Virus record (IMG/VR): IMGVR_UViG_3300049460_000312
Coordinates: 186,001-250,000 of that record
Length of the DNA: 64,000 bases
Strand: one strand, 5' to 3'
Shown: piece by piece, positions 1 to 64,000 of the stretch
Position numbering within the stretch: the stretch's first letter is position 1
Layout of the letters: every line of letters starts with the position of its first letter
Notes under the pieces: model-generated
Told to the model about the DNA's origin: nothing
What the model saw: only the letters and a program-made list of their open reading frames with translations
Databases searched by the model: none
Translations under genes and position numbers: made by a program

Positions 1-228
1 GTCATGCATGTCTGGGCCAAAGTGGCGGCAGGCTACACCGATTTGACGCTCACCCAGCTCTCGTCAGCAGGCAATACGATCAACATGGCCGATGACTCGA
101 CAATTGTTGAGCCAGCAGGCATCGTTTACGCCACCCCGGTTGCTTACGCGACAGCCTCGCAATACAGTGCGCTGGCTCAGCGAGTCACCGACATCGAAAC
201 AGCGCTCAACAGCATCACCGTTGTGTAA
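1..228 (+). CDS. 3' end of a probable virion protein (5'-truncated by the window edge)
   Basis: Open frame from the window start to TAA at 226-228, directly upstream of the tail fibre gene. Confidence 0.6.
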   Translation, partial: VMHVWAKVAAGYTDLTLTQLSSAGNTINMADDSTIVEPAGIVYATPVAYATASQYSALAQRVTDIETALNSITVV

Positions 229-277
229 TCATTCTTGAATGCGGGGTGGGGAACCACCTCGCGTGAGGCAACTGCTT

Positions 278-1963
278 ATGTCTACTCCGAGCCCTCTCTA
301 TCGCTATCCCCTGGATGGCACCGGCACCAGTCCGGATAACCTGGTCGTCGGCGAAGAACATCAGCTGTCCAATCGTACGGTGCGCGCGATCGCTCCGACG
401 TACGGCGGCTTCTTCGCAGAGTCCTGTGTGGTCAAGGACCTGGCGACCAGTCAGCCCCTCATCAAGGGCACTGACTACTACTTCGGTGAGCTGTTCGAGT
501 TCCCCACGGGACGCTACGGTAAGGAAATCTTCGGGGTCATCCTGATCACGAAGCCGAACGTCGCAGGCGTGTCGATCAACTACCAGGCGCTGGGTGGGGA
601 TTACTCGTACTCGATGGACGCAATCATCGCCATGATCGATAGCCTGAATCTGGGCGACCGTCCGGTGGCGTGGGGCGACATCATTGGTCGTCCGACCTTG
701 TTCGATCCGGCCACGCACTGGCACGATGCCGGTGATGTGTACGGTTTCGAGTACGTGGTCTCGGCCCTGATCCAGCTGCGCAACGCCATCCTCACGGGTG
801 ACGTCGCCTCACACGACGAGATCTACCGCTACATCGATACCTGGGCGAATCAGAACCAGCAAGCGATCGATGCGGTCTCGGCGGCTCTGGCTGCGCACGT
901 CGCACGTACGGATAACCCGCACGGCACCACCAAGGCCCAAGTGGGGTTGGGCAATGTCGACAACTACCTGACGGCGACGCAGGCGCAGATGAATACCGGT
1001 ACGGCCACGAACCTGTTCGTGACCCCGGCGATTGTCGCGGCCTACGTGACCGCTCAGGCCGTGAATCCGCTGGCCGCACACGCTGCCCGCACGGATAATC
1101 CCCATGCCGTGACCAAGGCGCAAACGGGTCTCGGGAATGTGGACAACTTCTTGACTGCCACCCTAGCCCAGGCTCAGGCGGGCGTCGTCACGAATGCGTT
1201 CATGACGCCGTACCTCGTGGCGCAGGCAATCACCACGCAAGCGGGTGCCGCACTCGCCCTGCACGTTCAGGACCACAATAACCCTCACCAGGTGACGGTG
1301 GCGCAACTGAATACGTTTGACGGACCGACTATCACCGCCAAAATCAAGGTGACTGATGATAAGGTGGTGTACCATACTACCAACAACAACAACACTACCC
1401 GCAATCCACACGGCACCCAGGCAGGAGATGTAGGCGCAGTTTCCCAAGCGGACTTCAACAACTCGTACTGGCCCACGCTACAGAACCAGCTGGCCGGCAA
1501 ACAGCCAAACGGCAACTATGCCGTGATTGGTTCCAGTCCGTCCTTTAACGTGGTTTACGCCAACCAGTTCTGGTCGTACGGTGACATCGTTGCATTCAAC
1601 TCGGATCGACGTCTGAAAAAGAATGTACGTCCGATTCAGGGTGCGTTGGCGAAGTTGCGCAAGATCCGTGGGGTGTTGTATCGCTACAAGGTTTCTGCAA
1701 TCGAGATCCTTCAGCTTGAAGATCGCGAGTACATGGGTGTGATCGCACAGGAAATCCAGGCCGTGTGTCCGGAGATCGTGTGTCTCGCCCCGTTTGACCG
1801 CGACCCTGACACGGGCCTGTCCATCAGCGGCAAGAACTTCTTGACTGTGCAGTACGAGAAGCTCACCGCCTTGCTGATTGAAGCCCAGAAGGAAGCGGAT
1901 GCGATCCAGCAAGAAATCTGTCGCCGTCTTGGCTACACGGACTTGCTGCCTCTTGCTGCATAA
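278..1963 (+). CDS. Tail fibre protein with C-terminal intramolecular chaperone (Peptidase_S74)
   Basis: Repeated H-x-x-RTDNPH-x-VTKAQ-x-GLGNVDN units typical of phage fibres. The C-terminus has SDRRLKKNVRPIQGALAKLRKIRGVLY, the S74 autocleavage motif. Start MSTPSP at 278 is preferred over 239. Confidence 0.85.
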   Translation: MSTPSPLYRYPLDGTGTSPDNLVVGEEHQLSNRTVRAIAPTYGGFFAESCVVKDLATSQPLIKGTDYYFGELFEFPTGRYGKEIFGVILITKPNVAGVSINYQALGGDYSYSMDAIIAMIDSLNLGDRPVAWGDIIGRPTLFDPATHWHDAGDVYGFEYVVSALIQLRNAILTGDVASHDEIYRYIDTWANQNQQAIDAVSAALAAHVARTDNPHGTTKAQVGLGNVDNYLTATQAQMNTGTATNLFVTPAIVAAYVTAQAVNPLAAHAARTDNPHAVTKAQTGLGNVDNFLTATLAQAQAGVVTNAFMTPYLVAQAITTQAGAALALHVQDHNNPHQVTVAQLNTFDGPTITAKIKVTDDKVVYHTTNNNNTTRNPHGTQAGDVGAVSQADFNNSYWPTLQNQLAGKQPNGNYAVIGSSPSFNVVYANQFWSYGDIVAFNSDRRLKKNVRPIQGALAKLRKIRGVLYRYKVSAIEILQLEDREYMGVIAQEIQAVCPEIVCLAPFDRDPDTGLSISGKNFLTVQYEKLTALLIEAQKEADAIQQEICRRLGYTDLLPLAA

Positions 1964-1972
1964 GGAGGAAAT

Positions 1973-2530
1973 ATGACGATTCCATACGGCGGTCAGGTTA
2001 CAATGGGCCAGGCAATGGGAGAGTGTGGTCTCACCGGTGGGCAGGCGGCCAGTAATGCCGAACTATCGCGACTTGCTGGAGTAGGTTCCTTTCAACCTTA
2101 TCGTTGGAGTGATTGGTGGGGTAAGAGCTATCTGCCCCAGGTCGATGATTTTGTGGCAGCCAGCGTTTCGGCTCACGTCGACCGAATCAACGAGCTCTAC
2201 ATTAACCTGCAGACTGGAGGCACTCGTAATGGTAGTATTTTCGGTGACCACGGACCAGGGTGGAACTCGATTGCGACCCACGCGGTGCCGAAGATTGAAC
2301 AATACCGCGGCTGGCGCTTGTGGCTGGTACGGACCGGCGGGGACGCACGGATGAACGTCTGTATTATCCAGCAGCCCGGTCCGGGTAACTGGGAATGCAT
2401 GATCCGTTTTGACGACCAGGGCAGTGATAGCAACATTGCTGGTCAGCCAGGCAATATCCGAGGCAACGGGGCTAACATGAACGGGGCTACGGATACGTCT
2501 GTGGACTTGCATATCCAGCTGATCCGCTAA
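1973..2530 (+). CDS. Tail fibre-associated protein
   Basis: Strong RBS (AGGAGG) right after the fibre gene; Gly-rich N-terminus like fibre partner proteins; followed by a terminator. Confidence 0.6.
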   Translation: MTIPYGGQVTMGQAMGECGLTGGQAASNAELSRLAGVGSFQPYRWSDWWGKSYLPQVDDFVAASVSAHVDRINELYINLQTGGTRNGSIFGDHGPGWNSIATHAVPKIEQYRGWRLWLVRTGGDARMNVCIIQQPGPGNWECMIRFDDQGSDSNIAGQPGNIRGNGANMNGATDTSVDLHIQLIR

Positions 2531-2534
2531 TCCA

Positions 2535-2578
2535 AGAGCCTCTCTATCTTCGGGTGGAGAGGTTTCTTTTTTATGTCG
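2535..2578 (+). terminator. Intrinsic terminator with TTATGTCG variant tail
   Basis: Stem AGCCTCTC..GAGAGGTT, then a T-run and ATGTCG. Confidence 0.75.
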
Positions 2579-2613
2579 GTTCAGTATGGTGTAGAACAAC
2601 TGCAGGAGTCACG

Positions 2614-2820
2614 ATGTTGCGATCCATTTTCTTCCGTCTCCGTGAGAGCCAGTTTATACGGGCTCTGTTACCCCATGATCATGACTGGGCCCGGTGCACG
2701 GACAAATTCTGGCTGGACGAGTGCAGTATCTGTACCAAAACCCGGTTGCATCAGATCGGTACACCGACTCGCGCACAGAAAGACCTCATGGAAGGCTATA
2801 GAGGCTCGTCACGGGCATAA
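2614..2820 (+). CDS. Small Cys/His-containing hypothetical protein
   Basis: RBS CAGGAG before ATG at 2614; HDHDW..C..ECSIC pattern. Confidence 0.5.
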   Translation: MLRSIFFRLRESQFIRALLPHDHDWARCTDKFWLDECSICTKTRLHQIGTPTRAQKDLMEGYRGSSRA

Positions 2821-2887
2821 GCGACTACGGACAGGGCTTTCCCTGTCCGTAGTCGTATTATGACGTTAGCGGCCTTCTAAAGCCGTT

Positions 2888-3511
2888 TTATGCCGCCGTG
2901 AGCTTATTGGTGAAGACAGTCGAGTAGAGCTCGGCCAGTTTCGCCTTCTCTTCCGGGTTGTACAGGTCATTGCCCGCGAAGATCTCATCAGCCAACGTGA
3001 CGGGCAGCGGCGGCCACTCCGTCATCTCAGCCGGCGTCTCCAGATCGATCTTGACCCAGTCTTTCGGGTTACCCTGCGCATCGATAAAGACGTCGACTTC
3101 CCACTTCAGTTCCGTGCCTTCGATTGGGAAGGTGTAACGGATTTTGTCCATCGACTCACCGGTGATCGCCTTGAAGACTTCGTGCAGGTCTTTCGACACC
3201 GGCACCGAGACTTCATCCGCTTCACCGCGACCCGAGTAGGCTTTGGCGGTGAGCGTAAAGCGCACCTGACCCATCCCCGTGGTTTCCCGCACGCGAATGG
3301 TGCCGCCATTACCCTTAAGCGAGCTCTGCTTCTGGGTTTCCTGGCTGGCGGCTTTCTGCAATTGACTGACGTCGGTCAAACGGCCGTACCAGACGTATTC
3401 CTTCTCTTTGGCCTTCTGGCCGTTTTCCAGGTCTTCCAGACCCAGCTTGTATTTCATCATACCCGGGGCCACCAGAGTCAGGCCCTGGAAAATATCGTGC
3501 AATGCTTTCAT
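2888..3511 (-). CDS. CYTH-like (triphosphate tunnel metalloenzyme) protein
   Basis: EKEY N-terminal motif (ExExK-like), IRVR, LTAK, E..V, KIRY..F, WEVDVF and IDLE motifs match the CYTH pattern. Confidence 0.75.
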   Translation of the reverse strand: MKALHDIFQGLTLVAPGMMKYKLGLEDLENGQKAKEKEYVWYGRLTDVSQLQKAASQETQKQSSLKGNGGTIRVRETTGMGQVRFTLTAKAYSGRGEADEVSVPVSKDLHEVFKAITGESMDKIRYTFPIEGTELKWEVDVFIDAQGNPKDWVKIDLETPAEMTEWPPLPVTLADEIFAGNDLYNPEEKAKLAELYSTVFTNKLTAA

Positions 3512-3551
3512 GATTATTAGGAAGAGGGATTAAGACATAAGAAAGACGATG

Positions 3552-3596
3552 CGGCATAAAGGGTCGGGTAACCCCGACCCCGTATGACCGTTCCAG
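3552..3596 (-). terminator. Hairpin-TTATGCCG element
   Basis: CGGCATAA at 3552 abutting the GGGTCGGG/CCCGACCC stem. Confidence 0.7.
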
Positions 3597-3598
3597 CG

Positions 3599-3877
3599 TC
3601 AGTTCAAAGCGAACTTCACCACTTCAAACACGCCCTTCAGCACTTCACCAATGAACGTGGTATTCAAGTCTTTCTCCTGCACCACGACCATGTAAATGAG
3701 CGTGCCGACGCTCGCAAACATGATGACAATGAAACTCAAGGTAAAAACCTTGACCAACCATGTCTTCAGGACGCGCGACGCTCGGCGCTCTTCCAGTTCT
3801 TCGGTCTCAACCGCTTCATCGTGCTCACAGTGCGTCTCGGGCGCCTGCGCATCGATTTTATTTTCTTCGGCAGACAT
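3599..3877 (-). CDS. Small membrane protein, holin candidate
   Basis: Acidic N-terminus, one clear TM segment (VFTLSFIVIMFASVGTLIYMVVV) and an amphipathic C-terminus; co-transcribed after the spanin-like pair. Confidence 0.45.
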   Translation of the reverse strand: MSAEENKIDAQAPETHCEHDEAVETEELEERRASRVLKTWLVKVFTLSFIVIMFASVGTLIYMVVVQEKDLNTTFIGEVLKGVFEVVKFALN

Positions 3878-3914
3878 CTTTACTACTCCTTGTTAAAACG
3901 TCCTACACAAGATG

Positions 3915-4247
3915 TCAGTTTGCCGCCGGGTTCGACTTGGGGGCGTAGATCACCGCCTGTTGTTTCGACCAGTCAGCAATCCCCATCAACCGGGCATTGG
4001 CGACCCCGAGCTCTTCTGTGCGCTTCTGGATCAGATCGACGAGCGTCTGTTCCTTGGCGTCACAGGTGAGCTTGCTGTATGCGACAGGTTCGGGTGGGGC
4101 CGACAGAGCAACCTTCTCGGTGAGCTCCACCGGCACCGGCACGAACTTGTTGACGACCTGCACTTCCGGTTCAGGGGCTTTCTGAGGACCCGTGGCACAG
4201 CCCGCCAGCCCGATAGCGAGCACCACTGCAGCAAGTAAATATTTCAT
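3915..4247 (-). CDS. o-spanin (Rz1-like outer-membrane lipoprotein)
   Basis: Signal peptide MKYLLAAVVLAIG with lipobox LAGC, a Pro-rich segment after it, adjacent to the i-spanin candidate. Start corrected to 4247. Confidence 0.7.
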   Translation of the reverse strand: MKYLLAAVVLAIGLAGCATGPQKAPEPEVQVVNKFVPVPVELTEKVALSAPPEPVAYSKLTCDAKEQTLVDLIQKRTEELGVANARLMGIADWSKQQAVIYAPKSNPAAN

Positions 4248-4258
4248 CAAACTGCTCC

Positions 4259-4747
4259 TTACTTGCAGGCCGCGTTGGTCGGTTCCTGCAAGCAGTAGGT
4301 GAGCCACAGTCCCTTGGCCCGCTCCAGCGAAATCTCAGTCGCCTTGCGCTGTTCGTTGGCCGCGTCCTGGGGCAGGGCGTCGTACTTCTTGTTAATCGCC
4401 GTGAGCTTCGATTCGACGTACTGGTTGGCTGCCGTCTTCGCCACCGTCGGCTTGGCTTCCGCCTGCTTGACGTCTGCCTTCACTGCTTCGGTCGCATCCG
4501 CCGAGCTGGCCGCTTTGACCGTCTCTTCGCGCACCTGCTTGATGGTGTCGTCCTTCTGCTTGATGGTGTCGTCCTTGGCCTCGATGACCTGATCCTTGGC
4601 AGTGATCGTCTGCTGCTGGATTTCGATCTTTTCGTTCTTGACCTGGAACACCTTCACCGTGGCGTACAATGCGCCCACACAGACCAGCGCGAGCGCGCCT
4701 TTAACTAACCAGCCCTTCAGGGCATCGCCAATTGCAATTCCAAACAT
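4259..4747 (-). CDS. i-spanin (Rz-like inner-membrane protein)
   Basis: N-terminal TM, long coiled-coil periplasmic region, C-terminal Cys residues; immediately upstream of the lipoprotein. Confidence 0.65.
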   Translation of the reverse strand: MFGIAIGDALKGWLVKGALALVCVGALYATVKVFQVKNEKIEIQQQTITAKDQVIEAKDDTIKQKDDTIKQVREETVKAASSADATEAVKADVKQAEAKPTVAKTAANQYVESKLTAINKKYDALPQDAANEQRKATEISLERAKGLWLTYCLQEPTNAACK

Positions 4748-4821
4748 AGCTTTTTTCCTTCAACAAATAAAAAAGAGTAATGGAGAGAGGCCGGAGCCGA
4801 AGCTCCAGCGTCTCATATTAC

Positions 4822-5424
4822 TTAGGCTTCACAACCGTCGAAGAGCTTTTTCCACCGCCAGTAAGCGATAGCGCCCCCGTCAGTCGAGTGCTCATCGAGT
4901 TCCGCAAAGCTTGCTGCAGAGTGGGCTTCGTCGAACTTGTCGTGGAGGAGGGCTTTGAGGCGTTCATGAACTTTCGTCTTACTCGACATGTCTTCTTTGC
5001 GAACGATCCCCACCGCCTTCTTGGCCGTAGGGGGATCAACCAGGTCCAGCTCCATGGTGGGATCGTATCTGCGTACCGCCAGCCGCACCCCGAACACCAC
5101 CTCAGTAAGCACCGCAAACGCCTGGGGAAAGCGACGCTTGAGAAACGGAGACTCACAGGCAATGTGATTGGGTGGGTTGGCGACGAAGACATCGTGCAAT
5201 GCATCCGACAGAGCCAAGATACGCGCATAGCGCTCGCTGTGATTCAGCGTGATCAGCTCATCCAATCGCATCTTGTCGGCATTGAAGGTGTAAGCGCACA
5301 GCCGCGTGATCTCCAGGGTGCGCACGTCGTATTCCAACATGCTGCACCCCAGTGTGGTTGATCCCGGGTCGATCCCAATAATGCGGCCAATATGCAAATC
5401 GGCTTCGCAATGATTGGTGAACAT
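4822..5424 (-). CDS. ruvC: Holliday junction resolvase RuvC
   Basis: GIDPGSTTLG, CESPF and DEHSTDGGAIA catalytic motifs. Confidence 0.9.
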   Translation of the reverse strand: MFTNHCEADLHIGRIIGIDPGSTTLGCSMLEYDVRTLEITRLCAYTFNADKMRLDELITLNHSERYARILALSDALHDVFVANPPNHIACESPFLKRRFPQAFAVLTEVVFGVRLAVRRYDPTMELDLVDPPTAKKAVGIVRKEDMSSKTKVHERLKALLHDKFDEAHSAASFAELDEHSTDGGAIAYWRWKKLFDGCEA

Positions 5425-5442
5425 ACCGCTCCTGCTTTTGCG

Positions 5443-6327
5443 TTATGCGTTCACGAGGCTGTTCGTGGTGCTGCCATCAACGGCAGACAGCGCGTAAAGC
5501 GGTTCGTTCACGCCGACGTCCATGTTGATGGAAACGCCTGTGTTGGTCTGCAGCAACGGGTTGTAGGCCGCGACGTGCGCCGCGATCTGGCAACCAATGA
5601 CTTCCTGGAACTGGAACGAGCCACCGCCGAAACCCGGCGCCTGGATCATCTTGTCCACACCCGTACAGAGGCCAAGCTCCGAGACGATCGCGTAACGCTC
5701 ATCGTCCCAGATCACCTTGGCCACGTTGAGCATCTCGGCAACATCCGCATCCGTCATCGTGAGCGTCATGCGCGCACGCGCCGACACATAGTCAGCGTTG
5801 ATCAGGTTGGTCGCGGAGTTCGAGAGCTGTTGCGGCGTCGGGGTGAGGTTGGCCTGCTGCGGGACGAAGTTCGTCACCGTCTCGATACCATCTTGCACCT
5901 GGGTATAATACATCCCCACCGACATGTTGCTCTTGTCGAGGCGACGACCATAGTAGGCGTAGTAGGCGACGTTGTTGCGGCTTTCCTGACGACGCAGCAC
6001 GTACTTGGCGCGGTCGGTGGCGGTCAGATCCTGATTCACCTCACGCAGCACGAACGGCAGCTGGCCAAAGAGGCCGGCGTCAGTGGCGCGGTGTTGCACG
6101 GTTTCGTTCAACGGAATGCCATCAGCACCGACGATCATCGAGTGACCGCGGTTACCCCAGACATAGTAGCCCAGGTTCGGCTTGTCGCTAGCGGAGGGCA
6201 GCGTGTCCTTCTGGATAGCCAACAGTTCGTTGAGCGTCGAGAAGGCTGGAAATTCGAAAGGCAGACCCAACAGCAGGCTGGTCTGCACGCGTGCACCGTA
6301 GATAGTGCGGGTGACATTATTGTCCAC
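5443..6327 (-). CDS. Conserved virion structural protein (baseplate-type), phiKZ-like
   Basis: 294 aa, in the conserved jumbo-phage position between RuvC and the baseplate/portal genes. Confidence 0.7.
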   Translation of the reverse strand: MDNNVTRTIYGARVQTSLLLGLPFEFPAFSTLNELLAIQKDTLPSASDKPNLGYYVWGNRGHSMIVGADGIPLNETVQHRATDAGLFGQLPFVLREVNQDLTATDRAKYVLRRQESRNNVAYYAYYGRRLDKSNMSVGMYYTQVQDGIETVTNFVPQQANLTPTPQQLSNSATNLINADYVSARARMTLTMTDADVAEMLNVAKVIWDDERYAIVSELGLCTGVDKMIQAPGFGGGSFQFQEVIGCQIAAHVAAYNPLLQTNTGVSINMDVGVNEPLYALSAVDGSTTNSLVNA

Positions 6328-6426
6328 GTTTTTACTTCCTCAATCGGAAAGGTGAAATAGGTTGGAGCACCGGACTGAAATGACGTCCGGTGCTTACACA
6401 CAATAGAGAAGGCCTGTATTTACGTC

Positions 6427-8661
6427 CTACAGTGCCGGGACGCCTAAGCTGGACCAGGTATCGACGTAGCTGGCTTGCTGTTGATCGAGCGGCAGCTTGA
6501 GGAAGTTTTCCATGCCGGGAACGATCGTCAGGTCGCGCGGGTTGTCCACCCCAGTCATATCCACCAGACAGTTGTAGCGGGCGCGCACGCCCAGCAGACG
6601 CTGGATCACAAAGGACGCATCCTTCGAGTAACTGATGTCGCAGGTCTTGAAGGCTAACGGCTGCTCGAAGGTAGTGGAGCGACCCACCACGTCAATCTCC
6701 GGGAACACGTCCATATCCAGCAACAGATCCGCGGTGCCCTGCGTCTTGACATTCCACTCGTCCACCGTGGGGATCTCGATCCCGTAAGTGGTTTCAGTGT
6801 CGATGTCCAGATCATCCGTGCGCACCTGCTGGAAGCCTGCATCGATCACCGGACCGGCATTGATCGACAGACCAATCTGGATCGAGTAGCTGGAGAGATC
6901 CGTCAGAATCCCCGCCATCGCCCGCTGGATGTCCGCCATCGTAATGGTCGAGGTGAGATTCGCCCCGGTGGCTTCCTGCAGGATCACATTCGCCACTTCC
7001 AGCAACTGCTCGGGCGTCAGATCCTTAACCACGATATTGCGGTCTGCAAACCAGGTCGCGTAGTTCTGGCCGGGAGTGTCACCCAGTTGAAACTTCTCAT
7101 CACCCCACAGGCGACAGATCGCCGCTTCCTTCTGGCCGCGCGCAGTCATGTACTCTTCCGAGCACACCATGCCCCACTGTTCGTTCGCCGCATGAAACAC
7201 GTCAGTACAGTGGTTGCGGAAAGCTTCCAGCGAGATCTGTGGTTGTACCGGCGGCATCGTTGCCCGCGCGGTCATCAGCCACTGATCCGACACCCGCTTC
7301 GGATTGACTACGGCCTGCAGATCGGCGAGCGGTGCCAGTCCAATACGTTCCACCCGGTTCGCCACCACCATCGGCAGACTGTCCATCTGGAAGCCCTGCC
7401 CCACCACAAAGGCGTAGGCGTAGAAGCAGAACGCGTCCAGCGGATTGAGCGACAACCGAATGCCATTGGCTGGAATCGTGAAATTCACATAGGCCTGGTA
7501 GTAGCCCTTGTGCGCCAACCACAGCCAGTGCTGCAGCACGATGTCCGCCATGCGGAACTTCTCGCTATCGGTGTAATCGATCACCGTCGACTGCAACAAC
7601 TTGGTCGGCACGTTCGGATTCAACGTGTAGGTGGCGATGTCCTCGATATGCAGCTCTTCCTGATCCCGGTACTGATGATTGATCGGGTTGATGATGTCCT
7701 CGATGTCGAGCACCTCATTCAGGCTGAACTGGTTCTTGTTGTCGATGTTGGAGACCGTATTGAGCGGCTTCTTCTCAAACACCACGAGCGGCAGCAGCGA
7801 ATCCCCTGGCATGTTCTCGGTGGAGTGCGCCATCGAGAAGTGCGCCATCGGCAACCGGCGATCCGTGAACGTCTTTTGCAACAGCGCGTCAAAGAGCTCT
7901 TCGCGACCGTTGTTGTTCTGGATATAGGCCAGGTTGTGATAGAAGTACATCTGCTGGGCCCGCGTCATGTACGGCACGTACTTATCCAGCTTGGAGTTGC
8001 TCGCCAGATACTGCAGCACGTGGTAGCTGTGTGCCTCGTACGTCAGACAGGCCCGCAAGCGGATGTTCTCGATTGCACCCGGCAACGACCCATACAGCAC
8101 AGTCAAAAGACCGGCGAAATACAGGTTATCGGTGTTGGTGTACTGGACGTTATGCCAGCGCCGGATAAAGCCGTTGATGTGATCCTGCAGCGCCGGAATC
8201 AGTCCGGGCTCAGTGGCTTCCACCAGCGTATCCGGATAGGCCAGGATCTGACCGTCATAGGCCGCGATCGCCGTGTCGATATCACACGGGTAGAGGATAC
8301 CCCGGATCAGGGCTTCCTGGTCGGGATACTTGTCGACCAATTCTTTGTAATATGTTGTGCCAAAAGCGTAAGCTTTCTTTGTCGCGCGGTGAAACTCCAG
8401 GTTCTGCTTGGAGAAGACAATCTCCTCCAAGCTGTCCAACGAGGTGATCATCATCGGCGTATCGCTGGCGAAATACTCTCCTGACAGGTTCAGATAGTAT
8501 TTCCAGGTACGCGGGTCATTCTCGTCGTAGCTGCCGTTCGTGTAGCCCTGGACCCACTGATTCATCAGCGTGGCCGCATCACTAAACTTTAACACGATAC
8601 TGGAAGCCAGATCGAAAATGCTGTCCACGTAGATTTGGTAGTATTTGTTTTCCAATTCCAT
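6427..8661 (-). CDS. Conserved virion structural protein (baseplate wedge-type), phiKZ-like
   Basis: 744 aa, divergent from the portal gene; DPRTWKYYLNLSGEY motif recalled from phiKZ-like baseplate proteins. Confidence 0.7.
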   Translation of the reverse strand: MELENKYYQIYVDSIFDLASSIVLKFSDAATLMNQWVQGYTNGSYDENDPRTWKYYLNLSGEYFASDTPMMITSLDSLEEIVFSKQNLEFHRATKKAYAFGTTYYKELVDKYPDQEALIRGILYPCDIDTAIAAYDGQILAYPDTLVEATEPGLIPALQDHINGFIRRWHNVQYTNTDNLYFAGLLTVLYGSLPGAIENIRLRACLTYEAHSYHVLQYLASNSKLDKYVPYMTRAQQMYFYHNLAYIQNNNGREELFDALLQKTFTDRRLPMAHFSMAHSTENMPGDSLLPLVVFEKKPLNTVSNIDNKNQFSLNEVLDIEDIINPINHQYRDQEELHIEDIATYTLNPNVPTKLLQSTVIDYTDSEKFRMADIVLQHWLWLAHKGYYQAYVNFTIPANGIRLSLNPLDAFCFYAYAFVVGQGFQMDSLPMVVANRVERIGLAPLADLQAVVNPKRVSDQWLMTARATMPPVQPQISLEAFRNHCTDVFHAANEQWGMVCSEEYMTARGQKEAAICRLWGDEKFQLGDTPGQNYATWFADRNIVVKDLTPEQLLEVANVILQEATGANLTSTITMADIQRAMAGILTDLSSYSIQIGLSINAGPVIDAGFQQVRTDDLDIDTETTYGIEIPTVDEWNVKTQGTADLLLDMDVFPEIDVVGRSTTFEQPLAFKTCDISYSKDASFVIQRLLGVRARYNCLVDMTGVDNPRDLTIVPGMENFLKLPLDQQQASYVDTWSSLGVPAL

Positions 8662-8689
8662 CCACCTATTCGGTTCGCAGGATTCCTAA

Positions 8690-11572
8690 ATGGCTAAAGA
8701 GAATACGTTCGCCCAGGTCGCGAGTCTGCAAGGCTCGCGCCAGCGGGTGCCGGCATTGCAGCTGGTGCGGGATAAGCCGCTCTCTGCATTGCTCTCGAAG
8801 GCGGTCGATCCCACGATCCAGCCTACCCACACTCAAGCCGGTTCTCGTAAAGTTGAAGCGCCCAGTCTGGGCGCGTTGCACAACATTGCGGGTCGTACCG
8901 CTAACAACATCTCGCATGCCGACACCGTCATGCAGATGCTGCCCGACATGCAGTTGGGCGCCCAGATTCTGGTGAGTTCAGTCACGTCGCCGAAAGACAT
9001 GGTGACCCTGGAGCTCAATTACCAGACCACCCCCGGCATACTGCCTCCGACTGTCCTGGCCACTGTTGTCCAGGCCGTGCGTGACCATTTCGATAACGTC
9101 TACAAGATTAAGAACAAGATCCCCCGGATTTTGCACGAAGTCCTGTTCGAGAAAGGTTCGCACGTCGTCGCCATCATCCCGGAAAACTCCATCGACGAGA
9201 TGATCAACCGCAGCAATGCGGTCTCGATGGAATCGTTTCAGGAAGCGCTCGGGATTGCCCCGGGCATGCCGATGACCAAGGAACAGGCGCTCACCGCCAA
9301 CCTGGGTATCCTCGGTGCGGGTCTCGAAGGCTATGCCGGCGACAAGAAGGTTAAGGCGCGCACTGGCCTGACGGGCGGTGCGGCGTGGTCGGTGGGTACG
9401 GAGTCGCTGGAGGATGCGTTTGCGTCGTTCAAGACGGAGCAGATGCCGTTCTCGCAACAGATGCACTTTGAAGGCGGCAACAAGGGTCAGTTCGAAGCGC
9501 TGGAAGGCGTGTATATCACCGACAACCCGAATGTGCTGCGCCTGCCCAAGCTCGAAGAGAAGCTGCGCCGTGACCAGTTGAACGCGAAGATGCGTTTTAA
9601 CAACACAGCACTGGCACTGGAAGCGCTGGGCTCGTCGATGGGGGGTCAGCTCAAGCTCGATGATCGCAGCCTGAAGAACCTGATCTACAAGCCTCGCAAG
9701 CGCGGCATCCAGCCGATGCAGGCGATGAAGACCGACAGCCAGCTGACCCGTCGCTCGGTGGGCCATCCGCTCGTGATGGAGCTGCCCTCGGAAGCGGTGG
9801 TGCCGGTCTACACGCCGGGTCAGGAAGATCGTCACGTCGGTTACTTCGTGCTGCTCGACCAGACGGGTAACCCCGTCAAGGCGATGAACGAGAAGGACAG
9901 CTTCGGGGAAATGTCGTCGCGTCTGTTGAAAGCTTCCAACCAGACCACGAACATCACCAATCGCCTGAAGCAGCTCACCGATGGCCTGAACTGTAACGAG
10001 CAAGAGTACACCGAAGCCATGGTACGCGTGTATGCGGACATGGTGGAGTCCGACCTGTTGGCGCGGCTGCGCAATGGCGTCTACACCAACAGTGTGGCGC
10101 TTGCGAAGAACACCGACTACTACCGCGTAATGCTCTCGCGTGTGTTGGCTCAGCAGCATACGACGATTCTCTTCATGCCGGCGGATCTGATCACGTATTT
10201 TGCCCGTAAATACAGTCAGTACGGTATTGGTATCTCGATCCTCGACGAGATGAAGATCCTGAATAACATGCGTGCGATCGCGATGATGGGTAATACCATC
10301 CTCGGCATCAAGAACTCGATTCCGCGCACGCAGGTGAATCTGACCATCGACGAGACCGACCCCGATCCGTACAAGACGGCCGAGACGGTGCTCAACGAAA
10401 TCGCCCGGGTGAATCAGACCGCAGTGCCCTTTGGTGCCTCGGCGCCGGTGGACATTGCGGACTACTACCAGCGTGCTCAGTATCAGGTTCGGGTCACGGG
10501 TCACCCTGCGATTCCGGAAACCAATATCGAGTACTCGGAGTCGAACACCAGCTACCAGAAGGTCGACACCGATCTGGAAGAGAGCCTGCAAAAGCGTGCG
10601 CTGATGGCGATGGGCTTGAATCAGGAGCACATCAACAACGGTTTCAATACCGAAACGGCAACGTCGGTGGTGGCCAATAACCTGATGCTCTCGCGTCGGG
10701 TGATGGTGATTCAGGACCAAATCAATCCGCACATCACGGACTACCACCGCAAGGTGATCCGGGCTGATGAAACGCTGCGCGAAGAGCTGCGTGATATTCT
10801 CTTTAACGCCTACGACGAACTCGAAGTCGACGAAGAGGAAATCGCCAAGCAGATTGGTGCGGATAAGGCAGCAGTTAAGCCTCTGGTGATCGAACACATC
10901 CTCAACGACTTTGTCGAGGGTCTGGAAGTGTCGCTACCGCGTCCGAATACGGCCACGACTGAAAACCAGAAGGCTGCGCTCGAAAGCTATCGCGATCTGC
11001 TGGATGACTCGATCGAAGCGTATATCTCGGAAGACTACTTCACTGATGAAATTGGTGGGGAACTCAGCCGTGACGTGGATAGCGTCAAGAAGATGTTGCG
11101 GGCGTACTTCCTGCGTCGCTTCATGTCGGAAAACGGCATCATGTCGGAGTTGGCAGAAATCGTCACGCTCAACGAAGACGACGAAGCCGAGGTCGACCTG
11201 TGGCTGGAGCAGTCCGAGCACATCAAGAAGCTGATGAAGACGCTGTCGGGCTTCATGAAGAAGATCCACAAGACCAAGCAGGAAAGCAATGAGCTGGTGG
11301 AGCGTCTGAATGAAACCGCAGGTGGTGACCCGGACAGCGGTTATGGCGGCAGTTCGGATTCGTCGTCAGATTCCAGCAGTGATTCCAGCAGCTCGGATGA
11401 TCCGTTTGGCACGGGCGGTGGTGACGGTGGCCTGGACTTCCCGGGTATGGGTGATCTGGCCGACGCAGGTGCAGGCGGCGACGGTAACGACAATCCGGAC
11501 GACGAGAACGGGTCGGATACCAACAAGAGCAAGGACGGTGAAGACACGCCGCCTGAGGAGCCGGCGGTATGA
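8690..11572 (+). CDS. Portal protein (phiKZ gp129-like)
   Basis: 960 aa, helical; synteny with the nvRNAP beta and MCP block; acidic Ser/Gly/Asp low-complexity C-tail. Confidence 0.8.
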   Translation: MAKENTFAQVASLQGSRQRVPALQLVRDKPLSALLSKAVDPTIQPTHTQAGSRKVEAPSLGALHNIAGRTANNISHADTVMQMLPDMQLGAQILVSSVTSPKDMVTLELNYQTTPGILPPTVLATVVQAVRDHFDNVYKIKNKIPRILHEVLFEKGSHVVAIIPENSIDEMINRSNAVSMESFQEALGIAPGMPMTKEQALTANLGILGAGLEGYAGDKKVKARTGLTGGAAWSVGTESLEDAFASFKTEQMPFSQQMHFEGGNKGQFEALEGVYITDNPNVLRLPKLEEKLRRDQLNAKMRFNNTALALEALGSSMGGQLKLDDRSLKNLIYKPRKRGIQPMQAMKTDSQLTRRSVGHPLVMELPSEAVVPVYTPGQEDRHVGYFVLLDQTGNPVKAMNEKDSFGEMSSRLLKASNQTTNITNRLKQLTDGLNCNEQEYTEAMVRVYADMVESDLLARLRNGVYTNSVALAKNTDYYRVMLSRVLAQQHTTILFMPADLITYFARKYSQYGIGISILDEMKILNNMRAIAMMGNTILGIKNSIPRTQVNLTIDETDPDPYKTAETVLNEIARVNQTAVPFGASAPVDIADYYQRAQYQVRVTGHPAIPETNIEYSESNTSYQKVDTDLEESLQKRALMAMGLNQEHINNGFNTETATSVVANNLMLSRRVMVIQDQINPHITDYHRKVIRADETLREELRDILFNAYDELEVDEEEIAKQIGADKAAVKPLVIEHILNDFVEGLEVSLPRPNTATTENQKAALESYRDLLDDSIEAYISEDYFTDEIGGELSRDVDSVKKMLRAYFLRRFMSENGIMSELAEIVTLNEDDEAEVDLWLEQSEHIKKLMKTLSGFMKKIHKTKQESNELVERLNETAGGDPDSGYGGSSDSSSDSSSDSSSSDDPFGTGGGDGGLDFPGMGDLADAGAGGDGNDNPDDENGSDTNKSKDGEDTPPEEPAV

Positions 11573-11793
11573 GCATGATCGCCCTGGTGATCGGTTCCCT
11601 GTTGCTGTTTCTGGGCATCAAGCTCTCCTTGCTGGCCCAGCAGTATCACTTGCTTGGGTTCCGTGAAGAAGGGCGGCGCATGGGTGAAGTAGCTGTCACC
11701 CTGGCGATTGTCGGCTTCGTGCTCTGGACCGCCGGTACGCCCTCTCCGGAGGACGTGCTGTCCGTCGATCCGGATGTGTTCTGGCAGCAGTAG
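11569..11793 (+). CDS. Small two-TM membrane protein
   Basis: ATGA overlap with the portal stop; two hydrophobic helices. Confidence 0.6.
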   Translation: MSMIALVIGSLLLFLGIKLSLLAQQYHLLGFREEGRRMGEVAVTLAIVGFVLWTAGTPSPEDVLSVDPDVFWQQ

Positions 11794-11794
11794 C

Positions 11795-11858
11795 AACAAA
11801 AAAAAAGAAGACGACATAAGGCGAGAGTACCCCGAAGGGTACTCTCGCTTTTATGCCG
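11795..11858. terminator. Bidirectional terminator with TTATGCCG
   Basis: A-run, GCGAGAGTAC/GTACTCTCGC stem, then TTTTATGCCG, between convergent genes. Confidence 0.8.
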
Positions 11859-12004
11859 CCTCTTAAAGGCTTTTCCGCAAAGGTGGACGTGAAGAGGACA
11901 ACGGGATGGAGAAAACGGTTCCTAGGGTTAGGGTACAGCGCAAAGCCATCCAGCAATCCGAGTGAGCTCTTGACGTCCGTCATCTCACTCGGGTGCTTTG
12001 TTCT

Positions 12005-14092
12005 TTACGCTGCTTTGACTTCCTTGGACAAGAGGAAGCAATCACGATTCAGCAGGCCGCGGTGCAGGCGGTAGCGAACGTTGTCCTTGGTGACGAGGAA
12101 TTGCTCCGAGAAGTGCTTGGTGTTGATAGCTTCGGTGAAAGTGCTGCGCGCGATTTCGTACAACGCGCCCAGCGAATCACCCTGAATGGTAGCCGGTCCT
12201 TTCGGCGGCATGCCGATCGCGAGTTCGTCGTCCGTGAAGTTGACCCACACCGCACACACGAAACGTTGCAGGAACAGCACGCGCGCCAGAACCGATTCCG
12301 GCAGTTCCTCGACATCTCCCGTCGCGAGGGTTGCATTGGCGTAAGCCGTCATTTCGGTCGCAGCGACCACCTTGATGTTCGACTTCAACAGCAATGTCTG
12401 ATTCGCACGCATCTTCTCGCCGACCAGGGCGCCTTGCGTACGCTCCAGCACGTCGATGATCTGCGGGCCGTCTTCAGCGAAGTCCGAGATGCGCACCCCG
12501 ACGCCGAGCTCGCACTCGGTCGCACGGTTGATGGCTTGCACCAGAACGTCATTGATGGTCTTGCGGGCCAGATCGCTTCGGATCTTGCTGATGTAGCTGG
12601 CGGCTTCTGCGAAATCCTTGCTGCCGGCAATCGCGTTGATGACGATCATGTCGTCGTTGGCGTCTTCTGCCGAACCGTACACCACCGGCGAATTGACCAC
12701 CGACATGTTGACGAACGCATCCGGCACCTTCTCGCTCATTTCGGCAGTCAGGCGCGTGGTGCGAATCGCACCCGAGACGTCTTCTTCCGTGCTGTAGTGA
12801 TCCGCGACCGTGATGTTGATCTTCACGTTCTTCGAGTCCGTGTAAAGCACTGCGGCTTCCTTACGAACCGGTTTCTGGATGGCTTCCGGATCGGGCTGGC
12901 CCTTCGTCGGATCGATGGCGTGAGCATCGTAATTCATTGCATTTTCCTTTTGTTCTTCAGTCAACGGCTGCAGCATGGCGACAATCAGACCGTCCCTCGT
13001 TTCGAAATACAGCACCTTGTGAGTGCGTGCGCACCAGGCCGGGTGGAAGCGTTGCAAACGGCTCGGTTTCCATTTCTGGACTCCGTCCTTCACTTGACGC
13101 ATCACATCCACGGCTTCATTTTCAATCTGCACCGAGAACATCGGCTTGGCCGGCTTGACTTCTGCCGGCGCGGACACCGGCTGCACCGGTGCGCTGAAGT
13201 TCGTCACGTTGGCGTCGAACTGGCGTGCAGCTTCCGCTGCGTTCTGATCCACCGGTGCTTGCGTGACCATATGCTTACGGATACGCGAGCGATAACCCGT
13301 ATCGGTCGGCGTCGGGTCCGGACGATCGAGCGAAACCTGAGCACCCGAGAGACCCGTGTCATGCAAGGCGCCCTGCAGCGAGCCTTCCAGCTTGCCCAGC
13401 AGCTTTTCTGCACGCCGACCATAGCGACCACCCGCACGCGACGCGTTGTTGTTGTACGCGGTCGTGGTGACGCCACCTTCGAACTGCTGCGGGGCTTCCA
13501 CGTAACCACCCGTGATACCGCGGGCTGCCTGCATCGCCTGCTGGGTCGTACCGCTCACGCCCGTCAGACCACCGCCCGAACCACCCATCTGGGCGAAGGG
13601 CACATACTGCGCCTGACCTTGTGCGAGCGCCAACAGGTAATTCCAGATCTCGGCGTTTTCCCGCACGTCTGCTGCATCACGCGGATTGAGCGAAGCCATG
13701 AATTCTGGATCTTCAGCCGCCATCGCCGAACCACAGCACTTCACCCCACGGGCGATACATTCCTTGGCAGCCATATCCAGGCTACGGAATTCACCACCCT
13801 GCATGCCGTAACCGACACGCGTGATGATCGTCTGCACCAGATCCTGGAACAGCGCGTTGTTGAAGGCGTTTTCCGAAACGATGTTGAACATCCCCACCCG
13901 GATCGGATGGCCTTGTGCGGCACGCGCCTGAATTTCCTGAATTGTCATCAGGCAGATCTGCGGCGTGAGCTGATCGTACGGGTTACCGAGGCCGAAGTTC
14001 CAGTTGGCGAACTGGGGTGCGAGCTGCTGCAGATCGTACATTTCGATCGCGACACCGCCTGCGGGACGGTTGAACATGTTAGTCGTATGCAT
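12005..14092 (-). CDS. Conserved jumbo-phage hypothetical protein downstream of nvRNAP beta
   Basis: 695 aa with normal codon bias and an RBS; core-block position; ends in EVKAA. Confidence 0.75.
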   Translation of the reverse strand: MHTTNMFNRPAGGVAIEMYDLQQLAPQFANWNFGLGNPYDQLTPQICLMTIQEIQARAAQGHPIRVGMFNIVSENAFNNALFQDLVQTIITRVGYGMQGGEFRSLDMAAKECIARGVKCCGSAMAAEDPEFMASLNPRDAADVRENAEIWNYLLALAQGQAQYVPFAQMGGSGGGLTGVSGTTQQAMQAARGITGGYVEAPQQFEGGVTTTAYNNNASRAGGRYGRRAEKLLGKLEGSLQGALHDTGLSGAQVSLDRPDPTPTDTGYRSRIRKHMVTQAPVDQNAAEAARQFDANVTNFSAPVQPVSAPAEVKPAKPMFSVQIENEAVDVMRQVKDGVQKWKPSRLQRFHPAWCARTHKVLYFETRDGLIVAMLQPLTEEQKENAMNYDAHAIDPTKGQPDPEAIQKPVRKEAAVLYTDSKNVKINITVADHYSTEEDVSGAIRTTRLTAEMSEKVPDAFVNMSVVNSPVVYGSAEDANDDMIVINAIAGSKDFAEAASYISKIRSDLARKTINDVLVQAINRATECELGVGVRISDFAEDGPQIIDVLERTQGALVGEKMRANQTLLLKSNIKVVAATEMTAYANATLATGDVEELPESVLARVLFLQRFVCAVWVNFTDDELAIGMPPKGPATIQGDSLGALYEIARSTFTEAINTKHFSEQFLVTKDNVRYRLHRGLLNRDCFLLSKEVKAA

Positions 14093-14179
14093 GTTTCTTT
14101 CCTTTGCGTTTTAAGTTTATTGAGTAACTGTGGTGAAGTGGAGGCACAAAGCGCGGGGTTTTTCGCCCCGCGCCTCGCT

Positions 14180-15859
14180 TCATTGCTGGGCCACTGCGCG
14201 AGTGGTGAGTTCGAACTTCGCAATCAAGTCCAGCAGGTTTTCAAACTTCGGGTTCCGCCTGATGCCAGTGCGATCATCGCTAAGCAGCATGTAGTGGTTG
14301 ATCTTGCTGCGCCCATCCGGATCGGACTTCGGCATACAGCTAATCGCCGCCACTTCTGCAATCGACGGGTGAAGTCGTCGAGCGGGATCGTTTGCGGTTC
14401 CCCGGTCACCTGCCTTCTTCACTTGCTTGGACGTGGCCGTCTGCGGCGTGAGAGTGGAGGTGGCCTTAAACGCCATGTTGTCACCGGAGTAGCTGATACT
14501 GGCCACTTCTCCGTGCGACTTGCCGAGCTGGTAACACATCCCAGGCTTCAGGTTTTCCTTCATGTGCTTTTCGATGTCGCGGTCCGTCAGCTCCTTGCGC
14601 GCATTCGCTTTGAGCGCAAAGAACAGATTGAACACCGCCTTCGTCACATCGAACAGCACGAAGTACAGCACGCTCAACTCCTTGTTGTACATGCTGTTGA
14701 CCTTGTCCTGGTTGTTGGAAACCAACACACTGAACTGATCCGTGATGATCGCGAAAAAGTCGTAGATGTCGTTGATCTGCAACCCGATGTCGGCCATGTT
14801 GTCTTTCACCATCGAGTCCGCGTAGTCGTCCAGCGACGACAAGTGCTTGCGCACAGCATCTTCGATCTTGCCCCGGTTATTATTCTCCGAGAACAACATG
14901 TAACCCATCGGTGCAATCCAGCCTTCGGGCTTGTTCGCGAGCTCGGGGGTGATCTGTCGCGGAAAGTAATCCGCCACGTAGAAGAGGGCCGCCACATACG
15001 GAATCACTTCCGATTTGAAGTCAGCCTTTCTGATCGCCACCTGGATTTCAGGCGCTCGCCAGTCGATATACTTCTTGCGGCGCGTCATGCCCTTGGGCGG
15101 AATGCCCTGCGACGAGTAGACGTCCCATTCCGTCTGATCGAGTTCCTGGTCCAGATGGTAGCCGACGATCGGGGTAATCCCGACGTATTTCTCCACTGCT
15201 CCAGCAAATCCATACTTACAGAACAGGTAATGCGGCATCGACGTGAAGGCATTGTTCGTCGCCGCTTTGTCCTTGTCCTTGCTCTTGTGATAGATCCGGC
15301 TATGCACCAGATCCGTCCGCGCTACCTGGCCATTCTTCTTGTACCAGGCACCCAGACGCGAGAAGGTCAGGCGGTCACGCAACAGCCGCACAAAGATCTG
15401 CTCCATACCAACCGAGATCACCCGGTCAGCCAACACCGGCGAGATAAACCACTTGGTCCCGCTGATATAGATCGAGCCACCCTGGCCGACGAACGGCAGG
15501 TAGATCTGGCGCTTTTCGAGCGGCTTGCCCTTGAAGCTGAACGACAGCTCCATCAGGTAAAAGTCGGTGCGCGACATGTCATACGTTTTGCTGCCGGAAT
15601 TCTTCGTGCCCGGCGGCGTTTTCACTTTGCGCTTTTTGTTGCGCGGCTTCAGAGACGCCCGGTATTCCTCCTGGTAGTCGCAAACGCGATAACCGTCATA
15701 CGTGAGGCCTTCCGGGAATCCCAAGGCGGCTGAGCGAATCACCTGATCCACGTACGTTGACGTGTGTTTCATGTGGACGCGCGCCAACCCGTTCGCCAGA
15801 TCCATGTTCAACGGCGCTGACTTGCGCTCGATGAACTTTGTTAGGTTGGGATGCGGCAT
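14180..15859 (-). CDS. Non-virion multisubunit RNA polymerase, beta-like subunit fragment (phiKZ gp123-like)
   Basis: 559 aa; YLPFV..GG.IYISG..WFISPVL and RLHPSIAEV..KSDPDGRSKIN motifs; position next to MCP. Confidence 0.8.
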   Translation of the reverse strand: MPHPNLTKFIERKSAPLNMDLANGLARVHMKHTSTYVDQVIRSAALGFPEGLTYDGYRVCDYQEEYRASLKPRNKKRKVKTPPGTKNSGSKTYDMSRTDFYLMELSFSFKGKPLEKRQIYLPFVGQGGSIYISGTKWFISPVLADRVISVGMEQIFVRLLRDRLTFSRLGAWYKKNGQVARTDLVHSRIYHKSKDKDKAATNNAFTSMPHYLFCKYGFAGAVEKYVGITPIVGYHLDQELDQTEWDVYSSQGIPPKGMTRRKKYIDWRAPEIQVAIRKADFKSEVIPYVAALFYVADYFPRQITPELANKPEGWIAPMGYMLFSENNNRGKIEDAVRKHLSSLDDYADSMVKDNMADIGLQINDIYDFFAIITDQFSVLVSNNQDKVNSMYNKELSVLYFVLFDVTKAVFNLFFALKANARKELTDRDIEKHMKENLKPGMCYQLGKSHGEVASISYSGDNMAFKATSTLTPQTATSKQVKKAGDRGTANDPARRLHPSIAEVAAISCMPKSDPDGRSKINHYMLLSDDRTGIRRNPKFENLLDLIAKFELTTRAVAQQ

Positions 15860-15892
15860 GGCTATTCCTGAGAGATGGGTTAGAGTGACCTG

Positions 15893-17017
15893 TTATTTTT
15901 TCAGGGCTGCAACAGTGGCTGCAATCGCTGACAAGACCACAGGCACACACTTAATGACTTCGATGGTATTTTTGCGCCGTACACTCATGATCTCTGCAGC
16001 TTGCTTTTCCAGATACAGCTCATGCTCCTTGAGCAGCTTCTCGCGCTCACGCTGCAGTTTCTCCAGTTCCTGGCTATGACGCGAGAGCCGCAACTCGGCA
16101 TCCCGCTCCATATTGTCCCGTTCCTGCTGGACCTTGAGCAGACTGTTCTCTGCTGCCCGTGCCTTGGTTTCCAGTTCCTGGATCTGGATACTCCCGCGAT
16201 GCTGTAGCGCTTCTTGTTGACTCGCATACAACTTGTAAGGGAGTTTTTTGTCGCCGAAGGAATACCGATCGGAGAGCAGCTGCTTAGGGCCCTGGCCATT
16301 GAGCAGATTCTTGCTGTACGTGACATAAATGCCATCGGCCACGTCGGGGTCCTGACAGGCTACAATACAGAAGGGCGTATCGTCCATCAGAATCCACTTC
16401 GAGCCAAACTCGTCATTGTTATCCACAATGCGGATGTTCAGCGTGAAGTCACCTCGCTTCAGATACGGATTATCGGCGGTCACGGTCCGATACGAGGCTT
16501 GGGTATGGCCTGCCTTGGAATACGGATGATGGATGCGATTCATATCGCTTTCCGATAGTCCGTACATCACGACAACGTCGTGTTCTTCCAGATAGACCAC
16601 ACAGTCATTCTCTTGCAACTGGGCCAGACTCAGGCCACTCTTCACATCTACGGAATAGCGCGCGGTCAACGGCGGATTGCCACTCCAGTCCGTGAGCAGC
16701 GCGCGTTGCGCATATTCGCGCATGGAGTTCGGCGTGCTGCGCGCCTGGCGGATGTAATCCTGCTGGGTGTCGGGTGTGCATTCGATATGCTCGCAGATAA
16801 AAAGGTAATCCAGTTCGTACGCAGTCGATTCCTGCCTCGGTCTCACGCGAGTGAGCAAGCCCGAGCGTTCTCGAATGAATACGTCAGCCGGTAGCCGGTT
16901 GACAAAGAACTTGGTCCGGTCAGCTTCCACGCGTTTACGTTTCTCTTCACGCTGTTCATACGTGAGCGTGTCGACGTGATCGAGGTAGATTCGTTTCATA
17001 AAGGGATCGCTATTCAT
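15893..17017 (-). CDS. Conserved hypothetical protein with C-terminal coiled coil and hydrophobic tail
   Basis: 374 aa, first gene after the early-type promoter at 17115; lies between MCP and nvRNAP beta. Confidence 0.75.
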   Translation of the reverse strand: MNSDPFMKRIYLDHVDTLTYEQREEKRKRVEADRTKFFVNRLPADVFIRERSGLLTRVRPRQESTAYELDYLFICEHIECTPDTQQDYIRQARSTPNSMREYAQRALLTDWSGNPPLTARYSVDVKSGLSLAQLQENDCVVYLEEHDVVVMYGLSESDMNRIHHPYSKAGHTQASYRTVTADNPYLKRGDFTLNIRIVDNNDEFGSKWILMDDTPFCIVACQDPDVADGIYVTYSKNLLNGQGPKQLLSDRYSFGDKKLPYKLYASQQEALQHRGSIQIQELETKARAAENSLLKVQQERDNMERDAELRLSRHSQELEKLQREREKLLKEHELYLEKQAAEIMSVRRKNTIEVIKCVPVVLSAIAATVAALKK

Positions 17018-17114
17018 GGTTAGGTTCCTTGTCTGTAGTCACGTCGTCTTCAGACACGAGAGCCTAACCCTCGTTAGTCCTTGCGATATCCAGTTCCTGG
17101 TTATCTTCTCCTTG

Positions 17115-17122
17115 GTAATATG
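17115..17122 (-). promoter_or_regulatory. phiKZ-type early promoter core (CATATTAC)
   Basis: Near-match to the published phiKZ early consensus TATATTAC, upstream of the nvRNAP operon. Confidence 0.6.
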
Positions 17123-17162
17123 TTGCCCACGAATCTTTGATTTAAACAGGAAAAACAAATAG

Positions 17163-17205
17163 CGGCATAAAAGAAGAAGGAGCCCGAAGGCCCCTTCTTC
17201 CTCAT
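17163..17205 (-). terminator. MCP terminator, hairpin-TTATGCCG
   Basis: GAAGAAGG/CCTTCTTC stem next to CGGCATAA at 17163. Confidence 0.75.
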
Positions 17206-17288
17206 GCACAGCGCCCTGGTAGGCGGATCACCTTCCCGGATTAGCTGCCGTGCTCGCTGAAGCCTCCCAGGTCAGCGACCCGGAACTC

Positions 17289-19454
17289 TCAAGGAGCAGG
17301 CGTCACGTCCGTCGTGTCGAGCGCACCCGACACGAGCACCGGCACGCGCGTCTCGACCGTGGTCGGGATACCCGTGACCGTCAGCTTCATCAGAACCGGG
17401 AGGTTCGTGATGTGGCGGAATGCCGGCTGAACCGTGAGTTCCTTGCTGTTCGCACCGTTACGGTGGATCGGCAGGACGACCGTGACTTCCGGCTTCCATG
17501 CCATGTTGCCGAACTGCAGCGGATGCGGAACGCCGTCAGCTGCGCCCTTGACACCGAACGTCACGAAAATCGTGCCGTGCATTGCTTCGTTCTGCGTGTC
17601 CACGATGAGGACTTCTTCGAAGCCACCGCCGATGGTGCGCAGATCGCCTGCAACTTGCAGGTAACGAGCCGTGGTCTGGTCCGTACCGATGATGACGACC
17701 GGCTTGGCCGATTCGCCGCCAGCGAGCATGTCGGCTGCTGCCTTGTAGCCGGACATCTGGTACGCACGGAACACCATGTCGCGGATCACGTTGATCAGCG
17801 TTGCCTGGATGTTCGCAGCGAGTTCAGCGCTGTTACGCGTTTGAACCGTGCTGTCGACCTTGATTTCCTGCTCTTCGTAGTACGCCGTGATCAGGTGGCG
17901 GGCGATGCCCAGCACCATCAGGTTGTCGCCCAGCGGACGACGGCCTTCTTGCACGAGCGCCTTCAGCGTGTCGGCAGCCTTGAACAGTTCCGTCACGGCC
18001 ATGCCCGATGCCATTGCGCGCGTCAGCGTAACCAGCGAAGCCAGGTCGCTTGCGTCCGTCGTGTCGTTCAGGCCTTGCGGGCGCTTCACGGTGAACGGCG
18101 ACAGCAGCGGCACGGCGTATGCCTGCACGTCTTGACGCGTTTCGAGCATCTGACCGATCGAACGACGGTTCAGGTTGGTACGGCGTGCGTCGAGGTCGTA
18201 ACCGATGACTTGTGCGGTCGCGAACAGCGCAACGATAGCAGCCATCGAACCCGACGTCGGCAGAAGCACGTCGCCCGAAGCGTCGATGATCTTGTCCACG
18301 CGAACCGGCGATGCGTTGATTTCCGTGTCACCCTTGTCGCGAACGACCGAACCCGTCACCGTGGTCTTGATGTAGACGACCAGGTTGCCGTCGACCACCG
18401 GCTTGAGCGTGTCGAGTGCGGCGCCTGCGACGTTCAGCGTCGTCGGGTTGATCGACAGCGCGTTGGTTTCCAGACGCACGTCCATGCGTTGCTGGTCGCC
18501 CTGGATCGGGTACACGAACTGCGCGCCCGGCAGATGCGTCGTCGGGAACTTCAGCACGTCGTTGCCGACCTTCACGTACACGGCCTTCATCAGGATGTCC
18601 GTGTCGATCGAATCGGTTTCGTCCATGTGCCCTTGATCCAGCTGCAGATCGGTCTGCGACAGGTCGATCAGGTCGAACACCTTGTTCACTGCCAGCGGCG
18701 CGGTCGTGATCGACTCGCCGTTCACGTCTTGCTGCGACGTTGCGACCAGCGCCGGATCGACGAAGTTCGCCTTCGTTGCATCCGTCACGCGCGGCACGAT
18801 GTGCGTCGACGTCGAGTTGATCAGACCCGGGTTGCGGATCACGTTGACGATGTTGTGGCGGTTCCAGTTGTCCAGCTCGCCGGTGGCCTTACGGCGCACG
18901 CCGTTGATCAGGTTCACCAGGTTGATGTGGATGTGGTAACCTTGCTGGTCGGGAGCGACGACCACGGTCGGGTAGAACGCTTCGCCGAACGCGTCTTGAC
19001 GCGCGGCTTGCAGGTTGTACGCCACCGTGTACACTGCAGCTGCACGGTTTTCCTTTTCGTCGTACGATTCCATCGCCGGTCCGATACGGCCGATGCCGTT
19101 CGACGCTGCGAGGCCGCCTTGCACGTGCGACATGTCGCTGTTGCGCAGGAACGCGCCGATGTCGCCCGACACGGCGCCAGCGTAGACAGCAGCTTCGCGC
19201 TGAGCCGAGGTGAAATCACCTTCGAGGCCAGCGACAACGCTGTTCAGGCCCGACAGGGTCGAAGCCAGGTCCGATGCCGAGACGGCGTCGTCGAAACCTT
19301 CGAGGCCGAGTGCTGCGCCCGAGCCCTTGACGGTGCTCAGACCATCACGGCCCGACAGACGCATTTGGTTTTCGACTGCGTCGATAGCGGACTGCAACGG
19401 CGATTGCGTTTGATGGCCGTTGAAGCCAGCCATCAGTTTCTTCAGTTGAGACAT
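17289..19454 (-). CDS. Major capsid protein (phiKZ gp120-like)
   Basis: 721 aa with extreme codon bias; LEG/MESYD propeptide-type motifs, QDAFGEAFYPT and LQFGNMAWKPE; adjacent to DnaB. Confidence 0.9.
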   Translation of the reverse strand: MSQLKKLMAGFNGHQTQSPLQSAIDAVENQMRLSGRDGLSTVKGSGAALGLEGFDDAVSASDLASTLSGLNSVVAGLEGDFTSAQREAAVYAGAVSGDIGAFLRNSDMSHVQGGLAASNGIGRIGPAMESYDEKENRAAAVYTVAYNLQAARQDAFGEAFYPTVVVAPDQQGYHIHINLVNLINGVRRKATGELDNWNRHNIVNVIRNPGLINSTSTHIVPRVTDATKANFVDPALVATSQQDVNGESITTAPLAVNKVFDLIDLSQTDLQLDQGHMDETDSIDTDILMKAVYVKVGNDVLKFPTTHLPGAQFVYPIQGDQQRMDVRLETNALSINPTTLNVAGAALDTLKPVVDGNLVVYIKTTVTGSVVRDKGDTEINASPVRVDKIIDASGDVLLPTSGSMAAIVALFATAQVIGYDLDARRTNLNRRSIGQMLETRQDVQAYAVPLLSPFTVKRPQGLNDTTDASDLASLVTLTRAMASGMAVTELFKAADTLKALVQEGRRPLGDNLMVLGIARHLITAYYEEQEIKVDSTVQTRNSAELAANIQATLINVIRDMVFRAYQMSGYKAAADMLAGGESAKPVVIIGTDQTTARYLQVAGDLRTIGGGFEEVLIVDTQNEAMHGTIFVTFGVKGAADGVPHPLQFGNMAWKPEVTVVLPIHRNGANSKELTVQPAFRHITNLPVLMKLTVTGIPTTVETRVPVLVSGALDTTDVTPAP

Positions 19455-19501
19455 GATTTTGTTTTCCGGAAAAGAATGTAATTACAGGATCGATCGGATC
19501 G

Positions 19502-20071
19502 TCAATGCATTAACGACTCGACGTAGGCCTGGCCCACGGGACGAGACACCAGCGCGTGGTAATCTTCATACACATAGAGCTGTTTGACCATACATCGAAG
19601 CAAGGCAAGCTGATTCTTCGCGTGCTCAACCAAGGTAAACCCTTGTTTCAGCGTCACCGCAATAGCCACGTCACCCGCCAAAGACACCGTGAAGGTCTCT
19701 TTAAAGCCAGTGTCGGCATACGGTGAAGGAACAACGTCGGACGGCTCGATGACCAGCCGGCGCAATGTCTCATCTTGCACCTTCTTGTCACTCGCGAGTG
19801 CAGCAATGTCCTCAATAACGCTTTTAGCCCTAGCATCGTCGGACTTGAGGCTGTCCAACCAACGGTAGTGCCAGGTGACCGTATCGGCCCCTACGCCATT
19901 GCCGGCAAAAAAGTGAGCCACATGGCCCAGTGCTGCGAGGCTCGTGAGGTCCTCAGTGGAAAAGAACGGACGAATCTTCTCATACGTGAGCAAATCCTCC
20001 GTCTTGAGGTTGTTACGCACCAAGACGGGAGTGATCCACCACGGAATGAAAGCGAACTGTTTCTCTTGCAT
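19502..20071 (-). CDS. Conserved head-associated protein upstream of MCP
   Basis: 189 aa; FIPWWI N-terminus; syntenic with phiKZ gp119. Confidence 0.6.
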   Translation of the reverse strand: MQEKQFAFIPWWITPVLVRNNLKTEDLLTYEKIRPFFSTEDLTSLAALGHVAHFFAGNGVGADTVTWHYRWLDSLKSDDARAKSVIEDIAALASDKKVQDETLRRLVIEPSDVVPSPYADTGFKETFTVSLAGDVAIAVTLKQGFTLVEHAKNQLALLRCMVKQLYVYEDYHALVSRPVGQAYVESLMH

Positions 20072-20311
20072 ATAAATGGTGATGTTTTTACTGGAATAAT
20101 TCCCAGTGCGAAATAAGGGAAGTCGTCACAGTCGTACGCACCGTGACGACTGACGGTGGTGTGATTGGCTGCTCAAATAATTGGTACACATGTAGCGCTA
20201 TGGGGCGGCGGTGAGAAAAAACTAAAGGTGCCTTTTAGTATGCAGAGTCGGGAGACCATCGCCCGACCAACCCTATACTAACCATCCAGAAGAACAGCCC
20301 TCCCGTTCACC

Positions 20312-21847
20312 ATGAAAGATATTCTGCTCCTTATTCGTGCTATCACATTGCTCTTCCGTGAAAGCCAGTTGGACGTTGGCGCGACTAGTTCGCCCGAGAT
20401 TGTGAAAGAAGTAGCAGAGACTGTGAAGCCGCCCGAAATGGCTGTCGGCTCCAGTGACAATGACCGGGACATGGTCATGGGTCTGCGCGGTATGGTGATG
20501 TGGATGGCCTCTAATATGGAAGGCACCAAATACGTCGCCGATGACCTGCTGCAGAAGGTGCGCATGCTCACCCGTCACGACGAATCGCTCTACGATGCGC
20601 TGAAGGAAGGCATCAACGGTCCGATGAGCGAAGAAGAGCTTCGGATCGTCACGGGCAACATCCGTCAGGAACTGAACTCCTACCTGCGGGAAGTGCAGGC
20701 GCTCAACATCATCAAGGAGCATTCCCGCAAGGCGTCGTTCAACCGGGAAGACATTGCCAACCTGCCGGAGTTCATCGCCCAGTTCCGTTCGCAACTGGAA
20801 CAGTATGAAACCAATGTCAAGGAGCGTGACCCAGCGATCGTCGGTGAAGTGAAGCTCAGCGAGACGGATCATGTCGAATCGGTATTCAGGCAGGCCAAGG
20901 AGCTGAATAACGAAAACGGCATTATGAAGACCGGCTGGCAGGCATTGAACCGCATGCTGCAGGGTGGCTTCCGGCGGGGCGAAGAAGTGGTGATTGGCGC
21001 GCTCCAGCACAACTTCAAGACCGGCTTCTCGCTCTCGCTCTTTAAGCAGATCGCGCTTTACAATAAGCCGTACATGATCGACGAGAAAAAGAAACCGCTG
21101 CTGTTGCGGATTTCCTTCGAAGATCCGTTGTCGCTCAACTTCCCGTTCCTCTACAGAAACATCAAGGAGAACGAGACGCTGGAGCATGCCGACGTGACCA
21201 ACACGTCGGAAGCGGAGATGTCGGCGTACATCCACGAGAAACTGACGGTCAACGGTTACGAGATCATGCTCGTGCACGTCAACCCGTCGTTGTGGGGCTA
21301 TCGTGACGTGCAGAACTATGTCTTGAGTCTGGAAGCCCAGGGCTACGAGATTCACATGCTGATGCTCGATTACCTGAACATGCTCGATAAGCGTGGTCTG
21401 GATAATAACGGGCCGATGGGTTCGAACATTCGTGACCTGTTCCGTCGCATGCGTAACTTCTGCTCGCCGCGCAAGATCACGCTGATCACGCCGCACCAGT
21501 TGTCCACCGAAGCTAAGATGTTGATTCGTCAGGGCAACGAGGAAAGCTTTGTGCGCGATATTGCGAATAAAGGCTATTACGACTCGTGCAAGACGATTGA
21601 CCAGGAAGTCGATCTGGAGCTGTATATCCACATCGTTAAGGCGGACAACAAGTCGTGGCTCACCATTCAGCGTGGTAAGCACCGGCTGATCTCACAGACC
21701 AAGGAAGAGTACAAGTACACTGTGATGCCGTTTGAAGACATTGGTGACATTCGTGATGACATCAATGGCGGGGATACGTCACGCAAGAAGCCAGCAGGAC
21801 CGCAAGAGGGACAACCTGCAGCTTTTTGGGACTTTGATCTCGTCTGA
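20312..21847 (+). CDS. dnaB: Replicative DnaB-like helicase
   Basis: MKTGWQALNRMLQGGFRRGE, Walker A variant GALQHNFKT, Walker B LMLDYLN, TPHQLS, QRGKHR. Confidence 0.9.
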   Translation: MKDILLLIRAITLLFRESQLDVGATSSPEIVKEVAETVKPPEMAVGSSDNDRDMVMGLRGMVMWMASNMEGTKYVADDLLQKVRMLTRHDESLYDALKEGINGPMSEEELRIVTGNIRQELNSYLREVQALNIIKEHSRKASFNREDIANLPEFIAQFRSQLEQYETNVKERDPAIVGEVKLSETDHVESVFRQAKELNNENGIMKTGWQALNRMLQGGFRRGEEVVIGALQHNFKTGFSLSLFKQIALYNKPYMIDEKKKPLLLRISFEDPLSLNFPFLYRNIKENETLEHADVTNTSEAEMSAYIHEKLTVNGYEIMLVHVNPSLWGYRDVQNYVLSLEAQGYEIHMLMLDYLNMLDKRGLDNNGPMGSNIRDLFRRMRNFCSPRKITLITPHQLSTEAKMLIRQGNEESFVRDIANKGYYDSCKTIDQEVDLELYIHIVKADNKSWLTIQRGKHRLISQTKEEYKYTVMPFEDIGDIRDDINGGDTSRKKPAGPQEGQPAAFWDFDLV

Positions 21848-21848
21848 A

Positions 21849-21912
21849 GCAAAAAAAAAAGATAGCGGGCATAAGCGAGAGAGACCCGAAGGTCTCTCTC
21901 GCTTTTATGCCG
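21849..21912. terminator. Bidirectional terminator with TTATGCCG overlapping an Ala-Ala-stop
   Basis: A-run, GCGAGAGAGAC/GTCTCTCTCGC stem, TTTTATGCCG. Confidence 0.8.
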
Positions 21913-22249
21913 CATGAAGCGAGCCGGAGGTAATGAATGCGAGCCGATTCCTGGCCAGATCGTAGGTCACCCCGCAGTACACCAATTCCTGAACGATCTC
22001 GTGTGTGGCGACCAGCTTGAAGACTTCGATCGGAAGACGGAAGTAGATCGTCGAATTGAAGACGGCGTCCACCATCGGCAGCGAGTCGGTCATCGTGACA
22101 AAAGCCAGCTTGTCCAGTACCAGCAGCGCGTGAACGTCGGGTCGACGGGCGCGCTTGTTCTTGACGTGGTCATACAGGCAGTAGCCTGACAGCGAACTGA
22201 ACAAATCGTACAGTTCCTGATTTGTCATGTGTTTGATTTCTTTGTTCAC
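21905..22249 (-). CDS. Hypothetical protein
   Basis: ORF with RBS; ends in SLHAA. Confidence 0.65.
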   Translation of the reverse strand: MNKEIKHMTNQELYDLFSSLSGYCLYDHVKNKRARRPDVHALLVLDKLAFVTMTDSLPMVDAVFNSTIYFRLPIEVFKLVATHEIVQELVYCGVTYDLARNRLAFITSGSLHAA

Positions 22250-22315
22250 GTTTCACTCCCTATTGGAGGCGTAAGTCAGGCACGCCGTACTTCGACCTCA
22301 CGGTCGCTCTCGCTC

Positions 22316-22630
22316 TTATGCCGGTTTTTGCACTGTCTTCATAAAAGCAAGTGCATCGTCAAGTGCCGTGCCCACATCATCTCGCGGGTACGAACAGAAC
22401 ATCTGAGTCTGAACCGTGCCGAAGATCAATCCTTCCGGTTGGTTGACGCTCACAAACCAGATGTAATCCAGATTACCCGTCTCTTTCCAGAGACGGTATT
22501 CCAGATTGCATTCCCAGGTGATCTTTTCCAACTCGTTCAATTTCTCTACGTGACAGGCCCAATTCACCGCAGGAGGGCGCTCGAACTTCGCATTCGGATC
22601 ATACACGGGGCGCTTGGATCGTCTGGTCAT
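22316..22630 (-). CDS. Hypothetical protein
   Basis: RBS GGAGG before the ATG. Confidence 0.65.
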   Translation of the reverse strand: MTRRSKRPVYDPNAKFERPPAVNWACHVEKLNELEKITWECNLEYRLWKETGNLDYIWFVSVNQPEGLIFGTVQTQMFCSYPRDDVGTALDDALAFMKTVQKPA

Positions 22631-22638
22631 ATTACCTC

Positions 22639-23013
22639 CTAGTTAAGACGCATGTCGGGGACACCATAACGCTTGGTAGCGTAGTAGGTGTAGTCCTTGA
22701 ACCGCTGGATATGGCTCAACAGACACTGGTTCACCGGATAACCCAGCTCCCCTTTCGGGCAGTCATGATTGGCCGACGAAGCGATGGCTTGGCGTTTGGC
22801 TTCTACCTGGGACTTCACCACCATCGGCACCTGGCGTGAGTTGTACACGGCCTGCGCGTACTCGTCAGCCTGATCGTATTCGCTGACGATGACATTCGAC
22901 CAGCAATTGTCCTTCTGCTGCTTAGTCGGCAGCGTATCACACGTGGAAACGGCAAACGCCTGAGAGGCCCACAGAGCGATTACGAGAGCCAGGATATAGT
23001 TACGCATAGCCAT
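22639..23013 (-). CDS. Secreted/periplasmic protein, LprI (DUF1311) lysozyme-inhibitor-like
   Basis: Sec signal (ALWASQAFA) and four Cys in the C-x11-C ... C-x11-C helical pattern typical of LprI. Confidence 0.55.
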   Translation of the reverse strand: MAMRNYILALVIALWASQAFAVSTCDTLPTKQQKDNCWSNVIVSEYDQADEYAQAVYNSRQVPMVVKSQVEAKRQAIASSANHDCPKGELGYPVNQCLLSHIQRFKDYTYYATKRYGVPDMRLN

Positions 23014-23075
23014 CCCTCCTTAACGGCATAGAGAGCGGATTAGACCGCTCCCTGTGCATGTTTAACTGCGTCTTG

Positions 23076-23477
23076 TTACCTGACCACTGACAGGAAGCTC
23101 TTTTTCGGTGCCGTTTCCTCAACTGCTTTCGCTGGAGCGGGTTCAACGGGACTTTCCGGCTTCGGCTCGAACTGGAATGCCATGCCTTCCTGGGTTTCTC
23201 GCGCAAAGAGCGCCACCACGTTATCGACCGGCACTTCAATCTGGAAGAGCTTGCCGGAGAAGCGCGCATTGAACTCGATCAGTTCATTGCCCATCCGCAA
23301 CTGGGTGGTCGCCTGTACGCTAATGTCTAGCGTGATCGAGTCGTCCTTCACATGCTGCATCGGCACGCGGGTGCGGCTATCGACCTGCACCGTGAGATAC
23401 GGCGTGTAGTTGTTGTCGGTGCACCACTCATAGAGGGCGCGCAGGAAGTACGGCTTCTGGGAAGTAGATTGACTCAT
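23076..23477 (-). CDS. sspB: ClpXP adaptor SspB (stringent starvation protein B)
   Basis: QKPYFLRALYEWCTDNNYTPYL, ARFSGK and V.ALFARET..GMAF; C-terminal XB-like motif FLSVVR. Confidence 0.93.
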   Translation of the reverse strand: MSQSTSQKPYFLRALYEWCTDNNYTPYLTVQVDSRTRVPMQHVKDDSITLDISVQATTQLRMGNELIEFNARFSGKLFQIEVPVDNVVALFARETQEGMAFQFEPKPESPVEPAPAKAVEETAPKKSFLSVVR

Positions 23478-23638
23478 TATCGGTTCTTCTTCAACTGAGC
23501 ATTAAGTTCATCTCCGACACGCTGGACTTTCTGTTCGTCCAGCGTGTCGCAGCCTTGCAGGGAGCGTAGGGCCGCGCCGAGGACTACCCCCGTTGCCGGG
23601 GTAGAGCTCGACCTTCGTCGGCAGGTTTGGCTTGCTCG

Positions 23639-24070
23639 TTACGCACTCTTACGCAGGAGGTTTTCGAGCTCGACGATGTCGTCCATGTCTTGCGCGCGCT
23701 TGTCCTGCGTGCGCTCCGGATTGTTCGCAAGCGCCACCTTCTGCTTGAGGAGTTCTTCCGGGCAGTAGCAGCACACGCCACCGACGACGTGCCACTTGAT
23801 GTCGGTGCGCAGGCCGCGGTGCGCCGCGACTTCACCCAGCAGGTCAGGCAGCACGAGGTGCTCGCCGCGCGAGGTGGTGACCACTTTCGCGCCCTTGCGC
23901 TTCAGGCGATCGTAGAGTTCTGCCGGGATATCGAGATCCAGGTCTTCGGTTTCCTTGCGCAGCCCCAGCATCAGCAGGGCACCACCGGCCGAGAGGACGG
24001 CTTCCTTGATCGTCAGACGATGCTGTTTGCGGAAACGGTCATACGTCGCGATGATAGCAGATTTGTTCAT
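23639..24070 (-). CDS. Minimal Pol-beta-fold nucleotidyltransferase
   Basis: SAGGALLMLGLRKETEDLDLDI fits the G-G-x9-12-DxD signature. Start corrected to 24070. Confidence 0.7.
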   Translation of the reverse strand: MNKSAIIATYDRFRKQHRLTIKEAVLSAGGALLMLGLRKETEDLDLDIPAELYDRLKRKGAKVVTTSRGEHLVLPDLLGEVAAHRGLRTDIKWHVVGGVCCYCPEELLKQKVALANNPERTQDKRAQDMDDIVELENLLRKSA

Positions 24071-24117
24071 GTTCGAGTAAGTTCTCTCTGAATGAGTAAA
24101 GGGATTACTGCAGGATG

Positions 24118-24125
24118 GTGATATG
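24118..24125 (-). promoter_or_regulatory. Early promoter core (CATATCAC)
   Basis: Variant of TATATTAC, just downstream of a terminator and about 48 nt upstream of the ATG. Confidence 0.55.
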
Positions 24126-24183
24126 TGGTTAAAAAAGCGACGACATAGAGAGGAGGGTGTTTCCCTCCCTCGTTTATACCGTT

Positions 24184-25053
24184 TTACGGCCAGCTGATGC
24201 TCAGATCGCCATTGCACAGCGCATTCATCAGTTCCATCTGCGGTGGCATGATCAGCAGATGCTTGCCCTGGTGCTCCGGCTCGCGCGAAATACCGATCGA
24301 AAACATCGTCGTCAGTTCAGACAATACCGGATGCAGGCCAATGCCCGGACGGAGTCGATAGAGACGATGGACGTATTCCGCCACCGAAATCTCATTTTCA
24401 ACCACCACGGTATCGGGCTCCACCACCCCCCAGTACGACAACGGCGTCGTCTGGAAGAACGGATCGGTATGTTCATCACGGGAGGCCATGCTGGCACCCA
24501 GCATGGCCGACATGGCTTCGCGCAGGGCTGTGACGATATGGACTGCCTGTTCCAGCGCCAGCTGACTAGCTTCTGTCAGTTCTGTACCACCCTCGCCGCA
24601 CTCCGAGATGAAGTTCAGCTTGAGCAGGTAGTTCGAGAAGAAATACTCGAATCCAACGCGAGCCTTCGTCAAAGCACGCTGGTTGCGATCCGATAACAAC
24701 GGACTATAGCCTCGTCCAGCCATGGCTTCCTGAGAGTCACGACTTACCGGCGCGTATAACTTCCCGCTGACCAGGATTGCGCCCGTGGGTGCAAATGTCG
24801 GTCCCGCCGGGTCCGCAGCACCCTTACCAAAAAGGGGAGTGCTGGGTGTGGTCAGACGTCGCGTGGCGAAAGCACGCGTGCTAGTCGGTTCCGCCGCGGT
24901 ATGCATCGAGCCGTGATTACCCGGATCACTCTCCGAGGGTCGGGCGTCATGTGTTTCCTGATGCGCATCCAGTGCGATGGCAGGCGGTAGTTCACCCGAG
25001 GGGGCGAAGCCGTTATCAACTGCAACCGGGACGTCGTTATCGGTGATGGCCAT
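24184..25053 (-). CDS. Hypothetical protein with low-complexity N-half
   Basis: 289 aa ORF with RBS. Confidence 0.65.
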   Translation of the reverse strand: MAITDNDVPVAVDNGFAPSGELPPAIALDAHQETHDARPSESDPGNHGSMHTAAEPTSTRAFATRRLTTPSTPLFGKGAADPAGPTFAPTGAILVSGKLYAPVSRDSQEAMAGRGYSPLLSDRNQRALTKARVGFEYFFSNYLLKLNFISECGEGGTELTEASQLALEQAVHIVTALREAMSAMLGASMASRDEHTDPFFQTTPLSYWGVVEPDTVVVENEISVAEYVHRLYRLRPGIGLHPVLSELTTMFSIGISREPEHQGKHLLIMPPQMELMNALCNGDLSISWP

Positions 25054-25211
25054 GCTTATTTCCTTTACAAAGTTCAGTGGTGGTGTTTCAACGTTCCATG
25101 CCGAGTTGCATTCGGCGGATCTTTTCGGTTACGCAACCGGAGCCGCAGCACCAGTCGCATCGAGAGGGGGAATAGCAGCCATCTCACGTAACAAGAGCAT
25201 CTGCCCTCCCG

Positions 25212-25637
25212 TTAGTTCGGCAGCTTACCTTCGACGAGGTAGGTCAGGATATCGCTGTCGATGTCCTTGATATTACGGCACCCGAGATTGCTCACCAGGT
25301 GTTCCTTGGACATCATCGTGGTGGCGTCCTGGTAGTTCAGCGTGCGGCGTGACTGATCGTTTTGCAGATCACCGAACACAACGACGGTGGTCTTGCCACC
25401 GTCGTAGGGAATATTGCTGATATGCACCAGCGCGATGTCCTTGGGGACTTCCTGCTGTTGCAGGTGCAAGGTGGTGCGAAAGAGGTTGTCCGCCGCGCCG
25501 ACGGGCTTGGCGTAGTCCGGGCGAACTACCACCAGCGCGTCTTCCTTATCCTTGAGGGCGCCTTGCAGGGCGATGATGATGTTCTCGACAAACGTCGGTT
25601 GCTGATACAGCTTCTTTGCGACTTGGGCCTGTGCCAT
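25212..25637 (-). CDS. Hypothetical protein
   Basis: 141 aa with RBS AGGAAAG. Confidence 0.7.
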   Translation of the reverse strand: MAQAQVAKKLYQQPTFVENIIIALQGALKDKEDALVVVRPDYAKPVGAADNLFRTTLHLQQQEVPKDIALVHISNIPYDGGKTTVVVFGDLQNDQSRRTLNYQDATTMMSKEHLVSNLGCRNIKDIDSDILTYLVEGKLPN

Positions 25638-25737
25638 TTTGTTACTTTCCTCTAGTGGTGGTGTGGGTACGGAATAAAAAAGTGCCGAGCCGCTCGCTAA
25701 CGGACTCGGCCAAAGGAGTAATGATTACCTCAGTACC

Positions 25738-26766
25738 TCAGGAATGCCGACGCTCCAGCTCCTCAATGGCAAACTTCTCATTGAGTAGCACGGGCAGCGA
25801 GACATGGGCTAGCGTCTGCTGTTTGCGCTTAAGAGCCATATTCGGCGAAGCGTTCAACCGGTTCTTGACTTCTTCAATGTACTCGTACACGCGTTGCACA
25901 CACGGAAATTCGCGCGTAGTCTTGCGGTGCTTGTACAGGCACTGTTCGTTGTACGACTTGTTATTGCAGAACGTCGTGACGTGCATGGTGACGGTAGTAT
26001 CTGGGTGGATATGAGCCACGTAGCGCATGATGATGCGGCGCTCCGGACAGCACTCATAGCCAAAGTACAGATTAAGCTCAATCAGCTCCTTGTCATCCCG
26101 CGCATACTCGTCTGTCCAACTCATCTTCTCCAGGCTCGCCAGATCAATGATGTCCTGGAGAAACTCGAAGCGTAAATTCTTCTGGTAATTAGCGTGCGTC
26201 TTGAACTTCAACGCCTCCCCCAGGTACTGACTGCATGCGTCCAGATCCTGCATGCTCGGATTGTCAAACCGGGCGATATTGGAGTTGTCGATCGCGGTCT
26301 CGATCGCCACCTTAATCGCGGCGTAGTCTTGCACTACGCGGTCGGTGTAGGCATCGTACGCTTCACCATCACGACGTACCAAGGCCTCAGCCGTACTCAT
26401 GAGCGATACGGGGATCATGTAATCCTCGATCAAGGTCCGCGGTGTCAGACCTAACTCACGACCATTCTGTAACACTTTGCCGAGCAGGGTTGCACAGACG
26501 CCATGGACCGTACTGGCCCGTTCAGCGACGCGCAACACATGCTGGATATAGGGCCGACCGGTCAGGTCTTTGTGCCCCATGTGGACGGTGTACGCCAGTT
26601 CCAGACACGTATTGCGAAGATCCAGCAGGAAACGTTGCGTATCGCGGGCAGCCTGGTGATTTTGCAGGACTTTAGTTTTCAGCAGCTGTAGCGCGTTATG
26701 CTGTTTCTCTAGCGGTGTCTTCTTTACATCCGTGAGCATCATCCGTCTTCTCCTTTCGCAGTTCAT
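25738..26766 (-). CDS. SpoT/Mesh1-type HD-domain protein, catalytically degenerate, with extra C-terminal domain
   Basis: LAYTVHMGHKDLTGRPYIQHVLRV matches small alarmone hydrolases (AH.GQ.DK.G.PYI.HPLRV). HDxxED is replaced by GKVLQN and KLADLxDN by KVAIETAIDN. Confidence 0.7.
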   Translation of the reverse strand: MNCERRRRMMLTDVKKTPLEKQHNALQLLKTKVLQNHQAARDTQRFLLDLRNTCLELAYTVHMGHKDLTGRPYIQHVLRVAERASTVHGVCATLLGKVLQNGRELGLTPRTLIEDYMIPVSLMSTAEALVRRDGEAYDAYTDRVVQDYAAIKVAIETAIDNSNIARFDNPSMQDLDACSQYLGEALKFKTHANYQKNLRFEFLQDIIDLASLEKMSWTDEYARDDKELIELNLYFGYECCPERRIIMRYVAHIHPDTTVTMHVTTFCNNKSYNEQCLYKHRKTTREFPCVQRVYEYIEEVKNRLNASPNMALKRKQQTLAHVSLPVLLNEKFAIEELERRHS

Positions 26767-26909
26767 TAAGTTTAACTACTGCTGGTCGTCTCGCCGCTGT
26801 AAATTACGGAGTTTTAGGTGTCTTGTCCCTGCGGCATTGCATATGCGTTAGAGTACAAAATCACTTCTCCTCACAGCTGCTAGGATATGTGTATTCCCTA
26901 CGATCACAA

Positions 26910-26955
26910 CGGCATAAGAGCCCGGGTCACCCCGGGCCTTATGTCTTTTATGCCG
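26910..26955. terminator. Double hairpin-TTATGCCG element
   Basis: CGGCATAA (26910) and TTATGCCG (26948) flank the GCCCGGG/CCCGGGC stem. Confidence 0.75.
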
Positions 26956-27873
26956 TCACTCTTGCGGGAAGGTCGTTTTGTTAAACGCCAGGTACGTGTT
27001 CAGATGCACCCGCGCCACTTCCACCGCACCCGACCAGATAAGCTGGTAGGCTCGGTCCATGTGTTCCCACGCCTTGAGCGCCCGCACGCGTTCCTGATCG
27101 CGCAGATCCCAGTGGCGGTTGAGCAACACCTGCACTGACGACTTGTAGATGCCGTAGACCGTATCCGCCAGGGCATCCGGCTTATGGATCAGGTGATGCA
27201 CGATCACCGTCGCCGGATCGAGTTCAGGCAGCGGGCCGAACACTTCGCCGTGCTTGTCAAAATCATGCAGGAAGCGGGTCACCGCCGCGCGCGTGTGCTC
27301 ACCCTGGATAAGCGTGATCAGACGCGAGACTTCGCTGACGATCGACGGAATGCGCAGCTGGATGAAAGCGTCCTCGCCATCGACCCACAAGGCAAAGCGA
27401 ATCACCACGTCCCAGTTCAGTTCCGTGTTCAGGCGCTTCATCGTGATCGAGCTTTCCACCCGCACCTGCGCTTTGGAATCAGCCCGGCGCTGGCGCAGGT
27501 ACTCGTCGATGGTGATCAGCCAGTTGTCGAGCAACTGCGGATCAGCGATCAGCCGGTCCGTCAACTGCAGGCCCGCCGGCAAGAGCTTCTTCTGCACGTA
27601 GTTCTCGACCCGGTGCAGGGTGTGCAGGAAGTTATCCCGCTCGTAGAACGCGTTATACAGCACGGTGCCGGGTTCTTCGGCCAAGTGCATACCAATCCAG
27701 CGGTCTTGGTTAAAACCGCTGTCCAGGGCTGCTGTACGCAGTCCCTTGGCGGCACTGTAATGCCGGGGCGCGCGCTGGTTGCTGAACAACGAATGCACTT
27801 CGACCGAAGGGCCAAAGCACAAAGTTTTTTCCAGGAAATCCTGGAGGGAGAGGGTAGTGGCGACGGCTTCCAT
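26956..27873 (-). CDS. Hypothetical protein
   Basis: 305 aa with coding-like bias. Confidence 0.7.
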   Translation of the reverse strand: MEAVATTLSLQDFLEKTLCFGPSVEVHSLFSNQRAPRHYSAAKGLRTAALDSGFNQDRWIGMHLAEEPGTVLYNAFYERDNFLHTLHRVENYVQKKLLPAGLQLTDRLIADPQLLDNWLITIDEYLRQRRADSKAQVRVESSITMKRLNTELNWDVVIRFALWVDGEDAFIQLRIPSIVSEVSRLITLIQGEHTRAAVTRFLHDFDKHGEVFGPLPELDPATVIVHHLIHKPDALADTVYGIYKSSVQVLLNRHWDLRDQERVRALKAWEHMDRAYQLIWSGAVEVARVHLNTYLAFNKTTFPQE

Positions 27874-27885
27874 GATGTCCTTGAA

Positions 27886-28194
27886 TCAATGCTTTCTGAG
27901 ATAGACGAGATTCCTTTTGCAACTGAGCATGGCCGCGGCACCGGCTTCTTTCGGTGTAAGCGAGGGGCTCTCGTAGATCGAGTCTGCGATGCCTTTAATC
28001 TCAATCGCGGAGGTGGGTCGATCGGCATAGACTTGATCGACCCCTGCGTAAATGTTACCCAACGGTACGCTGCGGTCACGACCTTCAGCGATATGCACGG
28101 CGAGGTCATGCAGGGCAGCACACACTTCACTTTGAGCGAAGGCCTGTGTACTGAGCACCAAACCGAGCGCCAGCGCTGCGAGCAGCTTTTTCAT
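27886..28194 (-). CDS. Small secreted protein
   Basis: Signal peptide MKKLLAALALGLVLSTQAFA and two Cys; start corrected to 28194. Confidence 0.7.
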   Translation of the reverse strand: MKKLLAALALGLVLSTQAFAQSEVCAALHDLAVHIAEGRDRSVPLGNIYAGVDQVYADRPTSAIEIKGIADSIYESPSLTPKEAGAAAMLSCKRNLVYLRKH

Positions 28195-28280
28195 TGTTGT
28201 TTCCCTTAGCGTAAGATAGTGACAGGCGTATTTATTTTTCTTTTTGTTCTTGAGTAAAAACGAAAAGAAAAATAAAAGAG

Positions 28281-28880
28281 GCATTTTGCCCACCCTCTAA
28301 CCACTCGGTCTTACTCTAGCTGCTCCGCGGAGTGGCTAGTGTCAAGTGAGTGCGTTGGGGTGGGCGTATGCGCTTTTTGAGTGACGCGGATCTCTCAGCA
28401 AATCTCCTAGCGGCATCTCCATCGGTTCCAGCTTGATGGCGCGGACTAGGTCTCAGTGCGTATTAAGTCTCTGTCAAAGACACCACACAGGCGTCTATAT
28501 CTCGATTCTGGAAGCGTGTACTTACCAGGCGGAGGGCTCGTCAGTTCCCTCGGTATGACGTCAGGCGGCCGACGTACGCAAGTATGTCTGCAATCGGGAG
28601 CCTGGCGTGAGCGACGCATGTAAGAACCAGGTAAGTATAGGTCAGCTAATGCTCACTATGCCTGTCAGCCCTTTCTCTGGCGCATCGCTGCGTTTCAGAG
28701 ACCATCGGTCGCAGGTGCTCACGCTGCGAGGCACGATGGTGGTGGTGATGAGCGACAGACCACGCATCGTACCGTAGCACGATGCGGGTGAACAGAAGTG
28801 ACCTACAGAAATCCCAGCTCAGATGCCAGTACCGCAAAAGGCTAGCGTATCCGTAGATTGTTATTCTCCTTGTTCTTGCT
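28281..28880 (+). ncRNA. Candidate large structured RNA (about 600 nt)
   Basis: No credible ORF; many long helices with G-U pairs on the + strand (see findings). Confidence 0.55.
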
Positions 28881-28945
28881 TGTTGTTGGCGATTGGATTC
28901 GCTTGGTTCATAAAAGATAAGGGGCCGTAATTTCTTACAGCTATC

Positions 28946-29110
28946 CTACTTGATGCCGAAGAAGCGCTTGGCGAATTCGCTCGGCTCGTCAGAGTCGGGG
29001 ATATCAAACGACGCAACAGGCGGTTGAGCACGAAGGCTATCGAAGAGTTCTTCGAACTCCGCCTTCGCTTCTGGATTGATGCCAGACGGAGGGGCCTCAG
29101 GCTTAACCAT
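28946..29110 (-). CDS. Small hypothetical protein
   Basis: ATG overlaps the upstream stop. Confidence 0.5.
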   Translation of the reverse strand: MVKPEAPPSGINPEAKAEFEELFDSLRAQPPVASFDIPDSDEPSEFAKRFFGIK

Positions 29111-29357
29111 TATTTTCTTCCTTCGCTTGACTGAGAAAGACATCGCGCGCCCGTTCAACACGCTCGACACGCCACTGGTTCAGTAGCAGGTCGACATTCA
29201 AGGTGCTTGGCACCGGTGTGAGTGCCCTCGGGACTTCTTCAATCACTTCACACTTTGCCGGTTGCGGCTTGTTGCGCAACACATCCAAGAAGCGATGTGC
29301 CTGGAGTGCATCAGAGGTCGCTGAAATAGAAGACACTGGCAAGAGGCGAATGGTCAT
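29103..29357 (-). CDS. Hypothetical protein
   Basis: RBS GGAG upstream of the ATG. Confidence 0.5.
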   Translation of the reverse strand: MTIRLLPVSSISATSDALQAHRFLDVLRNKPQPAKCEVIEEVPRALTPVPSTLNVDLLLNQWRVERVERARDVFLSQAKEENNG

Positions 29358-29688
29358 GATTGGAAATCTCCAGGGTGTACTTCATGCGCGAATCGCTCTT
29401 CGAGCGAATCAGCTTAGCTGTCGGGTGCGTAGCCACGGTGGACTTGAACGCGTCCTTGAACGTTTGCACCGCTTCGATGAAGTGCACGAGCTTGGCTTCG
29501 TCGAGCATCGACATGTCGCTGTAGCGCAGCGCGCGTTGCAGGCGGCGCAGTTCGATTTCCACTGCTTCACGGTGTTCCGACGGGTTGGTGAAATGGTCTT
29601 CACCTTGCACTTCAAACGTTTCCACCGCAGCAGCAGCCACAACCGGAGCAACGTCATCACCAAACAGCGCGCGAGCGAATGCAAACAT
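29311..29688 (-). CDS. Hypothetical protein
   Basis: Strong RBS (TAAGGAG) and high-expression codon usage. Confidence 0.7.
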   Translation of the reverse strand: MFAFARALFGDDVAPVVAAAAVETFEVQGEDHFTNPSEHREAVEIELRRLQRALRYSDMSMLDEAKLVHFIEAVQTFKDAFKSTVATHPTAKLIRSKSDSRMKYTLEISNHDHSPLASVFYFSDL

Positions 29689-29778
29689 GGTAATTCTCCT
29701 TAATGAGTTAGTGTACTGACACTAACCCATCAAGGGTCAGTGCCAGCGTTTATTCTTTCAGCGGCTCGTGATGAGCCA

Positions 29779-30207
29779 TTATTTAATCCAGGTTGCTGAG
29801 CGGGTCGTGCCGTCGCTGAGGACGTACACCACCTTGACGCACTCACGGGTCTGGCCTGGGAAACACATCATGCCCGTGCAGATCGAGACGGCTGCCCAAG
29901 TATCGCGGCGCGCATTGTCTTCGATGTCATGCAGGAGTTGCTTGAGCACCTTCAGATGCATGTCTTCGTTGTACGGCAAAGCACGCTCAATCGGGGTGAT
30001 CAGCTCACGCACCTTGCCACTCATCGAGAAGTCGCCGATCTTGTTAAGGAGATCGGAGCGGCTGTACTCGACGAAGCCGAGCGGTGTATTGCCAGCCAAA
30101 GCGACAGGCTCAGGTTGCATACGTGTCGGGGCACAGTCGCTGAATGCATCCGCCAGGATATTGAGAGCAACAACGGTAGCGAGCTTCGAAGTACGGTTCA
30201 TCAACAT
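29779..30207 (-). CDS. Hypothetical protein
   Basis: RBS CAGGA before ATG at 30207. Confidence 0.6.
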   Translation of the reverse strand: MLMNRTSKLATVVALNILADAFSDCAPTRMQPEPVALAGNTPLGFVEYSRSDLLNKIGDFSMSGKVRELITPIERALPYNEDMHLKVLKQLLHDIEDNARRDTWAAVSICTGMMCFPGQTRECVKVVYVLSDGTTRSATWIK

Positions 30208-30259
30208 GGGGATTCCTGTCAGAAGTTTATTAAAAGAGGTAAGGGGAGTCAGGCCTGGC

Positions 30260-30580
30260 TCAGATGCCAAAGCCTTCGAAATGGAGCGCTTCGAGCTCGA
30301 TGAGACGCATCCGTGCCTCACTGCGTGCCTCAGCAGCAGCGCCAGCATCATACTGGATCTGTACCAGCCGCAGGTCGAGGGAGAATGCCGGCCGTTCGTG
30401 CGCAAGCCAGTAGGTGTGACCGCGCTCGGCGATGCGTACCACTTTCTGCCGGCGTTTTTCCCAGATCGACGCCATCTGCGCTTCGCGCCAGCGGCCGAAC
30501 CTGAAGAAACTGTGCTGGCTGATCAGCTTAACTGTACCGGTTACTGCTGCGGCAAGTGCACCACCAAAAGAGCGTGCCAT
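30260..30580 (-). CDS. Hypothetical protein
   Basis: Fills the gap in a run of small early genes. Confidence 0.5.
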   Translation of the reverse strand: MARSFGGALAAAVTGTVKLISQHSFFRFGRWREAQMASIWEKRRQKVVRIAERGHTYWLAHERPAFSLDLRLVQIQYDAGAAAEARSEARMRLIELEALHFEGFGI

Positions 30581-30601
30581 GGGAGAGTCCTGTAGAGGGG
30601 A

Positions 30602-30880
30602 TTAGAGAAGCATCATACCGGTGACTGCAAAGTTGGCGATGTACTTTTCCATCATCGCCATGCCGTCATGGCTCTTTGCTTTCACAAACTTGTCGACTTC
30701 CATCGCGAGGTGGCTGCCGAGGATCTGTTTGGTGTAACGACCTACGTTGGCGTGGGGCTTTTCCACTGCATCCTGAATGGCGGCGAGGGCCAGACGACGA
30801 CGATTTTCCCAATCCGTGGCCGGTGCTTTTTCCATGATCGACGGGAACAGGCCAGCAAACATTTGCGTAAAGATGGACAT
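30602..30880 (-). CDS. Hypothetical protein
   Basis: ORF in the early gene run. Confidence 0.6.
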   Translation of the reverse strand: MSIFTQMFAGLFPSIMEKAPATDWENRRRLALAAIQDAVEKPHANVGRYTKQILGSHLAMEVDKFVKAKSHDGMAMMEKYIANFAVTGMMLL

Positions 30881-30946
30881 GATTTTGACAAGATAAAGTA
30901 CAGGCGCATTGGAGAGAGCGTGTGCTCTCCCCGATGAGTCCGCTGA

Positions 30947-31180
30947 TTAAAGGCCTGTTTCCATAAACAGGTCAACTTCGTGCTCGGCCACTGACAACAG
31001 GCTCAAGCTTTCCAGCGCTTTGGCACTAGCGATCAGGCGCTGCAATTCATCAGCGCGGATGTTCTTGCGAAACACCGGAACGAACTCCGAGTGATCGAGC
31101 TTTTGTGCGGTAGCCAGTTTGCTCTGAGCGCGCTTGTAGACACGGTCAAACGTCGGCACAGCACCTTTCATGTTCAGCAT
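30947..31180 (-). CDS. Hypothetical protein
   Basis: RBS AAAGGA. Confidence 0.6.
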   Translation of the reverse strand: MLNMKGAVPTFDRVYKRAQSKLATAQKLDHSEFVPVFRKNIRADELQRLIASAKALESLSLLSVAEHEVDLFMETGL

Positions 31181-31258
31181 GATACTTACGTCCTTTCTCT
31201 GATTTAGATGTATGAGTTTACAGCGGCATAAAGGCCGGGCGAATGCCCGGCCTCCGTC

Positions 31259-31765
31259 CTACGCCAGCGCAGCCTGAATGTCCAGGTACTGCACGTGCAG
31301 CGCTTTCACCCGATCCAGGTTAGGCGTTGCATAGGTCGTATCGATCGCCTTCTGGAGGAAGGTGCCGATATCGTCCCACGGACCATGGCCCCGATCGGTG
31401 ACATCGGCACCGAAGATGAAGTCCACGTCCGAACCCGTCAACGTCTTACCGAAGCCATCGGTATCAAGCGCACGGGTAATGTACGACGAACAGCATACGC
31501 CGACGGCCACCGGGGCATCACCCGTCTTCACGTCGCGTTGAAACACCACCACGTTACCGAACGGTGTGCCAACGATAATCAGCTTACGGCCGTCCGGGGT
31601 TACCGAACCCACCATATTGCCGACCGACAGTTGCGGGCACGTTGCTGCATTCACCGCACCGAAGAAGTCACCGTCAATCACCCACTTCGGATCAAATCCG
31701 AGGGTGGTGACGAGCGCGTTGAACTTCGCATCAAACTTCTTCGAAGCATCCAGTTTCTTGAACAT
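31259..31765 (-). CDS. Hypothetical protein
   Basis: 168 aa; leader AACTCTAAATCAGGAG. Confidence 0.7.
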   Translation of the reverse strand: MFKKLDASKKFDAKFNALVTTLGFDPKWVIDGDFFGAVNAATCPQLSVGNMVGSVTPDGRKLIIVGTPFGNVVVFQRDVKTGDAPVAVGVCCSSYITRALDTDGFGKTLTGSDVDFIFGADVTDRGHGPWDDIGTFLQKAIDTTYATPNLDRVKALHVQYLDIQAALA

Positions 31766-31825
31766 TTAAGTTCTCCTGATTTAGAGTTATTAGAACTACG
31801 GGTTGGACGGCAGGACTTCAGCTAC

Positions 31826-31966
31826 TTACTTGACGTTGTTCTTGTTGAGCTTTTCAAGCGTGGCACGCAACTGCGCTTGAACCTTGGCGAGGTTGTTAGT
31901 GCGCAGGTTGTTTGCACGACGGGCGTTGCTCATTTGGGCAAACAGATCGACCATAGTTGCGGACAT
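31826..31966 (-). CDS. 46-aa basic helical micro-protein (below ORF-track cutoff)
   Basis: MSATMVDLFAQMSNARRANNLRTNNLAKVQAQLRATLEKLNKNNVK; RBS TAGGA within the conserved leader. Confidence 0.6.
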   Translation of the reverse strand: MSATMVDLFAQMSNARRANNLRTNNLAKVQAQLRATLEKLNKNNVK

Positions 31967-32059
31967 GATAGTTTCCTAATTTAAAGTTTGAGAGATTGTT
32001 CGTTGGACTGCATTGCGAAAGGCTATCCCGGAGAATAGCCTTTGACACTGCGGCCTAAT

Positions 32060-32455
32060 TTACCACCAGCGCGCCATCACGAAAGCCGCGAAGCATTCGA
32101 GCGTGTCGAACAGTTCCGGCTCGGCTTCGCGAGTGTCGTTGTAGAACAGCTCGCCCCAGATAGGGAAGCTGTGCAACGTACACGGCGACAACTCGACCAC
32201 GATCGTGCAGCCATAGAGCTGCGCCATAATCGTTTTCTCAGTGCGATACTCCCACTTGAGCGTCTTCATGAGTTGCGAGAGCGCCGTGCCTTCCGGACCG
32301 TTTTCCGGGCGGCGATCCAGATAGATCAATGCCAGGTTGTGATCTCGGCAGAAGTCATCGGCGGTCTTGCCCTTGAGCTTCTCGCTACGCTCCGCATAGA
32401 GGCGAGCAACTTCAGCGTCGATTTCCGGCGAGGTCTTGAAGGTGGTTTTGTTCAT
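32060..32455 (-). CDS. Hypothetical protein
   Basis: ATGA overlap with the upstream gene. Confidence 0.65.
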   Translation of the reverse strand: MNKTTFKTSPEIDAEVARLYAERSEKLKGKTADDFCRDHNLALIYLDRRPENGPEGTALSQLMKTLKWEYRTEKTIMAQLYGCTIVVELSPCTLHSFPIWGELFYNDTREAEPELFDTLECFAAFVMARWW

Positions 32456-32835
32456 GCCTTGGGTCCTTGCTTGAGGCCTGTGAAGCGGAAGTGGTACTGT
32501 CGCTGACCACCAATCTCGCTGAAGTACAGCACGTAGATATTCGACTCAGTGATGCTGTCGCAGTAGTACACCGTGACTTCCCAGTTCTTCAGGAAGGTGG
32601 CGAAATCGCTGTAGGCCAGCTCGATCACGTCGCCCACGGCTTCGCGCATCAGCATGCCTTCCTGGTCGACTGCCACGGTGCCGGTATAGTCGATCCGATC
32701 CTGCAGTTGTTGCAGGACTTCATTCAGTACCGTGATACCGAAGTGGCCGTTGATGATGGCCTTCTTGTTGGTCAGGTACTTGCGCTTTTGTTGTTCGACG
32801 AGCTGAGCGGCGGCGGAGATGACTTTGGCAACCAT
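32452..32835 (-). CDS. Hypothetical protein
   Basis: Conserved leader and RBS. Confidence 0.65.
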   Translation of the reverse strand: MVAKVISAAAQLVEQQKRKYLTNKKAIINGHFGITVLNEVLQQLQDRIDYTGTVAVDQEGMLMREAVGDVIELAYSDFATFLKNWEVTVYYCDSITESNIYVLYFSEIGGQRQYHFRFTGLKQGPKA

Positions 32836-32886
32836 GATGATTCCTGATTTAGAGTTTGTAATGGTGTTTCGACGACGGCTGTCTTG

Positions 32887-33138
32887 CTAACCAGCGATGT
32901 TGTTTTCTTTCTCGATCACGAGGAAGTTTTCGTAATTGATGCGATCTTCGGGATCGTCGGAGTAGCTGCGGGTGCGCAGGCTCGCGGCGCAGATGCTGAT
33001 ATTTTCCAGCACCAGGTCCTCCCCCCATTTTTCATTGCAGCGATTGAGGATCTCAGCGAGCGTAAAGTATTCGCCGGTTGAGAGAAGATGCAGCTTGGTA
33101 TCGGTATCGACCGGCGTTTCTACGGTAAAATCAGCCAT
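32887..33138 (-). CDS. Acidic hypothetical protein
   Basis: RBS AAGGA before ATG at 33138. Confidence 0.6.
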   Translation of the reverse strand: MADFTVETPVDTDTKLHLLSTGEYFTLAEILNRCNEKWGEDLVLENISICAASLRTRSYSDDPEDRINYENFLVIEKENNIAG

Positions 33139-33154
33139 GATTATTTCCTTGATG

Positions 33155-33589
33155 TTAGCGATCTGCACGAATCACGAACGAAGCCTTGCCAAGCTTGGTG
33201 CCGCGATCACAGAACTGCAATTCGAAGAAGTCGGTATCTTTCACATCCCCATCGAAGAAGAGCCAGGCATCGGGCTCCTCTTTATCGTTGGCTACATCGA
33301 TGGCGCCGCTGAGCGTGGTGAGAAACCGCGCATCCGCTTTACTGATCTTGGCGACCGCTTCGGGTGAAGCGCCCGTCATTTGTAATTTGTTGGTACGGAT
33401 ACTACACCAGAAGGAAATCATCTGGACCACACTTTTGTGCTCAGTGGTAAGCTTCACGCACTGCAGGTCTCGTGTCTTCGCCGGTTCCAGGCGAACACTG
33501 TGACCACTGGCGCTGATAAAGCTCACCAAAGCGTGGCCTGCCAAGAACTTGGCGGTGTCACTTGAAAACAGGTTGGACAAGAAACCCAT
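33155..33589 (-). CDS. Hypothetical protein
   Basis: RBS GGAG before ATG at 33589. Confidence 0.6.
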   Translation of the reverse strand: MGFLSNLFSSDTAKFLAGHALVSFISASGHSVRLEPAKTRDLQCVKLTTEHKSVVQMISFWCSIRTNKLQMTGASPEAVAKISKADARFLTTLSGAIDVANDKEEPDAWLFFDGDVKDTDFFELQFCDRGTKLGKASFVIRADR

Positions 33590-33727
33590 GGTTGACTCCA
33601 AAAAGAAAAACCGGTGAAAAGAACGGGGAAGAGCTTGCGCCCTTCCCCGTATAAAGGCGTAACCCAGAAGGGAAACGCAATCGAGAAAGAACCAGAAGCA
33701 GCCACATGGATGCTTATGTTCAGGTTT

Positions 33728-33735
33728 GTTATATG
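33728..33735 (-). promoter_or_regulatory. Early promoter core (CATATAAC)
   Basis: Same architecture as the other copies, downstream of a terminator and heading a small-gene run. Confidence 0.5.
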
Positions 33736-33810
33736 TGGTTGAAAATTATTAGACTTTAATCCAGCGGCATAACAGCCAGAGCAGGCGTATGCCCGCTCTG
33801 GCGAAAGCCT

Positions 33811-34593
33811 TTACTGAACGTGCGCCTGGGCGACCTGCCGGGCGAAATAGACCGTGTGGGTCGACTCCGTCGGATTGCGATCCTTGATACTCGCGATCAC
33901 GCGTACCAGAACCTGTGGTGCTACCGCCATATTCTTGCCTGCGTCCGGAGTGGCATCCATCACAAACGACAGCGACACGCGAATCGACCCGCTGGTCTGG
34001 TTCTGCGCGCAATGCTCGGTGATATACTTCTCATTGTTTTTCAGGCAATGGTAGAGGTAGACACCCAGTTGCTCGACGCTATCGTTCATGCACATCCAGC
34101 CGTCCTGCGCCATGGCCGCAACCATCTCTTCTGTCAACACGGTCATAACAGAATAGTCCATCTCCAGTTGCTTAAGCTCATGCCAGCGGTTCTTCTCGTA
34201 GCCCGCCACATTGCTGTAGTTGGTCACGCGCTGTTCACCCTCCGCTGTGTAATGGGTGGTGGTCACCAGGTTCAGGCGCACCGGCCCCTTGCGGACGCCG
34301 GAGAGTTTGCGGATATGGCTCAGAATCGAAATGCAGGCACTACGCGGATCTTGCGGTTCGCTGATCGCCTGGACATACGAGGACAGATCGATGAAGGGAA
34401 TCGCTCGTGCGCTCGTCTGCTGCATCTCCTCAAGACTGTCAACCACTGATTCCTTGCGATCTTCCGGTACGGTTTCCTTCTTAGTGGCAGGCACTTCACG
34501 AGCACGATCGGGCAAGACATAGCCCGCGATAAACAGCAGCAGGTAGCCGAAGAACAGCCGGATACCGCGCACACACCTGGCGATGGTTTTCAT
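33811..34593 (-). CDS. Membrane-anchored hypothetical protein
   Basis: N-terminal TM (LFFGYLLLFIAGYVLP); ATGA-coupled to the upstream NTase. Confidence 0.65.
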   Translation of the reverse strand: MKTIARCVRGIRLFFGYLLLFIAGYVLPDRAREVPATKKETVPEDRKESVVDSLEEMQQTSARAIPFIDLSSYVQAISEPQDPRSACISILSHIRKLSGVRKGPVRLNLVTTTHYTAEGEQRVTNYSNVAGYEKNRWHELKQLEMDYSVMTVLTEEMVAAMAQDGWMCMNDSVEQLGVYLYHCLKNNEKYITEHCAQNQTSGSIRVSLSFVMDATPDAGKNMAVAPQVLVRVIASIKDRNPTESTHTVYFARQVAQAHVQ

Positions 34594-35537
34594 TTGCCTC
34601 CTTCGAGCAACATTTCAGCAAAGCGAGTGTTCAGCCTGTTGATCTGCTTGAGATAGTTTTCCATACTCCGGTCCGCCAGATGCGGCGGGACGATGATCAC
34701 CGGACGGCTCAGGACCAACGGGTGCAGCTTATCGATCACCCGAATACAGGTCGGGTGCCAATAGCTGTGACCGTTCTTGAACAAGCCATCGCGCAGATGC
34801 GGCAACATATTGCGTTGCAGGAACGAGACGTTGACATCCTGACCCACGTCCTGCAGATAGCCGTCGATGAGTTCGGCTAGGGTGAGGGTTTTGTTCAGCA
34901 CCAGCTCGCTCACAAAGCGCTGGCTCGTCACTGCCCAGCCAAGGAACAACCGGTAGATCGCATCCGAGATTTCCGAATGCTTGATCTCACCGCCTGACTT
35001 CATCAAGCCCCGGGCTTTGCTGGCGCGCCCGGCACAGGAATGCCGATAGCGCTCTGCGTCGAACGTAGAGGCTGCGAACGTATCGATCTGCTTGGTAAGG
35101 ACGTCATTGCCCATGAAGTCGATCACGAGGTTGTCGTGCCCGATGCGGAAGTCCAGATTACCCTTGCCGATTTCCCGCACAAAGAAGTCCAGGCTGACGA
35201 AGTTCAACTGCACCTCTTTTTCATCCACGGTGAAGTCTGCGTGCGTGCGTTGAAGCACTGACAGCGTGACTTGGGGCGGCACCGATTCTTCTTCAGCTAC
35301 CTGACGCGTATCGGCGGGGATCATCCGGGCATACTGGGAGATACCGCCCAGATACACCACGTACAGATCGATGTCCGATTCCGGACCCGCATAGCCTTTG
35401 GCCTGTGAGCCGAAAACTCCGGCATAAACCGGACGGATGTGAAAACGATCGCACTGCGCCTGGATCTCACGCATCAACATCCCGTAAAACGCTTCGCCGA
35501 ACTGACGTTCGAACGTCTTGTTATCGAAAAGCCCCAT
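34590..35537 (-). CDS. Pol-beta superfamily nucleotidyltransferase (RlaP/Nuc-transf-like), copy 2
   Basis: GVFGSQAKGYAGPESDIDLYVVY = GS-x2-xG-x4-SDxD signature; start corrected to 35537. Confidence 0.8.
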   Translation of the reverse strand: MGLFDNKTFERQFGEAFYGMLMREIQAQCDRFHIRPVYAGVFGSQAKGYAGPESDIDLYVVYLGGISQYARMIPADTRQVAEEESVPPQVTLSVLQRTHADFTVDEKEVQLNFVSLDFFVREIGKGNLDFRIGHDNLVIDFMGNDVLTKQIDTFAASTFDAERYRHSCAGRASKARGLMKSGGEIKHSEISDAIYRLFLGWAVTSQRFVSELVLNKTLTLAELIDGYLQDVGQDVNVSFLQRNMLPHLRDGLFKNGHSYWHPTCIRVIDKLHPLVLSRPVIIVPPHLADRSMENYLKQINRLNTRFAEMLLEGGK

Positions 35538-35590
35538 ACCACCCTCAATGTGTTCAGATGTTAAACGGGCCGCGCGAGGCGGCCCGGGTC

Positions 35591-36529
35591 TCATGCAGCC
35601 AACAACTCCGTCGGCGGCGTTTCGGCTTTGCTCTTGCCGTTACGCTCGTCTTCGTGATCGAGCAACTCCTGGTAGAGGTCGATCATTTCGCGAGTTTCTT
35701 CGGGCAGGTTCGGATACTGCTTCGGATGCTCGCGCAGGTAGTCCGTCGCCAGACGCAGTACGCGGCCGGTGAACTGCCTGAGCAGGCTGACGGCGTTCTC
35801 GTTGATGCCCTGCGGCATGTCGAACGGGCTACGTTCGGTACGCGCACGAATCACGCCCGTGACTTCCCGAAGAAAGCCTTCGGACATCGAGGTGGCCCAA
35901 TTGGCACGATTCATTTCGATCAGTTCCTGAATCGTACGGCAATGCTGCTTGTCGCCATCCAGGTAGGCGAGCATGCGGTGCGCCGACCAGAGCGTACCGA
36001 GGTAAGTGCGTTCCTGCTTGTACTCACGGCCATGATCGTCAATGGCTTGTAGCGTGCGCATACCGTTGGTGATATGTTCACCGCAGCGATGCACCAGGTT
36101 CGGCAACAGGAAATAATCCTGCGCGATGTCCTCGAACAGGAACCGTACCTGAGCGTTGTCCGCGGCGAAGCGTTCGTACGCCATCAGCGAGAAGGTGCTC
36201 GCATTCATGATGCCGCGCAAGAGACTACGCATATCCAGCAGCGATACCATGATCTGCCAGCCGAGCTCCCGCGACATCTGCGTGGAGAGCTTGGCGAGCT
36301 TGTCGCGCCGGTCATCCAGCGTGCCTTCGAAAATCGGCGCGTTGGACATGTTCAGGTAGTCCGAGACGGGTCGGTTCAGCAGGAAGCAGATGTCCGTGTC
36401 GGAGTTCGGGTCATTGAAGCCGCGCAGGATCGATCCGTGGATCGTCGCTGCCGTTACTTCCAGTCCCAGGTGACGAGAGACTAGGGCGGTGGCTTCAGCA
36501 AGTCGTTGCTTTTTGAGTTGTTCGTTCAT
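35591..36529 (-). CDS. Pol-beta superfamily nucleotidyltransferase (RlaP/Nuc-transf-like), copy 1
   Basis: IHGSILRGFNDPNSDTDICFLL signature and LDMR third-acid region; ends in ELLAA. Confidence 0.8.
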   Translation of the reverse strand: MNEQLKKQRLAEATALVSRHLGLEVTAATIHGSILRGFNDPNSDTDICFLLNRPVSDYLNMSNAPIFEGTLDDRRDKLAKLSTQMSRELGWQIMVSLLDMRSLLRGIMNASTFSLMAYERFAADNAQVRFLFEDIAQDYFLLPNLVHRCGEHITNGMRTLQAIDDHGREYKQERTYLGTLWSAHRMLAYLDGDKQHCRTIQELIEMNRANWATSMSEGFLREVTGVIRARTERSPFDMPQGINENAVSLLRQFTGRVLRLATDYLREHPKQYPNLPEETREMIDLYQELLDHEDERNGKSKAETPPTELLAA

Positions 36530-36582
36530 TTTGGTATCCTCGATGTGGTTTTTGGCAATAGACCTAGATCCATTCTACGTTT

Positions 36583-36590
36583 GTGATATG
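36583..36590 (-). promoter_or_regulatory. Early promoter core (CATATCAC)
   Basis: 54 nt upstream of the NTase pair. Confidence 0.55.
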
Positions 36591-36681
36591 TGTCTGAAAC
36601 TAAGTCCAGATCACCATCCAAGCCAGTTGCTCACAACAAGGACACCGTGCTGTATTTTCTAATTACTTACAACTATCCTAC

Positions 36682-37089
36682 TCAGAAATATATCTGGATA
36701 GAATGACCGTCTGCTTCCCGGTGCAGTGTATCGGTATTATGCAACCGCATCGAGACCACGCCGTGACAGCCCTTGGCATTGTCCTTCGCCCATTGGCTTG
36801 TGACCTTCTCAAAGCCCGCGTACGTGCAGAACCACAGGCGTTCGTCACTGTTGTTGACGGTCTTGATCACGCCCTTCTCGTAAAAGGCTTCAGAAGTCAC
36901 GACGTCGAAGATATCGCTGACTTCCGGACTCATCTCGGGATCGGTATCACCCCAGTAAGCGAGTAGGATAGCGATGATCAAGCGAAAGTTATCGCGTAGC
37001 TCAGCCTGCGAGCGAGCGCGACCGACGCCGTAGAGCAAAGCCCGTGTGTAGATCTTGTTGTTCGGTGTGATAAGGTGAAGGAAAGCCAT
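36682..37089 (-). CDS. Hypothetical protein
   Basis: ORF in an operon with the HTH gene. Confidence 0.6.
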   Translation of the reverse strand: MAFLHLITPNNKIYTRALLYGVGRARSQAELRDNFRLIIAILLAYWGDTDPEMSPEVSDIFDVVTSEAFYEKGVIKTVNNSDERLWFCTYAGFEKVTSQWAKDNAKGCHGVVSMRLHNTDTLHREADGHSIQIYF

Positions 37090-37105
37090 AGTAAGCAATA
37101 AAAGG

Positions 37106-37513
37106 TTAAGTTTCCCAGGGACGAGGGCACGCTACCCCAAGCGCGCGTTTTCTTTGCAGTTCGTCCCGCCGTTTTGTTTCTTTGATACAAATCTGTCGCA
37201 CCCGCTGATATGAGATATCCAACGCCTGCGCAATCCTGCGATACGTGTAGCCCCGGATGTTGTGCTGAATGACGATGTGACCAAATAACTGCGCCACGCA
37301 ATACACGCTGGTCTGTAAGCCGGTTTCCTTTCTCGCCACAAGCATGTTCTCCCGCGTACGGACTACCCACTCTTTCTGAGCGGACGTCAGTAATGGGGAA
37401 AGCTCTTGCTCCAGCTTATTCAGCTTGACCAGAATCTCGTCAAAACGCTGCAGATGAAAAGACTTACGCTCGTTGAGCTGCTCCATGGTTAGGGAATGGG
37501 GCTTAGCGATCAT
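37106..37513 (-). CDS. HTH protein resembling sigma-70 region 4
   Basis: GYTYRRIAQALDISYQRVRQICIK matches the G.T..EIA..LgiS.eRVrQi sigma r4 pattern. Confidence 0.65.
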   Translation of the reverse strand: MIAKPHSLTMEQLNERKSFHLQRFDEILVKLNKLEQELSPLLTSAQKEWVVRTRENMLVARKETGLQTSVYCVAQLFGHIVIQHNIRGYTYRRIAQALDISYQRVRQICIKETKRRDELQRKRALGVACPRPWET

Positions 37514-37686
37514 CGTTCTTCCTCATGTGGGTGCATGCGATAAAATAACCCTCCGAGTAAGAATTAGCAGCGCGCCCGCATTCTGTAGCCGCCACAACCC
37601 AATCCCGGTGGCTAGTTACATTCCATTTAACCTGGGTCGCTGTTCAGCTCGTTGGTTGAGGAAGTGCCGGTAACGCCCGCAGTACC

Positions 37687-37756
37687 TGCTCTGGTAGTAG
37701 ATTGGAATAACGCCGGTTACGACCCGGAAAAGTGGGTTCGATTCCCATCCAGGCAG
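37687..37756 (+). tRNA. tRNA-Arg(ACG)-like element, degenerate, no encoded CCA
   Basis: T-arm GTGGG-TTCGATT-CCCAT; anticodon arm CCGG-TTACGAC-CCGG; acceptor TGC(T)CTGG/CCAGGCA with a bulge; weak D-stem. Confidence 0.5.
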
Positions 37757-37765
37757 TGTCACAGC

Positions 37766-37810
37766 AAAAAAAAAAATAAAGCAGGGAGGCCGAAGCCTCC
37801 CTTTATGCCG
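37766..37810. terminator. Bidirectional terminator with TTATGCCG
   Basis: A-run, GGGAGGC/GCCTCCC stem, TTTATGCCG. Confidence 0.8.
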
Positions 37811-37814
37811 CTGA

Positions 37815-38165
37815 TTACCAGTAACGGGCATCCCCGGGCTTCTCGTACACCTGCACCTCGTGGTCTGCGTTACGCGTGTAGCGATGCAGTTCTTTCGAGA
37901 CCTGTTGACGATAAGTCCGTTCTGCCGTATTGCGATAGCTCCAGGGCACACTCGCGTGAAGGTATTCCTTGGTCAGGCAATCGCCGCGCTTCTTGCGAAG
38001 TTTGGCGTACTCGACTTTGGACAGCATTTCCTGCGCCGCCTTCCATCCGCCCGATGCGACTGGAATCCAGTGCAGATCCCACAGATAACCGCCGTCCACC
38101 GGACGGGAGTTATCGATGCAGTATTCGAGTGTACGGCTGGCGTTGCTGCGATAGGTGCGAGACAT
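37815..38165 (-). CDS. Basic hypothetical protein
   Basis: RBS GGAG before MSRTY. Confidence 0.55.
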   Translation of the reverse strand: MSRTYRSNASRTLEYCIDNSRPVDGGYLWDLHWIPVASGGWKAAQEMLSKVEYAKLRKKRGDCLTKEYLHASVPWSYRNTAERTYRQQVSKELHRYTRNADHEVQVYEKPGDARYW

Positions 38166-38256
38166 GGTTTTCTCCGAATGAAGGGCACATTCGGGTACTG
38201 GCATGCCAGCGTGTGGCGACGTGATACATGAGAGACTCCAAAGTTGGACTACAGTA

Positions 38257-38928
38257 TTACAGGTCGTGAAGCATCGCGATCAGTTCCTGATACTGGGCAC
38301 GCGTCCAGCTCGCCAGCATCTGGTGCTGGGTGTTGTCTGCCTGCAGCTCTTCACGGAATTCGATCGTGCTGGCGTCACCATTCAATAACTTGGCGACACC
38401 ATTCGAAAACGGTGTGGTGGTGCAGCCGAGCCATTGGCTGAAGTGGAAGAGCCAGTAGCATTCGCCAATCGTCAGCGGCAGCGGTTCCTTGCTGTTAAAG
38501 CGCTGATGAAACAGCGCGGTGTGACGTGTGGTCGGCGCTGTCTGGTAGTTGGTGAACACGTTCTTGCGAGCGTACTCGGCGAGCAGGAAGCGATCGAAGT
38601 CCGGATCGTTCGAAGCGATCAAACGCATGACTTCGTTGCTGCCCATATACAGATCGCGCGCCAGGTGACTCGGCACACAGACGAGGTAACGAGCGACTTT
38701 CACGTTGGCAGCGAGGGTATCGAACATCTCGTAGATACCGAGCTGCAGCGTGTGACGGGTCATCTCGACGTGTTCGAGATCGCGCTGTTCTTCAAGCGAC
38801 AGGGTGTTCCAGTTCGCAGGACGCGGGCGCGTGACCAGCGCGCCACGACTGGCCGCGCTGCGCTGAATCGCTTGTTCGAACTTTTCAGCCAGCGCCTTGG
38901 TCTTTTCTTGGGTGGTGATGATGCTCAT
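38257..38928 (-). CDS. Hypothetical protein
   Basis: RBS AAGGAG before ATG at 38928. Confidence 0.7.
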   Translation of the reverse strand: MSIITTQEKTKALAEKFEQAIQRSAASRGALVTRPRPANWNTLSLEEQRDLEHVEMTRHTLQLGIYEMFDTLAANVKVARYLVCVPSHLARDLYMGSNEVMRLIASNDPDFDRFLLAEYARKNVFTNYQTAPTTRHTALFHQRFNSKEPLPLTIGECYWLFHFSQWLGCTTTPFSNGVAKLLNGDASTIEFREELQADNTQHQMLASWTRAQYQELIAMLHDL

Positions 38929-39007
38929 GGTAAAACTCCTTTGTGGTGAGAGAACAGAGGGATTGAACGGCATAAAGGCCCAGAGCCAAAGCCCTGGGCA
39001 GACAGCA

Positions 39008-39361
39008 TTACAGGAACACCAGTAGCACGTGTGCCGTGGCCGGATTCTCCAGCACCGTGATGACGAGCTCATACCCCGCTTCAGGATGCTGCGCCAGCGC
39101 CCACTTGCTGCTGGTGGCGCGCAAGCCCGTGCGACCGAAGGTGAGCGGCTTGAGGAGGTCGAACGGCAGCACGACGTTACCCTGCTTCTCGGCCGCCTGC
39201 AGGTACGCCAGCGTATCGGTCACCAGCTCCTGGATGTTCAACGACGTGCCACGAAAATCGATGGTGGCGACGTCCAGCTGCAGCGCGTCGTGCTGATGGA
39301 CCAGCTGGACGTCATGAGGGTCGGGGATGATCTGATGCAGATCGATAACAGCAATACTCAC
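39008..39361 (-). CDS. Conserved hypothetical protein
   Basis: GTG start with RBS AGGAG. Confidence 0.6.
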   Translation of the reverse strand: MSIAVIDLHQIIPDPHDVQLVHQHDALQLDVATIDFRGTSLNIQELVTDTLAYLQAAEKQGNVVLPFDLLKPLTFGRTGLRATSSKWALAQHPEAGYELVITVLENPATAHVLLVFL

Positions 39362-39387
39362 GGGGAAGACTCCTGGAGGGGGGGGGG

Positions 39388-39717
39388 TTAGAGCAGACAG
39401 CGTTTGAGCGTGGGATTGGAAATCAGACGACCCTTCACCTTGCCTTGTTGTGCCAGTTCAGCCGCTGCCGTGTGTTCACCTAACAGCACGACGAACTTGC
39501 CTTCAAATTTGGCGAACACAGGTTCCCGATAGAAGAGCTTGGCGCGCACCCGGTCAGTCAGCTTGTCCCGAGGTTCCACATTGGCTTGGTGCGACAACGC
39601 AGCCTGCGGGACTTCCACCGCCGGTGCCATGGCCAGATGAGCCAGCACTGCCTCAGCATTGTACTGGTGACCCTTGAACGCGATAAATGGCTTGGCCTTC
39701 AGAGTGAGGGTAGTCAT
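39388..39717 (-). CDS. Conserved hypothetical protein
   Basis: RBS AAGGA. Confidence 0.65.
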   Translation of the reverse strand: MTTLTLKAKPFIAFKGHQYNAEAVLAHLAMAPAVEVPQAALSHQANVEPRDKLTDRVRAKLFYREPVFAKFEGKFVVLLGEHTAAAELAQQGKVKGRLISNPTLKRCLL

Positions 39718-39746
39718 GATTTCCTTTGGAAGTTAAGGCGAATTAC

Positions 39747-41093
39747 TCAGACACTGAGCGTGTCTGCTTTGCTACGAAACACTTCGTCAGCAGCAGGCGT
39801 CGATGACGTGACAGCCTGCACAAAACCTTCTGGGTCGTCCTCGTGCTCACTGAAGAAGGCGCTGATGTCGCAGGCCCGCAGCGAGCGCTCAATGGGCGTA
39901 TACGCCGGCCAGGAGCGTCCGTAGGACTTCTCGTAATACTCCATGATCGAGCGGGGTTCCATCCGACCCACTTCAATCAGACACGTCACGCGACCCGGGC
40001 GATACAGAGCAGGATCAATCTGCTCCAGATGGTTGGTGGTGAAAATCACCACGCAATCCGTGACCTCTGTGGGTGACTGCAGACTCGCCAGCATGCGACC
40101 CAAAACCGGATCATCGTCCATGATGAATTCACCAGGCTTTGGTTCAGTTTTCTGACGCTTACGCAGCCCCTGCATATAGGTGTCGAAATCATCCATCAAA
40201 AGGACAGGCACTTCCCCTTCAGTGATGTTCTCGCGCGCGGCGTAGACCATCTCGGAGAGCAGTACCGGATTGTGTCCGGAGCTGCTGATGGCGTTGACCA
40301 CAAAAAGCGAAGTCCGTAAACGCCAGGCGATATACTCCGCCAGTGCGGACTTACCGGTGCCGGGCTCACCATACAGCATGATCACGAGCTTGTGCGGGAA
40401 GTCCATCCTATTCTTCTTCTCGCGATGCCGAAGAAAAGTATCGATAGCTTCATCGATCTGCTGCTTGACCTTGTGGTCCAGTGCTAGAATGGGTAGCCCG
40501 GTAAAATTACGCTGACGCATGGCTTTAGGCTCAGCGCTCGACCACGGCGGCGTGATCAACTGATAGATACCAGGCACGGTATATTCACGCGCACTTTCAC
40601 CCAGCACCTCCAGAATCCGCTTGCGATGCATGCGCAGCGAGGTCAATGACAGGGTGATGATGCGGCGTTGCTTCTCGCCCTTTTGCTGCTGTTCCTGCCG
40701 CCGCGACACCCAGATCCAGGCGCCAGCATAATAGAAGAAGAAACCGCCATCGGCCAGCGTCTCAGCGAGCCGTTTCTTACGGGTGGTGAGGCGCGCGGTC
40801 GAACGTTGTCCGGAGATCCGTTTCTGGAGCGCATGCTCAAACTTCTCTGCCACCATCTGGATCATGGTGCGACCATCATCGTAGTCGTACTCGATGTAAT
40901 ACGTGAAGACCACGAAGCGACGGGCAGCGAACCAGAACTTCTTGGGTAAGCCCCGCGCGAAATACGCAATCGATGCAAAGATGGACGCTGTCGCTGCCCC
41001 GGCGATAAGCGGATTACCATTCAGCGCACTGGAGACCCAGCCCGTGAACATACCTACTAACTGCTGGACCTGCATAAGGGAGCTTGAAATCAT
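39747..41093 (-). CDS. BCS1-like membrane-anchored AAA+ ATPase
   Basis: N-terminal TM (NPLIAGAATASIFASIAYF), Walker A GEPGTGKS, Walker B LLMDDFD, SRH TTNHLEQIDPALYRPGR. Confidence 0.85.
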   Translation of the reverse strand: MISSSLMQVQQLVGMFTGWVSSALNGNPLIAGAATASIFASIAYFARGLPKKFWFAARRFVVFTYYIEYDYDDGRTMIQMVAEKFEHALQKRISGQRSTARLTTRKKRLAETLADGGFFFYYAGAWIWVSRRQEQQQKGEKQRRIITLSLTSLRMHRKRILEVLGESAREYTVPGIYQLITPPWSSAEPKAMRQRNFTGLPILALDHKVKQQIDEAIDTFLRHREKKNRMDFPHKLVIMLYGEPGTGKSALAEYIAWRLRTSLFVVNAISSSGHNPVLLSEMVYAARENITEGEVPVLLMDDFDTYMQGLRKRQKTEPKPGEFIMDDDPVLGRMLASLQSPTEVTDCVVIFTTNHLEQIDPALYRPGRVTCLIEVGRMEPRSIMEYYEKSYGRSWPAYTPIERSLRACDISAFFSEHEDDPEGFVQAVTSSTPAADEVFRSKADTLSV

Positions 41094-41189
41094 GTTGTTC
41101 TCACAGGGGATATTAGGATTGGTCTACTAACAAATCCCCTTGGTCGGTAAAAAGACGGCATAAGAGGCGGGTTACCCCGCCCCTCATGT

Positions 41190-41789
41190 TTAAGCCGCCA
41201 TGGCTTCGTAGCTGTAGTCCAACGTGAGACTGAGTACCGATTTGCCAGCCACCATAAAGGCGACGTGCATGCCGGTCTGTGTGGGCGTGAAGCGCACGTG
41301 ATGCGGCGTGGTCGCGTCTTTCGGCTTGACTGACGTTCGCAGGGCTTTAAAACCTTCCACAGCGTAATGGGAAAAGCGCGGATTGGCCATCAGCACTTCA
41401 TGCGCCTTAGCCCACTCCACACTCTTACCGAGCAGTGACAAGTCATGCTTGCGTGGCACCACAGGCTCACGTACCACGTCGGTATAGACCGCCAGACTCT
41501 CACCACGTTCAGCCACCAGCACATTCACCACCTGAGAGACCGTCTCGTTTGAGCACAACGCAATGCGCAGTACTGGCACGCTCGTATGTTCGCGACTCTC
41601 CCAGGTCTGGATATGGAAGCCGCGTGTCTTGGCCTGTTTCCACAAACGATCCAGCGCATCCCACAGCGCACGCATGACCAGACCGTTATCGAACTCGTGA
41701 TCGAATCCCGCATCCCGGAATGTGTACATCAATTCCATTACATCCTTGAACTGCTTGCCGTTAAAGGCTTTGAGCTTACTCGTGGTCAT
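41190..41789 (-). CDS. Hypothetical protein
   Basis: 199 aa; ends in EAMAA. Confidence 0.65.
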   Translation of the reverse strand: MTTSKLKAFNGKQFKDVMELMYTFRDAGFDHEFDNGLVMRALWDALDRLWKQAKTRGFHIQTWESREHTSVPVLRIALCSNETVSQVVNVLVAERGESLAVYTDVVREPVVPRKHDLSLLGKSVEWAKAHEVLMANPRFSHYAVEGFKALRTSVKPKDATTPHHVRFTPTQTGMHVAFMVAGKSVLSLTLDYSYEAMAA

Positions 41790-41819
41790 GGCGGTCTAGT
41801 CCTCAAAGACTACATCCAG

Positions 41820-42473
41820 TTATCCCCATGGATGCCAGTTGGCGTCCCGGTCCTTTTTCTCTGCAGCCACCAGCGCTTCGACCTCGGGCAAAGTCCACGG
41901 CGGTTCGAAGTCTGGGTCTTGCTGATAGCACTGAAACGGGGTGAGCTCACCCGTCGCAAGCTTTTCTTTCTGCTCGCGCGAATATTCGTGGTGTTTCGGA
42001 TGCCGGCTGTCACTGACGAAACCGTGATCCCCATCGTAGCGCATGCCTTGGCGCTCCACAAACTGCTTGCCGTCATAAACGAGCACGCTTTCCCACCAGG
42101 AGTCTTCCCCGGCTTCGCGCATCAGGATGTCGCCTTCAGTGAGCACCAGGTACTGTTCGATGCCGAACATCAGGGAGGCGAAGAGTTGCATGTTCGGGTG
42201 CTTGGTGGCGGCCCGGCTTTGATACAGCCAGTAGTCACCGCAGTCTTCCTTCACGCGCCACTTATACGTCTTGAAGATCACATCCTCGATACAGCTCGTG
42301 AGGCGCTGTAGGAGCGGGATAGCGTCCTGCACGAACGCGCTCTGTGCATCGGTCATCGGATAGACCGATTCACCTTCCTCCAGCTCGAACACGCGGTCCA
42401 GAAATTGATACACCTCTTTAGGTGCAAACTTCCGGACCTTGATACGCGTTGCGATGGCAGTGTAGTAACCCAT
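41820..42473 (-). CDS. Hypothetical protein, paralogue of 42905-43516
   Basis: Shares ATR.K.RK.AP, WRVKE..G..W.Y.SRAA and GDIL motifs with the paralogue. Confidence 0.7.
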   Translation of the reverse strand: MGYYTAIATRIKVRKFAPKEVYQFLDRVFELEEGESVYPMTDAQSAFVQDAIPLLQRLTSCIEDVIFKTYKWRVKEDCGDYWLYQSRAATKHPNMQLFASLMFGIEQYLVLTEGDILMREAGEDSWWESVLVYDGKQFVERQGMRYDGDHGFVSDSRHPKHHEYSREQKEKLATGELTPFQCYQQDPDFEPPWTLPEVEALVAAEKKDRDANWHPWG

Positions 42474-42480
42474 ATTAGCC

Positions 42481-42891
42481 TCAGATAAGTGAAAGGAGGG
42501 TGTAGTCGTTTGGTGAGAGCCTGTAATGGTCAGGGTCTAATCCCTGCTCATCAAAGCTTCCGTACGGCTTACCCTGATCCAGCGTTTCGAGCGCCATGGT
42601 CTTAATCTTGAAACCACCAAAGCGCAACCGATCAATGCCTCGGGAATGACCGATCCACAGCACAGCTTTCTTGTTCGGCACGGTGTGAGGTGCGCCTTCG
42701 TCGAACTCCACCTCAAAGCCGCGCTTTTCCAGGATAACCCGGATCTCGTTATAGAACGCGTCAGCCAACGGCTGGATCTTGGGATCGTCCAGATATTTCG
42801 GATTACCCTTGATTACCACCGCCAGAGGTTTCTTCTCGACCAGTCCTTCCAGACCGGCGACACTCAGCACTGCTTTCAGAAAGCTTTTCAT
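42481..42891 (-). CDS. Small alpha/beta protein with GxSxG (GHSRG) motif
   Basis: AVLWIGHSRG nucleophile-elbow-like motif. Confidence 0.6.
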   Translation of the reverse strand: MKSFLKAVLSVAGLEGLVEKKPLAVVIKGNPKYLDDPKIQPLADAFYNEIRVILEKRGFEVEFDEGAPHTVPNKKAVLWIGHSRGIDRLRFGGFKIKTMALETLDQGKPYGSFDEQGLDPDHYRLSPNDYTLLSLI

Positions 42892-42904
42892 TCCTTGTTT
42901 TCCT

Positions 42905-43516
42905 TTAAGCCGCCTTTTCTACCGCGTCCAGTAGACGGGTATTCCAGGGCGGCACAAAACCTTCACAGGCCGCCTTACGGGAGGTACGGCTAATGGCCCC
43001 ACAGAGGATCTGGGTGCGCTGGTCCTGCGGGTATTTGAAGTGGGTCGGATGGCGTTCGTCATCCAGCGTCTCCGAGAAACCCCGGAAGCTGGCGTTGTAT
43101 TCGAAACCAATCGACTCGATGAACTTCATGCTCCAGTGACAGAGGACGATTTCCCGCACACTTGTAGTGTAGAGTTTACGGGCGAGGATGTCTCCGTCTT
43201 TCACAATCAGCCACGGCTGAATCGAGCGCAGCAACATCGCGAAGAGGTCGAGACTGCCAAAGTGGCAGGCTGCCCGACTTTCATAGACCCAGTGATTGCC
43301 CTTGTTCTCTTTCACCCGCCAGCCCCAGGTCTCGAACGACTCAGCGCCCGAGGTCAGCATCGTGCGCAGTGTCGAGCTGTTGTGCAGACCCAGTAACGAG
43401 TCTTTGAACTCCGGCGGATTCGTGATGCCATACAACTGATCCAGCATGGCGATGGTCCGCGCCGGAGCTGACTTGCGGATTTTCAAGCGGGTAGCGACAC
43501 CTTCATAAGCACTCAT
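42905..43516 (-). CDS. Hypothetical protein, paralogue of 41820-42473
   Basis: See the paralogue; ends in VEKAA. Confidence 0.7.
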   Translation of the reverse strand: MSAYEGVATRLKIRKSAPARTIAMLDQLYGITNPPEFKDSLLGLHNSSTLRTMLTSGAESFETWGWRVKENKGNHWVYESRAACHFGSLDLFAMLLRSIQPWLIVKDGDILARKLYTTSVREIVLCHWSMKFIESIGFEYNASFRGFSETLDDERHPTHFKYPQDQRTQILCGAISRTSRKAACEGFVPPWNTRLLDAVEKAA

Positions 43517-43546
43517 TGGTAAGACCTTTCAGATATATTCCACGTA

Positions 43547-43554
43547 GTAATATA
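43547..43554 (-). promoter_or_regulatory. Early promoter core (TATATTAC)
   Basis: Exact match to the phiKZ early consensus, 31 nt upstream of the ATG. Confidence 0.65.
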
Positions 43555-43689
43555 CGCCCAACGGAAAGTTAGAATCAATTCCACACTATAAATTGGACAA
43601 TGCCTATAAAATTTGACGGCATAAAAAAGGGAGAGGGCCAATGCCCTCTCCCGGAGTGCATTGCCTCGCGGGAACGTTCCACCAAACGT

Positions 43690-44412
43690 CCCGAGATTCA
43701 ACCCGCAAACAAACCACAGCTGAACGACGCCACCAGTCTTAGTGAGCGCGGGGAGGGGATACGGGCCCATCTACCTATCTTACCCCTCCCCACCGCCTCG
43801 TCCCAGGTCACCATCAAACCTGAGCGGAGTGTGGCTAAGCCCACTCACTACCCTCATTGTTCTCCGCACCCGTAAGTGCATTGGGTCAGCTCCCAACTCA
43901 ATGAAGGAACTACGCTCGTTCTAACGTAGCTTTGCTTTTTACCGCATACCAAGATAGCGGTGTTGACCTCTCCTCGTTTGCTTGGGTCTTCGAGGTTTCG
44001 CAATACCCATATCCTTCTCAGATAGGCTGGTGCTGCTGAGGTAGAGACATGCTGACGCCACTGGCGGACCTGCACTTTTCCCTACGCTGCTGCTACCCAG
44101 GCTAGCCTTCTAAACTGATCCATGACCTTTGCATGGCTGCGTCGGCTCGTCTGCATTTGACTTTAATTGTCGATCCCAACCGCTACACTACCTTAGTTCG
44201 TTCGAGGTGTTGTCGGTCTTACTTATCCTACTACTGGTCCGATGACTCGGGTGGAGGAACCAGTGGCAGGCTGCCGCTGTAGGAGGAGCTGGTGATCGCC
44301 TGTCACTCACGCCAGACGAAAAATGTTACCGTTCAGAAAGATAGTCCACGAGCTGCCGAACATAAAAGTTCCATGCTGGCTTAGGGGGACATAATAATTA
44401 GGGAACTTTTTT
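43690..44412 (+). ncRNA. Candidate large structured RNA (about 700 nt)
   Basis: No credible ORF; many hairpins, a possible pseudoknot, and a terminal hairpin plus T6 on the + strand. Confidence 0.55.
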
Positions 44413-44470
44413 ACAGTTATCATACATAACAGCAAAAAAAAAGAACTCAGGTGGCCGAAGCCACCCAAGC

Positions 44471-44599
44471 TTACTTGAGCCAGTGCACCAAGAGAGCAAT
44501 CGCACCCAGAGCTACAACCAGCTTCAGCTTGTTCTTCTGCACTTGCACGTAGAACTCGGGTTCTTCTACGAGGCGAACGAAGACGGTACGCTTTTTCAT
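44471..44599 (-). CDS. 42-aa membrane micro-protein
   Basis: MKKRTVFVRLVEEPEFYVQVQKNKLKLVVALGAIALLVHWLK; ATGA overlap. Confidence 0.55.
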   Translation of the reverse strand: MKKRTVFVRLVEEPEFYVQVQKNKLKLVVALGAIALLVHWLK

Positions 44600-44763
44600 G
44601 TCAGGGCTTGCACTGCGGCGTGCAGTTCTTTGTTTTCCTTGAGCACGGCGTCCAGGCGAGAACCTGCGTCACGACACTCGGTACAGTTGCTGTGGATCAG
44701 ATGCTCGACAAGTTGTTCATCGGTGAACTCTTCGTCCAGGTCCTTCTGGTGACAAATCGTCAT
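44596..44763 (-). CDS. 55-aa protein with CxxC
   Basis: MTICHQKDLDEEF..HSNCTECRDAG..; RBS GGGAG. Confidence 0.55.
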   Translation of the reverse strand: MTICHQKDLDEEFTDEQLVEHLIHSNCTECRDAGSRLDAVLKENKELHAAVQALT

Positions 44764-44766
44764 GGC

Positions 44767-44880
44767 TTATCTCCCGTAAAGCGCGATCGCGCCGACCACT
44801 AGAAGAATAAGTGACGCGGTTGAAAGTAGCCGAGGCCAGAAGAACTCGGCCAGACTGACTTCGTGTTCTCCGACCCGCAT
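44767..44880 (-). CDS. 37-aa membrane micro-protein
   Basis: MRVGEHEVSLAEFFWPRLLSTASLILLVVGAIALYGR; TAATG overlap. Confidence 0.5.
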   Translation of the reverse strand: MRVGEHEVSLAEFFWPRLLSTASLILLVVGAIALYGR

Positions 44881-45107
44881 TACTGCCCCTCCGGCCACAT
44901 CAATGCATCAGCCTTGCCGGTGAACACCCGCCAGGCGGCCCGAAAGCGCGATACGATGCCAATGGCACATTGCGGTCGCATCGGCACCCACTTGCCATTG
45001 ATTTCGGTGGAGACTTCACGGGTACACTTGACCAGGCCTGCCAGGGTCCAGATCGTGGGTTCTTGTTTGAATTCCGGCCATAGTTTCAGTTTGCGCAACA
45101 ACTTCAT
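44880..45107 (-). CDS. Small hypothetical protein
   Basis: RBS AAGGA before MKLLRKL. Confidence 0.65.
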   Translation of the reverse strand: MKLLRKLKLWPEFKQEPTIWTLAGLVKCTREVSTEINGKWVPMRPQCAIGIVSRFRAAWRVFTGKADALMWPEGQ

Positions 45108-45413
45108 TTTTCTTTCCTTTGGTGTTGGTGACAAAAAATAACAGCATAAAGGAGCGCAGGGGGCGGCGATGACCCGAGGCTAACCCGTCCCCGTCCACCG
45201 CCGCCCTTCTCCTACACCGCCCTCCCCGGATTTGCCGGACGGAGGACTATTTTCGATCGCATGCACGAAAGGTCGCACTTCCGGATACTCCCGCGTAGGA
45301 AGCAATCCGACATGGCGTACCGCACGCGACCGACGTCGCGGGAACTCCCGCGAGGGTCAGCGCCGTCGGGTCTCTCTTCCCGGGGGCGCCAGACTCTTTA
45401 CTACAACAATACT

Positions 45414-45489
45414 TGGCTCCCCGGGTTGGACTTGAACCAACGACCAACGGATTAACAGTCCGCTACTCTACCGACTGAGCTACCAGGGA
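45414..45489 (-). tRNA. tRNA-Asn(GTT) with encoded CCA
   Basis: TCCCTGG/CCGGGGA acceptor, D-arm GCTC-AGTCGGTA-GAGT, anticodon loop CT-GTT-AA, T-loop TTCAAGT. Confidence 0.95.
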
Positions 45490-45505
45490 TCTACTACAGA
45501 AACAA

Positions 45506-45582
45506 TGGCGCGGCGTAGGGGACTTGAACCCCTGACCCCTGGCGTGACAGGCCAGTACTCTAACCAACTGAGCTAACACCGC
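45506..45582 (-). tRNA. tRNA-Asp(GTC) with encoded CCA
   Basis: GCGGTGT/ACGCCGC acceptor, anticodon loop CT-GTC-AC, T-loop TTCAAGT. Confidence 0.95.
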
Positions 45583-45596
45583 AAACTACAAAACAA

Positions 45597-45982
45597 GAGG
45601 CTATACTCCCAGGGGCGACAGTTCGTTCTCTCAACCGCCGCTAACGCCGCAGTCAACTCTCGATCCTGCCCTAGGGGCTATAGTCTCGCTGCTAACGAGT
45701 TAATAACTTGAAGTTCCGATTGATGGTCTTCCCTTCCTACACTTTGACGCAAGGGTATCAGCCTTCGTCTCATTGAGTCCCCGATGGGCGCGCCTCCTTT
45801 CGGTTAGCGCGCATGAGGCGATCGCGGCCTTTCGCCGCGCTCTACGTAGTTTCCGGCACCGTCCCCTTCGGGCGGCCGTGTCTTTGCCAGAACGCCAAAG
45901 TAGCTGCTTCAGGATTCTGGTAGAGCCGGATGCGAATGCTAGTGTGAGTCTTCGCATGTAATTGACCGAACGTGTATTTTTT
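45597..45982. ncRNA. Candidate structured RNA (about 380 nt) beside the tRNAs
   Basis: Dense hairpins with tetraloop-type loops and no credible ORF; strand ambiguous, + favoured. Confidence 0.5.
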
Positions 45983-45994
45983 CACTCAATCAGG

Positions 45995-46111
45995 TTAGGA
46001 GAAAGCCTTGAGTAAACCCACGATAATCACCTCGACAATGATGCAGGCTAACAGCAAGTCATCGAGGTCACACGAGGGTTCGTTCCAGGGTTCGTTCGGA
46101 TCTTCGACCAT
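45995..46111 (-). CDS. 38-aa membrane micro-protein
   Basis: MVEDPNEPWNEPSCDLDDLLLACIIVEVIIVGLLKAFS, just after the upstream stop. Confidence 0.45.
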   Translation of the reverse strand: MVEDPNEPWNEPSCDLDDLLLACIIVEVIIVGLLKAFS

Positions 46112-46115
46112 CGGG

Positions 46116-46823
46116 CTAGTGAACCACTCGGCCAGGCACGTCACCGTACTGCTCGTACGGCGCTTCGTCGAAGTCCTGCTGCTCGATTTCCTGTTCCGAC
46201 TTCCACTGGTATTGCGAATGGAAGCCAATCAGAATTTCCAGCCACCAGACACGGGCAAAGGGCGACGGCGAGATGGCGATCTTGTGCTCAACGCCTGCGT
46301 CGTCGGTCACGAGCAGCACGGGCATCGCCAGCCACTTGTACTTCTCCTTGATCGTGCCCGACTTGTAATCCATCGCGATGCGCAGCTTGTGCTTCTTGAG
46401 GAAGGTGTCCTCGAACTGCTTGTTCAGCTTGAGCGACGAGAAGACGGCTTCCCAGTCTTCCTTTTCCAGCGCGGCCTTGTTCTTCACGCAGGTGATGCCG
46501 AGATTGGCCACCGCGTCACAGAAAGTGAACCAGCGATTGAAACGATCAGCCCACTCCTTGTGGGTGAGCTTGTCCTTGCGCAGCGCCGACTGTTGGTCGC
46601 TGATAATAAACGGCAGAGCTGCTTCGAATTCCGCGCGGTCGAAAATGTAGCCATCAGCTTTCGAACGCTCTTCCTCGATCTGCTTTTGCACCTCTTCGAG
46701 CGTCTGCACGATGCTGTTGTAATGCGGGTCGACTGCGTCCACCGATTCCATTTCTTGTTGCACAGCAGAGATGCCGGCTTCGATGTCAGCCTGGACGTCG
46801 TCGGGAATCTTTGAATCAGACAT
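46116..46823 (-). CDS. Hypothetical protein
   Basis: 235 aa, acidic, with RBS. Confidence 0.7.
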   Translation of the reverse strand: MSDSKIPDDVQADIEAGISAVQQEMESVDAVDPHYNSIVQTLEEVQKQIEEERSKADGYIFDRAEFEAALPFIISDQQSALRKDKLTHKEWADRFNRWFTFCDAVANLGITCVKNKAALEKEDWEAVFSSLKLNKQFEDTFLKKHKLRIAMDYKSGTIKEKYKWLAMPVLLVTDDAGVEHKIAISPSPFARVWWLEILIGFHSQYQWKSEQEIEQQDFDEAPYEQYGDVPGRVVH

Positions 46824-46948
46824 GGTGTACTCGGATTAGTTTGAGAGAGATGTTACGAAGGATATAGCTCGGGGTAAAAAGCGGCATAAAGAGGGAATCC
46901 AGCGACTCCCTCTTTGAATGTTTTGGTCTTTCCCGTAAAAGTGCGTTG

Positions 46949-47299
46949 TTATTGCTGATCCGTCATTTCCACGACGATATCAAACCCCGGGGCACGAACC
47001 AACGCGCAAGCTCGAATGTGCGGCGTGCTGTGATGCGTGACCAGCTCTAGACCAGTTTCGTGGCAGAAGGTCAGCAGCGCTGACAGTCTGACCGCTTTAG
47101 TTTGCGGCTCGATGAAGGTATTCTTCATCGCTTCCAACAACTGGCCTTTTTTCTGATTGAAGGCGACGGTCTGCCCGGCCTTGTTGCGATTACGCGACAG
47201 GACGAGTCTATTACCATCTTGAGAGACAACCGTCGACTGGGAGACGAACATATCAAATTCGTCGATCAGTCGCGCACACTGTCGATATGCTGCGTCCAT
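46949..47299 (-). CDS. Hypothetical protein
   Basis: RBS TAGGAG. Confidence 0.6.
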   Translation of the reverse strand: MDAAYRQCARLIDEFDMFVSQSTVVSQDGNRLVLSRNRNKAGQTVAFNQKKGQLLEAMKNTFIEPQTKAVRLSALLTFCHETGLELVTHHSTPHIRACALVRAPGFDIVVEMTDQQ

Positions 47300-47397
47300 T
47301 TTTTATTAACTCCTACGCAGTTGGTCTTAACTGCATAAGATGGACAGCATAAAGCGCAGGCCGAAACCCGCGCTTTATTGACAGGCGAGCGACTCGC

Positions 47398-47772
47398 TTA
47401 GAACGTTCCCCAGAAGGCTTTCTCGGGGAGATGCTTTGCCCATTTGCTATCAAACAGACAGTTGGGCGGCGCATCAGCAAACAACGGTGCGATCTGCACA
47501 TCGCGGAAACCCGCGTAACCACAGCCGATCCGAGTGACGTGGAAAATCCTCAGGGGATGCTGGCGAGCGTAATCCAGAAACTTTCTCACGTTCCAGCTCA
47601 CTTCCTGCAAAGACAGACTCTTGCTCCAGTCGTAGTCCTTGGTGGGAATCGCGTAACTGTTGCCTTGCGGGCCCGCGCCATTGCCTTGGAATGCACCGTA
47701 GTGTTCGACCGCAGCAAGCGCCGCGCCCGCGCCGTGGTGGCCGCTCATGTTGGAACCGAAGACGAAGATCAT
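47398..47772 (-). CDS. Macrodomain-like phage protein (IFVFGSN family)
   Basis: IFVFGSNxxGxHGAGAA, GxxGNSYAIPT and TRIGCGYAG motifs. Confidence 0.7.
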   Translation of the reverse strand: MIFVFGSNMSGHHGAGAALAAVEHYGAFQGNGAGPQGNSYAIPTKDYDWSKSLSLQEVSWNVRKFLDYARQHPLRIFHVTRIGCGYAGFRDVQIAPLFADAPPNCLFDSKWAKHLPEKAFWGTF

Positions 47773-47784
47773 GAGTGATTCTCC

Positions 47785-48387
47785 TTAAACCATCGGGTTC
47801 TGGGTGCCGACTTGCTTGTCGTACTTGCCACCCCGGTCCTTGTAGCTGACCGTGCATTGTGCATCCGTCTTGTTAAAGAGCAGCTGCGCGATCCCCTGAT
47901 CGACGTAGATCTTGGAGTGGGTATTCGTCGAGTTGACGATCTCCACCACCAGGTTGCCTTCCCAGGTCGGCTCCAGCGGCGTCACCAGCGGGAACACGCC
48001 AATGCGAGCATACGTGCTCTTACCCAGACACGTCACCAGGATGTCACGCGGGATCTTGAAATACTCACGTGTGTGACCGAGCATCATGCTGTTCGGGGGC
48101 AGCACCACGTATTCCAGCCCGTCGTCGTCGACACACAGCTTCGGCTCCGTGTAGACATCCACGTTCAGCTTGCGCGCGTCCGAGAGCACACCGTTCAGGT
48201 TCGTGAACAGCTTCAGGTCGTGCGGGGAAAGGACGATATCGTAACCATACGACGACACGCCGTAGGACAGGATCTTCTGGACGCCCTTGGGGGTTTCTTT
48301 GGTTTTGACCGATTCCCGTTCAAACGGGTAGATCATGTTTTCTTCTTCGCAGCGTTTGATAATCTGCCAGTCAGCGAGCATGGACAT
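47785..48387 (-). CDS. dcd: dCTP deaminase
   Basis: SYGVSSYGYD, GKSTYARIG, TPLEPTWEGNLVVE and GIAQLLF motifs. Confidence 0.93.
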   Translation of the reverse strand: MSMLADWQIIKRCEEENMIYPFERESVKTKETPKGVQKILSYGVSSYGYDIVLSPHDLKLFTNLNGVLSDARKLNVDVYTEPKLCVDDDGLEYVVLPPNSMMLGHTREYFKIPRDILVTCLGKSTYARIGVFPLVTPLEPTWEGNLVVEIVNSTNTHSKIYVDQGIAQLLFNKTDAQCTVSYKDRGGKYDKQVGTQNPMV

Positions 48388-48412
48388 ACGTGGCTTCTTT
48401 CAGGAGAGAGGG

Positions 48413-48931
48413 TTAGCGGTTAAGTCGGGCGAGTACAGCTTTCGCCAGATCGGTGAAGGCCTTGCAGTCTTCTTCGGTAAGGAAACGGCTGAACGAGCAG
48501 GTGACGTCTTCCAGCTCATGGCGGTAATACACCTTGGCGGTGAGCAGGTTCACGTGATCAAACTCGACAAGCGAGTCAAACTGCGGGCGCAGATGGATGC
48601 CCTTGGTCTGTTCGATGAACCAGCAGTTGTTCAGCTCGACCCGGCGACGCCCTTCACAGGTGTCGTTAAAGTGCTTGACGAGCATCCCTGCGGTTTCCGG
48701 AATGATCAGCGTCGAGGTCTTGCTTTCGTACGGTGTGCCCTTCAGGGCGAAGTCACGGTGGATCTGTCGCACCGCTTCCTCGTATTCGAGCTTGTTGAAG
48801 TAGGCGAGCGCAATCGCCTGCGTGTGCAGGGCAGTGGCGAGGTGGCCACGGGCGAAGAAATTGTCTTCGTTGCTGGGCGTGTGGTTAAGCTTTTCCTGCA
48901 GGGAATGAATCAGCAATGCATTGGAAGTCAT
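48413..48931 (-). CDS. Hypothetical protein
   Basis: First gene after the promoter at 48986. Confidence 0.65.
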   Translation of the reverse strand: MTSNALLIHSLQEKLNHTPSNEDNFFARGHLATALHTQAIALAYFNKLEYEEAVRQIHRDFALKGTPYESKTSTLIIPETAGMLVKHFNDTCEGRRRVELNNCWFIEQTKGIHLRPQFDSLVEFDHVNLLTAKVYYRHELEDVTCSFSRFLTEEDCKAFTDLAKAVLARLNR

Positions 48932-48985
48932 GAGAGCCTCACTAAGTGGGGGAAAGGGGTTTGTGACAAAGCCCTGTCTACGTTA

Positions 48986-48993
48986 GTAATATG
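48986..48993 (-). promoter_or_regulatory. Early promoter core (CATATTAC)
   Basis: Heads the dcd/macro operon, after a terminator. Confidence 0.6.
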
Positions 48994-49095
48994 TCGCCAA
49001 AGAATTCTAGACTTCACTTGTACATGCCATGGTTCTAGCAGGTAAAAAGTTTATAGCAGCATAGAGCGGGGCTTTTGGCCCCGCTCCTTATGCCG

Positions 49096-50901
49096 TTACA
49101 GCGCCGTAATCGTGCCGTCTGTGTTCAGCTGGTAATACGCACTATCCACTGTGCTCTGAACCTTTCGAGGCGATCCGTAAAAGTCATGGGGCTTCAATCC
49201 CACGATTTCCTGGATCGTGCCACTCTTGTACGCATACACCTTGCTGGTCTGCGCGTCAATGATGACGGTGCCCGGATTCGCTGGCGCGGCTGCTACCGCC
49301 GTCGCCGTCAAGGCCGACGTCTTGTAGAGCTTCCCAGTGAGACCTTCCACGGTTTGCAGCTTGCCATCACGCAGAGACTGCAGGAATGCCACGTTCATAG
49401 CGAGCGAGAGCTTCTGCGGCATCAACCCAGGCGGTAAGGTAGCGCTGAGGCTATTGAAGATCTGCACTGCCACATTCCCGCCAGGTGACAAACCAAACAG
49501 GGTACGGGCTTCTGCCATCAGCTGGGCCAAGGACACCTTGCCTGCTCGGAAGGTCAATTCCGGTCGTACCACCGTACTGGCCTTGTTATACGAGAAGGGC
49601 ACCCCAATGGCCTGAGTAATCACATCCCCATTCTTCATGGGCGTATTGCCCGCTGCGCCCGCATACCAGTAGGTGTAGGCCACACCACCTGAGTAATACT
49701 GCTCGCCGATGCGCTTGCCATTGAGCAGAATCTCGCCCCACACCGTACCCAGCGTGGAACCATCCAGATTCATCGACATATTGGCCTTCCCCAGGAAAGA
49801 CGCATACGCCTTGCCGCTATTCTGTTCATCCTGGTTTGTCGTCGGATTGCGCGAAGTCGAGAAGACGAATTCCGCGCCCTGGATGTTGTACACATAGCGG
49901 CCGGTGATCACGGACCCATCCGAAAGCGTCGCCAGCACGTTCAGGGTATTCAGACCAGCCGTTGAGACGCTCTGAGAGGGCACGGAGGCGGGCGCATACA
50001 AAGTCGTAGGGGTAACGACGACGATCGACTCCGAGCCGCCTGCAGCGATGTTATCGCTGTCTGCCATGCCTGCATACAGCGGGTGGTCGCCGTAGTGGCT
50101 GCGGATGAAGCCTACGTTCACTGGCACCCGGTCCACGTTCCCCGTCAGATAGGCACCAAACTTCGAGGCGATTGCATTGGCGGTCTTGAAGAACGCCGGG
50201 TCGGTGGTCGCGACATCGGCAATCGACGTCAGGTTGTAGCCGTGGTCAGTGATGATAATAATGCCGTTCCCGTTTTCCCGGTAGGTCACGATATCGTTCA
50301 CTGCTTGCGCTGTAATCCCGGGTGTAGGCTGCCAGTTGGAGCTGAGCATCAGCACACAGGCAAACTGCTCGTAATACGCCAGATTCGGATTGAGCAGGCC
50401 ACCACCATAGTCGTCCGGCGCGAGGAACGTCGGGGTGAAGCCCGCCAGCGCACAGACATTGGTCATGGTGTCGTAAAAGCCGCTACTCGATGCAGCATTA
50501 TTGGCTTTCACCGCATAGTTCGCCGGTGAGATCACATCGCCCATGATCAGGACTTTCTTGTTCCCCGCTGCTACCTTGGAGGGATTGGCCACCCAGTTCA
50601 ACGCGTTATACAGATACTTACAGGCCGGGGTCAACCCCGCAAAGCTCGCCTGGGCCGGGTTCGCTCCATTGTAGAACTTGGGGAAGCCGCCGTCGTACAC
50701 CACCCGCCCGCGCCCGTCTTCCGTGACTGCAATAAACGGATTGGCAGGCGTGAGGGTGTCGTAAGCGATGTACTTGGAAATGGATGGCGCCGCCGCATTC
50801 TTCGTGACTGCGACCTGGGTGATGTCACCACTGAAGGTGAAGGAGATCGTTTGGGGATCGAAGTACGACCCCGGAGCGACGCTAGGCGTAATGGTCCCCA
50901 T
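49096..50901 (-). CDS. Virion/tail-fibre-associated protein
   Basis: 601 aa, beta-rich; GRGRVVYDGGFPKFYN motif recalled from jumbo-phage virion proteins. Confidence 0.6.
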   Translation of the reverse strand: MGTITPSVAPGSYFDPQTISFTFSGDITQVAVTKNAAAPSISKYIAYDTLTPANPFIAVTEDGRGRVVYDGGFPKFYNGANPAQASFAGLTPACKYLYNALNWVANPSKVAAGNKKVLIMGDVISPANYAVKANNAASSSGFYDTMTNVCALAGFTPTFLAPDDYGGGLLNPNLAYYEQFACVLMLSSNWQPTPGITAQAVNDIVTYRENGNGIIIITDHGYNLTSIADVATTDPAFFKTANAIASKFGAYLTGNVDRVPVNVGFIRSHYGDHPLYAGMADSDNIAAGGSESIVVVTPTTLYAPASVPSQSVSTAGLNTLNVLATLSDGSVITGRYVYNIQGAEFVFSTSRNPTTNQDEQNSGKAYASFLGKANMSMNLDGSTLGTVWGEILLNGKRIGEQYYSGGVAYTYWYAGAAGNTPMKNGDVITQAIGVPFSYNKASTVVRPELTFRAGKVSLAQLMAEARTLFGLSPGGNVAVQIFNSLSATLPPGLMPQKLSLAMNVAFLQSLRDGKLQTVEGLTGKLYKTSALTATAVAAAPANPGTVIIDAQTSKVYAYKSGTIQEIVGLKPHDFYGSPRKVQSTVDSAYYQLNTDGTITAL

Positions 50902-50909
50902 GTTTCACC

Positions 50910-51269
50910 TCAGACTTCATTCAGGACAACAAATACCCGGATGATAAACGACAGCGTCGCCGTGTGCTGGTTTACCACCCGTACCTGGCCGGTTTCCTTG
51001 AAGCCGATGCCGGCCACCGCACCCGCCGGCACGTAAAAACCGTTAGTGGGGGAACCTACGTCCGTATCGAGCACATACACTTCAATTTCGGTCTTGGTCA
51101 GGTTGTACTTGGCTGCGTCGGCGCCTAGCGCAGCGGCACAGTCAAAGTCCCACACCTGAGCTGCAGTGAGGTCAGTCTTGGCCACATTGAGATAAGAGCG
51201 CCGCCCATACAGCGCCGCCTTGGACACGAGAATCGCGTCCTTCAGATTAGGGTAAGGTCCGGTAGCCAT
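50910..51269 (-). CDS. Small virion/tail-associated protein
   Basis: Start MATGPY; LDTDVGSPTNGFY motif. Confidence 0.55.
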   Translation of the reverse strand: MATGPYPNLKDAILVSKAALYGRRSYLNVAKTDLTAAQVWDFDCAAALGADAAKYNLTKTEIEVYVLDTDVGSPTNGFYVPAGAVAGIGFKETGQVRVVNQHTATLSFIIRVFVVLNEV

Positions 51270-51415
51270 AACTCGCTTGTCGAAAACAAAAAAAAAATAA
51301 AGACTCACGGGTTGTGAGCCAAACTCATAGTAATCGACGGCATAAAGGGGAGAGGTGTGACCCTCTCCCCCGAGCTTCAAGAACCTACGAGAAAAGCTTA
51401 CACCGATCTACTACG

Positions 51416-51934
51416 TTAAGACAAACGTAAGGTATGCGTGTCCAAAACGTTTTTGACGTGCAAGATGCCACCCAGCGGAACGTGTTGATTGTCCAGACCA
51501 GGGAGTACATTGCCGCTATCCCGGACCACGGGTTCGATATGAGTTTGCCAGAACTCCACCGGACACCCCGCGTACGGCTGAAACTGGTCGCCTTCCAGAA
51601 CTGAGAGGAAAGGCAACTGTCGATCGACGGCTTCGTGAGGGTCACGCAATGCCACCACGTGACGACCCCCACCTACTACCAAATAGTTACTTTCACACAG
51701 CAGTTCGCCACCGATGTAGCCCACCGTCGTACGACAGATGTAATGCATGGGTTGCGTCTTGTACTGGTGAATGAAGTGCGCCCCGCTCTCGTGAAGACTC
51801 TGTAAGAAGTCAAACGCGAGCACTTCTACAAACTTGCACAAACGATTGCGCACGTTGCGATAAAGCATTTCATACTGCTGGAAACGCATCCGGTCCTGCA
51901 TCGTAACGTGACCACAAACTTCGTTGTTGAACAT
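51416..51934 (-). CDS. Hypothetical protein
   Basis: 172 aa ORF followed by a terminator. Confidence 0.55.
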   Translation of the reverse strand: MFNNEVCGHVTMQDRMRFQQYEMLYRNVRNRLCKFVEVLAFDFLQSLHESGAHFIHQYKTQPMHYICRTTVGYIGGELLCESNYLVVGGGRHVVALRDPHEAVDRQLPFLSVLEGDQFQPYAGCPVEFWQTHIEPVVRDSGNVLPGLDNQHVPLGGILHVKNVLDTHTLRLS

Positions 51935-52202
51935 CTCTAGCTACACCTTTCTCTGAGGTTATCGAATAGAAGAGATTTTCAGGCTGGCTTCTTTCCCTGT
52001 CACTATTAGTATCATTTTTATCGTGCTACATTGGCCGTTACTGAATTCTTACGGAAAAACCCTTCCACCAAGATTACTGCTTCCTAGTAAAAAATATATT
52101 TTCCTCATCTTCTTACTTTTGGTTGATCTCCAGCAACGAGGGATGGATTTCGCCTGCCTCCCCAGGACAGGTGTCTATCTTTTTTCCTCGCGCCACCCCC
52201 GA

Positions 52203-52514
52203 TTACCGTGCTATCGTAATGCCCTTCACACGGGTCTTTCTCAACTGCGGTGCTGCCTGGCGTCGAGATGCCAAGCGACGCACTTGATGCGCTTTACGGC
52301 TTTGCTGCGTGCGCACTTCCTTGTTGATGGCATTCACCCACCCCATCTGGGCATGCATCGTGGTGTTTTCGTAACGCGTGTGGCCAGTGGCCCACCAGCT
52401 ACGCCATGACCAATCCTGATCGGCAGCACTGGCTGCTGAAACCAGTGCCCCGAGCTTCTGTCTAAGCATGGTCCGTACGGTGGCTGAGCCACCGATCACG
52501 AGTACGTTACTCAT
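52203..52514 (-). CDS. Basic hypothetical protein
   Basis: Start MSNVL at 52514. Confidence 0.5.
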   Translation of the reverse strand: MSNVLVIGGSATVRTMLRQKLGALVSAASAADQDWSWRSWWATGHTRYENTTMHAQMGWVNAINKEVRTQQSRKAHQVRRLASRRQAAPQLRKTRVKGITIAR

Positions 52515-52596
52515 TTCTTGTTCTTCCTGTTTTGCGAACTGACTTCGGTCCGTACTATGTTCCTCGCGGTATATTCGTGCATATGCACACGGCATA

Positions 52597-52899
52597 CTAG
52601 AGATTGCCAAATGTACCAGCAGGCATCCGCGCTTCAGCTTCGGTCACTGCGCGAGCCAATAGGACCTGCCGGGTAGCACCGGGGGTGGTCAGATAGACGT
52701 GCAGCATCGCCAGTAATTCATCCGGTGTGTACTCGCCTTCGAGCAGGATCACCGGTGTGCTGTCTTGCGTACTGCGCTGATGCCAGAGCGTGTCCGGCGT
52801 CTGGTCATTCCAGTCCGGTAGCGGGTCTTTCGTCGCATTCAGAATCACCCGTGCTTCGTCATCCGTCATCTGCGTGAAATTCATCACGGTCATGATCAT
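52597..52899 (-). CDS. Hypothetical protein
   Basis: RBS TAGGAG. Confidence 0.6.
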   Translation of the reverse strand: MIMTVMNFTQMTDDEARVILNATKDPLPDWNDQTPDTLWHQRSTQDSTPVILLEGEYTPDELLAMLHVYLTTPGATRQVLLARAVTEAEARMPAGTFGNL

Positions 52900-53074
52900 C
52901 TCCTAAGTGAGGTACGAATAAGGCAACAGAGCTGTGTCGTAGGCACAGCTAAAAATGGAAAAGCAAAACCCCCCGTCAGGCTGGACTGGCTGTCTCTACA
53001 ACCGCAAGGTCGTAGAGACGCGTCTCAGAGCAGCAGCAAGCTGCTCCATCGAATAGAGTCGGGAGGTAAAAAAT

Positions 53075-53608
53075 TCAGATCCAGCAGTTCAACTCATCGT
53101 CCCAGAACTTGGTCGCGCGGTACGCGCGTTCGAAGTCATAGCCGTCCCACTCGTGGAACTCCATCATGTCGTGGACTTTGATTCGGTCGTTGTTCAGATA
53201 CACGGCGCGGATCTTGTTGTAACAGCGCACGATGATTTCCGTATCAGGAATCAGCTGACTCAGGGCCAGGGCATCTTGATTGACAGAGAGTGCCGATGCC
53301 CACAGCACGAGCGGTCGTTGATGATGACCTTTGATCGCATTCGTGAGCACGATGAGTTCAAACATCGCCTGATCACCACCGGCCTGACGGGTGAGTACGA
53401 GCTCGTGGCGCTGCTCACGAACCTGACCGCGACTGAGCAGCAAGCGACAGCTCGACGATTGATTGCGCTCGCGTTGCTCAGCGAACTGCTGGCGGGACTG
53501 GGCAATCTGCTCAATGGTGATTTCCAGATCCTTGGCCTTGAGCGTGCTCTCGGGCGTGGTGTCGTGTTCGTACAACTCCGTGGTGCCGGGAAACTTCTTT
53601 CCAAACAT
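53075..53608 (-). CDS. Hypothetical protein
   Basis: RBS TAGGAG, after an early promoter. Confidence 0.7.
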   Translation of the reverse strand: MFGKKFPGTTELYEHDTTPESTLKAKDLEITIEQIAQSRQQFAEQRERNQSSSCRLLLSRGQVREQRHELVLTRQAGGDQAMFELIVLTNAIKGHHQRPLVLWASALSVNQDALALSQLIPDTEIIVRCYNKIRAVYLNNDRIKVHDMMEFHEWDGYDFERAYRATKFWDDELNCWI

Positions 53609-53636
53609 TGTGTTTCTCCTAGGGGTTTACATGTAG

Positions 53637-53644
53637 GTGATATA
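53637..53644 (-). promoter_or_regulatory. Early promoter core (TATATCAC)
   Basis: 29 nt upstream of the ATG, downstream of a terminator. Confidence 0.6.
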
Positions 53645-53705
53645 TGGTCAGAAGAAGTTAGAAATGGCTCGACGGCATAAAAGCCAGCCCGTAGGCCGGC
53701 TTTTA

Positions 53706-53930
53706 TTAGTAGTAGACTCGCTCGGCCCACCAGCCCATGTTGTCGATACCGCCGCCAGACGGATTCAGACGAATCTGGATACGGATGTCTTTCGACAGTT
53801 CCTTCAGGTCATCCGTGATACCACTGGCAATCAACAACACGCGGTAACCACGGAACAGCAAGCGCTTGGCGTAAGCGCTGACCTCGGGGGCTTGTGCTTC
53901 AAAGAGTACGACTTTAGGGAGGGGTCGCAT
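53706..53930 (-). CDS. Small hypothetical protein
   Basis: ORF ending at a terminator. Confidence 0.45.
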   Translation of the reverse strand: MRPLPKVVLFEAQAPEVSAYAKRLLFRGYRVLLIASGITDDLKELSKDIRIQIRLNPSGGGIDNMGWWAERVYY

Positions 53931-53960
53931 GATGGTAGATAAAGGTGATGGAACACACCA

Positions 53961-54395
53961 TTAAGTCATCGCCACGCCATTGAGCAGATAGATCTCCCAC
54001 TCGGATTCGACGTAGAAGACCTTACCTGTCGCGAGTGTGATGAACATCCGGCCCGAGCCCTTGTCTTTAACGGGAGCGTGTGCGGCATCCGCCACCCAGG
54101 CGCTGCCGTTGTACGAGTACGCCACCTGGTTAGGTACATCGTAAATGATATCCGTTGGCGTCGCGGCTGCCTGGGCGTTCGTCAGTTCCGTCGACGAGGT
54201 AATGAAAAACGCCGGTTGCAGAGCGAAGTCGAACTTCAGCTGGTTGGTGCCATCCACTGCGATAAAACCAATCTTGCCGGCAGCCCCTGACTGAATCGTC
54301 TTGTCACGAGCCGTATTGAAAGCGGTTTCAGCAGCGAGCGCGTTAGCCCCATCGGCCAATTGCTTGCCGTTGATATTGGGATACGGAACAGCCAT
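53961..54395 (-). CDS. Tail-fibre-associated small protein
   Basis: Shares a C-terminal IYD..(W/Y)..GS.W..GR module with neighbours. Confidence 0.55.
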   Translation of the reverse strand: MAVPYPNINGKQLADGANALAAETAFNTARDKTIQSGAAGKIGFIAVDGTNQLKFDFALQPAFFITSSTELTNAQAAATPTDIIYDVPNQVAYSYNGSAWVADAAHAPVKDKGSGRMFITLATGKVFYVESEWEIYLLNGVAMT

Positions 54396-54398
54396 CTC

Positions 54399-54809
54399 TT
54401 AACTCCCTGCGTGAATGACGATGGTGTTGCCAGTCTGGGTATAGCCCAGCACACCGTTGCTGCAGTAGACAAAGCGACCCGGTCCTACGTCGGCGAGTAG
54501 CCGGTTGCCAGTCACCTTGACCCAGGAACCACCACTCCAATCCCAGCGACTGCCGTCACGCAGATCGTAGATAGACCCGCCTGGGCCCGCCTGCTCGCGT
54601 GCTTTCGCATCGGCGAGCTGGGTATCGGTGAGGATAAATTCCCCCAGCGCTACCAGCCCGCCTGCTACCAGGGTCTTGCTCGCATCGCCTTTGGTAAAAT
54701 ACGTGGCGCTCACACCCAGGGCCGGCACATTAGCTGCGTGATACGTCGCTGCTCGTGACTGAATAGCCGTGGCTGTGGTGCTTGAGAGTACTGTTTTATT
54801 GGAAAGCAT
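54399..54809 (-). CDS. Tail-fibre-associated small protein
   Basis: TAATG coupling; same C-terminal module. Confidence 0.55.
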   Translation of the reverse strand: MLSNKTVLSSTTATAIQSRAATYHAANVPALGVSATYFTKGDASKTLVAGGLVALGEFILTDTQLADAKAREQAGPGGSIYDLRDGSRWDWSGGSWVKVTGNRLLADVGPGRFVYCSNGVLGYTQTGNTIVIHAGS

Positions 54810-55909
54810 TACATGAACCTCCGCACCGTATCGGGTCCGGCGTGAAATGTTTTACCCGTAATCGGGTTATGGAAGATCCGCCATACGCTCAGGGCTTGCA
54901 CCATCTGCAGATCGGTCATCACCGCACTGCCGCTCCAGGAGTTGTCCGCGTTCTGGGTCCAGATTTGCTTGTTAAACAAATCGAAGATATAACGCTGGTC
55001 GCCCGTGAACTTGAGCGTTTTGAACAAGGCATTCTGTTGCGATTCGGCGGTGTAACCGTACGCACACGGACCGCGGAAGATCGCCAGCGACGGATCAGCA
55101 CTCAGATCCACCGTGAAGTCAGCGCTCGGCTTATACGTCTGGTAACTGGCGCCAAACTCCGTGGTCGAGAAGGTGATGATGTCACCATTACGGACGATCT
55201 TGATACGCGTCGGTCCCAGACTACCCCAGCCCTGACCGGCCGTATTAGCCACATAGCCTGCGGCGGTGGCTGATGCGCCATAGCCACCGTTACCGTAGGC
55301 AATCTGGTCGCTGGAGAAAAGATTCTTGGCGCCCGTCTTTTGCTGGTAGTTCTTGCCCACGAACCAGGACTTGCTGTTGCCACCCGGACTACGGATTGCC
55401 GTGAGCTTGTTCTCGTAGCCCGTAACCGGATCACGGGCAAAGGCGGCGACCAGACCTACATCGTCATCATCCGTATTGTCCGATGAGATCTCAACTTCGA
55501 GCGTGTACTGGTCGTACTTCTTTTTGCTCACAAAGCCCAGAATCGAGGCTGAGTTAAGCGTACTCATGATCGTGTCGGTGCCGCTGTCATACGACCAGCT
55601 GGAGAGCTCGCTCGGCAGGGCTGGTTGTGCATCCGTGCCAGTCTGGTGCGAAAAGCGATACCAGTTATTGAACACGTCCGCCATCGAGACGGTGCGAGCT
55701 TTTTCGTTGGCCAGCTCAGTGGCGTTTTCAGTGATCGAGGCCAGCGTCACGAGCCGGAAAGGTTTGGGTATGCCGTTGTTATCAGCCTGGATATACGAGC
55801 CTTCCTGACTGATCGGGAAAGCAGCTTCCATGCGGGCTTTGGCCTCTGCCTGCACTGCAGCGATCGTGGTCGGGCTGGCAAGCTGGCCTTGGAGCGGAAA
55901 TGTGGACAT
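54809..55909 (-). CDS. Tail-fibre/virion protein with lectin-like beta domain
   Basis: DVFNNWYRFSH, EISSDNTDDDDVGLV and RNGDIITFST, a ConA-like pattern. Confidence 0.6.
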   Translation of the reverse strand: MSTFPLQGQLASPTTIAAVQAEAKARMEAAFPISQEGSYIQADNNGIPKPFRLVTLASITENATELANEKARTVSMADVFNNWYRFSHQTGTDAQPALPSELSSWSYDSGTDTIMSTLNSASILGFVSKKKYDQYTLEVEISSDNTDDDDVGLVAAFARDPVTGYENKLTAIRSPGGNSKSWFVGKNYQQKTGAKNLFSSDQIAYGNGGYGASATAAGYVANTAGQGWGSLGPTRIKIVRNGDIITFSTTEFGASYQTYKPSADFTVDLSADPSLAIFRGPCAYGYTAESQQNALFKTLKFTGDQRYIFDLFNKQIWTQNADNSWSGSAVMTDLQMVQALSVWRIFHNPITGKTFHAGPDTVRRFM

Positions 55910-55999
55910 GGCTTTATAAGAAGGGATTGAACATAAAATTACAGGACTAAATACACTTTATGAGCCGTCTCACCTTTCTTCCTTTCCCCGGGGTCTACC

Positions 56000-56590
56000 A
56001 TGTTGTCCAAGCTGTCTCTCCTTGCACGGTTAGCCGTGATTGCTGTCGCCATCTATCTGTTTCTTGCTGAGACCACCGGACCCGTGATGGTCTACTGGGC
56101 TGTTGGCGCGGGGATCTGTTTTGCCACACTGTTCAAGCTCAAACGCAAGACCCCGAAGGGCGAGGAAGTGACGATGCCCAAGCAGATTCCGACCACCGAT
56201 GGCCGTGTCGCTTATGCTGGTAAGGCAAAAGCGTTCACCACGTACTTCGGCGGCCGGGACATCGATCCCGAATCGATCAGTATGGCAGCGATGCGCCGGG
56301 AAGACGGTTATATCGTGGCATTGGATAAGCAGGGTGGCTACGACGAGCTCGTCTTCGTGCTGTTTAACATGAAGCTGATTCGTGAGCCTGGCAGGCACAC
56401 CACCATGAATTGGGAGAAGGGTTACCTGACATCGGAAGGCCGATTTGTCTCAGGCAAGAAGGTAATCAAAATCGCCCAACTCGCCGGCCAGTTGCCAAAC
56501 GACACGCCGATGGAGCGTCTGTTCTCCATCAGGGATTTGTACCCGGACGAGCCGACTCTGGCCCGGCAGGCAATGGCTGTAGTGGGTTAA
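56000..56590 (+). CDS. Two-TM membrane protein with conserved phage cytoplasmic domain
   Basis: Two N-terminal TM helices; GYLTSEGRF..IAQLAGQL motif. The only clear + strand gene in the tail cassette. Confidence 0.65.
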   Translation: MLSKLSLLARLAVIAVAIYLFLAETTGPVMVYWAVGAGICFATLFKLKRKTPKGEEVTMPKQIPTTDGRVAYAGKAKAFTTYFGGRDIDPESISMAAMRREDGYIVALDKQGGYDELVFVLFNMKLIREPGRHTTMNWEKGYLTSEGRFVSGKKVIKIAQLAGQLPNDTPMERLFSIRDLYPDEPTLARQAMAVVG

Positions 56591-56634
56591 TCGGAATAAA
56601 AAGCAGAGAGCGACCGCTCTCTGCTTTTATGTCG

Positions 56635-57312
56635 TTAAGATGTAAAGGGCGTAGCCTGAGGAGTAAAGGCGCTGGTGTAAAGAGCCTTCCCTTTTGAAAG
56701 ACGAACCTCGTCCATATAACCTGGAAAGGTGCCGTTACCATTCTGTACGTTACCAATGATGAGTGGGCCCGTATTTACCCCAAACGTTTGTGAGCTCACA
56801 AACGAACCCACTAACGCCCCGTTATACCATGCAGACCACGTGTTACCCGATCGCGTAACAGCAAAGTGAAACCACTGCCCGGTGACGAGAATGTCATTTA
56901 CCAACAACTGGGCCTGTCCGGCATTGCCTGCGAGCTTCAGATAAATTTTACGCTGATAGAATTCAATCCAGCATCGATTAACCTGATTCATGTCGGGCGA
57001 TTTTTCTATAAAAACGGTGTCGTTCGCCACCGTCGTCAGATAACACCAGGCCTCCATGGTACAGTCTGCATTGAACTGCAGGTCAGCTGCATTGGGAGTG
57101 GTGACCATCGCGTTCGCGCCAGTCGGCAATAGCGAGGAACCCCCGAACCTGGCCTGAACGGTGCTGAGCGCCGCACCATTCGAAGCCGTCATCGGGTGAC
57201 CGTACACGTCAACGATATTGGTTGAGCCGTTTGCCCCGTCGGCATGCAGGAGAAGGGAGGTAAAATTAGCCGCGACTACCTGACTGCGAGTCGCTAGAAG
57301 GGATTCAAACAT
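56635..57312 (-). CDS. LamG/concanavalin A-like virion protein
   Basis: LLLHADG..GST, TMEAW, WFHFAVTRSG and GYMDEVRLSKG. Confidence 0.8.
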   Translation of the reverse strand: MFESLLATRSQVVAANFTSLLLHADGANGSTNIVDVYGHPMTASNGAALSTVQARFGGSSLLPTGANAMVTTPNAADLQFNADCTMEAWCYLTTVANDTVFIEKSPDMNQVNRCWIEFYQRKIYLKLAGNAGQAQLLVNDILVTGQWFHFAVTRSGNTWSAWYNGALVGSFVSSQTFGVNTGPLIIGNVQNGNGTFPGYMDEVRLSKGKALYTSAFTPQATPFTS

Positions 57313-57331
57313 ATCGCTTTTCCCTTTTTCC

Positions 57332-58030
57332 TTAGGAGGTAAATGGTGCGCTCGGCGGCGTGAACGCTGTGGTGTAAAGCGCTATGCCCTTCACCGTACG
57401 AAACTCGTCGATATAGCCGTTATAGTTGAAGGGCTTGGAACTGGTCGTTAATCCCCAGTTACCAATCATCAGAGGTCCGGCATAATTACCGAAAGTTGCC
57501 GAGCTGGTCCGAGTTCCCGCAGCTACTCCATCTATCCACAGCGTATAAAGATTTCCCAGCCGGGTCAACGCGATGTGTTGCCATTGACCTGCTTTAAGTG
57601 CACCGGCATTCACGATCTTGGTGGCGGGCTGCGGCTCTCCATCCAGTTTCAGATAGGCCGTGCCTTGATAGAATTCAATATACGACGACTGTGCAGCACT
57701 TGACCAGTTCGACAGATACTTGCAAACCGGCATCGAATCGTAGTTACTGAAATCAATGAGATACGACCAGAATTCCAGCGTGAAGTCGGCGTCAAACCGT
57801 AACGTAGCATCATCGGTCACGACGATACTCGATGCCCAGTTAGGAAAGGAGGCCGACGCTCCCCCAAATTTAGAAAACGCGGTAGTGAGGGAGCCTGAGT
57901 TCGATGCTGTACACGTCCGACCATGGACGTCGACAATATTGGTCGAACCATTCGTCCCATCAAAATGTAGCAGCAACCGATTTGGATCAAGCGCCTGTGG
58001 TTTTCTGATAGCTAACAAAGCTTCTAACAT
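57332..58030 (-). CDS. LamG/concanavalin A-like virion protein
   Basis: LLLHFDG, FTLEFW, WQHIALTR and GYIDEFR. Confidence 0.8.
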   Translation of the reverse strand: MLEALLAIRKPQALDPNRLLLHFDGTNGSTNIVDVHGRTCTASNSGSLTTAFSKFGGASASFPNWASSIVVTDDATLRFDADFTLEFWSYLIDFSNYDSMPVCKYLSNWSSAAQSSYIEFYQGTAYLKLDGEPQPATKIVNAGALKAGQWQHIALTRLGNLYTLWIDGVAAGTRTSSATFGNYAGPLMIGNWGLTTSSKPFNYNGYIDEFRTVKGIALYTTAFTPPSAPFTS

Positions 58031-58039
58031 AATTTATCC

Positions 58040-59338
58040 TTAGCTCGGCGACAAGAACTGCGACGGGTCGAGCGCAGTCCCTTTAATCAGCCGCACTTTA
58101 CGGATATAGCCATTGAAATAGCTAGAGGAAATCGCGTCACCGCTATCACCGAGCCAGATAGCGTTCGCAGTCCCTACCACCTTCACGGTCGTCGCATACG
58201 TGGCTTCTTTCACCCCGTTCACATACAGACTCAACGAACCGGCTTTACGCACCAGCGCGAGGCGTGTAGGTGTACCGTAGGCAATGCTCGACTGACTCTG
58301 CATTACCGGGAACGTACCATTGAAGCCCACGCCGTATTTCGTGGTATCACCAGCACTGTGACCCGCAAAGATCGACATTGAACCGTTAGCGCCCCAGGTA
58401 CTGTAGTTACTGAACAGCGCCGGATACTGCACCGACCGCGCTGTTGGGTTGACCACCATTTCAAGCGTGAAGTCACCCGGCAAAATGAAATCAGGCTGAG
58501 TAGCCGTCAGCGTCAGATACTTGGAAGAACCATTCAGCGCAATACCACTTCCCGCTACTGATGCCGCGCCACCAATGCTGGAGATACTGCGTGTGTAGTG
58601 ACTGGCGTCCGCGAGCGTGCCGTCCATGGCATTGATATCGAGCAGCGTGTCATAGTGATCGAATGGTGCGGTAGGTGGAGTGAAATCTCCGTCGTACAGT
58701 ACTTGCTCCACCATGCGCATTTCATCCAAAAAGCCTGGGAACTGGGAGGCACCGTTGTACTGGTTACCGCCAATGGTCCAGGTGCCGGTGGCCAGACCAA
58801 AGCCCAGTGCCGAAGCCAGTGTCTGCTGGCCAACTCCGTTGATATAGCCTTTGTAGACCCCTGCTTTCTTGACCACCGCCCAGTGATTCCACTGGTTCAG
58901 CGGAAAAGCTGAAGTCGGTGCCAACGACTTCCAGCCGGCGCCATCAGTCAGGAAAATGCCCAGGCCCTTGTCAGACTGCTGGCCAATCGAGGTCTGACCG
59001 GTGCTGGTGTTCGCGGTCTTGCAGCTGAACATCGTGGTGTCACCAAACGCGCCATTACGGAACGCCCAGCCTTCGATCGTAAAGTTATCCGTGAGGACGA
59101 GACGGGATGAGCCCGGGAAAGAAAGGTTGCCTGTGCCAGGATTAAGCGCGGCGCCGCCAAACTTGGACTGGGAGGTACTCAGGGAGCAGCTGTTGGCCGT
59201 GGTGACGATGCCGTTCTCTTCCGGCATACTCGTTGAGCCATTGGTTCCGTCAAAGTGGATCAGCATCAACGTTTTGAGATCGACCGGTAGCACCCCGGTC
59301 GCCGGCTTTTTATACGCGGTAAGAAGTGCTTCTAACAT
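58040..59338 (-). CDS. Double LamG-domain virion protein
   Basis: Two tandem LamG repeats (FTIEGW..GFLDEMR; FTLEMV..GYIRKVR). Confidence 0.8.
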   Translation of the reverse strand: MLEALLTAYKKPATGVLPVDLKTLMLIHFDGTNGSTSMPEENGIVTTANSCSLSTSQSKFGGAALNPGTGNLSFPGSSRLVLTDNFTIEGWAFRNGAFGDTTMFSCKTANTSTGQTSIGQQSDKGLGIFLTDGAGWKSLAPTSAFPLNQWNHWAVVKKAGVYKGYINGVGQQTLASALGFGLATGTWTIGGNQYNGASQFPGFLDEMRMVEQVLYDGDFTPPTAPFDHYDTLLDINAMDGTLADASHYTRSISSIGGAASVAGSGIALNGSSKYLTLTATQPDFILPGDFTLEMVVNPTARSVQYPALFSNYSTWGANGSMSIFAGHSAGDTTKYGVGFNGTFPVMQSQSSIAYGTPTRLALVRKAGSLSLYVNGVKEATYATTVKVVGTANAIWLGDSGDAISSSYFNGYIRKVRLIKGTALDPSQFLSPS

Positions 59339-59368
59339 ACGGAGAGGCCCAGGAGAATTTAGTTATAC

Positions 59369-59417
59369 ACATACGATTTACGGCATAAAGACCCGGCTTT
59401 GTGCCGGGCTTTTATGG
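59369..59417 (-). repeat. Tail-cassette junction element: hairpin-TTATGCCG-TAAATCGTATGT, copy 1
   Basis: ACATACGATTTACGGCATAA at 59369-59388 plus a hairpin. Confidence 0.75.
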
Positions 59418-59576
59418 GTAGCTTAAAGAGTGAACGGTGCGGTGGGTGGGGGGAAATGGCAGCCGTATAGACAGCCACGTCTTTCATGATCTGCACTTCA
59501 TCGATGTAACCCGGAGAAACTCGTTGATAGAAATTACGGCACAAGGGTCGGGAGAACCCGACCCTATACCTGAGCT

Positions 59577-60737
59577 TTACTGCAAAACTTCTTTCAATAC
59601 ATTTTCAGTCAGTGACAAACCAGTCACAGTTTTAAGCGTATCGAAGTTGGTTCCGTCATTGCTCCCCTGAATCACAAAGTTGGTGGGTTGTTGATTAGCC
59701 CCCGTGAGCGCGGCAATCTTGATAGAGTCAAACGAACGCGCCTGCCCCAGATCTATCATCCACCAGTGCGGTGGTGTCTGGCTTCCAGATGACCAGCGAT
59801 GCTCCGGAAGCTGATCGATATAACCATCAATTGCATTGCCCGGCGCCTGAGGAAGACCCGTCAGCGCATAGTAGGTGCTAGCCGTCGCGACAACGCCGCT
59901 CTGACGACACCAGTTCGTAGCACTGGCGGTATCGAGAACCTGTACTTCACTCAGTGTAGCGTACCCATTACCCACTGGAACAATGCTGTTCAAACGCACA
60001 TAGCGATACGAGCCGGAGTTCGAGAACGAGGTCGGTGGGGTGAACGAGGCGGCGGTGTAGCGTGCGACACCGTTAGTAAACCGGAAGGCATCCATCAAGC
60101 CCGGGAAAGAAACACCCGTCGGGCCACCCGCCGTGCGGGCACCCACCGTTGGCTTATAAGCGCTGTACCATGGAATCGCCACAGCACCGATACTGCCCTG
60201 AGCAATACGACTGCCGTCCAGGTACAGAGAGATCGTAGTACCCTGCCTTACCGCTGCAATGTGTGACCAGACATTCTGCGTCATAGGTACGGATGTAGAG
60301 ACCAGATCCAGCAACGTGCCTGAATCACCCCGGATTAGTATTCGCGGTTTCGCGCCTGTAGACGTGTTACCTACCAGCTCAAACGAAAATATCTGCTGAT
60401 TGCCGGCAGTCTCGCCCTGGTAGTAAATACCACAGTCGTTGTTCGTCGGAATGTCGCTGATCCGATTGAGGATCGCTTCGATCGTCCAGTCGTTGGTGCC
60501 GAGGTTAAACTCGCTGGCGTTGGGCGTGGTGTAACACGACAGCGCGCTGCGCAAATCCACAGCGGTGCCATGGGTATCTGTTGTAAAAGAAGGCGCCCCC
60601 GAGGCAGTCATCGGGTGGCCTTTCACATCAGTTCCGTTGCCATTAAACTGCATCAACAGTTTGACATAGGAGAAGTAAGGATCAGCTGGCGCAACCGGTA
60701 TGCCCGGCGGCTTTCCAGTCAACAAAAATTCCAACAT
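59577..60737 (-). CDS. LamG + F5/8 type C (discoidin) carbohydrate-binding virion protein
   Basis: LamG N-domain; C-terminal YRYVRL..NAIDG..WWMIDLG..IQGSNDG; start MLEFLL. Confidence 0.8.
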   Translation of the reverse strand: MLEFLLTGKPPGIPVAPADPYFSYVKLLMQFNGNGTDVKGHPMTASGAPSFTTDTHGTAVDLRSALSCYTTPNASEFNLGTNDWTIEAILNRISDIPTNNDCGIYYQGETAGNQQIFSFELVGNTSTGAKPRILIRGDSGTLLDLVSTSVPMTQNVWSHIAAVRQGTTISLYLDGSRIAQGSIGAVAIPWYSAYKPTVGARTAGGPTGVSFPGLMDAFRFTNGVARYTAASFTPPTSFSNSGSYRYVRLNSIVPVGNGYATLSEVQVLDTASATNWCRQSGVVATASTYYALTGLPQAPGNAIDGYIDQLPEHRWSSGSQTPPHWWMIDLGQARSFDSIKIAALTGANQQPTNFVIQGSNDGTNFDTLKTVTGLSLTENVLKEVLQ

Positions 60738-60761
60738 AATGCGCACCGGCTAGAATAGAGG

Positions 60762-60810
60762 ACATACGATTTGCGGCATAAAAGCCCGGGTTGCCCCCGG
60801 GCCCTTATGT
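60762..60810 (-). repeat. Tail-cassette junction element, copy 2
   Basis: ACATACGATTTGCGGCATAA (19/20 identical to copy 1) plus a hairpin. Confidence 0.75.
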
Positions 60811-60821
60811 CCACTAACTGA

Positions 60822-61820
60822 TCAAATCAGCTCCAGCACTGGCCGCCAGTACAGATTCGCGTTATACGCCGCCGTATTGGTTTTACCCGGATGATAGCTG
60901 ATGGAGGACGCCGGCAAATAACCGCGCGTGATCGTCTTCAGCCCAGGGATCATCTCCTGATGAATGTTGTTTTCAGTCATGCCGATGTAGGGCGAACCGT
61001 TGTAGGCCATCTGGGCATCGTAAGCCGCCCAGTTCTCACCGCGCTGGGATGCCGAGGTCCAGGACAGCAGCTTCATGATCAGGTCGTTCCATTCCGAACC
61101 CACCAGATTCAGCGTAGTGTCGTAGGAGTCGGCCGTGTACCAGTTGGTGTTGAGCGGTGAGTTAGTTGCGCCCGTATTGCTATTGACAAAATCCGAAGTC
61201 AGGTCAAATCCTGGCGGCACGGCCGTCGGCAGGCGAACCTTGAACTGCGAGTTCTGGACGGTGATAATCCGCAGCTGGTTGGTCGCGGCCATCGTATTAT
61301 AGGTACGCGGCCCCACGTCGTCGATACCGTACACCAGACCTCCCGCATACAGCGTAGACCAGGCACAGGTGCCCACCGGTTGGTACGGCATGAACAACGT
61401 TTTGCCCTTATAGGCAAACTTGAGCCACATCTGGTTGGCGTAGGGATTCTTCGCCGGTACGCTGACGTTAGCCCAGGCGATAAACGTCGTCCAGTCGATA
61501 AAGTCACTTGCATTCACGGTGCCGTAAAAGCCCATATCCAGATCGCCGGCGATCAGTGCCTGCGGTCCCGGTCCACTATAAGCCGCCGCCGTCGCCACAA
61601 CGTTGGGGCTGAATACCCGGTCCGCGCCTTTATAGACTTCAAACATGTAGTAGTACGTCACTCCGATCAATACGCTTGTATCGATGTAGGTGGCCGCATT
61701 ACCGGCCAGGGTGGCGTAAACTGCCGGCAGATTTGCCGGATCAATAGCAGAAGCTGATCGATAGACACGTACACCGTCTGCTGTCGTATTCAGGTTCTGC
61801 CAACCAATTTTAATTTGCAT
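60822..61820 (-). CDS. Virion protein: FN3/Ig-like N-domain + GPGPQ-family domain
   Basis: WQN..GVRVYRS..YIDT..YYY; GPGPQALIAGD..GFYG; ends WRPVLEL. Confidence 0.75.
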   Translation of the reverse strand: MQIKIGWQNLNTTADGVRVYRSASAIDPANLPAVYATLAGNAATYIDTSVLIGVTYYYMFEVYKGADRVFSPNVVATAAAYSGPGPQALIAGDLDMGFYGTVNASDFIDWTTFIAWANVSVPAKNPYANQMWLKFAYKGKTLFMPYQPVGTCAWSTLYAGGLVYGIDDVGPRTYNTMAATNQLRIITVQNSQFKVRLPTAVPPGFDLTSDFVNSNTGATNSPLNTNWYTADSYDTTLNLVGSEWNDLIMKLLSWTSASQRGENWAAYDAQMAYNGSPYIGMTENNIHQEMIPGLKTITRGYLPASSISYHPGKTNTAAYNANLYWRPVLELI

Positions 61821-61846
61821 GATAAAACTACCTTAAGAGTCAGCGA

Positions 61847-62872
61847 TTACAGAACCAGTTCCAGCACCGCGCGCCATGCCGGATTGACGGTGACCCCTGC
61901 GGCGTTGTTCACCGCGACTGTCGAAGTGGTGTTGCTCGTGACGATTGATCCTGCGCAGCCCGGATTCCAGCCAGAGCCGGCGCTGTTGAGTCGCCCACCG
62001 CGCCACGGGGCGCTGGTATTGGCCAGACCAGCCCATTGCTGGCAAAGATCGCTGATGACAAGGTTCGACACGTAGGCACCAAACTCGTCCCGCAGATTGG
62101 TGAGGCTACCGTAGAGTTTGTCCCCTACGTAACGCGGAGAGTAAGCACCGGTGGTGCCGACAATTGCTCCCATGATGTCGTCCCATTCGTTGCTCGCCAG
62201 GGCGGCGGTCAGCAAAGAGTTGTTGGTCGACGTCGCGGGAATACCGCTCTGACTGGCAGGCATGCCCTGTAGAATCCGGGGCAGTACCGTGAAGCCACCA
62301 ATGACGAGCGGCTTGTACTGGTTAGTGGCAGTGACACCGCTCGGTGTGACTAATCCGTTATCATTGGTGCCGTAAATCAGACCCAGCTGATAAAGCGCAT
62401 TGTAGGTGACGCCATATCGCAGGATGCCACGGGCGATAAAGAGCACCTTACCCTTATACGCCATCTTGACCCAGTCCTTGTCAGCCGGTCCAACCGTACC
62501 CGTTGTTACCCCTACCGCGGCTGTCAGGCTGGCATAGGTAATCAGATCAGAGGATTTCGCGATACCGAAATAGCCCAGGTCCCAGTCACCCGCCTGCAGT
62601 ACCTGCGGGCCCGGGCCGGTATCGGTCGGCGCTACCGCTTTGACCACAATGTTTTTGGTCAGCAGGACGTCACTACCCTTGACACTGCCCATGCGATAGT
62701 AGTATTTCGTGCCGCGTACAGCGGTCGTATCCACGTAGGTGTTGCTTCCTGCAGCGAGACTTGCCAGCGGCGCCGGCAAGGGTGTATCGGGGATCGGGTT
62801 GGTATCGCGGTACACATTGACGCCATCTTCCAGCGCGCCGTTATAATTGTTCCAATTAATGGTGAGGTTCAT
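61847..62872 (-). CDS. Virion protein, paralogue of 60822-61820
   Basis: Same FN3-like N-terminus, GPGPQVLQAGD..GYFG and WRAVLEL. Confidence 0.75.
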   Translation of the reverse strand: MNLTINWNNYNGALEDGVNVYRDTNPIPDTPLPAPLASLAAGSNTYVDTTAVRGTKYYYRMGSVKGSDVLLTKNIVVKAVAPTDTGPGPQVLQAGDWDLGYFGIAKSSDLITYASLTAAVGVTTGTVGPADKDWVKMAYKGKVLFIARGILRYGVTYNALYQLGLIYGTNDNGLVTPSGVTATNQYKPLVIGGFTVLPRILQGMPASQSGIPATSTNNSLLTAALASNEWDDIMGAIVGTTGAYSPRYVGDKLYGSLTNLRDEFGAYVSNLVISDLCQQWAGLANTSAPWRGGRLNSAGSGWNPGCAGSIVTSNTTSTVAVNNAAGVTVNPAWRAVLELVL

Positions 62873-62885
62873 ATCCTACCTGTGC

Positions 62886-63881
62886 TTAGGCATTAAAAGT
62901 AATGGTGGGGCTACTCGGCGCCTGAGGATTACCTGCGCTCTGAGGAACAATTACCGTGAGGCGGGTGAGATCGACCACCGGGACAATAGCCGCACTACCC
63001 ACGCTGCTCGCCGCCGTGGTTTGCGGAACAAACGCAGTCAGACGCTGCACGCTACTGGCGTCGACCGGATTAACCGAAGCGCTGGCGAAAGCCTTATTGA
63101 TATCCCCCACCTCCAGATCATTGATCTGGGGCTTGAACAGCTCACTGGCACCCACGAGCTCCAGCACCGGTCGCCAACTAGCCGAAGACACCTTGGTGTT
63201 CATGGTGTAAGTGCGAATATCTCCGCCCAAGCCTGGCCGAATCACGTACTTGGTGGTGTCTGAGCTGACACTTTCGCGCAGGACTTCACTCCCGGACGTA
63301 ATCTGGCTATCGGTGTAGGCGGCCCACTTGTCACTGGGGTAAGCCGATCCCATGCCACGCGAGCAGACTCGATACAGCAGATCCGTCCACATTGATGCAC
63401 GATAAGGCGAGATATCGGTACTGTAGCTACCGGCCGCGATATAAGCCAGCGTAGTAGGGTCCGACGCATCGCTGGTGAGGGTACGGATCTTGAAGCGATA
63501 TGGACCTGTACTTGCCAACCGGATCTGGTTAGTGGGTGCGCCGTTATTGAACGTGCCAGCGTCGTCCGTACCATAGACCAGGCCTGCCGCATACAGTTTG
63601 TTCCACGTCAGTGTATTAAAGAGCGGTCGCTTGGCGATAAAGAGATACTTGCCGTTATAGACAAACTTCAACCAGGGGTCACCTGCATTGATTTGGCTGT
63701 AGGCGGCGAGATCAGAAATCTGCGTAGCCAGGGCGGTCGATGTCAATACATCACTGGCTGCTACTTCACCAAAGAAACCGAGATTCTGATCACCGAAAAG
63801 CAACTGCTGAGGCCCAGGACCGGAGTCCAGTAAGATGGGACGATTCCCACCGCCTCCTGTCATCAAAAGAAGTTCGAACAT
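62886..63881 (-). CDS. Virion protein, GPGPQ family with MFELLL N-terminus
   Basis: GPGPQQLLFGD..GFFGEV, WRPVLEL and a C-terminal extension; start corrected to 63881. Confidence 0.75.
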   Translation of the reverse strand: MFELLLMTGGGGNRPILLDSGPGPQQLLFGDQNLGFFGEVAASDVLTSTALATQISDLAAYSQINAGDPWLKFVYNGKYLFIAKRPLFNTLTWNKLYAAGLVYGTDDAGTFNNGAPTNQIRLASTGPYRFKIRTLTSDASDPTTLAYIAAGSYSTDISPYRASMWTDLLYRVCSRGMGSAYPSDKWAAYTDSQITSGSEVLRESVSSDTTKYVIRPGLGGDIRTYTMNTKVSSASWRPVLELVGASELFKPQINDLEVGDINKAFASASVNPVDASSVQRLTAFVPQTTAASSVGSAAIVPVVDLTRLTVIVPQSAGNPQAPSSPTITFNA

Positions 63882-63902
63882 GGTGCATTCCCGAGAAAGC
63901 TT

Positions 63903-63955
63903 ACATACGATTTGCGGCAGCATAAAAGGCCGGGGGTAACCCCGGCCCTTATGAC
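63903..63955 (-). repeat. Tail-cassette junction element, copy 3
   Basis: ACATACGATTTGCGGCAGCATAA plus the GGCCGGGG/CCCCGGCC hairpin. Confidence 0.7.
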
Positions 63956-63964
63956 TTTTAACGC

Positions 63965-64000
63965 TTAGACGTCCAGCGTCGCCGGGATCACCGGCAGGTC
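63965..64000 (-). CDS. 3' end of a gene truncated by the window edge (..DLPVIPATLDV)
   Basis: Frame ending in TAA just before the hairpin element. Confidence 0.45.
   Translation of the reverse strand, partial: DLPVIPATLDV

What the first reader, a model, noticed from the sequence alone, without database searches (positions are those of the whole stretch)
23076..23477. Phage-encoded SspB plus many -AA C-termini: a possible phage-directed ClpXP proteolysis programme
Seen: an intact SspB with a retained ClpX-docking-like tail (FLSVVR). Seven proteins in the window end in Ala-Ala: tail fibre (PLAA), CYTH (LTAA), 12005-14092 (VKAA), 21905-22249 (LHAA), NTase 35591-36529 (LLAA), 41190-41789 (AMAA) and 42905-43516 (EKAA). 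That is 7 of roughly 85 genes; if Ala is about 10% of residues, about one would be expected. Only two overlap the GCGGCATAA motif, and the others use different Ala codons and stops. Known: ClpX recognises C-terminal AA/LAA, and SspB delivers ssrA-tagged and some other substrates to ClpXP. Caveat: SspB binds the AANDENY part of the tag, which these proteins lack. Inference: the phage tags its own transient proteins for ClpXP and uses SspB to retune protease specificity, e.g. to clear ribosome-rescue products, destroy host defence proteins or regulators, or compete with host SspB.
Basis: partly seen in the sequence, partly recalled or inferred. Interest (0 to 1): 0.75.

Follow-up and report, generated by a model that had tools for sequence, protein, structure and literature searches.

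The report
Phage-borne SspB; Ala-Ala ends are background
A giant Ralstonia phage carries an intact, host-derived copy of the ClpXP adaptor SspB, which is a known kind of phage accessory gene, but the many proteins ending in Ala-Ala are no more frequent than in the host's own proteome or in a sister phage that lacks SspB, so there is no evidence for a phage proteolysis-tagging programme.

Summary
The SspB gene is real. Window 23076-23477 (-) encodes a 133-aa SspB with a folded substrate-binding domain, a roughly 23-residue disordered linker, and a C-terminal FLSVVR that fits the beta-proteobacterial ClpX-docking motif (host SLKVVK). It came from a Burkholderiaceae host, sits in a variable accessory island beside DnaB in a phiKZ-like Ralstonia jumbo phage, and is under purifying selection (dN/dS about 0.2).

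C-termini are Ala-rich in general:
- A Ralstonia-like genome has 5.3% AA ends and Paraburkholderia 3.3%, against 4.1% in the phage.
- The closest relative without sspB, RP12, has 4.8%; the sspB-carrying FLC phages have 2.5-2.8%.
- AA ends are no better conserved between orthologues than other ends.
- Two of the seven are by-products of a terminator-associated DNA motif, GCGGCATAA.
- Only 3 of 12 have the Leu at -3 that strong ClpX degrons favour.
- The set includes a tail fibre and virion proteins.

The linked programme is therefore not supported.

Phage-encoded SspB has been reported before (pf16 gp18, Erwinia phage RAY gp039, PHROG 8945), so this is a new member of a known kind. Its role is untested. 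Most likely it modulates host ClpXP handling of ssrA-tagged products.

The parts
23076..23477 (-). sspB coding sequence (133 aa plus TAA stop)
   Evidence: ORF. Pfam PF04386 E 2e-29; NCBIfam NF008769 above its cut-off; PHROG 8945; PDB SspB E 4e-24.
23166..23477 (-). Substrate-binding domain, residues 1-104 (helix 8-21 plus beta-sandwich)
   Evidence: AF2 pLDDT about 97 for residues 10-100. Foldseek TMt 0.88-0.92 to 1OU9, 1OU8 and 1OX9. 40 of the 47 columns that are at least 90% conserved in 115 cellular SspBs are retained. dN/dS about 0.2.
23097..23165 (-). Disordered Pro/Ala/Glu/Lys-rich linker, residues 105-127. It is about 23 residues, against about 55-60 in Ralstonia SspB (165 aa).
   Evidence: pLDDT below 50 at residues 115-127. 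Alignment with P0056.
23079..23096 (-). C-terminal FLSVVR, a ClpX N-domain docking (XB) type motif
   Evidence: Aligns with host SLKVVK or HLKVVK. Nearly all of the ~115 cellular homologues end L-[KTRQ]-[VR]-[VI]-K. Phage-clade copies end FL[SKQ]VV[KR].
21905..21913 (-). GCGGCATAA element at the terminator of the convergent DnaB gene. It supplies the Ala-Ala-stop of ORF 21905-22249.
2888..2896 (-). GCGGCATAA element that supplies the Ala-Ala-stop of ORF 2888-3511. The FLC orthologues end LTEA.
278..1963 (+). Tail-fibre or virion protein ending PLAA. Examined and judged background.
   Evidence: The end is conserved in the FLC phages but not in RP12.
12005..14092 (-). 695-aa protein ending VKAA (PHROG 35635, function unknown). 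Judged background.
   Evidence: The FLC orthologues end KPA; the RP12 orthologue ends KAA.
35591..36529 (-). Nucleotidyltransferase-domain protein ending LLAA. Judged background.
   Evidence: The RP12 orthologue ends EITV.
41190..41789 (-). 199-aa protein ending AMAA. Judged background.
42905..43516 (-). 203-aa protein ending EKAA. Judged background.

Best explanation
The feature is a host-derived sspB gene carried as an accessory gene by a phiKZ-like Ralstonia jumbo phage.

Shown:
- It has a complete SspB substrate-binding fold.
- It keeps most residues that are conserved in cellular SspBs. According to the E. coli cryo-EM paper, those conserved residues are the ssrA groove and the dimer interface.
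- It has a disordered linker and a C-terminal L-x-V-V-[KR] docking motif of the host type.
- It is under purifying selection.
- The phage encodes no ClpX, ClpP or tmRNA of its own.

Inferred: during infection the protein dimerises in the cytoplasm, docks on the N-domains of host ClpX, and binds the ANDE-Y part of host ssrA tags (host tag ANDERYALAA). This raises and channels ClpXP degradation of ribosome-rescue products. As a side effect it occupies ClpX N-domains that other adaptors and substrates need.

The Ala-Ala termini of phage proteins are not part of this. They reflect a general Ala bias at C-termini that the host proteome shares, plus a terminator-linked DNA motif in two cases.
For: Identity and anatomy.
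XB motif.
Conserved-column retention, 40/47. Conserved SspB surfaces are the groove and dimer interface: bioRxiv 10.1101/2022.11.06.515074, read.
dN/dS about 0.2.
One clade nested in Ralstonia plus Burkholderia SspBs.
Same synteny beside DnaB in FLC4-3B and FLC1-1B and in a metagenomic contig.
No phage tmRNA, ClpP or ClpX zinc domain.
The host-genus genome has ClpX and the tag ANDERYALAA.
AA termini are background.
Against: No binding or degradation was tested. The complex prediction with the host tag gave no answer.

The window's copy changes an Asn that is invariant in 115 cellular SspBs (N51D). The phage clade changes several other conserved positions (T7, L11, V49, G96) and has long branches. 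Tag specificity may therefore have shifted.

The host already has its own SspB (found in 292 of 301 family genomes), so the benefit of a second, ordinary copy is unclear.

The sister phages RP12 and RP31 do without it.
Confidence: 0.5

Rival explanations
1. Decoy or competitor. The phage SspB mainly acts through its XB tail. It saturates the ClpX N-domains and so blocks N-domain-dependent delivery of other substrates or adaptors, including host SspB cargo. This would protect phage proteins or freeze host regulatory proteolysis.
For: The XB motif is retained in independent phage lineages: pf16 KKPTLRVVK and NCTB KKPTLSVVK. The XB peptide alone inhibits ClpXP degradation of lambda O and FtsZ (PMC3983244). 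There are substitutions at otherwise conserved SBD positions, including N51D. The linker is shorter than in the Ralstonia and Burkholderia proteins.
Against: Most conserved SBD columns are kept (40/47), and dN/dS in the SBD is about 0.2. A pure tail decoy would not need that. Many cellular beta-proteobacterial SspBs are equally short at 135-140 aa.
Confidence: 0.2
2. Retargeted adaptor. The groove has drifted to bind a specific host or phage protein, such as a defence protein, an anti-sigma fragment like RseA, or an early phage protein, and delivers it to ClpXP.
For: The phage clade evolves fast (SspB lies at the 17th percentile of orthologue identity, with long branches). It carries clade-specific changes at conserved positions. 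SspB is known to deliver RseA by a different binding mode (PDB 1YFN title; pf16 paper PMC5587285).
Against: No candidate cargo was identified. The neighbouring genes have no recognisable domains. The groove and dimer residues are largely host-like.
Confidence: 0.15
3. The phage marks its own transient proteins with C-terminal Ala-Ala for ClpXP and uses its SspB to tune that programme.
For: AA ends exceed a composition-only null: 12 against about 3 expected. Three proteins end in LAA, and those ends are conserved in the FLC phages. Terminal Ala-Ala is the core of ClpX C-terminal degrons (PMC10862746).
Against: The same AA-end rate occurs in host-family genomes (3.3-5.3%), where it involves housekeeping enzymes. 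The rate is highest in sspB-less RP12. There is no extra conservation. Two ends are made by a DNA motif. Virion and tail proteins are among them. 9 of the 12 lack Leu at -3, and several have disfavoured residues there (T, H, K, Q). SspB does not read the AA end.
Confidence: 0.04

Closest known systems
Cellular SspB of Burkholderiaceae (e.g. the Ralstonia solanacearum complex ClpXP protease specificity-enhancing factor, 165 aa, P0056)
   Same: The SBD is 54-68% identical. The conserved core is the same (K8 P9 Y10 R13 E17 W18 C19 D21, A71 R72 F73 G75, E94 G98 M99). The architecture is the same: SBD, disordered linker, then a C-terminal L-x-V-V-K type tail.
   Different: It is carried by a phage. 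The linker is about 23 residues, against about 55-60. The tail has Phe before the Leu and ends in Arg. There are substitutions at columns that are otherwise at least 90% conserved (T7Q, L11F, G23N, V49T, N51D, I90L, G96Q). It evolves much faster.
Phage-encoded SspB-like proteins: PHROG 8945, Pseudomonas phage pf16 gp18 (PMC5587285), Erwinia phage RAY gp039 (bioRxiv 10.1101/2023.02.24.529968), phage NCTB
   Same: All are host-type SspB genes in large phages. pf16 and NCTB also combine a short linker with an intact XB-type tail. RAY is, like this phage, a phiKZ-like jumbo phage, and its SspB homologue is cytoplasmic.
   Different: They were acquired independently: identity to pf16 and NCTB is only 29-37%, whereas this clade is nested in Burkholderiaceae SspBs. 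None has been tested biochemically.
E. coli / H. influenzae SspB (PDB 1OX9, 1OU8, 8ET3)
   Same: Same fold (TM about 0.9, 41-43% identity).
   Different: The host tag is ANDERYALAA rather than AANDENYALAA. Tag binding by the phage protein was not shown (one search gave no answer).

Membership tests
SspB (Pfam PF04386; ClpXP protease specificity-enhancing factor) | SspB substrate-binding domain, by sequence and fold | tested here: met
   PF04386 E 2e-29. NF008769 at 149.5 bits, above the 135-bit cut-off. AF2 model compared with 1OU8 and 1OX9 gives TMt 0.9 and rmsd 1.1-1.4.
SspB (Pfam PF04386; ClpXP protease specificity-enhancing factor) | C-terminal ClpX N-domain binding (XB) motif after a flexible linker | tested here: met
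   By sequence only. FLSVVR aligns with the host L-K-V-V-K, and the linker has pLDDT below 50. Physical binding to ClpX was not tested.
SspB (Pfam PF04386; ClpXP protease specificity-enhancing factor) | [quoted passage not shown] | tested here: inconclusive
   40 of 47 highly conserved columns are kept, but the invariant Asn51 is Asp. The predicted complex with ANDERYALAA gave no answer, because a control scored higher.
SspB (Pfam PF04386; ClpXP protease specificity-enhancing factor) | Homodimer that enhances ClpXP degradation of tagged substrates | not testable with these tools
   This needs biochemistry.
ClpX C-motif-1 (ssrA-like, -LAA) degron set as a phage programme | AA termini enriched beyond what proteomes of this lineage show | tested here: not met
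   Phage 4.1%, Ralstonia-like genome 5.3%, Paraburkholderia 3.3%. Fisher P 1.0 against the pooled hosts.
ClpX C-motif-1 (ssrA-like, -LAA) degron set as a phage programme | Co-occurrence with phage sspB among relatives | tested here: not met
   RP12 has no SspB and 13/270 AA ends. The sspB+ phages have 12/292, 7/285 and 8/290.
ClpX C-motif-1 (ssrA-like, -LAA) degron set as a phage programme | AA ends conserved by selection among orthologues | tested here: not met
   7/11 against 128/238 (P 0.56), and 4/10 against 57/189 (P 0.50).
ClpX C-motif-1 (ssrA-like, -LAA) degron set as a phage programme | ssrA-like upstream residues (hydrophobic, Leu at -3) and an exposed tail | tested here: not met
   Only 3 of 12 end in LAA. 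The others have T, K, H, M, Q, A or V at -3, and PMC10862746 shows that Ala-Ala alone is insufficient. Exposure of the tails was not tested.

The most novel reading that the evidence does not exclude
The phage clade of SspBs has a short linker, a Phe-Leu-x-Val-Val tail, and altered conserved positions, including N51D in this copy. It could be a specialised tool for taking over host ClpXP. It might act as an N-domain decoy that shields phage proteins, or as an adaptor retargeted to a host defence or regulatory protein. In either case it would work in the cytoplasm of a nucleus-forming jumbo phage infection.
Probability: 0.3. Interest if true: 0.55.

Novelty: new member of a known kind. Interest (0 to 1): 0.25.

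Why it matters
Phage manipulation of host AAA+ proteolysis is poorly studied. At least three independent phage lineages have picked up SspB and kept the ClpX-docking tail, which suggests that ClpXP is a recurrent target of host takeover. No phage SspB has been tested, so this one is a reasonable candidate for a simple biochemical study.

The negative result also matters. C-terminal Ala-Ala counts must be judged against real C-terminal composition, which is about 3-5% AA in Burkholderiaceae, and not against overall Ala content.

Tried and rejected
- Predicted complex of the SspB(1-112) dimer with the host tag ANDERYALAA: no answer, because a control peptide scored higher. It is not used as evidence.
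I re-ran it with rows from the protein search only.
- Search of IMG/VR viral contigs for relatives of this SspB: none confirmed.
- Published lists of SspB groove residues (Song & Eck 2003, Levchenko 2003, Chien 2007): not held in the library. N51D and the other substitutions therefore could not be assigned to the groove or to the dimer interface.
- Sigma-70 promoter and terminator scan around sspB: nothing above chance.
- A DNA-level cause for all AA ends: rejected. The codons and stops differ, and only two ends coincide with GCGGCATAA.
- A phage-encoded tmRNA, ClpP or ClpX as partners: none found.
- Gene calls come from my own codon-model caller. Its stops matched all 13 GenBank CDS in a 12-kb test region of FLC4-3B, and 10 of 10 host AA-enders had Pfam domains. 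Small ORFs may still be miscalled.

Full report
**Context.** The window is bases 186001-250000 of a 283,373-bp virus record with direct terminal repeats, judged complete. The major capsid protein is 92% identical to that of Ralstonia phages FLC1-1B and FLC4-3B and 84% identical to RP12 and RP31. More distantly it matches phiKZ-like jumbo phages such as 201phi2-1 and Goslar. It is therefore a phiKZ-like Ralstonia jumbo phage.

**The SspB gene.**
- ORF 23076-23477 (-) encodes 133 aa.
- It matches Pfam SspB (E 2e-29) and exceeds the curated cut-off of NCBIfam NF008769, 'ClpXP protease specificity-enhancing factor'.
- It matches PHROG 8945, 'SspB-like', and solved H. influenzae and E. coli SspB structures (E 4e-24).
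- An AlphaFold2 model has pLDDT about 97 for residues 10-100 and a disordered residue 105-133.
- Foldseek places the model on SspB structures with TM about 0.9 and rmsd 1.1-1.4 Å.
- The last six residues, FLSVVR, align with the C-terminal ClpX-docking motif of beta-proteobacterial SspBs. Nearly all of the roughly 115 cellular homologues end L-[KTRQ]-[VR]-[VI]-K, and Ralstonia ends SLKVVK.
- The linker is about 23 residues, against about 55-60 in the 165-aa Ralstonia protein. Many other beta-proteobacterial SspBs are as short.

**Origin and evolution of the gene.**
- The nearest cellular proteins are Burkholderiaceae SspBs at 54-68% identity.
- In a tree, the window's protein, the two FLC phage proteins and three metagenomic proteins form one cluster. 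This cluster is nested in the Ralstonia plus Burkholderia group and has long terminal branches.
- At least one metagenomic copy lies next to a DnaB helicase 87% identical to the phage's.
- In the FLC phages the gene has the same position near DnaB.
- RP12, the next relative, has other small genes at that position. It has no SspB by tblastn or by a six-frame Pfam profile search.
- The gene therefore sits in a variable accessory island.
- dN/dS is about 0.2 in the folded domain, including for the closely related FLC pair, so it is a working gene.
- 47 alignment columns are at least 90% conserved in 115 cellular SspBs. The window's copy keeps 40 of them. The exceptions are T7Q, L11F, G23N, V49T, N51D (Asn is invariant in all 115), I90L and G96Q.
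- The E. coli cryo-EM paper states that only the ssrA groove and the dimer interface are strongly conserved in SspB (bioRxiv 10.1101/2022.11.06.515074). Most of those surfaces are therefore retained, with a few changes I could not place.
- The phage has no tmRNA, ClpP or ClpX zinc domain.
- A Ralstonia-like genome has ClpX and a tmRNA with the tag ANDERYALAA.
- A predicted complex of the phage domain with that tag gave no answer.

**The Ala-Ala termini.**
- My gene calls reproduce all seven in the window.
- Genome-wide, 12 of 292 proteins end in AA. Overall composition predicts 2.8-3.4 (P 3e-5 to 2e-4).
- This excess is not special to the phage, however.
- Terminal Ala is enriched about 1.5-fold in the phage and in the bacteria alike.
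- In 0.8 Mb of Paraburkholderia xenovorans, 22 of 658 proteins (3.3%) end in AA.
- In 0.7 Mb of a Ralstonia-like chromosome, 33 of 627 (5.3%) do, six of them in LAA.
- Ten of ten tested host cases are ordinary Pfam-confirmed enzymes, transporters and regulators.
- Against the pooled host rate of 4.3%, the phage genome count is as expected (12.5 expected, P 0.60). The window gives P 0.044.
- Among relatives, the sspB-less RP12 has the most AA ends (13/270), mostly in different genes. FLC4-3B and FLC1-1B have 7/285 and 8/290.
- Orthologous AA ends are kept no more often than other terminal dipeptides: 64% against 54% versus FLC4-3B, and 40% against 30% versus RP12.

**Two AA ends are by-products of a DNA element.**
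- These are the ends of ORFs 2888-3511 and 21905-22249.
- GCGGCATAA occurs 10 times in the window against 0.55 expected, and 27 times in the genome, 25 of them intergenic.
- Each copy is followed by a GC-rich hairpin.
- In 26 of 27 cases the element is oriented so that, on the strand of the gene ending next to the hairpin, it reads stop, hairpin, TTTATGCCGC.
- In these two cases a convergent ORF simply ends inside that element.

**What the AA-ending proteins are.** They include a nicotinamide phosphoribosyltransferase, an SbcC-like protein, a tail fibre, a virion protein, a nucleotidyltransferase and several unknowns. This is not a set of obviously transient proteins. A random-tag screen in E. 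coli found terminal Ala-Ala necessary but not sufficient for ClpXP degradation. In that screen Leu at -3 was favoured, and Pro, His, Gly and small polar residues were disfavoured (PMC10862746). Only 3 of the 12 phage proteins end in LAA.

**Mechanism.**
- What is shown is an intact, selected, host-type SspB with a docking tail, in a phage that depends on host ClpXP.
- The most likely action, which is inferred, is the canonical one. A dimer docks on the ClpX N-domains and hands over ssrA-tagged products, which should be abundant when host mRNA is destroyed.
- Because the XB peptide alone blocks ClpXP degradation of lambda O and FtsZ (PMC3983244), a decoy role is a serious rival.
- The altered conserved positions leave room for a retargeted adaptor.

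**Known relatives and novelty.**
- Phage SspB genes have been reported in Pseudomonas phage pf16, where competition with host SspB at RseA was proposed from modelling (PMC5587285).
- Erwinia jumbo phage RAY also has one, and its product is cytoplasmic.
- pf16 and phage NCTB also keep an XB-type tail (KKPTLRVVK and KKPTLSVVK). The Xanthomonas phage LucasX homologue does not.
- The gene is thus a new member of a known kind.
- The proposed AA-tagging programme is not supported.

Noticed in passing
window 2888, 3551, 11851, 17162, 21905, 31223, 33764, 37803, 46881, 60773 (9-mers); 27 copies in the whole genome: GCGGCATAA is about 18-fold over-represented in the window. It is almost always intergenic and is always followed by one or two A and a GC-rich hairpin. 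On the strand of the adjacent upstream gene it reads stop, hairpin, TTTATGCCGC. This looks like a conserved terminator module, possibly combined with a TATG-type start site for the next gene. FLC4-3B has 23 copies and RP12 has 18.
   Followed up: partly
whole genome; Burkholderiaceae samples G001 and G218: C-terminal Ala-Ala is 2- to 4-fold more frequent than internal Ala-Ala in the phages and in both bacterial genomes sampled (3.3-5.3% of proteins). The excess is concentrated at the very last dipeptide. This is a general C-terminal bias, and its cause was not investigated.
   Followed up: partly
window 22639-23007 (-): A 122-aa protein with an N-terminal signal-peptide-like segment lies directly downstream of sspB. 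A gene of the same size follows sspB in the FLC phages and in a metagenomic contig carrying P0003. It has no Pfam match.
   Followed up: no
window 21848-23638, compared with RP12 109844-111925: The stretch between DnaB helicase and the conserved 143-aa gene is a variable accessory island. It holds a different set of small genes in this phage, the FLC phages, RP12 and contig L173. sspB is one of the cassette genes.
   Followed up: partly
window 37686-37757 (+), 45414-45489 (-), 45506-45582 (-): Three phage tRNA genes: Arg(ACG), Asn(GTT) and Asp(GTC).
   Followed up: no
G000:C1:19868-21685 (-), outside the window: The phage encodes a nicotinamide phosphoribosyltransferase homologue (PHROG 448, E 1e-173), an NAD-salvage gene.
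   Followed up: no

What the first reader, a model, noticed from the sequence alone, without database searches (positions are those of the whole stretch)
28281..28880. About 600-nt ORF-free region folding into many long helices: candidate novel large ncRNA
Seen: a bulged rod of about 90 nt (GCCCACC 28288 with GGTGGGC 28359; CACTC/GAGTG; CTAGC/GCTAG), a long-range helix TACTTACC 28519 with GGTAAGTA 28630 enclosing AGGC/GCCT, ACCATCG 28701 with CGATGGT 28734 enclosing TCGCAG/CTGCGA, and CGCATCGT 28763 with ACGATGCG 28779. G-U pairs fall on the + strand, antisense to the flanking genes, and AT-rich spacers bound the region. In an otherwise densely coding genome this is unlikely to be filler. No RNase P, tmRNA, SRP or intron core was recognised. 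Inference: a large structured RNA of unknown function, analogous to phage-borne GOLLD or ROOL classes.
Basis: partly seen in the sequence, partly recalled or inferred. Interest (0 to 1): 0.7.

Follow-up and report, generated by a model that had tools for sequence, protein, structure and literature searches.

The report
Structured RNA cassette with hidden gene
The "ORF-free" stretch of this Ralstonia jumbo phage is a conserved cassette that most likely holds a small hidden protein gene, an unusually well conserved folded non-coding RNA segment of about 275 bases and a long hairpin terminator; it is not one 600-base antisense RNA.

Summary
The region is conserved in the only known relatives: Ralstonia phages FLC4-3B, FLC1-1B, RP12 and RP31, plus soil-metagenome variants. 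It splits into three parts.

- **Rod, 28281-28371.** The 90-nt rod plus a U-rich tract matches the phiKZ-family terminator (hairpin + TTAT) that recurs across this genome.
- **Core, 28372-28645.** This is truly non-coding, because relatives differ by 1-nt indels. Window and FLC are 91% identical here against 70-77% in flanking genes. Two blocks of 25 and 19 nt are invariant, and helices covary (12 double changes against 0-1 in slid controls). Its folding energy is no better than shuffles.
- **Hidden ORF, 28646-28858.** A minus-strand frame of 70 codons is open in all lineages. It follows a conserved AAGGAG, a 7-8 nt spacer and AUC. All five length differences are multiples of three, and pN/pS is lowest or near-lowest of the six frames. 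The product has no homologue.

The strand of the folded RNA cannot be settled from G-U counts. Gene orientation, terminators, the Shine-Dalgarno site and the ORF favour the minus strand, sense to the neighbours. There is no Rfam match and no link to GOLLD or ROOL. No RNA-seq run was listed. This is a new, clade-restricted structured RNA of unknown function.

The parts
28924..28941 (-). Invariant hairpin GCUGUAA-GAAA-UUACGGC just after the stop of the upstream - strand gene. It is terminator-like for that gene and contains AAATTAC, which resembles the phiKZ middle-promoter motif AAanTTACc. It marks the right edge of the conserved cassette.
   Evidence: GTAATTTCTTACAG is invariant in all five phage sequences. 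The terminator scan hit is at 28941-28924. Similarity to the metagenome lineages ends at 28940. The exact motif is unique in the genome, with a near copy at window 36671. The phiKZ promoter motif is from PMC4666361.
28909..28912 (-). TATG about 18 nt downstream of the AAATTAC motif. It is a possible phiKZ-type transcription start (G at 28909). It is present in the window only; FLC has TATAG and RP12 has TATTTG.
   Evidence: Sequence. The TATG start-site rule is from PMC4666361. That transcription starts here is an inference.
28866..28871 (-). Shine-Dalgarno AAGGAG, followed by a 7-8 nt spacer and then AUC.
   Evidence: The + strand TTCTCCTT is invariant in all lineages. Spacing was read from the sequence.
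28646..28858 (-). Cryptic small ORF of 70 codons, from AUC at 28858-28856 to UAG at 28648-28646. The product is basic, with a predicted N-terminal helix, and has no homologue. The mRNA is highly structured; hairpins 28678-28695, 28710-28728 and 28763-28786 covary.
   Evidence: - The frame is open in the window, FLC4-3B, FLC1-1B, RP12 and RP31.
- Length differences are 3, 6, 6 and 15 nt, and 96 versus 99 nt in one metagenome lineage.
- pN/pS is 0.51, 0.79 and 0.58. It is the lowest of six frames in two comparisons and second lowest (0.79 against 0.76) in window-RP12. The window-FLC dN/dS of 0.39 compares with 0.29 for the neighbouring gene.
- The chance that a given frame is open is 0.06-0.12 per lineage.
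- GC3 is the highest codon position in all three lineages.
- Four of nine metagenome substitutions are synonymous and none creates a stop.
- No homologue was found.
- AlphaFold2 predicts helices at pLDDT 71.
- Folding z-score is -4.8.
28372..28645 (.). Conserved non-coding structured core; strand unresolved, - favoured. It has two domains: 28382-28476 (nested helices) and 28519-28637 (closing helix TACTTACC.AGG/CCA.GGTAAGTA).
   Evidence: - Window and FLC are 91% identical over 28281-28640, which also takes in the rod, against 70-77% for flanking genes.
- The flanking protein is 66% identical to FLC and 34% to RP12.
- Relatives differ by 1-nt indels.
- Compensatory changes are listed.
- In the 28515-28643 domain, 12 pairs changed on both sides against 0-1 in slid controls, and 0 of 500 shuffles reached this.
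- Folding z-scores are -0.4/-0.1.
28571..28595 (.). Invariant 25-mer GACGTACGCAAGTATGTCTGCAATC. On the + strand it forms a 7-bp hairpin with a GCAA tetraloop and one G-U pair. The - strand model folds this block differently.
   Evidence: helix 4 never varies, so the pairing is untested.
28606..28625 (.). Second invariant block CGTGAGCGAC(N)GCATGTAAG. It is mostly unpaired in the consensus models.
28281..28371 (-). Bulged rod of about 90 nt, closed by GCAU/AUGC and GCCCACCC/GGGUGGGC. It belongs to the genome-wide hairpin-plus-TTAT terminator family but is three to four times longer. It is U-rich on both sides, so it may terminate in both directions.
   Evidence: z is -5.7 on + and -5.6 on -. 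Three compensatory pairs separate the window clade from RP12. The metagenome tip changes C-G to U-A. The terminator scan hit is at 28291-28279 on the - strand.
28257..28280 (-). U-rich tail CUCUUUUAUUUUUCUUUUCGUUUU after the rod. It corresponds to the TTAT part of the phiKZ terminator motif, and RP12 has the canonical CTCTTATGCCGCTG at this place. It marks the left edge of the cassette.
   Evidence: Similarity to metagenome lineage X13/X15 begins at 28257. The phiKZ motif BCCYCCCCHWWDGGGRRGGBYTTATKYYGT is from PMC10914365.

Best explanation
The region is one conserved cassette, 28257-28941, read on the minus strand in the same sense as all neighbouring genes.

Its order on that strand is:
1. 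An invariant AAATTAC-containing hairpin that ends the upstream gene and probably carries the cassette's promoter.
2. A Shine-Dalgarno site followed by an AUC-initiated ORF of 70 codons, embedded in a strongly folded mRNA.
3. A non-coding structured domain of about 275 nt under much stronger sequence constraint than any neighbouring gene.
4. A 90-nt rod with a U-rich TTAT tail that acts as a phiKZ-type intrinsic terminator.

Shown:
- Conservation of the region, covarying helices and the non-coding nature of the core.
- The coding-like evolution of the right third.
- The sequence match of the rod's tail to the terminator family.

Inferred:
- That the minus strand is the functional RNA.
- That AUC starts translation.
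- That the hairpin motif is a promoter.

Proposed working: the transcript is a dual-function RNA of about 650 nt. Its 5' part yields a small basic protein at a low, regulated level, because of the weak start codon and the folded initiation region. Its 3' domain is the main selected product. The long invariant stretches, mostly unpaired in the models, would bind a conserved partner, either a protein or an RNA of the phage or of Ralstonia. The rod terminator would protect the 3' end.
For: - **Neighbourhood.** The neighbouring ORFs with family matches, and all genes annotated around the homologous gap in FLC and RP12, lie on the - strand.
- **Cassette edges.** Similarity to independent metagenome lineages stops at 28257 and 28940, that is at the U-tail and at the hairpin.
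- **Terminator-like sites.** The scan finds them on the - strand at 28941-28924 and 28291-28279.
- **Terminator motif.** The published phiKZ motif is a hairpin plus TTATKYYGT. The window genome holds 93 TATGCCG sites. Of 250 TATKYYG sites, 106 follow a hairpin, against 15.5% of random positions. RP12 carries the exact motif after the rod.
- **Small ORF.** SD + AUC are conserved and the frame is open in all lineages. All five length differences are multiples of three. pN/pS is lowest or near-lowest of the six frames.
- **Core.** It is 91% identical between window and FLC, against 70-77% in the flanks, and carries 1-nt indels.
- **Covariation.**
Against: - No transcript data: no RNA run was listed.
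- G-U against A-C counts do not favour the - strand. Five G-U pairs that are invariant across clades exist only on the + strand. Single-sided changes in the ORF part and in the proposed long-range helix 28509-28517/28845-28853 are all of the + type, 5 against 0.
- The invariant GCAA-tetraloop hairpin forms only on the + strand.
- AUC is a rare start codon, and neither protein search found any homologue of the small protein.
- The TATG after the promoter-like motif is not conserved in FLC or RP12.
- The core's folding energy equals that of shuffles.
- Only three to five independent lineages are available.
Confidence: 0.5

Rival explanations
1. One reading: a + strand structured RNA, antisense to the neighbours and to the small ORF. 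It would start just after the rod, at the invariant GTATG at 28366-28370, and run to the hairpin at 28924-28941. It would act as an independent ncRNA or as an antisense regulator of the small gene.
For: - GGGCGTATGC is invariant in every lineage and holds a phiKZ-type TATG start motif.
- The invariant GCAA-tetraloop hairpin with an internal G-U forms only on +.
- U-G pairs close both ends of the rod's basal helix in all lineages.
- The long-range helix 28509-28517/28845-28853 has three G-U pairs on +, one A-U to U-A swap in FLC, and two wobble-to-Watson-Crick exchanges in a metagenome lineage.
- The + folds are 9 kcal/mol more stable for the rod and for the 28515-28643 domain.
Against: - The + strand is G/T-rich, and shuffled + sequences are more stable by the same margin.
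- The TATGC next to the rod is also explained by its pairing with the invariant GCAU, as in the many palindromic terminators of this genome.
- On the + strand the rod is followed by a U-run, so it would stop + strand transcription from upstream before it reaches the core.
- No + strand terminator with a U-tail lies at the right end.
- A-C intermediates, which are wobbles on the - strand, are as common as G-U in the core, for example 28394-28465 C-G, C-A and U-A.
Confidence: 0.22
2. The whole 28281-28860 stretch is non-coding RNA on the - strand. The open frame and the AAGGAG are by-products of RNA-level constraints, and no protein is made.
For: - There is no ATG, GTG or TTG start shared by the lineages.
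- No protein homologue exists anywhere.
- Hairpins inside the frame covary while the amino acids change non-conservatively.
- The bias toward third codon positions is weak, 25/17/17.
- Folding z-score is -4.8.
Against: - All five length differences are multiples of three, while 1-nt indels are frequent in the adjacent core.
- The same frame is open in three diverged lineages, at 0.06-0.12 chance each.
- pN/pS is lowest or near-lowest in that frame, and dS matches the neighbouring gene.
- The Shine-Dalgarno site sits at ideal spacing.
- This part evolves at the pace of the neighbouring proteins (71% identity), not of the core (91%).
Confidence: 0.13
3. The core is a cis-acting leader or attenuator for the downstream - strand gene, the 305-aa protein family conserved in all three phages. 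A sensing domain would choose between the rod terminator and an alternative small hairpin (GGGCA-AAA-UGCCU).
For: A structured domain directly precedes a terminator and then a conserved gene. An alternative hairpin overlaps the rod's 3' arm on the - strand.
Against: - In the window an unrelated 102-aa gene lies between the cassette and the 305-aa gene, and metagenome lineages have other flanks.
- An AT-rich region of 80-90 nt, which could hold a separate promoter, separates the terminator from the next gene.
- There is no match to any riboswitch or leader family.
Confidence: 0.1
4. The element works as DNA, for example as a replication origin or packaging site whose hairpins form in single-stranded or cruciform DNA.
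For: Helices are almost purely Watson-Crick and the wobble evidence is symmetric between strands. These phages are circularly permuted headful packagers, so they need a pac site somewhere (PMC11530567).
Against: - There are no iterons or tandem repeats, and no GC-skew turning point here.
- The promoter-like motif, Shine-Dalgarno site, ORF and terminator architecture explains the layout.
- Invariant G-U positions would be mismatches in DNA.
Confidence: 0.05

Closest known systems
Dual-function (coding plus regulatory) bacterial RNAs such as Staphylococcus aureus RNAIII/hld, SgrS/SgrT and SR1/SR1P (from established knowledge)
   Same: One transcript of a few hundred nucleotides would carry a small ORF in its 5' part and a more strongly conserved multi-hairpin non-coding domain in its 3' part, ended by a terminator hairpin.
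   Different: There is no sequence or model similarity. The transcript itself is not demonstrated and no target is known. The ORF is larger (70 codons) and lacks a canonical start codon. The host is a jumbo phage.
phiKZ-family intrinsic terminators (hairpin followed by TTATKYYGT; PMC10914365)
   Same: The rod is a G+C-rich hairpin flanked by GCAU/AUGC and followed on the - strand by CTC-TTTTAT-TTTT (the exact TTATGCCGCTG in RP12). The same motif recurs about 100 times in this genome.
   Different: The stem-loop is about 90 nt long instead of about 25. It is bulged and conserved in sequence across genera.
Large phage-borne structured RNAs GOLLD and ROOL (Rfam)
   Same: Phage-encoded, non-coding, multi-helix, function unknown.
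   Different: No covariance-model match even at E<=10. The non-coding core is about 275 nt rather than 500-800 nt. It occurs in one small clade only.
Type I toxin-antitoxin loci (hok/sok-like)
   Same: A small ORF in a highly folded mRNA with poor translation-initiation signals and conserved mRNA structure elements that show covariation.
   Different: The peptide is not a hydrophobic membrane peptide. No antisense promoter or antisense RNA has been shown. The conserved RNA lies 3' of the ORF and is far longer.

Membership tests
GOLLD / ROOL / other Rfam large RNAs, RNase P, tmRNA, group I and II introns, riboswitches | Match to the family covariance model | tested here: not met
   At gathering thresholds cmscan finds only three tRNAs in the window. 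At E<=10 over 28000-29200, the only hits overlapping the claimed 28281-28880 span are the ends of the AT-spacer matches and one weak microRNA-type hit on the rod (mir-1260b, 28279-28370, E 7.9). Nothing lies within the core or the ORF part. Nothing lies inside the element in FLC4-3B or RP12. ARAGORN finds no tmRNA.
Self-splicing intron | Interrupts a gene whose exons join into one reading frame | tested here: not met
   The flanks are separate small genes that differ between lineages.
Structured non-coding RNA (generic) | Base pairs kept through compensatory changes in homologues | tested here: met
   RNAalifold finds 41-44 pairs with double changes. In the 28515-28643 domain, 12 pairs changed on both sides against 0-1 in slid controls, and 0 of 500 shuffles reached this. 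In the unbiased test on single-sequence folds, 55-69% of double-changed pairs are kept, against about 35% in slid controls.
Structured non-coding RNA (generic) | Not protein-coding | tested here: met
   Holds for 28281-28645 only. There are five 1-nt indels between window and FLC at 91% identity, further 1-nt indels in the metagenome lineages, and stops in all frames.
Structured non-coding RNA (generic) | Folding energy below that of shuffled sequence | tested here: inconclusive
   The rod gives z -5.7 and the 28515-28643 domain -3.1, but the 28372-28645 core gives -0.4/-0.1.
Structured non-coding RNA (generic) | A transcript exists | not testable with these tools
   No RNA run was listed for this sequence. 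Only DNA metagenomes hold it.
Protein-coding gene (28646-28858, - strand) | Frame open in all homologues and indels in multiples of three | tested here: met
Protein-coding gene (28646-28858, - strand) | Excess of synonymous change in the frame | tested here: met
   pN/pS is 0.51, 0.79 and 0.58. It is the lowest of six frames in two comparisons and second lowest (0.79 against 0.76) in window-RP12. The effect is modest and rests on 61-68 codons. Four of nine close-variant changes are synonymous.
Protein-coding gene (28646-28858, - strand) | Canonical start codon (ATG/GTG/TTG) behind a ribosome-binding site | tested here: not met
   Only AUC follows the conserved AAGGAG. FLC has a stop four codons upstream, and RP12 has no TTG. 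AUC is a permitted but rare table-11 start.
Protein-coding gene (28646-28858, - strand) | Recognisable protein relatives | tested here: not met
   No hit in the 5.8-billion-protein word search, among 1.84 billion HMMER representatives, or in PHROGs and Pfam.
phiKZ-type intrinsic terminator | G+C-rich hairpin directly followed by YTTATKYYGT on the transcribed strand | tested here: met
   Sequence level only. After the rod on the - strand the window reads CTCTTTTATTTTTC, FLC reads TATTTATTTTTTTCG, and RP12 reads CTCTTATGCCGCTG. Termination itself was not tested.
phiKZ-type middle/late promoter | AAanTTACc about 24 nt upstream of a TATG start site | tested here: inconclusive
   AAGAAATTAC is invariant in all lineages. 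A TATG 18 nt downstream is present only in the window. The motif has only a few near copies in the genome.

The most novel reading that the evidence does not exclude
A new family of phage regulatory RNA in nucleus-forming Ralstonia jumbo phages. It would be a transcript of about 650 nt whose highly conserved folded 3' domain, with 25-nt and 19-nt invariant blocks, binds a conserved host or phage partner or has catalytic activity. The same transcript would also encode an AUC-initiated microprotein, possibly its own binding partner. Alternatively, the functional molecule is the antisense + strand RNA closed by the long-range helix 28509-28517/28845-28853.
Probability: 0.25. Interest if true: 0.7.

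Novelty: new member of a known kind. Interest (0 to 1): 0.5.

Why it matters
Little is known about non-coding RNA in phiKZ-like, nucleus-forming jumbo phages beyond a few small RNAs found by transcript mapping.

- This is a non-coding element kept at 91% identity between phages whose neighbouring proteins are only 66% identical. Blocks stay invariant out to a genus where those proteins are 34% identical. Something sequence-specific and important to this phage clade must act here.
- FLC4-3B and RP12 are cultured phages of a crop pathogen that are studied for biocontrol, so the element can be tested directly.
- The case also shows that a start-codon-based ORF scan can miss a small gene, and that a genome-wide terminator family can look like part of a 'large RNA'.

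Tried and rejected
- **More homologues.**
  - Exact-pattern scans of IMG/VR found only RP12 plus chance 17-mer hits.
  - Scans of JGI metagenomes found two chance hits inside coding regions.
  - Scans of GTDB genomes found none with the first pattern and two probable chance hits with the second, which were not examined.
  - Searches with the flanking protein found only RP12 in IMG/VR and only FLC and RP12/RP31 among phage records.
  - blastn with the invariant core found only the same five records.
- **Covariance model R1 (28515-28643).** It recovers the positives at 122-150 bits. It finds nothing in Burkholderia phage FLC9, RSL2, RSF1, FLC6 or Xoo-sp14, and nothing in the loci holding the chance hits.
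- **RNA-seq.** No RNA run was listed.
- **Strand call from G-U against A-C, tetraloops and A/U content of unpaired positions.** There is no decisive asymmetry.
- **Targets.** The phage genome holds no complementarity or repeat of 12 nt or more beyond about twice the chance level, and no match is longer than about 14 nt.
- **Replication origin.** There is no GC-skew turning point.
- **Neighbouring genes.** All are PHROGs of unknown function, so they give no clue.
- **Hammerhead, T-box, group I and II cores.** I considered these from sequence resemblance and rejected them for lack of any model hit.
- **Another genetic code for the core.** Rejected, because 1-nt indels between close relatives exclude coding under any code.
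Full report
**Context.** The window is bases 186001-250000 of a 283-kb virus record with terminal repeats.
- Its major head protein is 92% identical to that of Ralstonia phages FLC1-1B and FLC4-3B and 84% to RP12/RP31 (genus Ripduovirus, phiKZ-related). The next relative, Burkholderia phage FLC9, is at 43%.
- Neighbouring ORFs with family matches, and the genes annotated around the homologous gap in FLC and RP12, lie on the minus strand. They have no known function.

**Check of the observation.**
- No ATG/GTG/TTG ORF longer than 63 aa lies between 28195 and 28945.
- The 600 nt fold better than dinucleotide shuffles: z -2.47 on + and -3.68 on -.
- The signal is uneven. The rod 28278-28374 has z -5.7/-5.6 and the domain 28515-28643 has -3.1/-2.7. 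The part 28646-28865 has -4.8 on the minus strand. The segment 28372-28645 as a whole has only -0.4/-0.1.
- Rfam gives only three tRNAs at gathering thresholds. At E<=10 it gives only chance-level hits at the left edge of the region, and nothing inside the element in relatives.

**Homologues.**
- blastn finds the region in FLC4-3B and FLC1-1B (82% over 28251-28874). It finds a 130-nt piece in RP12/RP31.
- In all four records the place is an unannotated gap of about 920-940 nt at the same syntenic position. The one exception is a plus-strand call in RP31, which is probably spurious.
- Soil and rhizosphere DNA metagenomes hold further variants.
  - Lineages X6 and X7 lose similarity exactly at 28940.
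  - A more distant lineage, X13/X15, keeps 28257-28597, 28668-28728 and 28828-28940. Its flanks are unrelated, and the two internal stretches of 70 and 99 nt are replaced by 72 and 96 unlike letters.
- The conserved unit is therefore 28257-28941.
- Further scans of IMG/VR, JGI metagenomes, GTDB genomes and phage records added no homologue.
- A covariance model of the best-conserved domain found nothing in five more distant jumbo phages.

**Three parts with different evolution.**
- **Left and middle, 28281-28640.**
  - Window and FLC are 91% identical, against 70-77% for flanking genes.
  - The adjacent 305-aa protein is only 66% identical to FLC and 34% to RP12.
  - Against RP12 the region is 56% identical overall, but GACGTACGCAAGTATGTCTGCAATC and CGTGAGCGAC-N-GCATGTAAG are invariant.
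  - Window and FLC differ by five 1-nt indels here. The metagenome lineages add more. No frame can be coding.
- **Right, 28649-28858.** Window and FLC are only 71% identical, which is the pace of the neighbouring genes.

**The right third behaves as a small gene on the minus strand.**
- Stop-to-stop frames in the window, both FLC phages and RP12/RP31 align as one frame of 67-70 codons. They share an N-terminus (I-Y/F-G-Y/F ... LSWGFWR), a C-terminus (ERA.RHSEK) and the same UAG.
- Upstream, AAGGAG is invariant. It is followed by 7-8 nt and AUC. FLC has a stop four codons before the AUC, and RP12 has no nearby ATG, GTG or TTG behind a ribosome-binding site. AUC is therefore the only shared start candidate.
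- Distances between invariant anchors differ by 3, 6, 6 and 15 nt, and by 96 against 99 nt in X13/X15. All five are multiples of three.
- A first-order Markov null gives a 0.06-0.12 chance that a given frame of this length is open in one lineage.
- Window-FLC dN is 0.29 and dS 0.75 (ratio 0.39). The flanking gene has 0.23 and 0.77.
- pN/pS in this frame is 0.51, 0.79 and 0.58. It is the lowest of six frames in two comparisons and second lowest (0.79 against 0.76) in window-RP12.
- GC3 is the highest codon position in all three lineages.
- Nine substitutions in close metagenome variants include four synonymous ones and no stop.
- Points against: the third-position excess is weak at 25/17/17. 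The peptide has no homologue in any library. AlphaFold2 gives two helices at pLDDT 71 from two sequences, which is weak support.
- I put translation of this ORF at about 0.85.
- The same stretch also keeps RNA hairpins.
  - 28710-28728 changes A-U to G-C and G-C to C-G in RP12.
  - 28678-28695 swaps two pairs between window and FLC.
  - 28763-28786 is a hairpin at the same place in the window and FLC through swapped pairs. In RP12 I found one only by eye.

**The core is a structured, non-coding element.**
- RNAalifold finds 41 (plus) and 44 (minus) pairs with compensatory changes.
- A less biased test folds one sequence alone and asks whether pairs whose two sides both changed still pair in the other clade. 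It gives 22/40 and 20/29 on the plus strand, and 20/37 and 22/35 on the minus strand. Slid controls give about 35%.
- For the domain 28515-28643, 92% of cells pair, against 26-44% when partners are slid. Twelve pairs changed on both sides against 0-1, and no shuffle of 500 reached this.
- The closing helix TACTTACC.AGG/CCA.GGTAAGTA becomes ATCTCAC.TCA/TGA.GTGAGAT in RP12.
- The domain 28382-28476 has eight compensatory pairs, and one metagenome lineage changes A-U to G-C at 28421-28437.
- The two invariant blocks cannot be tested for pairing because they never vary.

**The rod is a terminator-type hairpin.**
- The genome holds 93 copies of TATGCCG, most of them just after a G+C-rich hairpin. 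Of 250 TATKYYG sites, 106 follow a stem of 6 bp or more, against 15.5% of random positions.
- This is the conserved phiKZ terminator, a hairpin plus TTATKYYGT, described from transcript-end mapping (PMC10914365).
- The rod is closed by GCAU/AUGC like these elements. On the minus strand it is followed by CTCTTTTATTTTTC in the window and by the canonical CTCTTATGCCGCTG in RP12.
- It is also followed by a U-run on the plus strand, so it may terminate in both directions.

**The right edge.**
- The invariant CTGTAAGAAATTAC hairpin sits directly after the stop of the upstream minus-strand gene and scores as terminator-like.
- It contains AAATTAC, close to the phiKZ middle-promoter motif AAanTTACc, which lies about 24 nt before the start site. 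In the window a TATG, the phiKZ late start motif, follows 18 nt downstream (PMC4666361).
- The TATG is not kept in FLC or RP12. The motif has only a few near copies in the genome, one of them at window 36671 with the same preceding TAGGATAG. The promoter reading is a lead, not a result.

**Strand.**
- In helices predicted on both strands, G-U and A-C (a wobble on the other strand) are equally rare.
- Over my curated helices I counted 3 single-sided changes of the plus type against 5 of the minus type in the rod and core (28281-28645). I counted 5 against 0 in the ORF part plus the long-range helix.
- Invariant G-U pairs exist only on the plus strand. The path C-G, C-A, U-A at 28394-28465 is a classical wobble path only on the minus strand.
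- GNRA loops occur on both strands: GCAA on plus, and GAAA and GCGA on minus.
- The plus strand is G/T-rich.
- Unpaired positions show no A/U bias.
- The strand therefore rests on context. Gene orientation, the Shine-Dalgarno site and ORF, both terminators, and the coincidence of the cassette edges with these signals all read on the minus strand. I estimate minus 0.6-0.65, plus only 0.2, both 0.1 and DNA-level 0.05.

**Mechanism.**
- Most likely this is one minus-strand transcript of about 650 nt. It has a weakly initiated small ORF in a folded 5' part and a strongly constrained structured 3' domain, and it ends in a long terminator.
- The closest architectural analogy is a dual-function RNA such as RNAIII.
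- The long invariant stretches, mostly unpaired in the models, argue for a sequence-specific partner. None was found in the phage genome.
- The function remains unknown.

- Transcript: untested.
- Energy: better than shuffles for the whole region and the rod, but not for the core.
- Peptide or base pairs: in the left two-thirds homologues conserve base pairs and no peptide. In the right third they conserve both a reading frame and hairpins.

Noticed in passing
whole genome; e.g. window 23030, 26916/26949, 31230, 33771 (- strand): A genome-wide family of G+C-rich hairpins is followed by (T)TTATGCCG, often flanked by the complementary CGGCATAA so that the element is palindromic. It matches the published phiKZ terminator motif. 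There are 93 TATGCCG sites, and 106 of 250 TATKYYG sites have an upstream hairpin.
   Followed up: partly
window 27889-28194 (-) and 28949-29110 (-): Two small genes directly flank the cassette and are absent at this place in FLC and RP12. One encodes 102 aa (phrog_2315, N-terminus like a signal peptide) and the other 54 aa. Metagenome lineages have yet other flanks. Small genes seem to be swapped in and out at the cassette's edges.
   Followed up: partly
window 36650-36690 (-): A second copy of the motif TAGGATAG-YTGTAAG-WAATTA lies after another gene's stop. It resembles the motif at the cassette's right edge, but the downstream sequence is unrelated. It may be a shared promoter or terminator signal.
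   Followed up: no
window 28231-28276: An AT-rich inverted repeat (TTTATTTTTCTTTTTG ... CGAAAAGAAAAATAAA) lies between the cassette and the next gene. It caused the only chance-level Rfam hits and is not conserved in FLC or RP12.
   Followed up: partly
L005:2779-3066 (+) (RP31 ORF103): RP31 has an annotated 95-aa ORF on the + strand inside the element. The equivalent stretch is not annotated in RP12, and in the window and FLC clade this stretch carries 1-nt indels and no + frame of comparable length is open. The call is probably spurious.
   Followed up: partly
window 27184-28209 (+): A 341-aa ATG ORF lies on the + strand, antisense to the 305-aa gene that has PHROG and phage homologues. It is a long shadow ORF that a naive gene caller would prefer.
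   Followed up: no
window 28737-28751 (-): The window's copy of the small ORF has a run of five histidines (CAT CAC CAC CAC CAT). The run is absent in FLC and RP12 and is broken in metagenome variant X7.
   Followed up: no
window 37686-37757 (+), 45414-45489 (-), 45506-45582 (-): Three phage tRNA genes: Arg-ACG, Asn-GTT and Asp-GTC.
   Followed up: no

What the first reader, a model, noticed from the sequence alone, without database searches (positions are those of the whole stretch)
28281..45982. A set of counter-oriented structured RNAs embedded in the early region
Seen: four separate non-coding elements (28.3-28.9, 37.56-37.76, 43.7-44.4 and 45.6-46.0 kb) appear to be + strand, while every protein gene from 21.9 to 55.9 kb is minus strand. 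Three have a + oriented terminator or T-run. They show no obvious primary-sequence similarity to each other. Inference: a dedicated phage RNA repertoire under a different promoter class, e.g. late-made or virion-packaged RNAs, decoys for RNA-sensing defences, or scaffolds for the phage nucleus. The co-occurring NTases could act on them.
Basis: inference. Interest (0 to 1): 0.62.

Follow-up and report, generated by a model that had tools for sequence, protein, structure and literature searches.

The report
Conserved jumbo-phage RNA island, co-oriented
The four "counter-oriented RNAs" are real conserved elements of a Ralstonia-type jumbo phage, but three run in the same direction as the neighbouring genes: a new ~765-nt structured RNA, a structured RNA that frames the tRNA genes, and a hidden small-protein gene with a structured tail; only a tRNA-Arg-like gene is truly reversed.

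Summary
The window belongs to a 283-kb phiKZ-like phage from a rhizosphere metagenome. Its nearest relatives are Ralstonia phages FLC4-3B, FLC1-1B and RP12.

All four elements exist and are conserved, but the "+ strand" reading fails for three of them.

- **Element 3 (43625-44390, minus)** is a ~765-nt non-coding RNA unit. It sits between a TATG start motif and the phage's standard hairpin plus TTTATGCCG. In nine phage lineages its core keeps 94% of cells paired, against 38-46% in slid controls. 34 of 71 pairs show compensatory changes, and invariant G·U pairs fix the strand. A root metatranscriptome holds a relative as a discrete 621-nt contig with no flanking genes.
- **Element 4 (45583-45957)** and an unlisted element R5 (45140-45413) are the 5' and 3' domains around the minus-strand tRNA-Asp and tRNA-Asn. 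One lineage keeps them fused with no tRNA between.
- **Element 1** is an unannotated 70-codon gene with an AUC/AUU start. Its frame is open in six lineages (dN/dS 0.24-0.71). A ~380-nt covarying 3' domain follows it.
- **Element 2** is a marginal tRNA-Arg(ACG)-like gene that really is on the + strand. It is inverted relative to the FLC phages.

No Rfam family matches. The closest analogues are the GOLLD and ROOL RNAs. Function is unknown.

The parts
28924..28941 (-). AT-rich hairpin upstream of element 1. Its core GTAAGAAATTAC is invariant in six lineages. It may be the terminator of the upstream gene, the 5' hairpin of the unit, or both.
28909..28912 (-). TATG motif, a candidate phage late-type start with G at 28909. 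Present in the window, L014 and L031; absent in FLC4-3B, RP12 and L032.
   Evidence: motif definition from PMC7598289
28646..28858 (-). Unannotated small ORF of 70 codons plus stop. A conserved AAGGAG lies 6-8 nt before a conserved AUC (AUU in two lineages). The N-terminus is aromatic and hydrophobic; the C-terminus is basic with an R-H-S-E motif.
   Evidence: The frame is open for 67-85 codons in six lineages. Indels are in frame. dN/dS is 0.24-0.71. R-H-S-E is kept through synonymous codon changes. No Pfam, PHROG or word-search homologue was found.
28270..28645 (-). Structured 3' domain of element 1. It holds the longest invariant blocks and the best-covarying helices.
   Evidence: One 9-bp helix has 6 compensatory pairs. 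G·U:A·C is 15:6 read on the minus strand over the whole of element 1 (10:3 in its helices with compensatory changes). RNAalifold gives -140.7 (minus) against -125.9 (plus).
28279..28291 (-). Weak hairpin followed by a T-run that closes the element 1 unit. RP12 and L031 carry the standard TTATGC tail here.
37560..37685 (+). Structured 5' leader of the tRNA-Arg-like gene. It is homologous to the leader in the FLC phages and shows a compensatory hairpin change.
37686..37757 (+). tRNA-Arg(ACG)-like gene, the only truly counter-oriented element. It has a canonical T-loop and anticodon loop, an irregular 8-9-bp acceptor stem with a bulge, and a weak D-stem.
   Evidence: ARAGORN calls it. The Rfam tRNA model scores 31.4 bits against a cut-off of 29. 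The FLC copies lie on the gene strand and fail the Rfam cut-off.
37783..37802 (.). Two-sided terminator hairpin. The + side carries the standard TTATGCCG, after the tRNA-Arg-like gene. The minus side carries a run of 11 T, after gene 37815-38204.
44444..44471 (-). Terminator of the upstream small gene. It marks the 5' boundary of the element 3 unit.
43625..44390 (-). Element 3 (R3): an independent structured non-coding RNA of about 765 nt. It runs from the G of TATG (44393-44390) to the T-run after the hairpin at 43652-43629.
   Evidence: (alignment and covariation); (strand); start motif and terminator conserved in 8 of 9 lineages; RNA-library contigs at 43732-44347 and 44261-44387
43739..43970 (-). 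Conserved core of R3: 231 model positions, 71 base pairs, 10-11 helices.
   Evidence: The model was built. It hits nine lineages at 76-275 bits. 94.3% of cells are paired against 38-46% when slid. 34 of 71 pairs are compensatory, reached by 0 of 500 shuffles.
43629..43652 (-). R3 terminator hairpin, followed by TTTTTTATGCCG.
45583..45957 (-). Element 4 (R4): the structured 5' domain upstream of tRNA-Asp. It starts at the conserved ATGCNGAGACTCACACTG.
   Evidence: G·U:A·C is 8:3 on the minus strand, with 16 compensatory pairs. The start block is conserved in seven lineages. The ATG frame is open only in the window.
45972..45982 (-). A-rich promoter-like motif AAAAAATACAC, 14-15 nt before the R4 start block. 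Conserved in seven lineages.
   Evidence: phiKZ middle promoters have an A/T-rich element near -24, and a 201phi2-1 tRNA is made from a middle promoter.
45506..45582 (-). tRNA-Asp (GTC)
45414..45489 (-). tRNA-Asn (GTT)
45140..45413 (-). R5, not in the finding: the structured 3' domain downstream of tRNA-Asn. It ends in a long conserved hairpin plus TTTATGCTG.
   Evidence: z = -5.0 on the minus strand. RNAalifold gives -48.6 (minus) against -29.5 (plus), with 9 compensatory pairs. Its motifs are found in L024, L025, L028 and L029.

Best explanation
The region holds a conserved RNA module of a clade of Ralstonia-type, phiKZ-like jumbo phages. It is transcribed in the same direction as the surrounding genes.

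**Shown**
1. R3 (43625-44390, minus) is a free-standing, highly structured non-coding RNA of about 765 nt. It has its own T(A/G)TG start motif and its own standard terminator.
2. R4 (45583-45957) and R5 (45140-45413) are the 5' and 3' structured domains of one minus-strand unit. The variable tRNA array sits in its linker: Asp and Asn here, up to four called tRNAs in the FLC phages, and none in lineage L024.
3. Element 1 is a small unannotated gene with an AUC/AUU start (28858-28646, minus). A ~380-nt covarying 3' RNA domain follows it.
4. Element 2 is a marginal tRNA-Arg(ACG)-like gene with a structured leader. It has been inverted in this lineage, so it converges on a two-sided terminator.

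**Inferred**
- R3 and R4/R5 are made by the phage's own non-virion RNA polymerase.
- They accumulate as stable, compactly folded RNAs and act in trans.
- They work as RNA or RNA-protein scaffolds tied to the phage tRNA supply or to translation, in the manner proposed for the phage-borne GOLLD and ROOL RNAs.
- This functional step is a guess, based on their position, size and conservation pattern.
For: **Identity of the phage:**

**Conservation beyond the neighbouring genes**
- R3 is 71% identical to RP12; the adjacent gene is 49%.
- Against FLC4-3B the figures are 78.5% and 66%.

**R3 structure**
- In five lineages 97.2% of cells are paired, with 10 compensatory pairs.
- In nine lineages 94.3% are paired against 38-46% when slid. 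34 of 71 pairs are compensatory, reached by 0 of 500 shuffles.

**Strand**
- Several G·U pairs are invariant in the nine-lineage alignment; on the other strand they would be C·A.
- The core is 97.2% paired as minus RNA and 83.0% as plus RNA.
- Strand-neutral G·U:A·C counts are R3 11:3, R1 15:6, R4 8:3 and R5 2:1.
- All RNAalifold energies favour the minus strand.
- The model hits every relative on the gene strand.

**Unit boundaries**
- Hairpin plus TTTATGC[CT]G occurs 55 times in the genome, against about 4 expected.
- TATG with the start at G is the phiKZ late-promoter motif (PMC7598289).
- The start motif and the terminator flank R3 in 8 of 9 lineages.

**Expression**
- A root metatranscriptome holds a 621-nt contig at depth 20 that covers only 43732-44347.
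- Depth is zero on the neighbouring genes at 42.5-43.7 kb and over 44376-44643.
- Two short low-depth contigs lie over the small genes at 44.7-44.9 kb.
- A second RNA contig ends at 44387, 3 nt from the predicted start.

**R4/R5**
- Their motifs are conserved in L024, L025, L028 and L029.
- They are fused with no tRNA in L024.
- R5 abuts R3 directly in L025, L028 and L029.

**Small ORF:**

**tRNA-Arg-like gene and its inversion:**

**Phage-specific:** 20-mers from R1 and R3 are absent from about 185,000 cellular genomes.
Against: - There is no strand-specific RNA evidence. The RNA runs were available only as contigs, which cannot show strand, ends or abundance. They also come from relatives, not from this phage.
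- The nine-lineage alignment was fitted to the model, which inflates pair counts.
- The start motif reads TGTG rather than TATG in FLC4-3B, L024 and L029. All four letters are required by phiKZ polymerase in vitro. The conserved TGTCC may therefore be RNA sequence rather than a promoter.
- For R1 the G·U:A·C excess is modest (15:6). Its 3' domain could simply be a 3'UTR.
- R4/R5 could be no more than a processed leader and trailer.
- Nothing found here bears directly on function. No Rfam family, GOLLD and ROOL included, matches at E up to 5.
- The small ORF has no homologue, uses a rare start codon and overlaps a covarying hairpin.
Confidence: 0.75

Rival explanations
1. One reading: the four elements are + strand RNAs, transcribed against the flow of the minus-strand genes from a separate promoter class.
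For: - Element 2 really is on the + strand, and a standard TTATGCCG follows its hairpin on the + side.
- GC skew over element 1 is slightly positive on the + strand.
- The single-sequence fold energy of element 1 is lower on + (-246 against -233), though its z-score is not.
- One C(UUCG)G-type hairpin in R4 reads best on the + strand.
Against: - G·U:A·C counts, RNAalifold energies and z-scores all favour the minus strand for elements 1, 3, 4 and R5.
- The terminators that bound elements 1 and 3 carry their T-runs on the minus strand.
- R4 and R5 are contiguous with minus-strand tRNAs.
- The strand-specific model hits all nine lineages on the gene strand.
Confidence: 0.04
2. The structured stretches are ordinary untranslated parts of neighbouring transcripts, not RNAs with a role of their own. 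On this view R4 and R5 are a tRNA-operon leader and trailer removed by RNase P, Z or E. The element 1 3' domain is a stabilising 3'UTR of the small ORF, or a regulatory 5'UTR of the next gene.
For: - R4 and R5 directly flank the tRNAs with no terminator between them.
- Leader-derived small RNAs next to tRNAs are known in 201phi2-1 and PAK_P3.
- The element 1 domain follows an ORF within one promoter-to-terminator unit.
Against: - Lineage L024 keeps R4 fused to R5 although it has no tRNA there.
- R4 plus R5 add up to about 650 nt of covarying structure, far more than processing signals need.
- R3 has its own boundaries and no adjoining ORF or tRNA in most lineages.
- The strongest sequence invariance lies in loops and junctions.
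Confidence: 0.2
3. The elements act as DNA, for example as a replication origin, packaging site or protein-binding array, and not as RNA.
For: They are large conserved gene-free stretches with inverted repeats in a phage whose origin of replication is not mapped. Nothing more specific supports this.
Against: - Compensatory changes keep long-range helices up to several hundred nt apart.
- The strand asymmetry of G·U against A·C cells has no meaning for duplex DNA.
- There are no repeat arrays.
- An RNA-library contig is confined to R3.
Confidence: 0.03
4. The small open frame in element 1 is a by-product of RNA sequence conservation, and element 1 is entirely non-coding.
For: - Stop-free stretches of 40-100 codons are common in these regions on both strands.
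- The frame has no AUG, GUG or UUG start at the right place.
- No protein in a 5.8-billion-sequence word search, Pfam or PHROGs resembles it.
- A hairpin with several compensatory changes lies inside it.
- Gene callers did not call it in any contig.
Against: - The frame is open in six lineages despite 40-50% nucleotide divergence.
- All indels are multiples of three.
- Differences pile up at third codon positions (19 against 10 and 8), unlike the flat control downstream.
- dN/dS is below 1 in every unsaturated pair (0.24-0.71).
- R-H-S-E is kept through AGG/CGG/CGC/CGA, CAT/CAC, AGT/AGC and GAG/GAA.
- The Shine-Dalgarno sequence and the AUY codon are conserved at fixed spacing.
Confidence: 0.25

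Closest known systems
[quoted passage not shown]
   Same: - It is encoded by phages and prophages and is usually next to tRNA islands.
- It is about 800 nt long.
- It has a conserved 3' region and a more variable 5' region.
- tRNAs sometimes sit in its linker.
- Its function is unknown (bioRxiv 10.1101/2024.12.08.627333).
- R3 has the same size and a conserved 3' core.
- R4-tRNAs-R5 has the same "tRNAs in the linker" layout.
   Different: - The Rfam library, which includes this family, gives no match even at E up to 5.
- The hosts and phages differ: here Betaproteobacteria and phiKZ-like jumbo phages.
- Assembly into multimers or cages has not been tested for R3.
ROOL RNA (Rumen-Originating, Ornate, Large)
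   Same: It is a phage or prophage RNA of about 580 nt found near tRNA islands. It is abundant, of unknown function, and may work as RNA alone. It is comparable in size to R4+R5 and to the element 1 unit.
   Different: No Rfam match. The sequence and secondary structure are unrelated. Element 1 also contains a protein-coding part.
Small non-coding RNAs of phiKZ and 201phi2-1 found by ONT-cappable-seq, dRNA-seq and Grad-seq
   Same: They come from the same broad phage group and the same phage-polymerase transcription system. That system has terminator motifs and early, middle and late promoters. Some of these small RNAs lie next to tRNAs.
   Different: - Those RNAs are under 250 nt and mostly come from 5'UTRs by premature termination.
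- R3 is about three times longer and stands alone.
- The R3 model finds nothing in phiKZ, Burkholderia phage FLC9, RSL2 or RSF1.
Phage tRNA genes and tRNA arrays of jumbo phages
   Same: tRNA-Asp and tRNA-Asn resemble the phiKZ pair at 75% identity. The content of the array varies between close relatives. The FLC genome paper reports five tRNAs in that region.
   Different: - The tRNA-Arg(ACG)-like gene is atypical.
  - It barely passes the Rfam cut-off here and fails it in the FLC phages.
  - It has a bulged 8-9-bp acceptor stem.
  - It carries a ~125-nt structured leader.
  - In this phage it is inverted without the A-rich motif and the terminator that flank it in FLC.
Genes with near-cognate AUU or AUC start codons, such as bacterial infC (from my own knowledge)
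   Same: A Shine-Dalgarno sequence lies at normal spacing before an AUY codon that is conserved across lineages.
   Different: No autoregulatory logic is known here. The product is a new 67-85-residue peptide with no detectable relatives.

Membership tests
GOLLD / ROOL / any Rfam family (4227 models) | A match to the family's covariance model | tested here: not met
   At gathering thresholds the window gives only three tRNA hits. Permissive scans (E up to 5) of 28100-29000 and 43500-46050 give only chance-level hits to unrelated families.
GOLLD-like large phage RNAs (functional kind, not family) | Phage-encoded, more than 500 nt, extensive covarying structure, next to tRNA genes | tested here: met
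   R3 is about 765 nt with 34 of 71 core pairs compensatory. It lies 0-1 kb from the tRNA unit in all lineages that have tRNAs there. It is absent from cellular genomes.
GOLLD-like large phage RNAs (functional kind, not family) | Assembly into homo-oligomers or nanocages | not testable with these tools
   This needs in-vitro transcription followed by size-exclusion chromatography or cryo-EM.
tRNA (element 2) | A cloverleaf recognised by tRNA finders, with T-loop and 7-nt anticodon loop | tested here: met
   ARAGORN calls tRNA-Arg(ACG). Rfam tRNA scores 31.4 bits against a cut-off of 29. The T-loop and the anticodon loop with U33 and A37 can be read directly from the sequence.
tRNA (element 2) | A regular 7-bp acceptor stem and D-arm, and a robust score in relatives | tested here: not met
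   The model alignment shows non-standard pairs in the acceptor and D stems. The FLC1-1B and FLC4-3B copies do not reach the Rfam cut-off. Aminoacylation was not tested.
Intrinsic terminator of this phage (hairpin + TTTATGC[CT]G) | A G+C-rich hairpin followed by the motif on the transcribed strand | tested here: met
   The motif occurs 55 times in the genome against about 4 expected. It lies at the minus-strand ends of R3 (43624) and R5 (45149), and on the + side of the hairpin after element 2 (37803).
phiKZ-type late promoter (T-3 A T G+1) | All four letters TATG at the transcript start | tested here: inconclusive
   R3 has TATG in the window, RP12, MTEW, L025 and L028. It has TGTG in FLC4-3B, L024 and L029, and none was found in L030. 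The motif definition comes from PMC7598289. No start site has been mapped.
Protein-coding gene (small ORF in element 1) | A conserved open frame, in-frame indels, purifying selection and a ribosome-binding site | tested here: met
   Six lineages keep 67-85 open codons. dN/dS is 0.24-0.71. R-H-S-E shows synonymous codon variation. AAGGAG lies 6-8 nt before AUY. Translation itself was not tested.

The most novel reading that the evidence does not exclude
R3, and the R4-linker-R5 RNA that carries the tRNA array, are two new classes of large "ornate" phage RNAs. They are specific to a clade of phiKZ-like jumbo phages of soil Betaproteobacteria. Like GOLLD and ROOL they would act as self-assembling RNA or RNA-protein machines linked to tRNA handling or translation. 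These phages transcribe with their own polymerases and, by analogy with phiKZ, may do so inside a phage nucleus; that was not tested here. The adjacent AUC-initiated micro-protein with its structured RNA tail would be a dual-function RNA belonging to the same programme.
Probability: 0.3. Interest if true: 0.8.

Novelty: new variant of a known kind. Interest (0 to 1): 0.58.

Why it matters
- **Rarity.** Very few large structured RNAs of unknown function are known in bacteria and phages (OLE, GOLLD, ROOL, raiA). Each has proved structurally remarkable.
- **Tractable system.** R3 is a well-supported new example in cultivable jumbo phages of a crop pathogen's genus (RP12, FLC1-1B, FLC4-3B). That makes it directly testable by deletion, northern blot and cryo-EM.
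- **Link to tRNAs.** In the R4-tRNA-R5 layout the structured domains persist even where the tRNAs are gone. This offers a second, independent case of the unexplained link between large phage RNAs and tRNA arrays.
- **Annotation.**
  - A conserved gene with an AUC/AUU start is missed by all gene callers.
  - A tRNA-like gene is missing from the public feature tables.
  - About 2.5 kb of "empty" DNA per genome is in fact functional.
- **Method.** The work also shows that a reader judging strand by eye from A-runs and T-runs can get the orientation wrong.

Tried and rejected
- **Rfam.** Searches at gathering and permissive thresholds found nothing beyond the tRNAs.
- **Exact-pattern scans.**
  - R1 and R3 blocks in IMG/VR found only RP12.
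  - In JGI metagenomes the first pattern found nothing and the second found one contig, MTEW01001443.
  - In about 185,000 cellular genomes they found nothing.
- **The search for related loci** with the 305-aa neighbour found no relative.
- **The R3-core model** found nothing in phiKZ, Burkholderia phage FLC9, RSL2 or RSF1. This included a filter-free scan of the FLC9 and phiKZ tRNA regions. It also found nothing in lineages L026 and L027.
- **A first z-score script** timed out.
- **The genome search** could not reach the Logan or JGI records behind my loci.
- **PDB sequence searches** of the two NTases were uninformative.
- **One PHROG call** failed on an out-of-frame coordinate.
- **Small ORF.** A word search, PHROGs and Pfam found no relatives.
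- **Hidden ORFs considered and rejected.**
  - R4: the 85-codon ATG frame at 45700-45957 is open only in the window and stops after 10-17 codons in six other lineages.
  - R3: its indels break the frame, and its open frames coincide with invariant sequence.
- **The gap at 51935-52596** was rejected as a further RNA. It holds a missed gene starting at 52514.
- **Sigma-70-type promoters** are not enriched: 6 found against 9.4 expected.
- **Literature.** No paper found describes these regions.

Full report
**Where the window comes from**

The window is bases 186001-250000 of a 283,373-bp virus record with direct terminal repeats. It was assembled from a rhizosphere metagenome.
- Its nearest cultured relatives are the Ralstonia jumbo phages FLC4-3B and FLC1-1B (about 81% nucleotide identity in the regions studied) and RP12/RP31 (about 73%).
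- RP12/RP31 are described as phiKZ-related (PMC5468394).
- G+C is 56%.
- A crude codon-usage gene finder of 54 genes between 20 and 58 kb on the minus strand. Inside 21.9-55.9 kb the only + call is one ambiguous overlap at 38434-38949.

**Do the four elements exist?**

Yes.
- The relatives carry unannotated gaps at the same positions.
- The stretches align well with those gaps and contain long invariant blocks.
- They are among the largest gene-free gaps in the genome.
- R3 is more conserved than the genes beside it.
  - Against RP12 it is 71% identical; the adjacent gene is 49%.
  - Against FLC4-3B the figures are 78.5% and 66%.
- All regions fold more stably than dinucleotide shuffles. On the minus strand z is -3.9 for R1, -3.2 for R3, -2.1 for R4 and -5.0 for a fifth element, R5.
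- R5 lies at 45140-45413, just downstream of tRNA-Asn.

**Strand**

The strongest terminator-like sites in 27.5-46.5 kb are on the minus strand: 43652-43629, 44471-44444 and 37802-37783.

To judge strand without bias I folded the alignments with G·U pairs forbidden. I then counted cells that are G·U or A·C as read on the minus strand.

| Element | G·U:A·C | Lineages |
|---|---|---|
| R1 | 15:6 (10:3 in helices with compensatory change) | four |
| R3 | 11:3 | four |
| R4 | 8:3 | three |
| R5 | 2:1 | four |

- RNAalifold energies all favour the minus strand.
  - R1: -140.7 against -125.9.
  - R3: -235.9 against -183.6.
  - R4: -60.5 against -57.0.
  - R5: -48.6 against -29.5.
- The R3 core structure is 97.2% paired if the RNA is minus and 83.0% if it is plus. 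It contains several G·U pairs that never vary across nine lineages.
- R4 and R5 are contiguous with the minus-strand tRNA-Asp and tRNA-Asn.

**Element 3 (R3)**

*Boundaries.*
- Hairpin plus TTTATGC[CT]G occurs 55 times in the genome, against about 4 expected. It follows most genes.
- In phiKZ the late promoter is T(-3)ATG(+1), with the start at G (PMC7598289). The motif therefore looks like a terminator with a restart signal.
- R3 lies between the terminator of the upstream small gene (44471-44444) and its own terminator (43652-43629, then TTTTTTATGCCG).
- The conserved sequence begins at TATG|TCCC, with G at 44390. The unit is about 765 nt.

*More lineages.*
- One metagenome contig (MTEW01001443, locus L012) added a divergent copy.
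- I then used the AAA+ ATPase gene at 39747-41093 to find relatives at 41-66% protein identity and fetched their contigs.
- A covariance model of the 231-nt R3 core hit L024, L025, L029, L028 and L030 at 216, 188, 192, 100 and 76 bits. Every hit is on the gene strand.

*Structure in nine lineages.*
- 94.3% of cells are paired, against 38-46% in slid controls.
- 34 of 71 pairs carry compensatory double changes.
- No shuffle out of 500 reaches any measure.
- The alignment is fitted to the model, which favours it. The five-lineage MAFFT alignment gave the same picture.

*Architecture.* The start motif T(A/G)TGTCC lies 384-460 nt before the core, and hairpin plus TTTTATGCCG lies 110-125 nt after it, in 8 of 9 lineages.

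*Invariant parts.* These include single-stranded junctions and loops, for example GGUAAAAAGCA and a hairpin loop AGCUGA.

*Limits of the family.*
- The model finds no second copy in this genome.
- It finds nothing in phiKZ, FLC9, RSL2 or RSF1.
- It finds nothing in lineages L026 and L027.
- A 20-mer from R3 is absent from about 185,000 cellular genomes.

**Expression evidence**
- In a root metatranscriptome (X11) a 621-nt contig at depth 20 covers only 43732-44174 plus 44261-44347. Its variable insert is replaced.
- Depth in that run is zero on the neighbouring genes at 42.5-43.7 kb and over 44376-44643. Two short low-depth contigs lie over the small genes at 44.7-44.9 kb.
- A second run (X13) has low-depth contigs over R3, R5 (45167-45410), R4 (45662-45957) and some genes. 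One of them ends at 44387, 3 nt from the predicted start.
- A wastewater library holds more distant copies of the R3 core.
- These are contigs of relatives. They show presence in RNA libraries, not strand, ends or level.

**Element 4, R5 and the tRNAs**

*R4 (45583-45957).*
- It begins with a block, ATGCNGAGACTCACACTG, that is conserved in seven lineages.
- An equally conserved A-rich motif (AAAAAATACA) lies 14-15 nt before that block.
- This resembles the A/T-rich element near -24 of phiKZ middle promoters. It also fits the report that a 201phi2-1 tRNA is made from a middle promoter.
- The ATG frame is open for 85 codons only in the window. It stops after 10-17 codons in six other lineages, so R4 is non-coding.

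*R5.* It ends in a long conserved hairpin plus TTTATGCTG.

*The tRNA array between them varies.*
- Asp and Asn here.
- Gln, Asp, Asn and Tyr in the FLC phages.
- Asn in RP12.
- Ser and Tyr in L025.
- Thr and Ser in L028.
- None in L024.

*Two layout facts.*
- In L024, R4 runs straight into R5. The two domains are therefore kept even without tRNAs.
- In L025, L028 and L029, R5 is followed at once by the R3 start. In the window two or three small genes lie between them.
- The conserved order is therefore R4, tRNAs, R5, 0-3 small genes, R3, all on the gene strand.

**Element 1**

*Extra lineages.* These came from Logan and JGI contigs: L014, L031 and L032.

*5' third: a hidden gene.* It lies at 28858-28646 on the minus strand.
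- A conserved AAGGAG lies 6-8 nt before a conserved AUC (window, FLC, RP12, L014) or AUU (L031, L032).
- From there a frame stays open for 67-85 codons in all six lineages.
- Indels are multiples of three.
- Differences between the window and L014 fall 10, 8 and 19 on codon positions 1, 2 and 3. The downstream control is flat.
- dN/dS is 0.24-0.71 in every unsaturated pair.
- The motif R-H-S-E is kept through AGG/CGG/CGC/CGA, CAT/CAC, AGT/AGC and GAG/GAA.
- I take this as an unannotated small-protein gene with a near-cognate start, at about 75% confidence.
- It has no relatives in Pfam, PHROGs or the word-indexed protein collection.

*3' part: structured RNA.* The remaining ~380 nt (28645-28270) holds the longest invariant blocks and the best covariation. 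One 9-bp helix has six compensatory pairs. The unit ends in a weak hairpin plus T-run.

**Element 2**
- ARAGORN calls tRNA-Arg(ACG) on the + strand at 37686-37757. Rfam gives 31.4 bits against a cut-off of 29.
- The T-loop fixes the + orientation.
- The same unit, a leader of about 125 nt plus the tRNA, exists in FLC1-1B and FLC4-3B on the gene strand. It is missing from their feature tables, and those copies fail the Rfam cut-off.
- RP12 and L024 lack it.
- Compensatory differences between the window and FLC keep a bulged 8-9-bp acceptor stem, the anticodon stem and a leader hairpin. I read these.
- In the window the segment is inverted. It has lost the A-rich motif and the terminator that flank it in FLC.
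- It now faces gene 37815-38204 across a hairpin that carries the standard TTATGCCG on the + side and a run of 11 T on the minus side.
- Whether it is still expressed is open.

**What it most likely is**

Shown:
- R3, R4, R5 and the 3' domain of element 1 are structured RNAs on the gene strand.
- They are conserved across a clade of jumbo phages and are phage-specific.

Inferred:
- They are transcribed by the phage polymerase from the motifs named above.
- They accumulate as stable RNAs.

Guessed:
- They act in trans as RNA or RNA-protein scaffolds connected with the phage tRNA supply or translation.

**Closest known systems**

The closest known systems are GOLLD and ROOL (bioRxiv 10.1101/2024.12.08.627333).
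- Both are phage-borne and lie next to tRNA islands.
- Both are 580-800 nt long and of unknown function.
- GOLLD has a conserved 3' region and a variable 5' region, and tRNAs sometimes sit in its linker.
- Both form RNA cages.

The elements here are not members of either family: no Rfam model matches.

The small RNAs described in phiKZ and 201phi2-1 are under 250 nt and mostly derive from 5'UTRs. No paper found mentions these regions.

**The NTases**

The genes at 34590-35594 and 35591-36529 match NTP_transf_2 above its cut-off.
- Four of the five fetched lineages that carry R3 show an NTP_transf_2 gene: L024, L025, L029 and L030. L028 shows none.
- L026 and L027 lack R3. They carry a CCA-adding-enzyme gene and show no such NTase gene in the fetched range.
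- This is a synteny hint only. PDB sequence searches told nothing.

**Verdict**
The elements are real; the orientation is wrong for three of four; one element is partly coding; one element was missed.
A dedicated RNA set exists, but it is neither counter-oriented nor shown to use a separate promoter class.
- R3 in particular is a well-supported new large structured RNA. It deserves experimental follow-up in the cultured relatives.

Noticed in passing
window 28646-28858 (minus): An unannotated gene of 70 codons starts at AUC (AUU in two lineages), 6-8 nt after a conserved AAGGAG. Its frame is open in six lineages, dN/dS is 0.24-0.71, and no protein relatives are known. Gene callers missed it in every contig.
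   Followed up: yes
window 45140-45413 (minus): A fifth conserved structured element, R5, lies directly downstream of tRNA-Asn. In lineage L024 it is fused to R4 with no tRNA between them.
   Followed up: yes
whole genome G000; in the window e.g. 43624, 45149, 41163 (minus) and 37803, 26948 (plus): Hairpin plus TTTATGC[CT]G occurs 55 times, against about 4 expected. This is the phage's standard terminator signature, and it embeds the TATG of phiKZ-type late promoters. Several hairpins carry the motif on both sides.
   Followed up: partly
window 37560-37760 versus L004 1258-1440 and L005 1297-1480: The tRNA-Arg-like unit is inverted in the window relative to FLC1-1B and FLC4-3B. It has lost the A-rich upstream motif and the terminator seen there. 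Short GCTGTCA-like words sit at the breakpoints. RP12 and L024 lack the unit.
   Followed up: partly
L001 about 3545-3660; L006 about 3700-3815: FLC4-3B and RP12 carry a further tRNA-like sequence with an insertion of about 45 nt next to the array. ARAGORN does not call it. The RP12 copy has a matching acceptor stem; the FLC4-3B copy does not. It may be an intron-bearing or decaying tRNA. It is absent from the window.
   Followed up: no
G000:C1:74937-75828 and G000:C1:121148-121846 (outside the window): My crude gene finder leaves two more large gene-free gaps, of 892 and 699 nt. They could be further RNA genes or missed small genes.
   Followed up: no
L026 2045-3286; L027 4097-5338: Related phage lineages without R3 carry a CCA-adding-enzyme gene (PolyA_pol plus HD) a few genes from the AAA+ gene, and show no NTP_transf_2 gene there. 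Four of the five R3-bearing lineages show an NTP_transf_2 gene (L028 shows none). This possible co-variation is worth testing.
   Followed up: no
window about 27886-28195 (minus): A small gene with a signal-peptide or lipoprotein-like N-terminus (MKKLLAALALGLVLS...) lies between element 1 and the 305-aa gene. L014, L015 and L016 have a called gene at the same position. FLC4-3B and RP12 have no counterpart.
   Followed up: no
window 45700-45957 (minus): An 85-codon, very basic ATG frame lies inside R4. It is open only in this phage and stops after 10-17 codons in six other lineages, so it is probably not a gene.
   Followed up: yes
window 51935-52596: This looked like another large gap. It holds a missed gene of about 100 codons starting at ATG 52514, plus an A/T-rich intergenic stretch. 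It is annotated as protein-coding in the FLC phages.
   Followed up: yes
L019 1540-2291 and 2466-3738 (Burkholderia phage FLC9): FLC9 also has gene-free gaps of 750 and 1270 nt around unannotated tRNAs. The R3 model does not match them. They may hold analogous but unrelated RNAs.
   Followed up: partly
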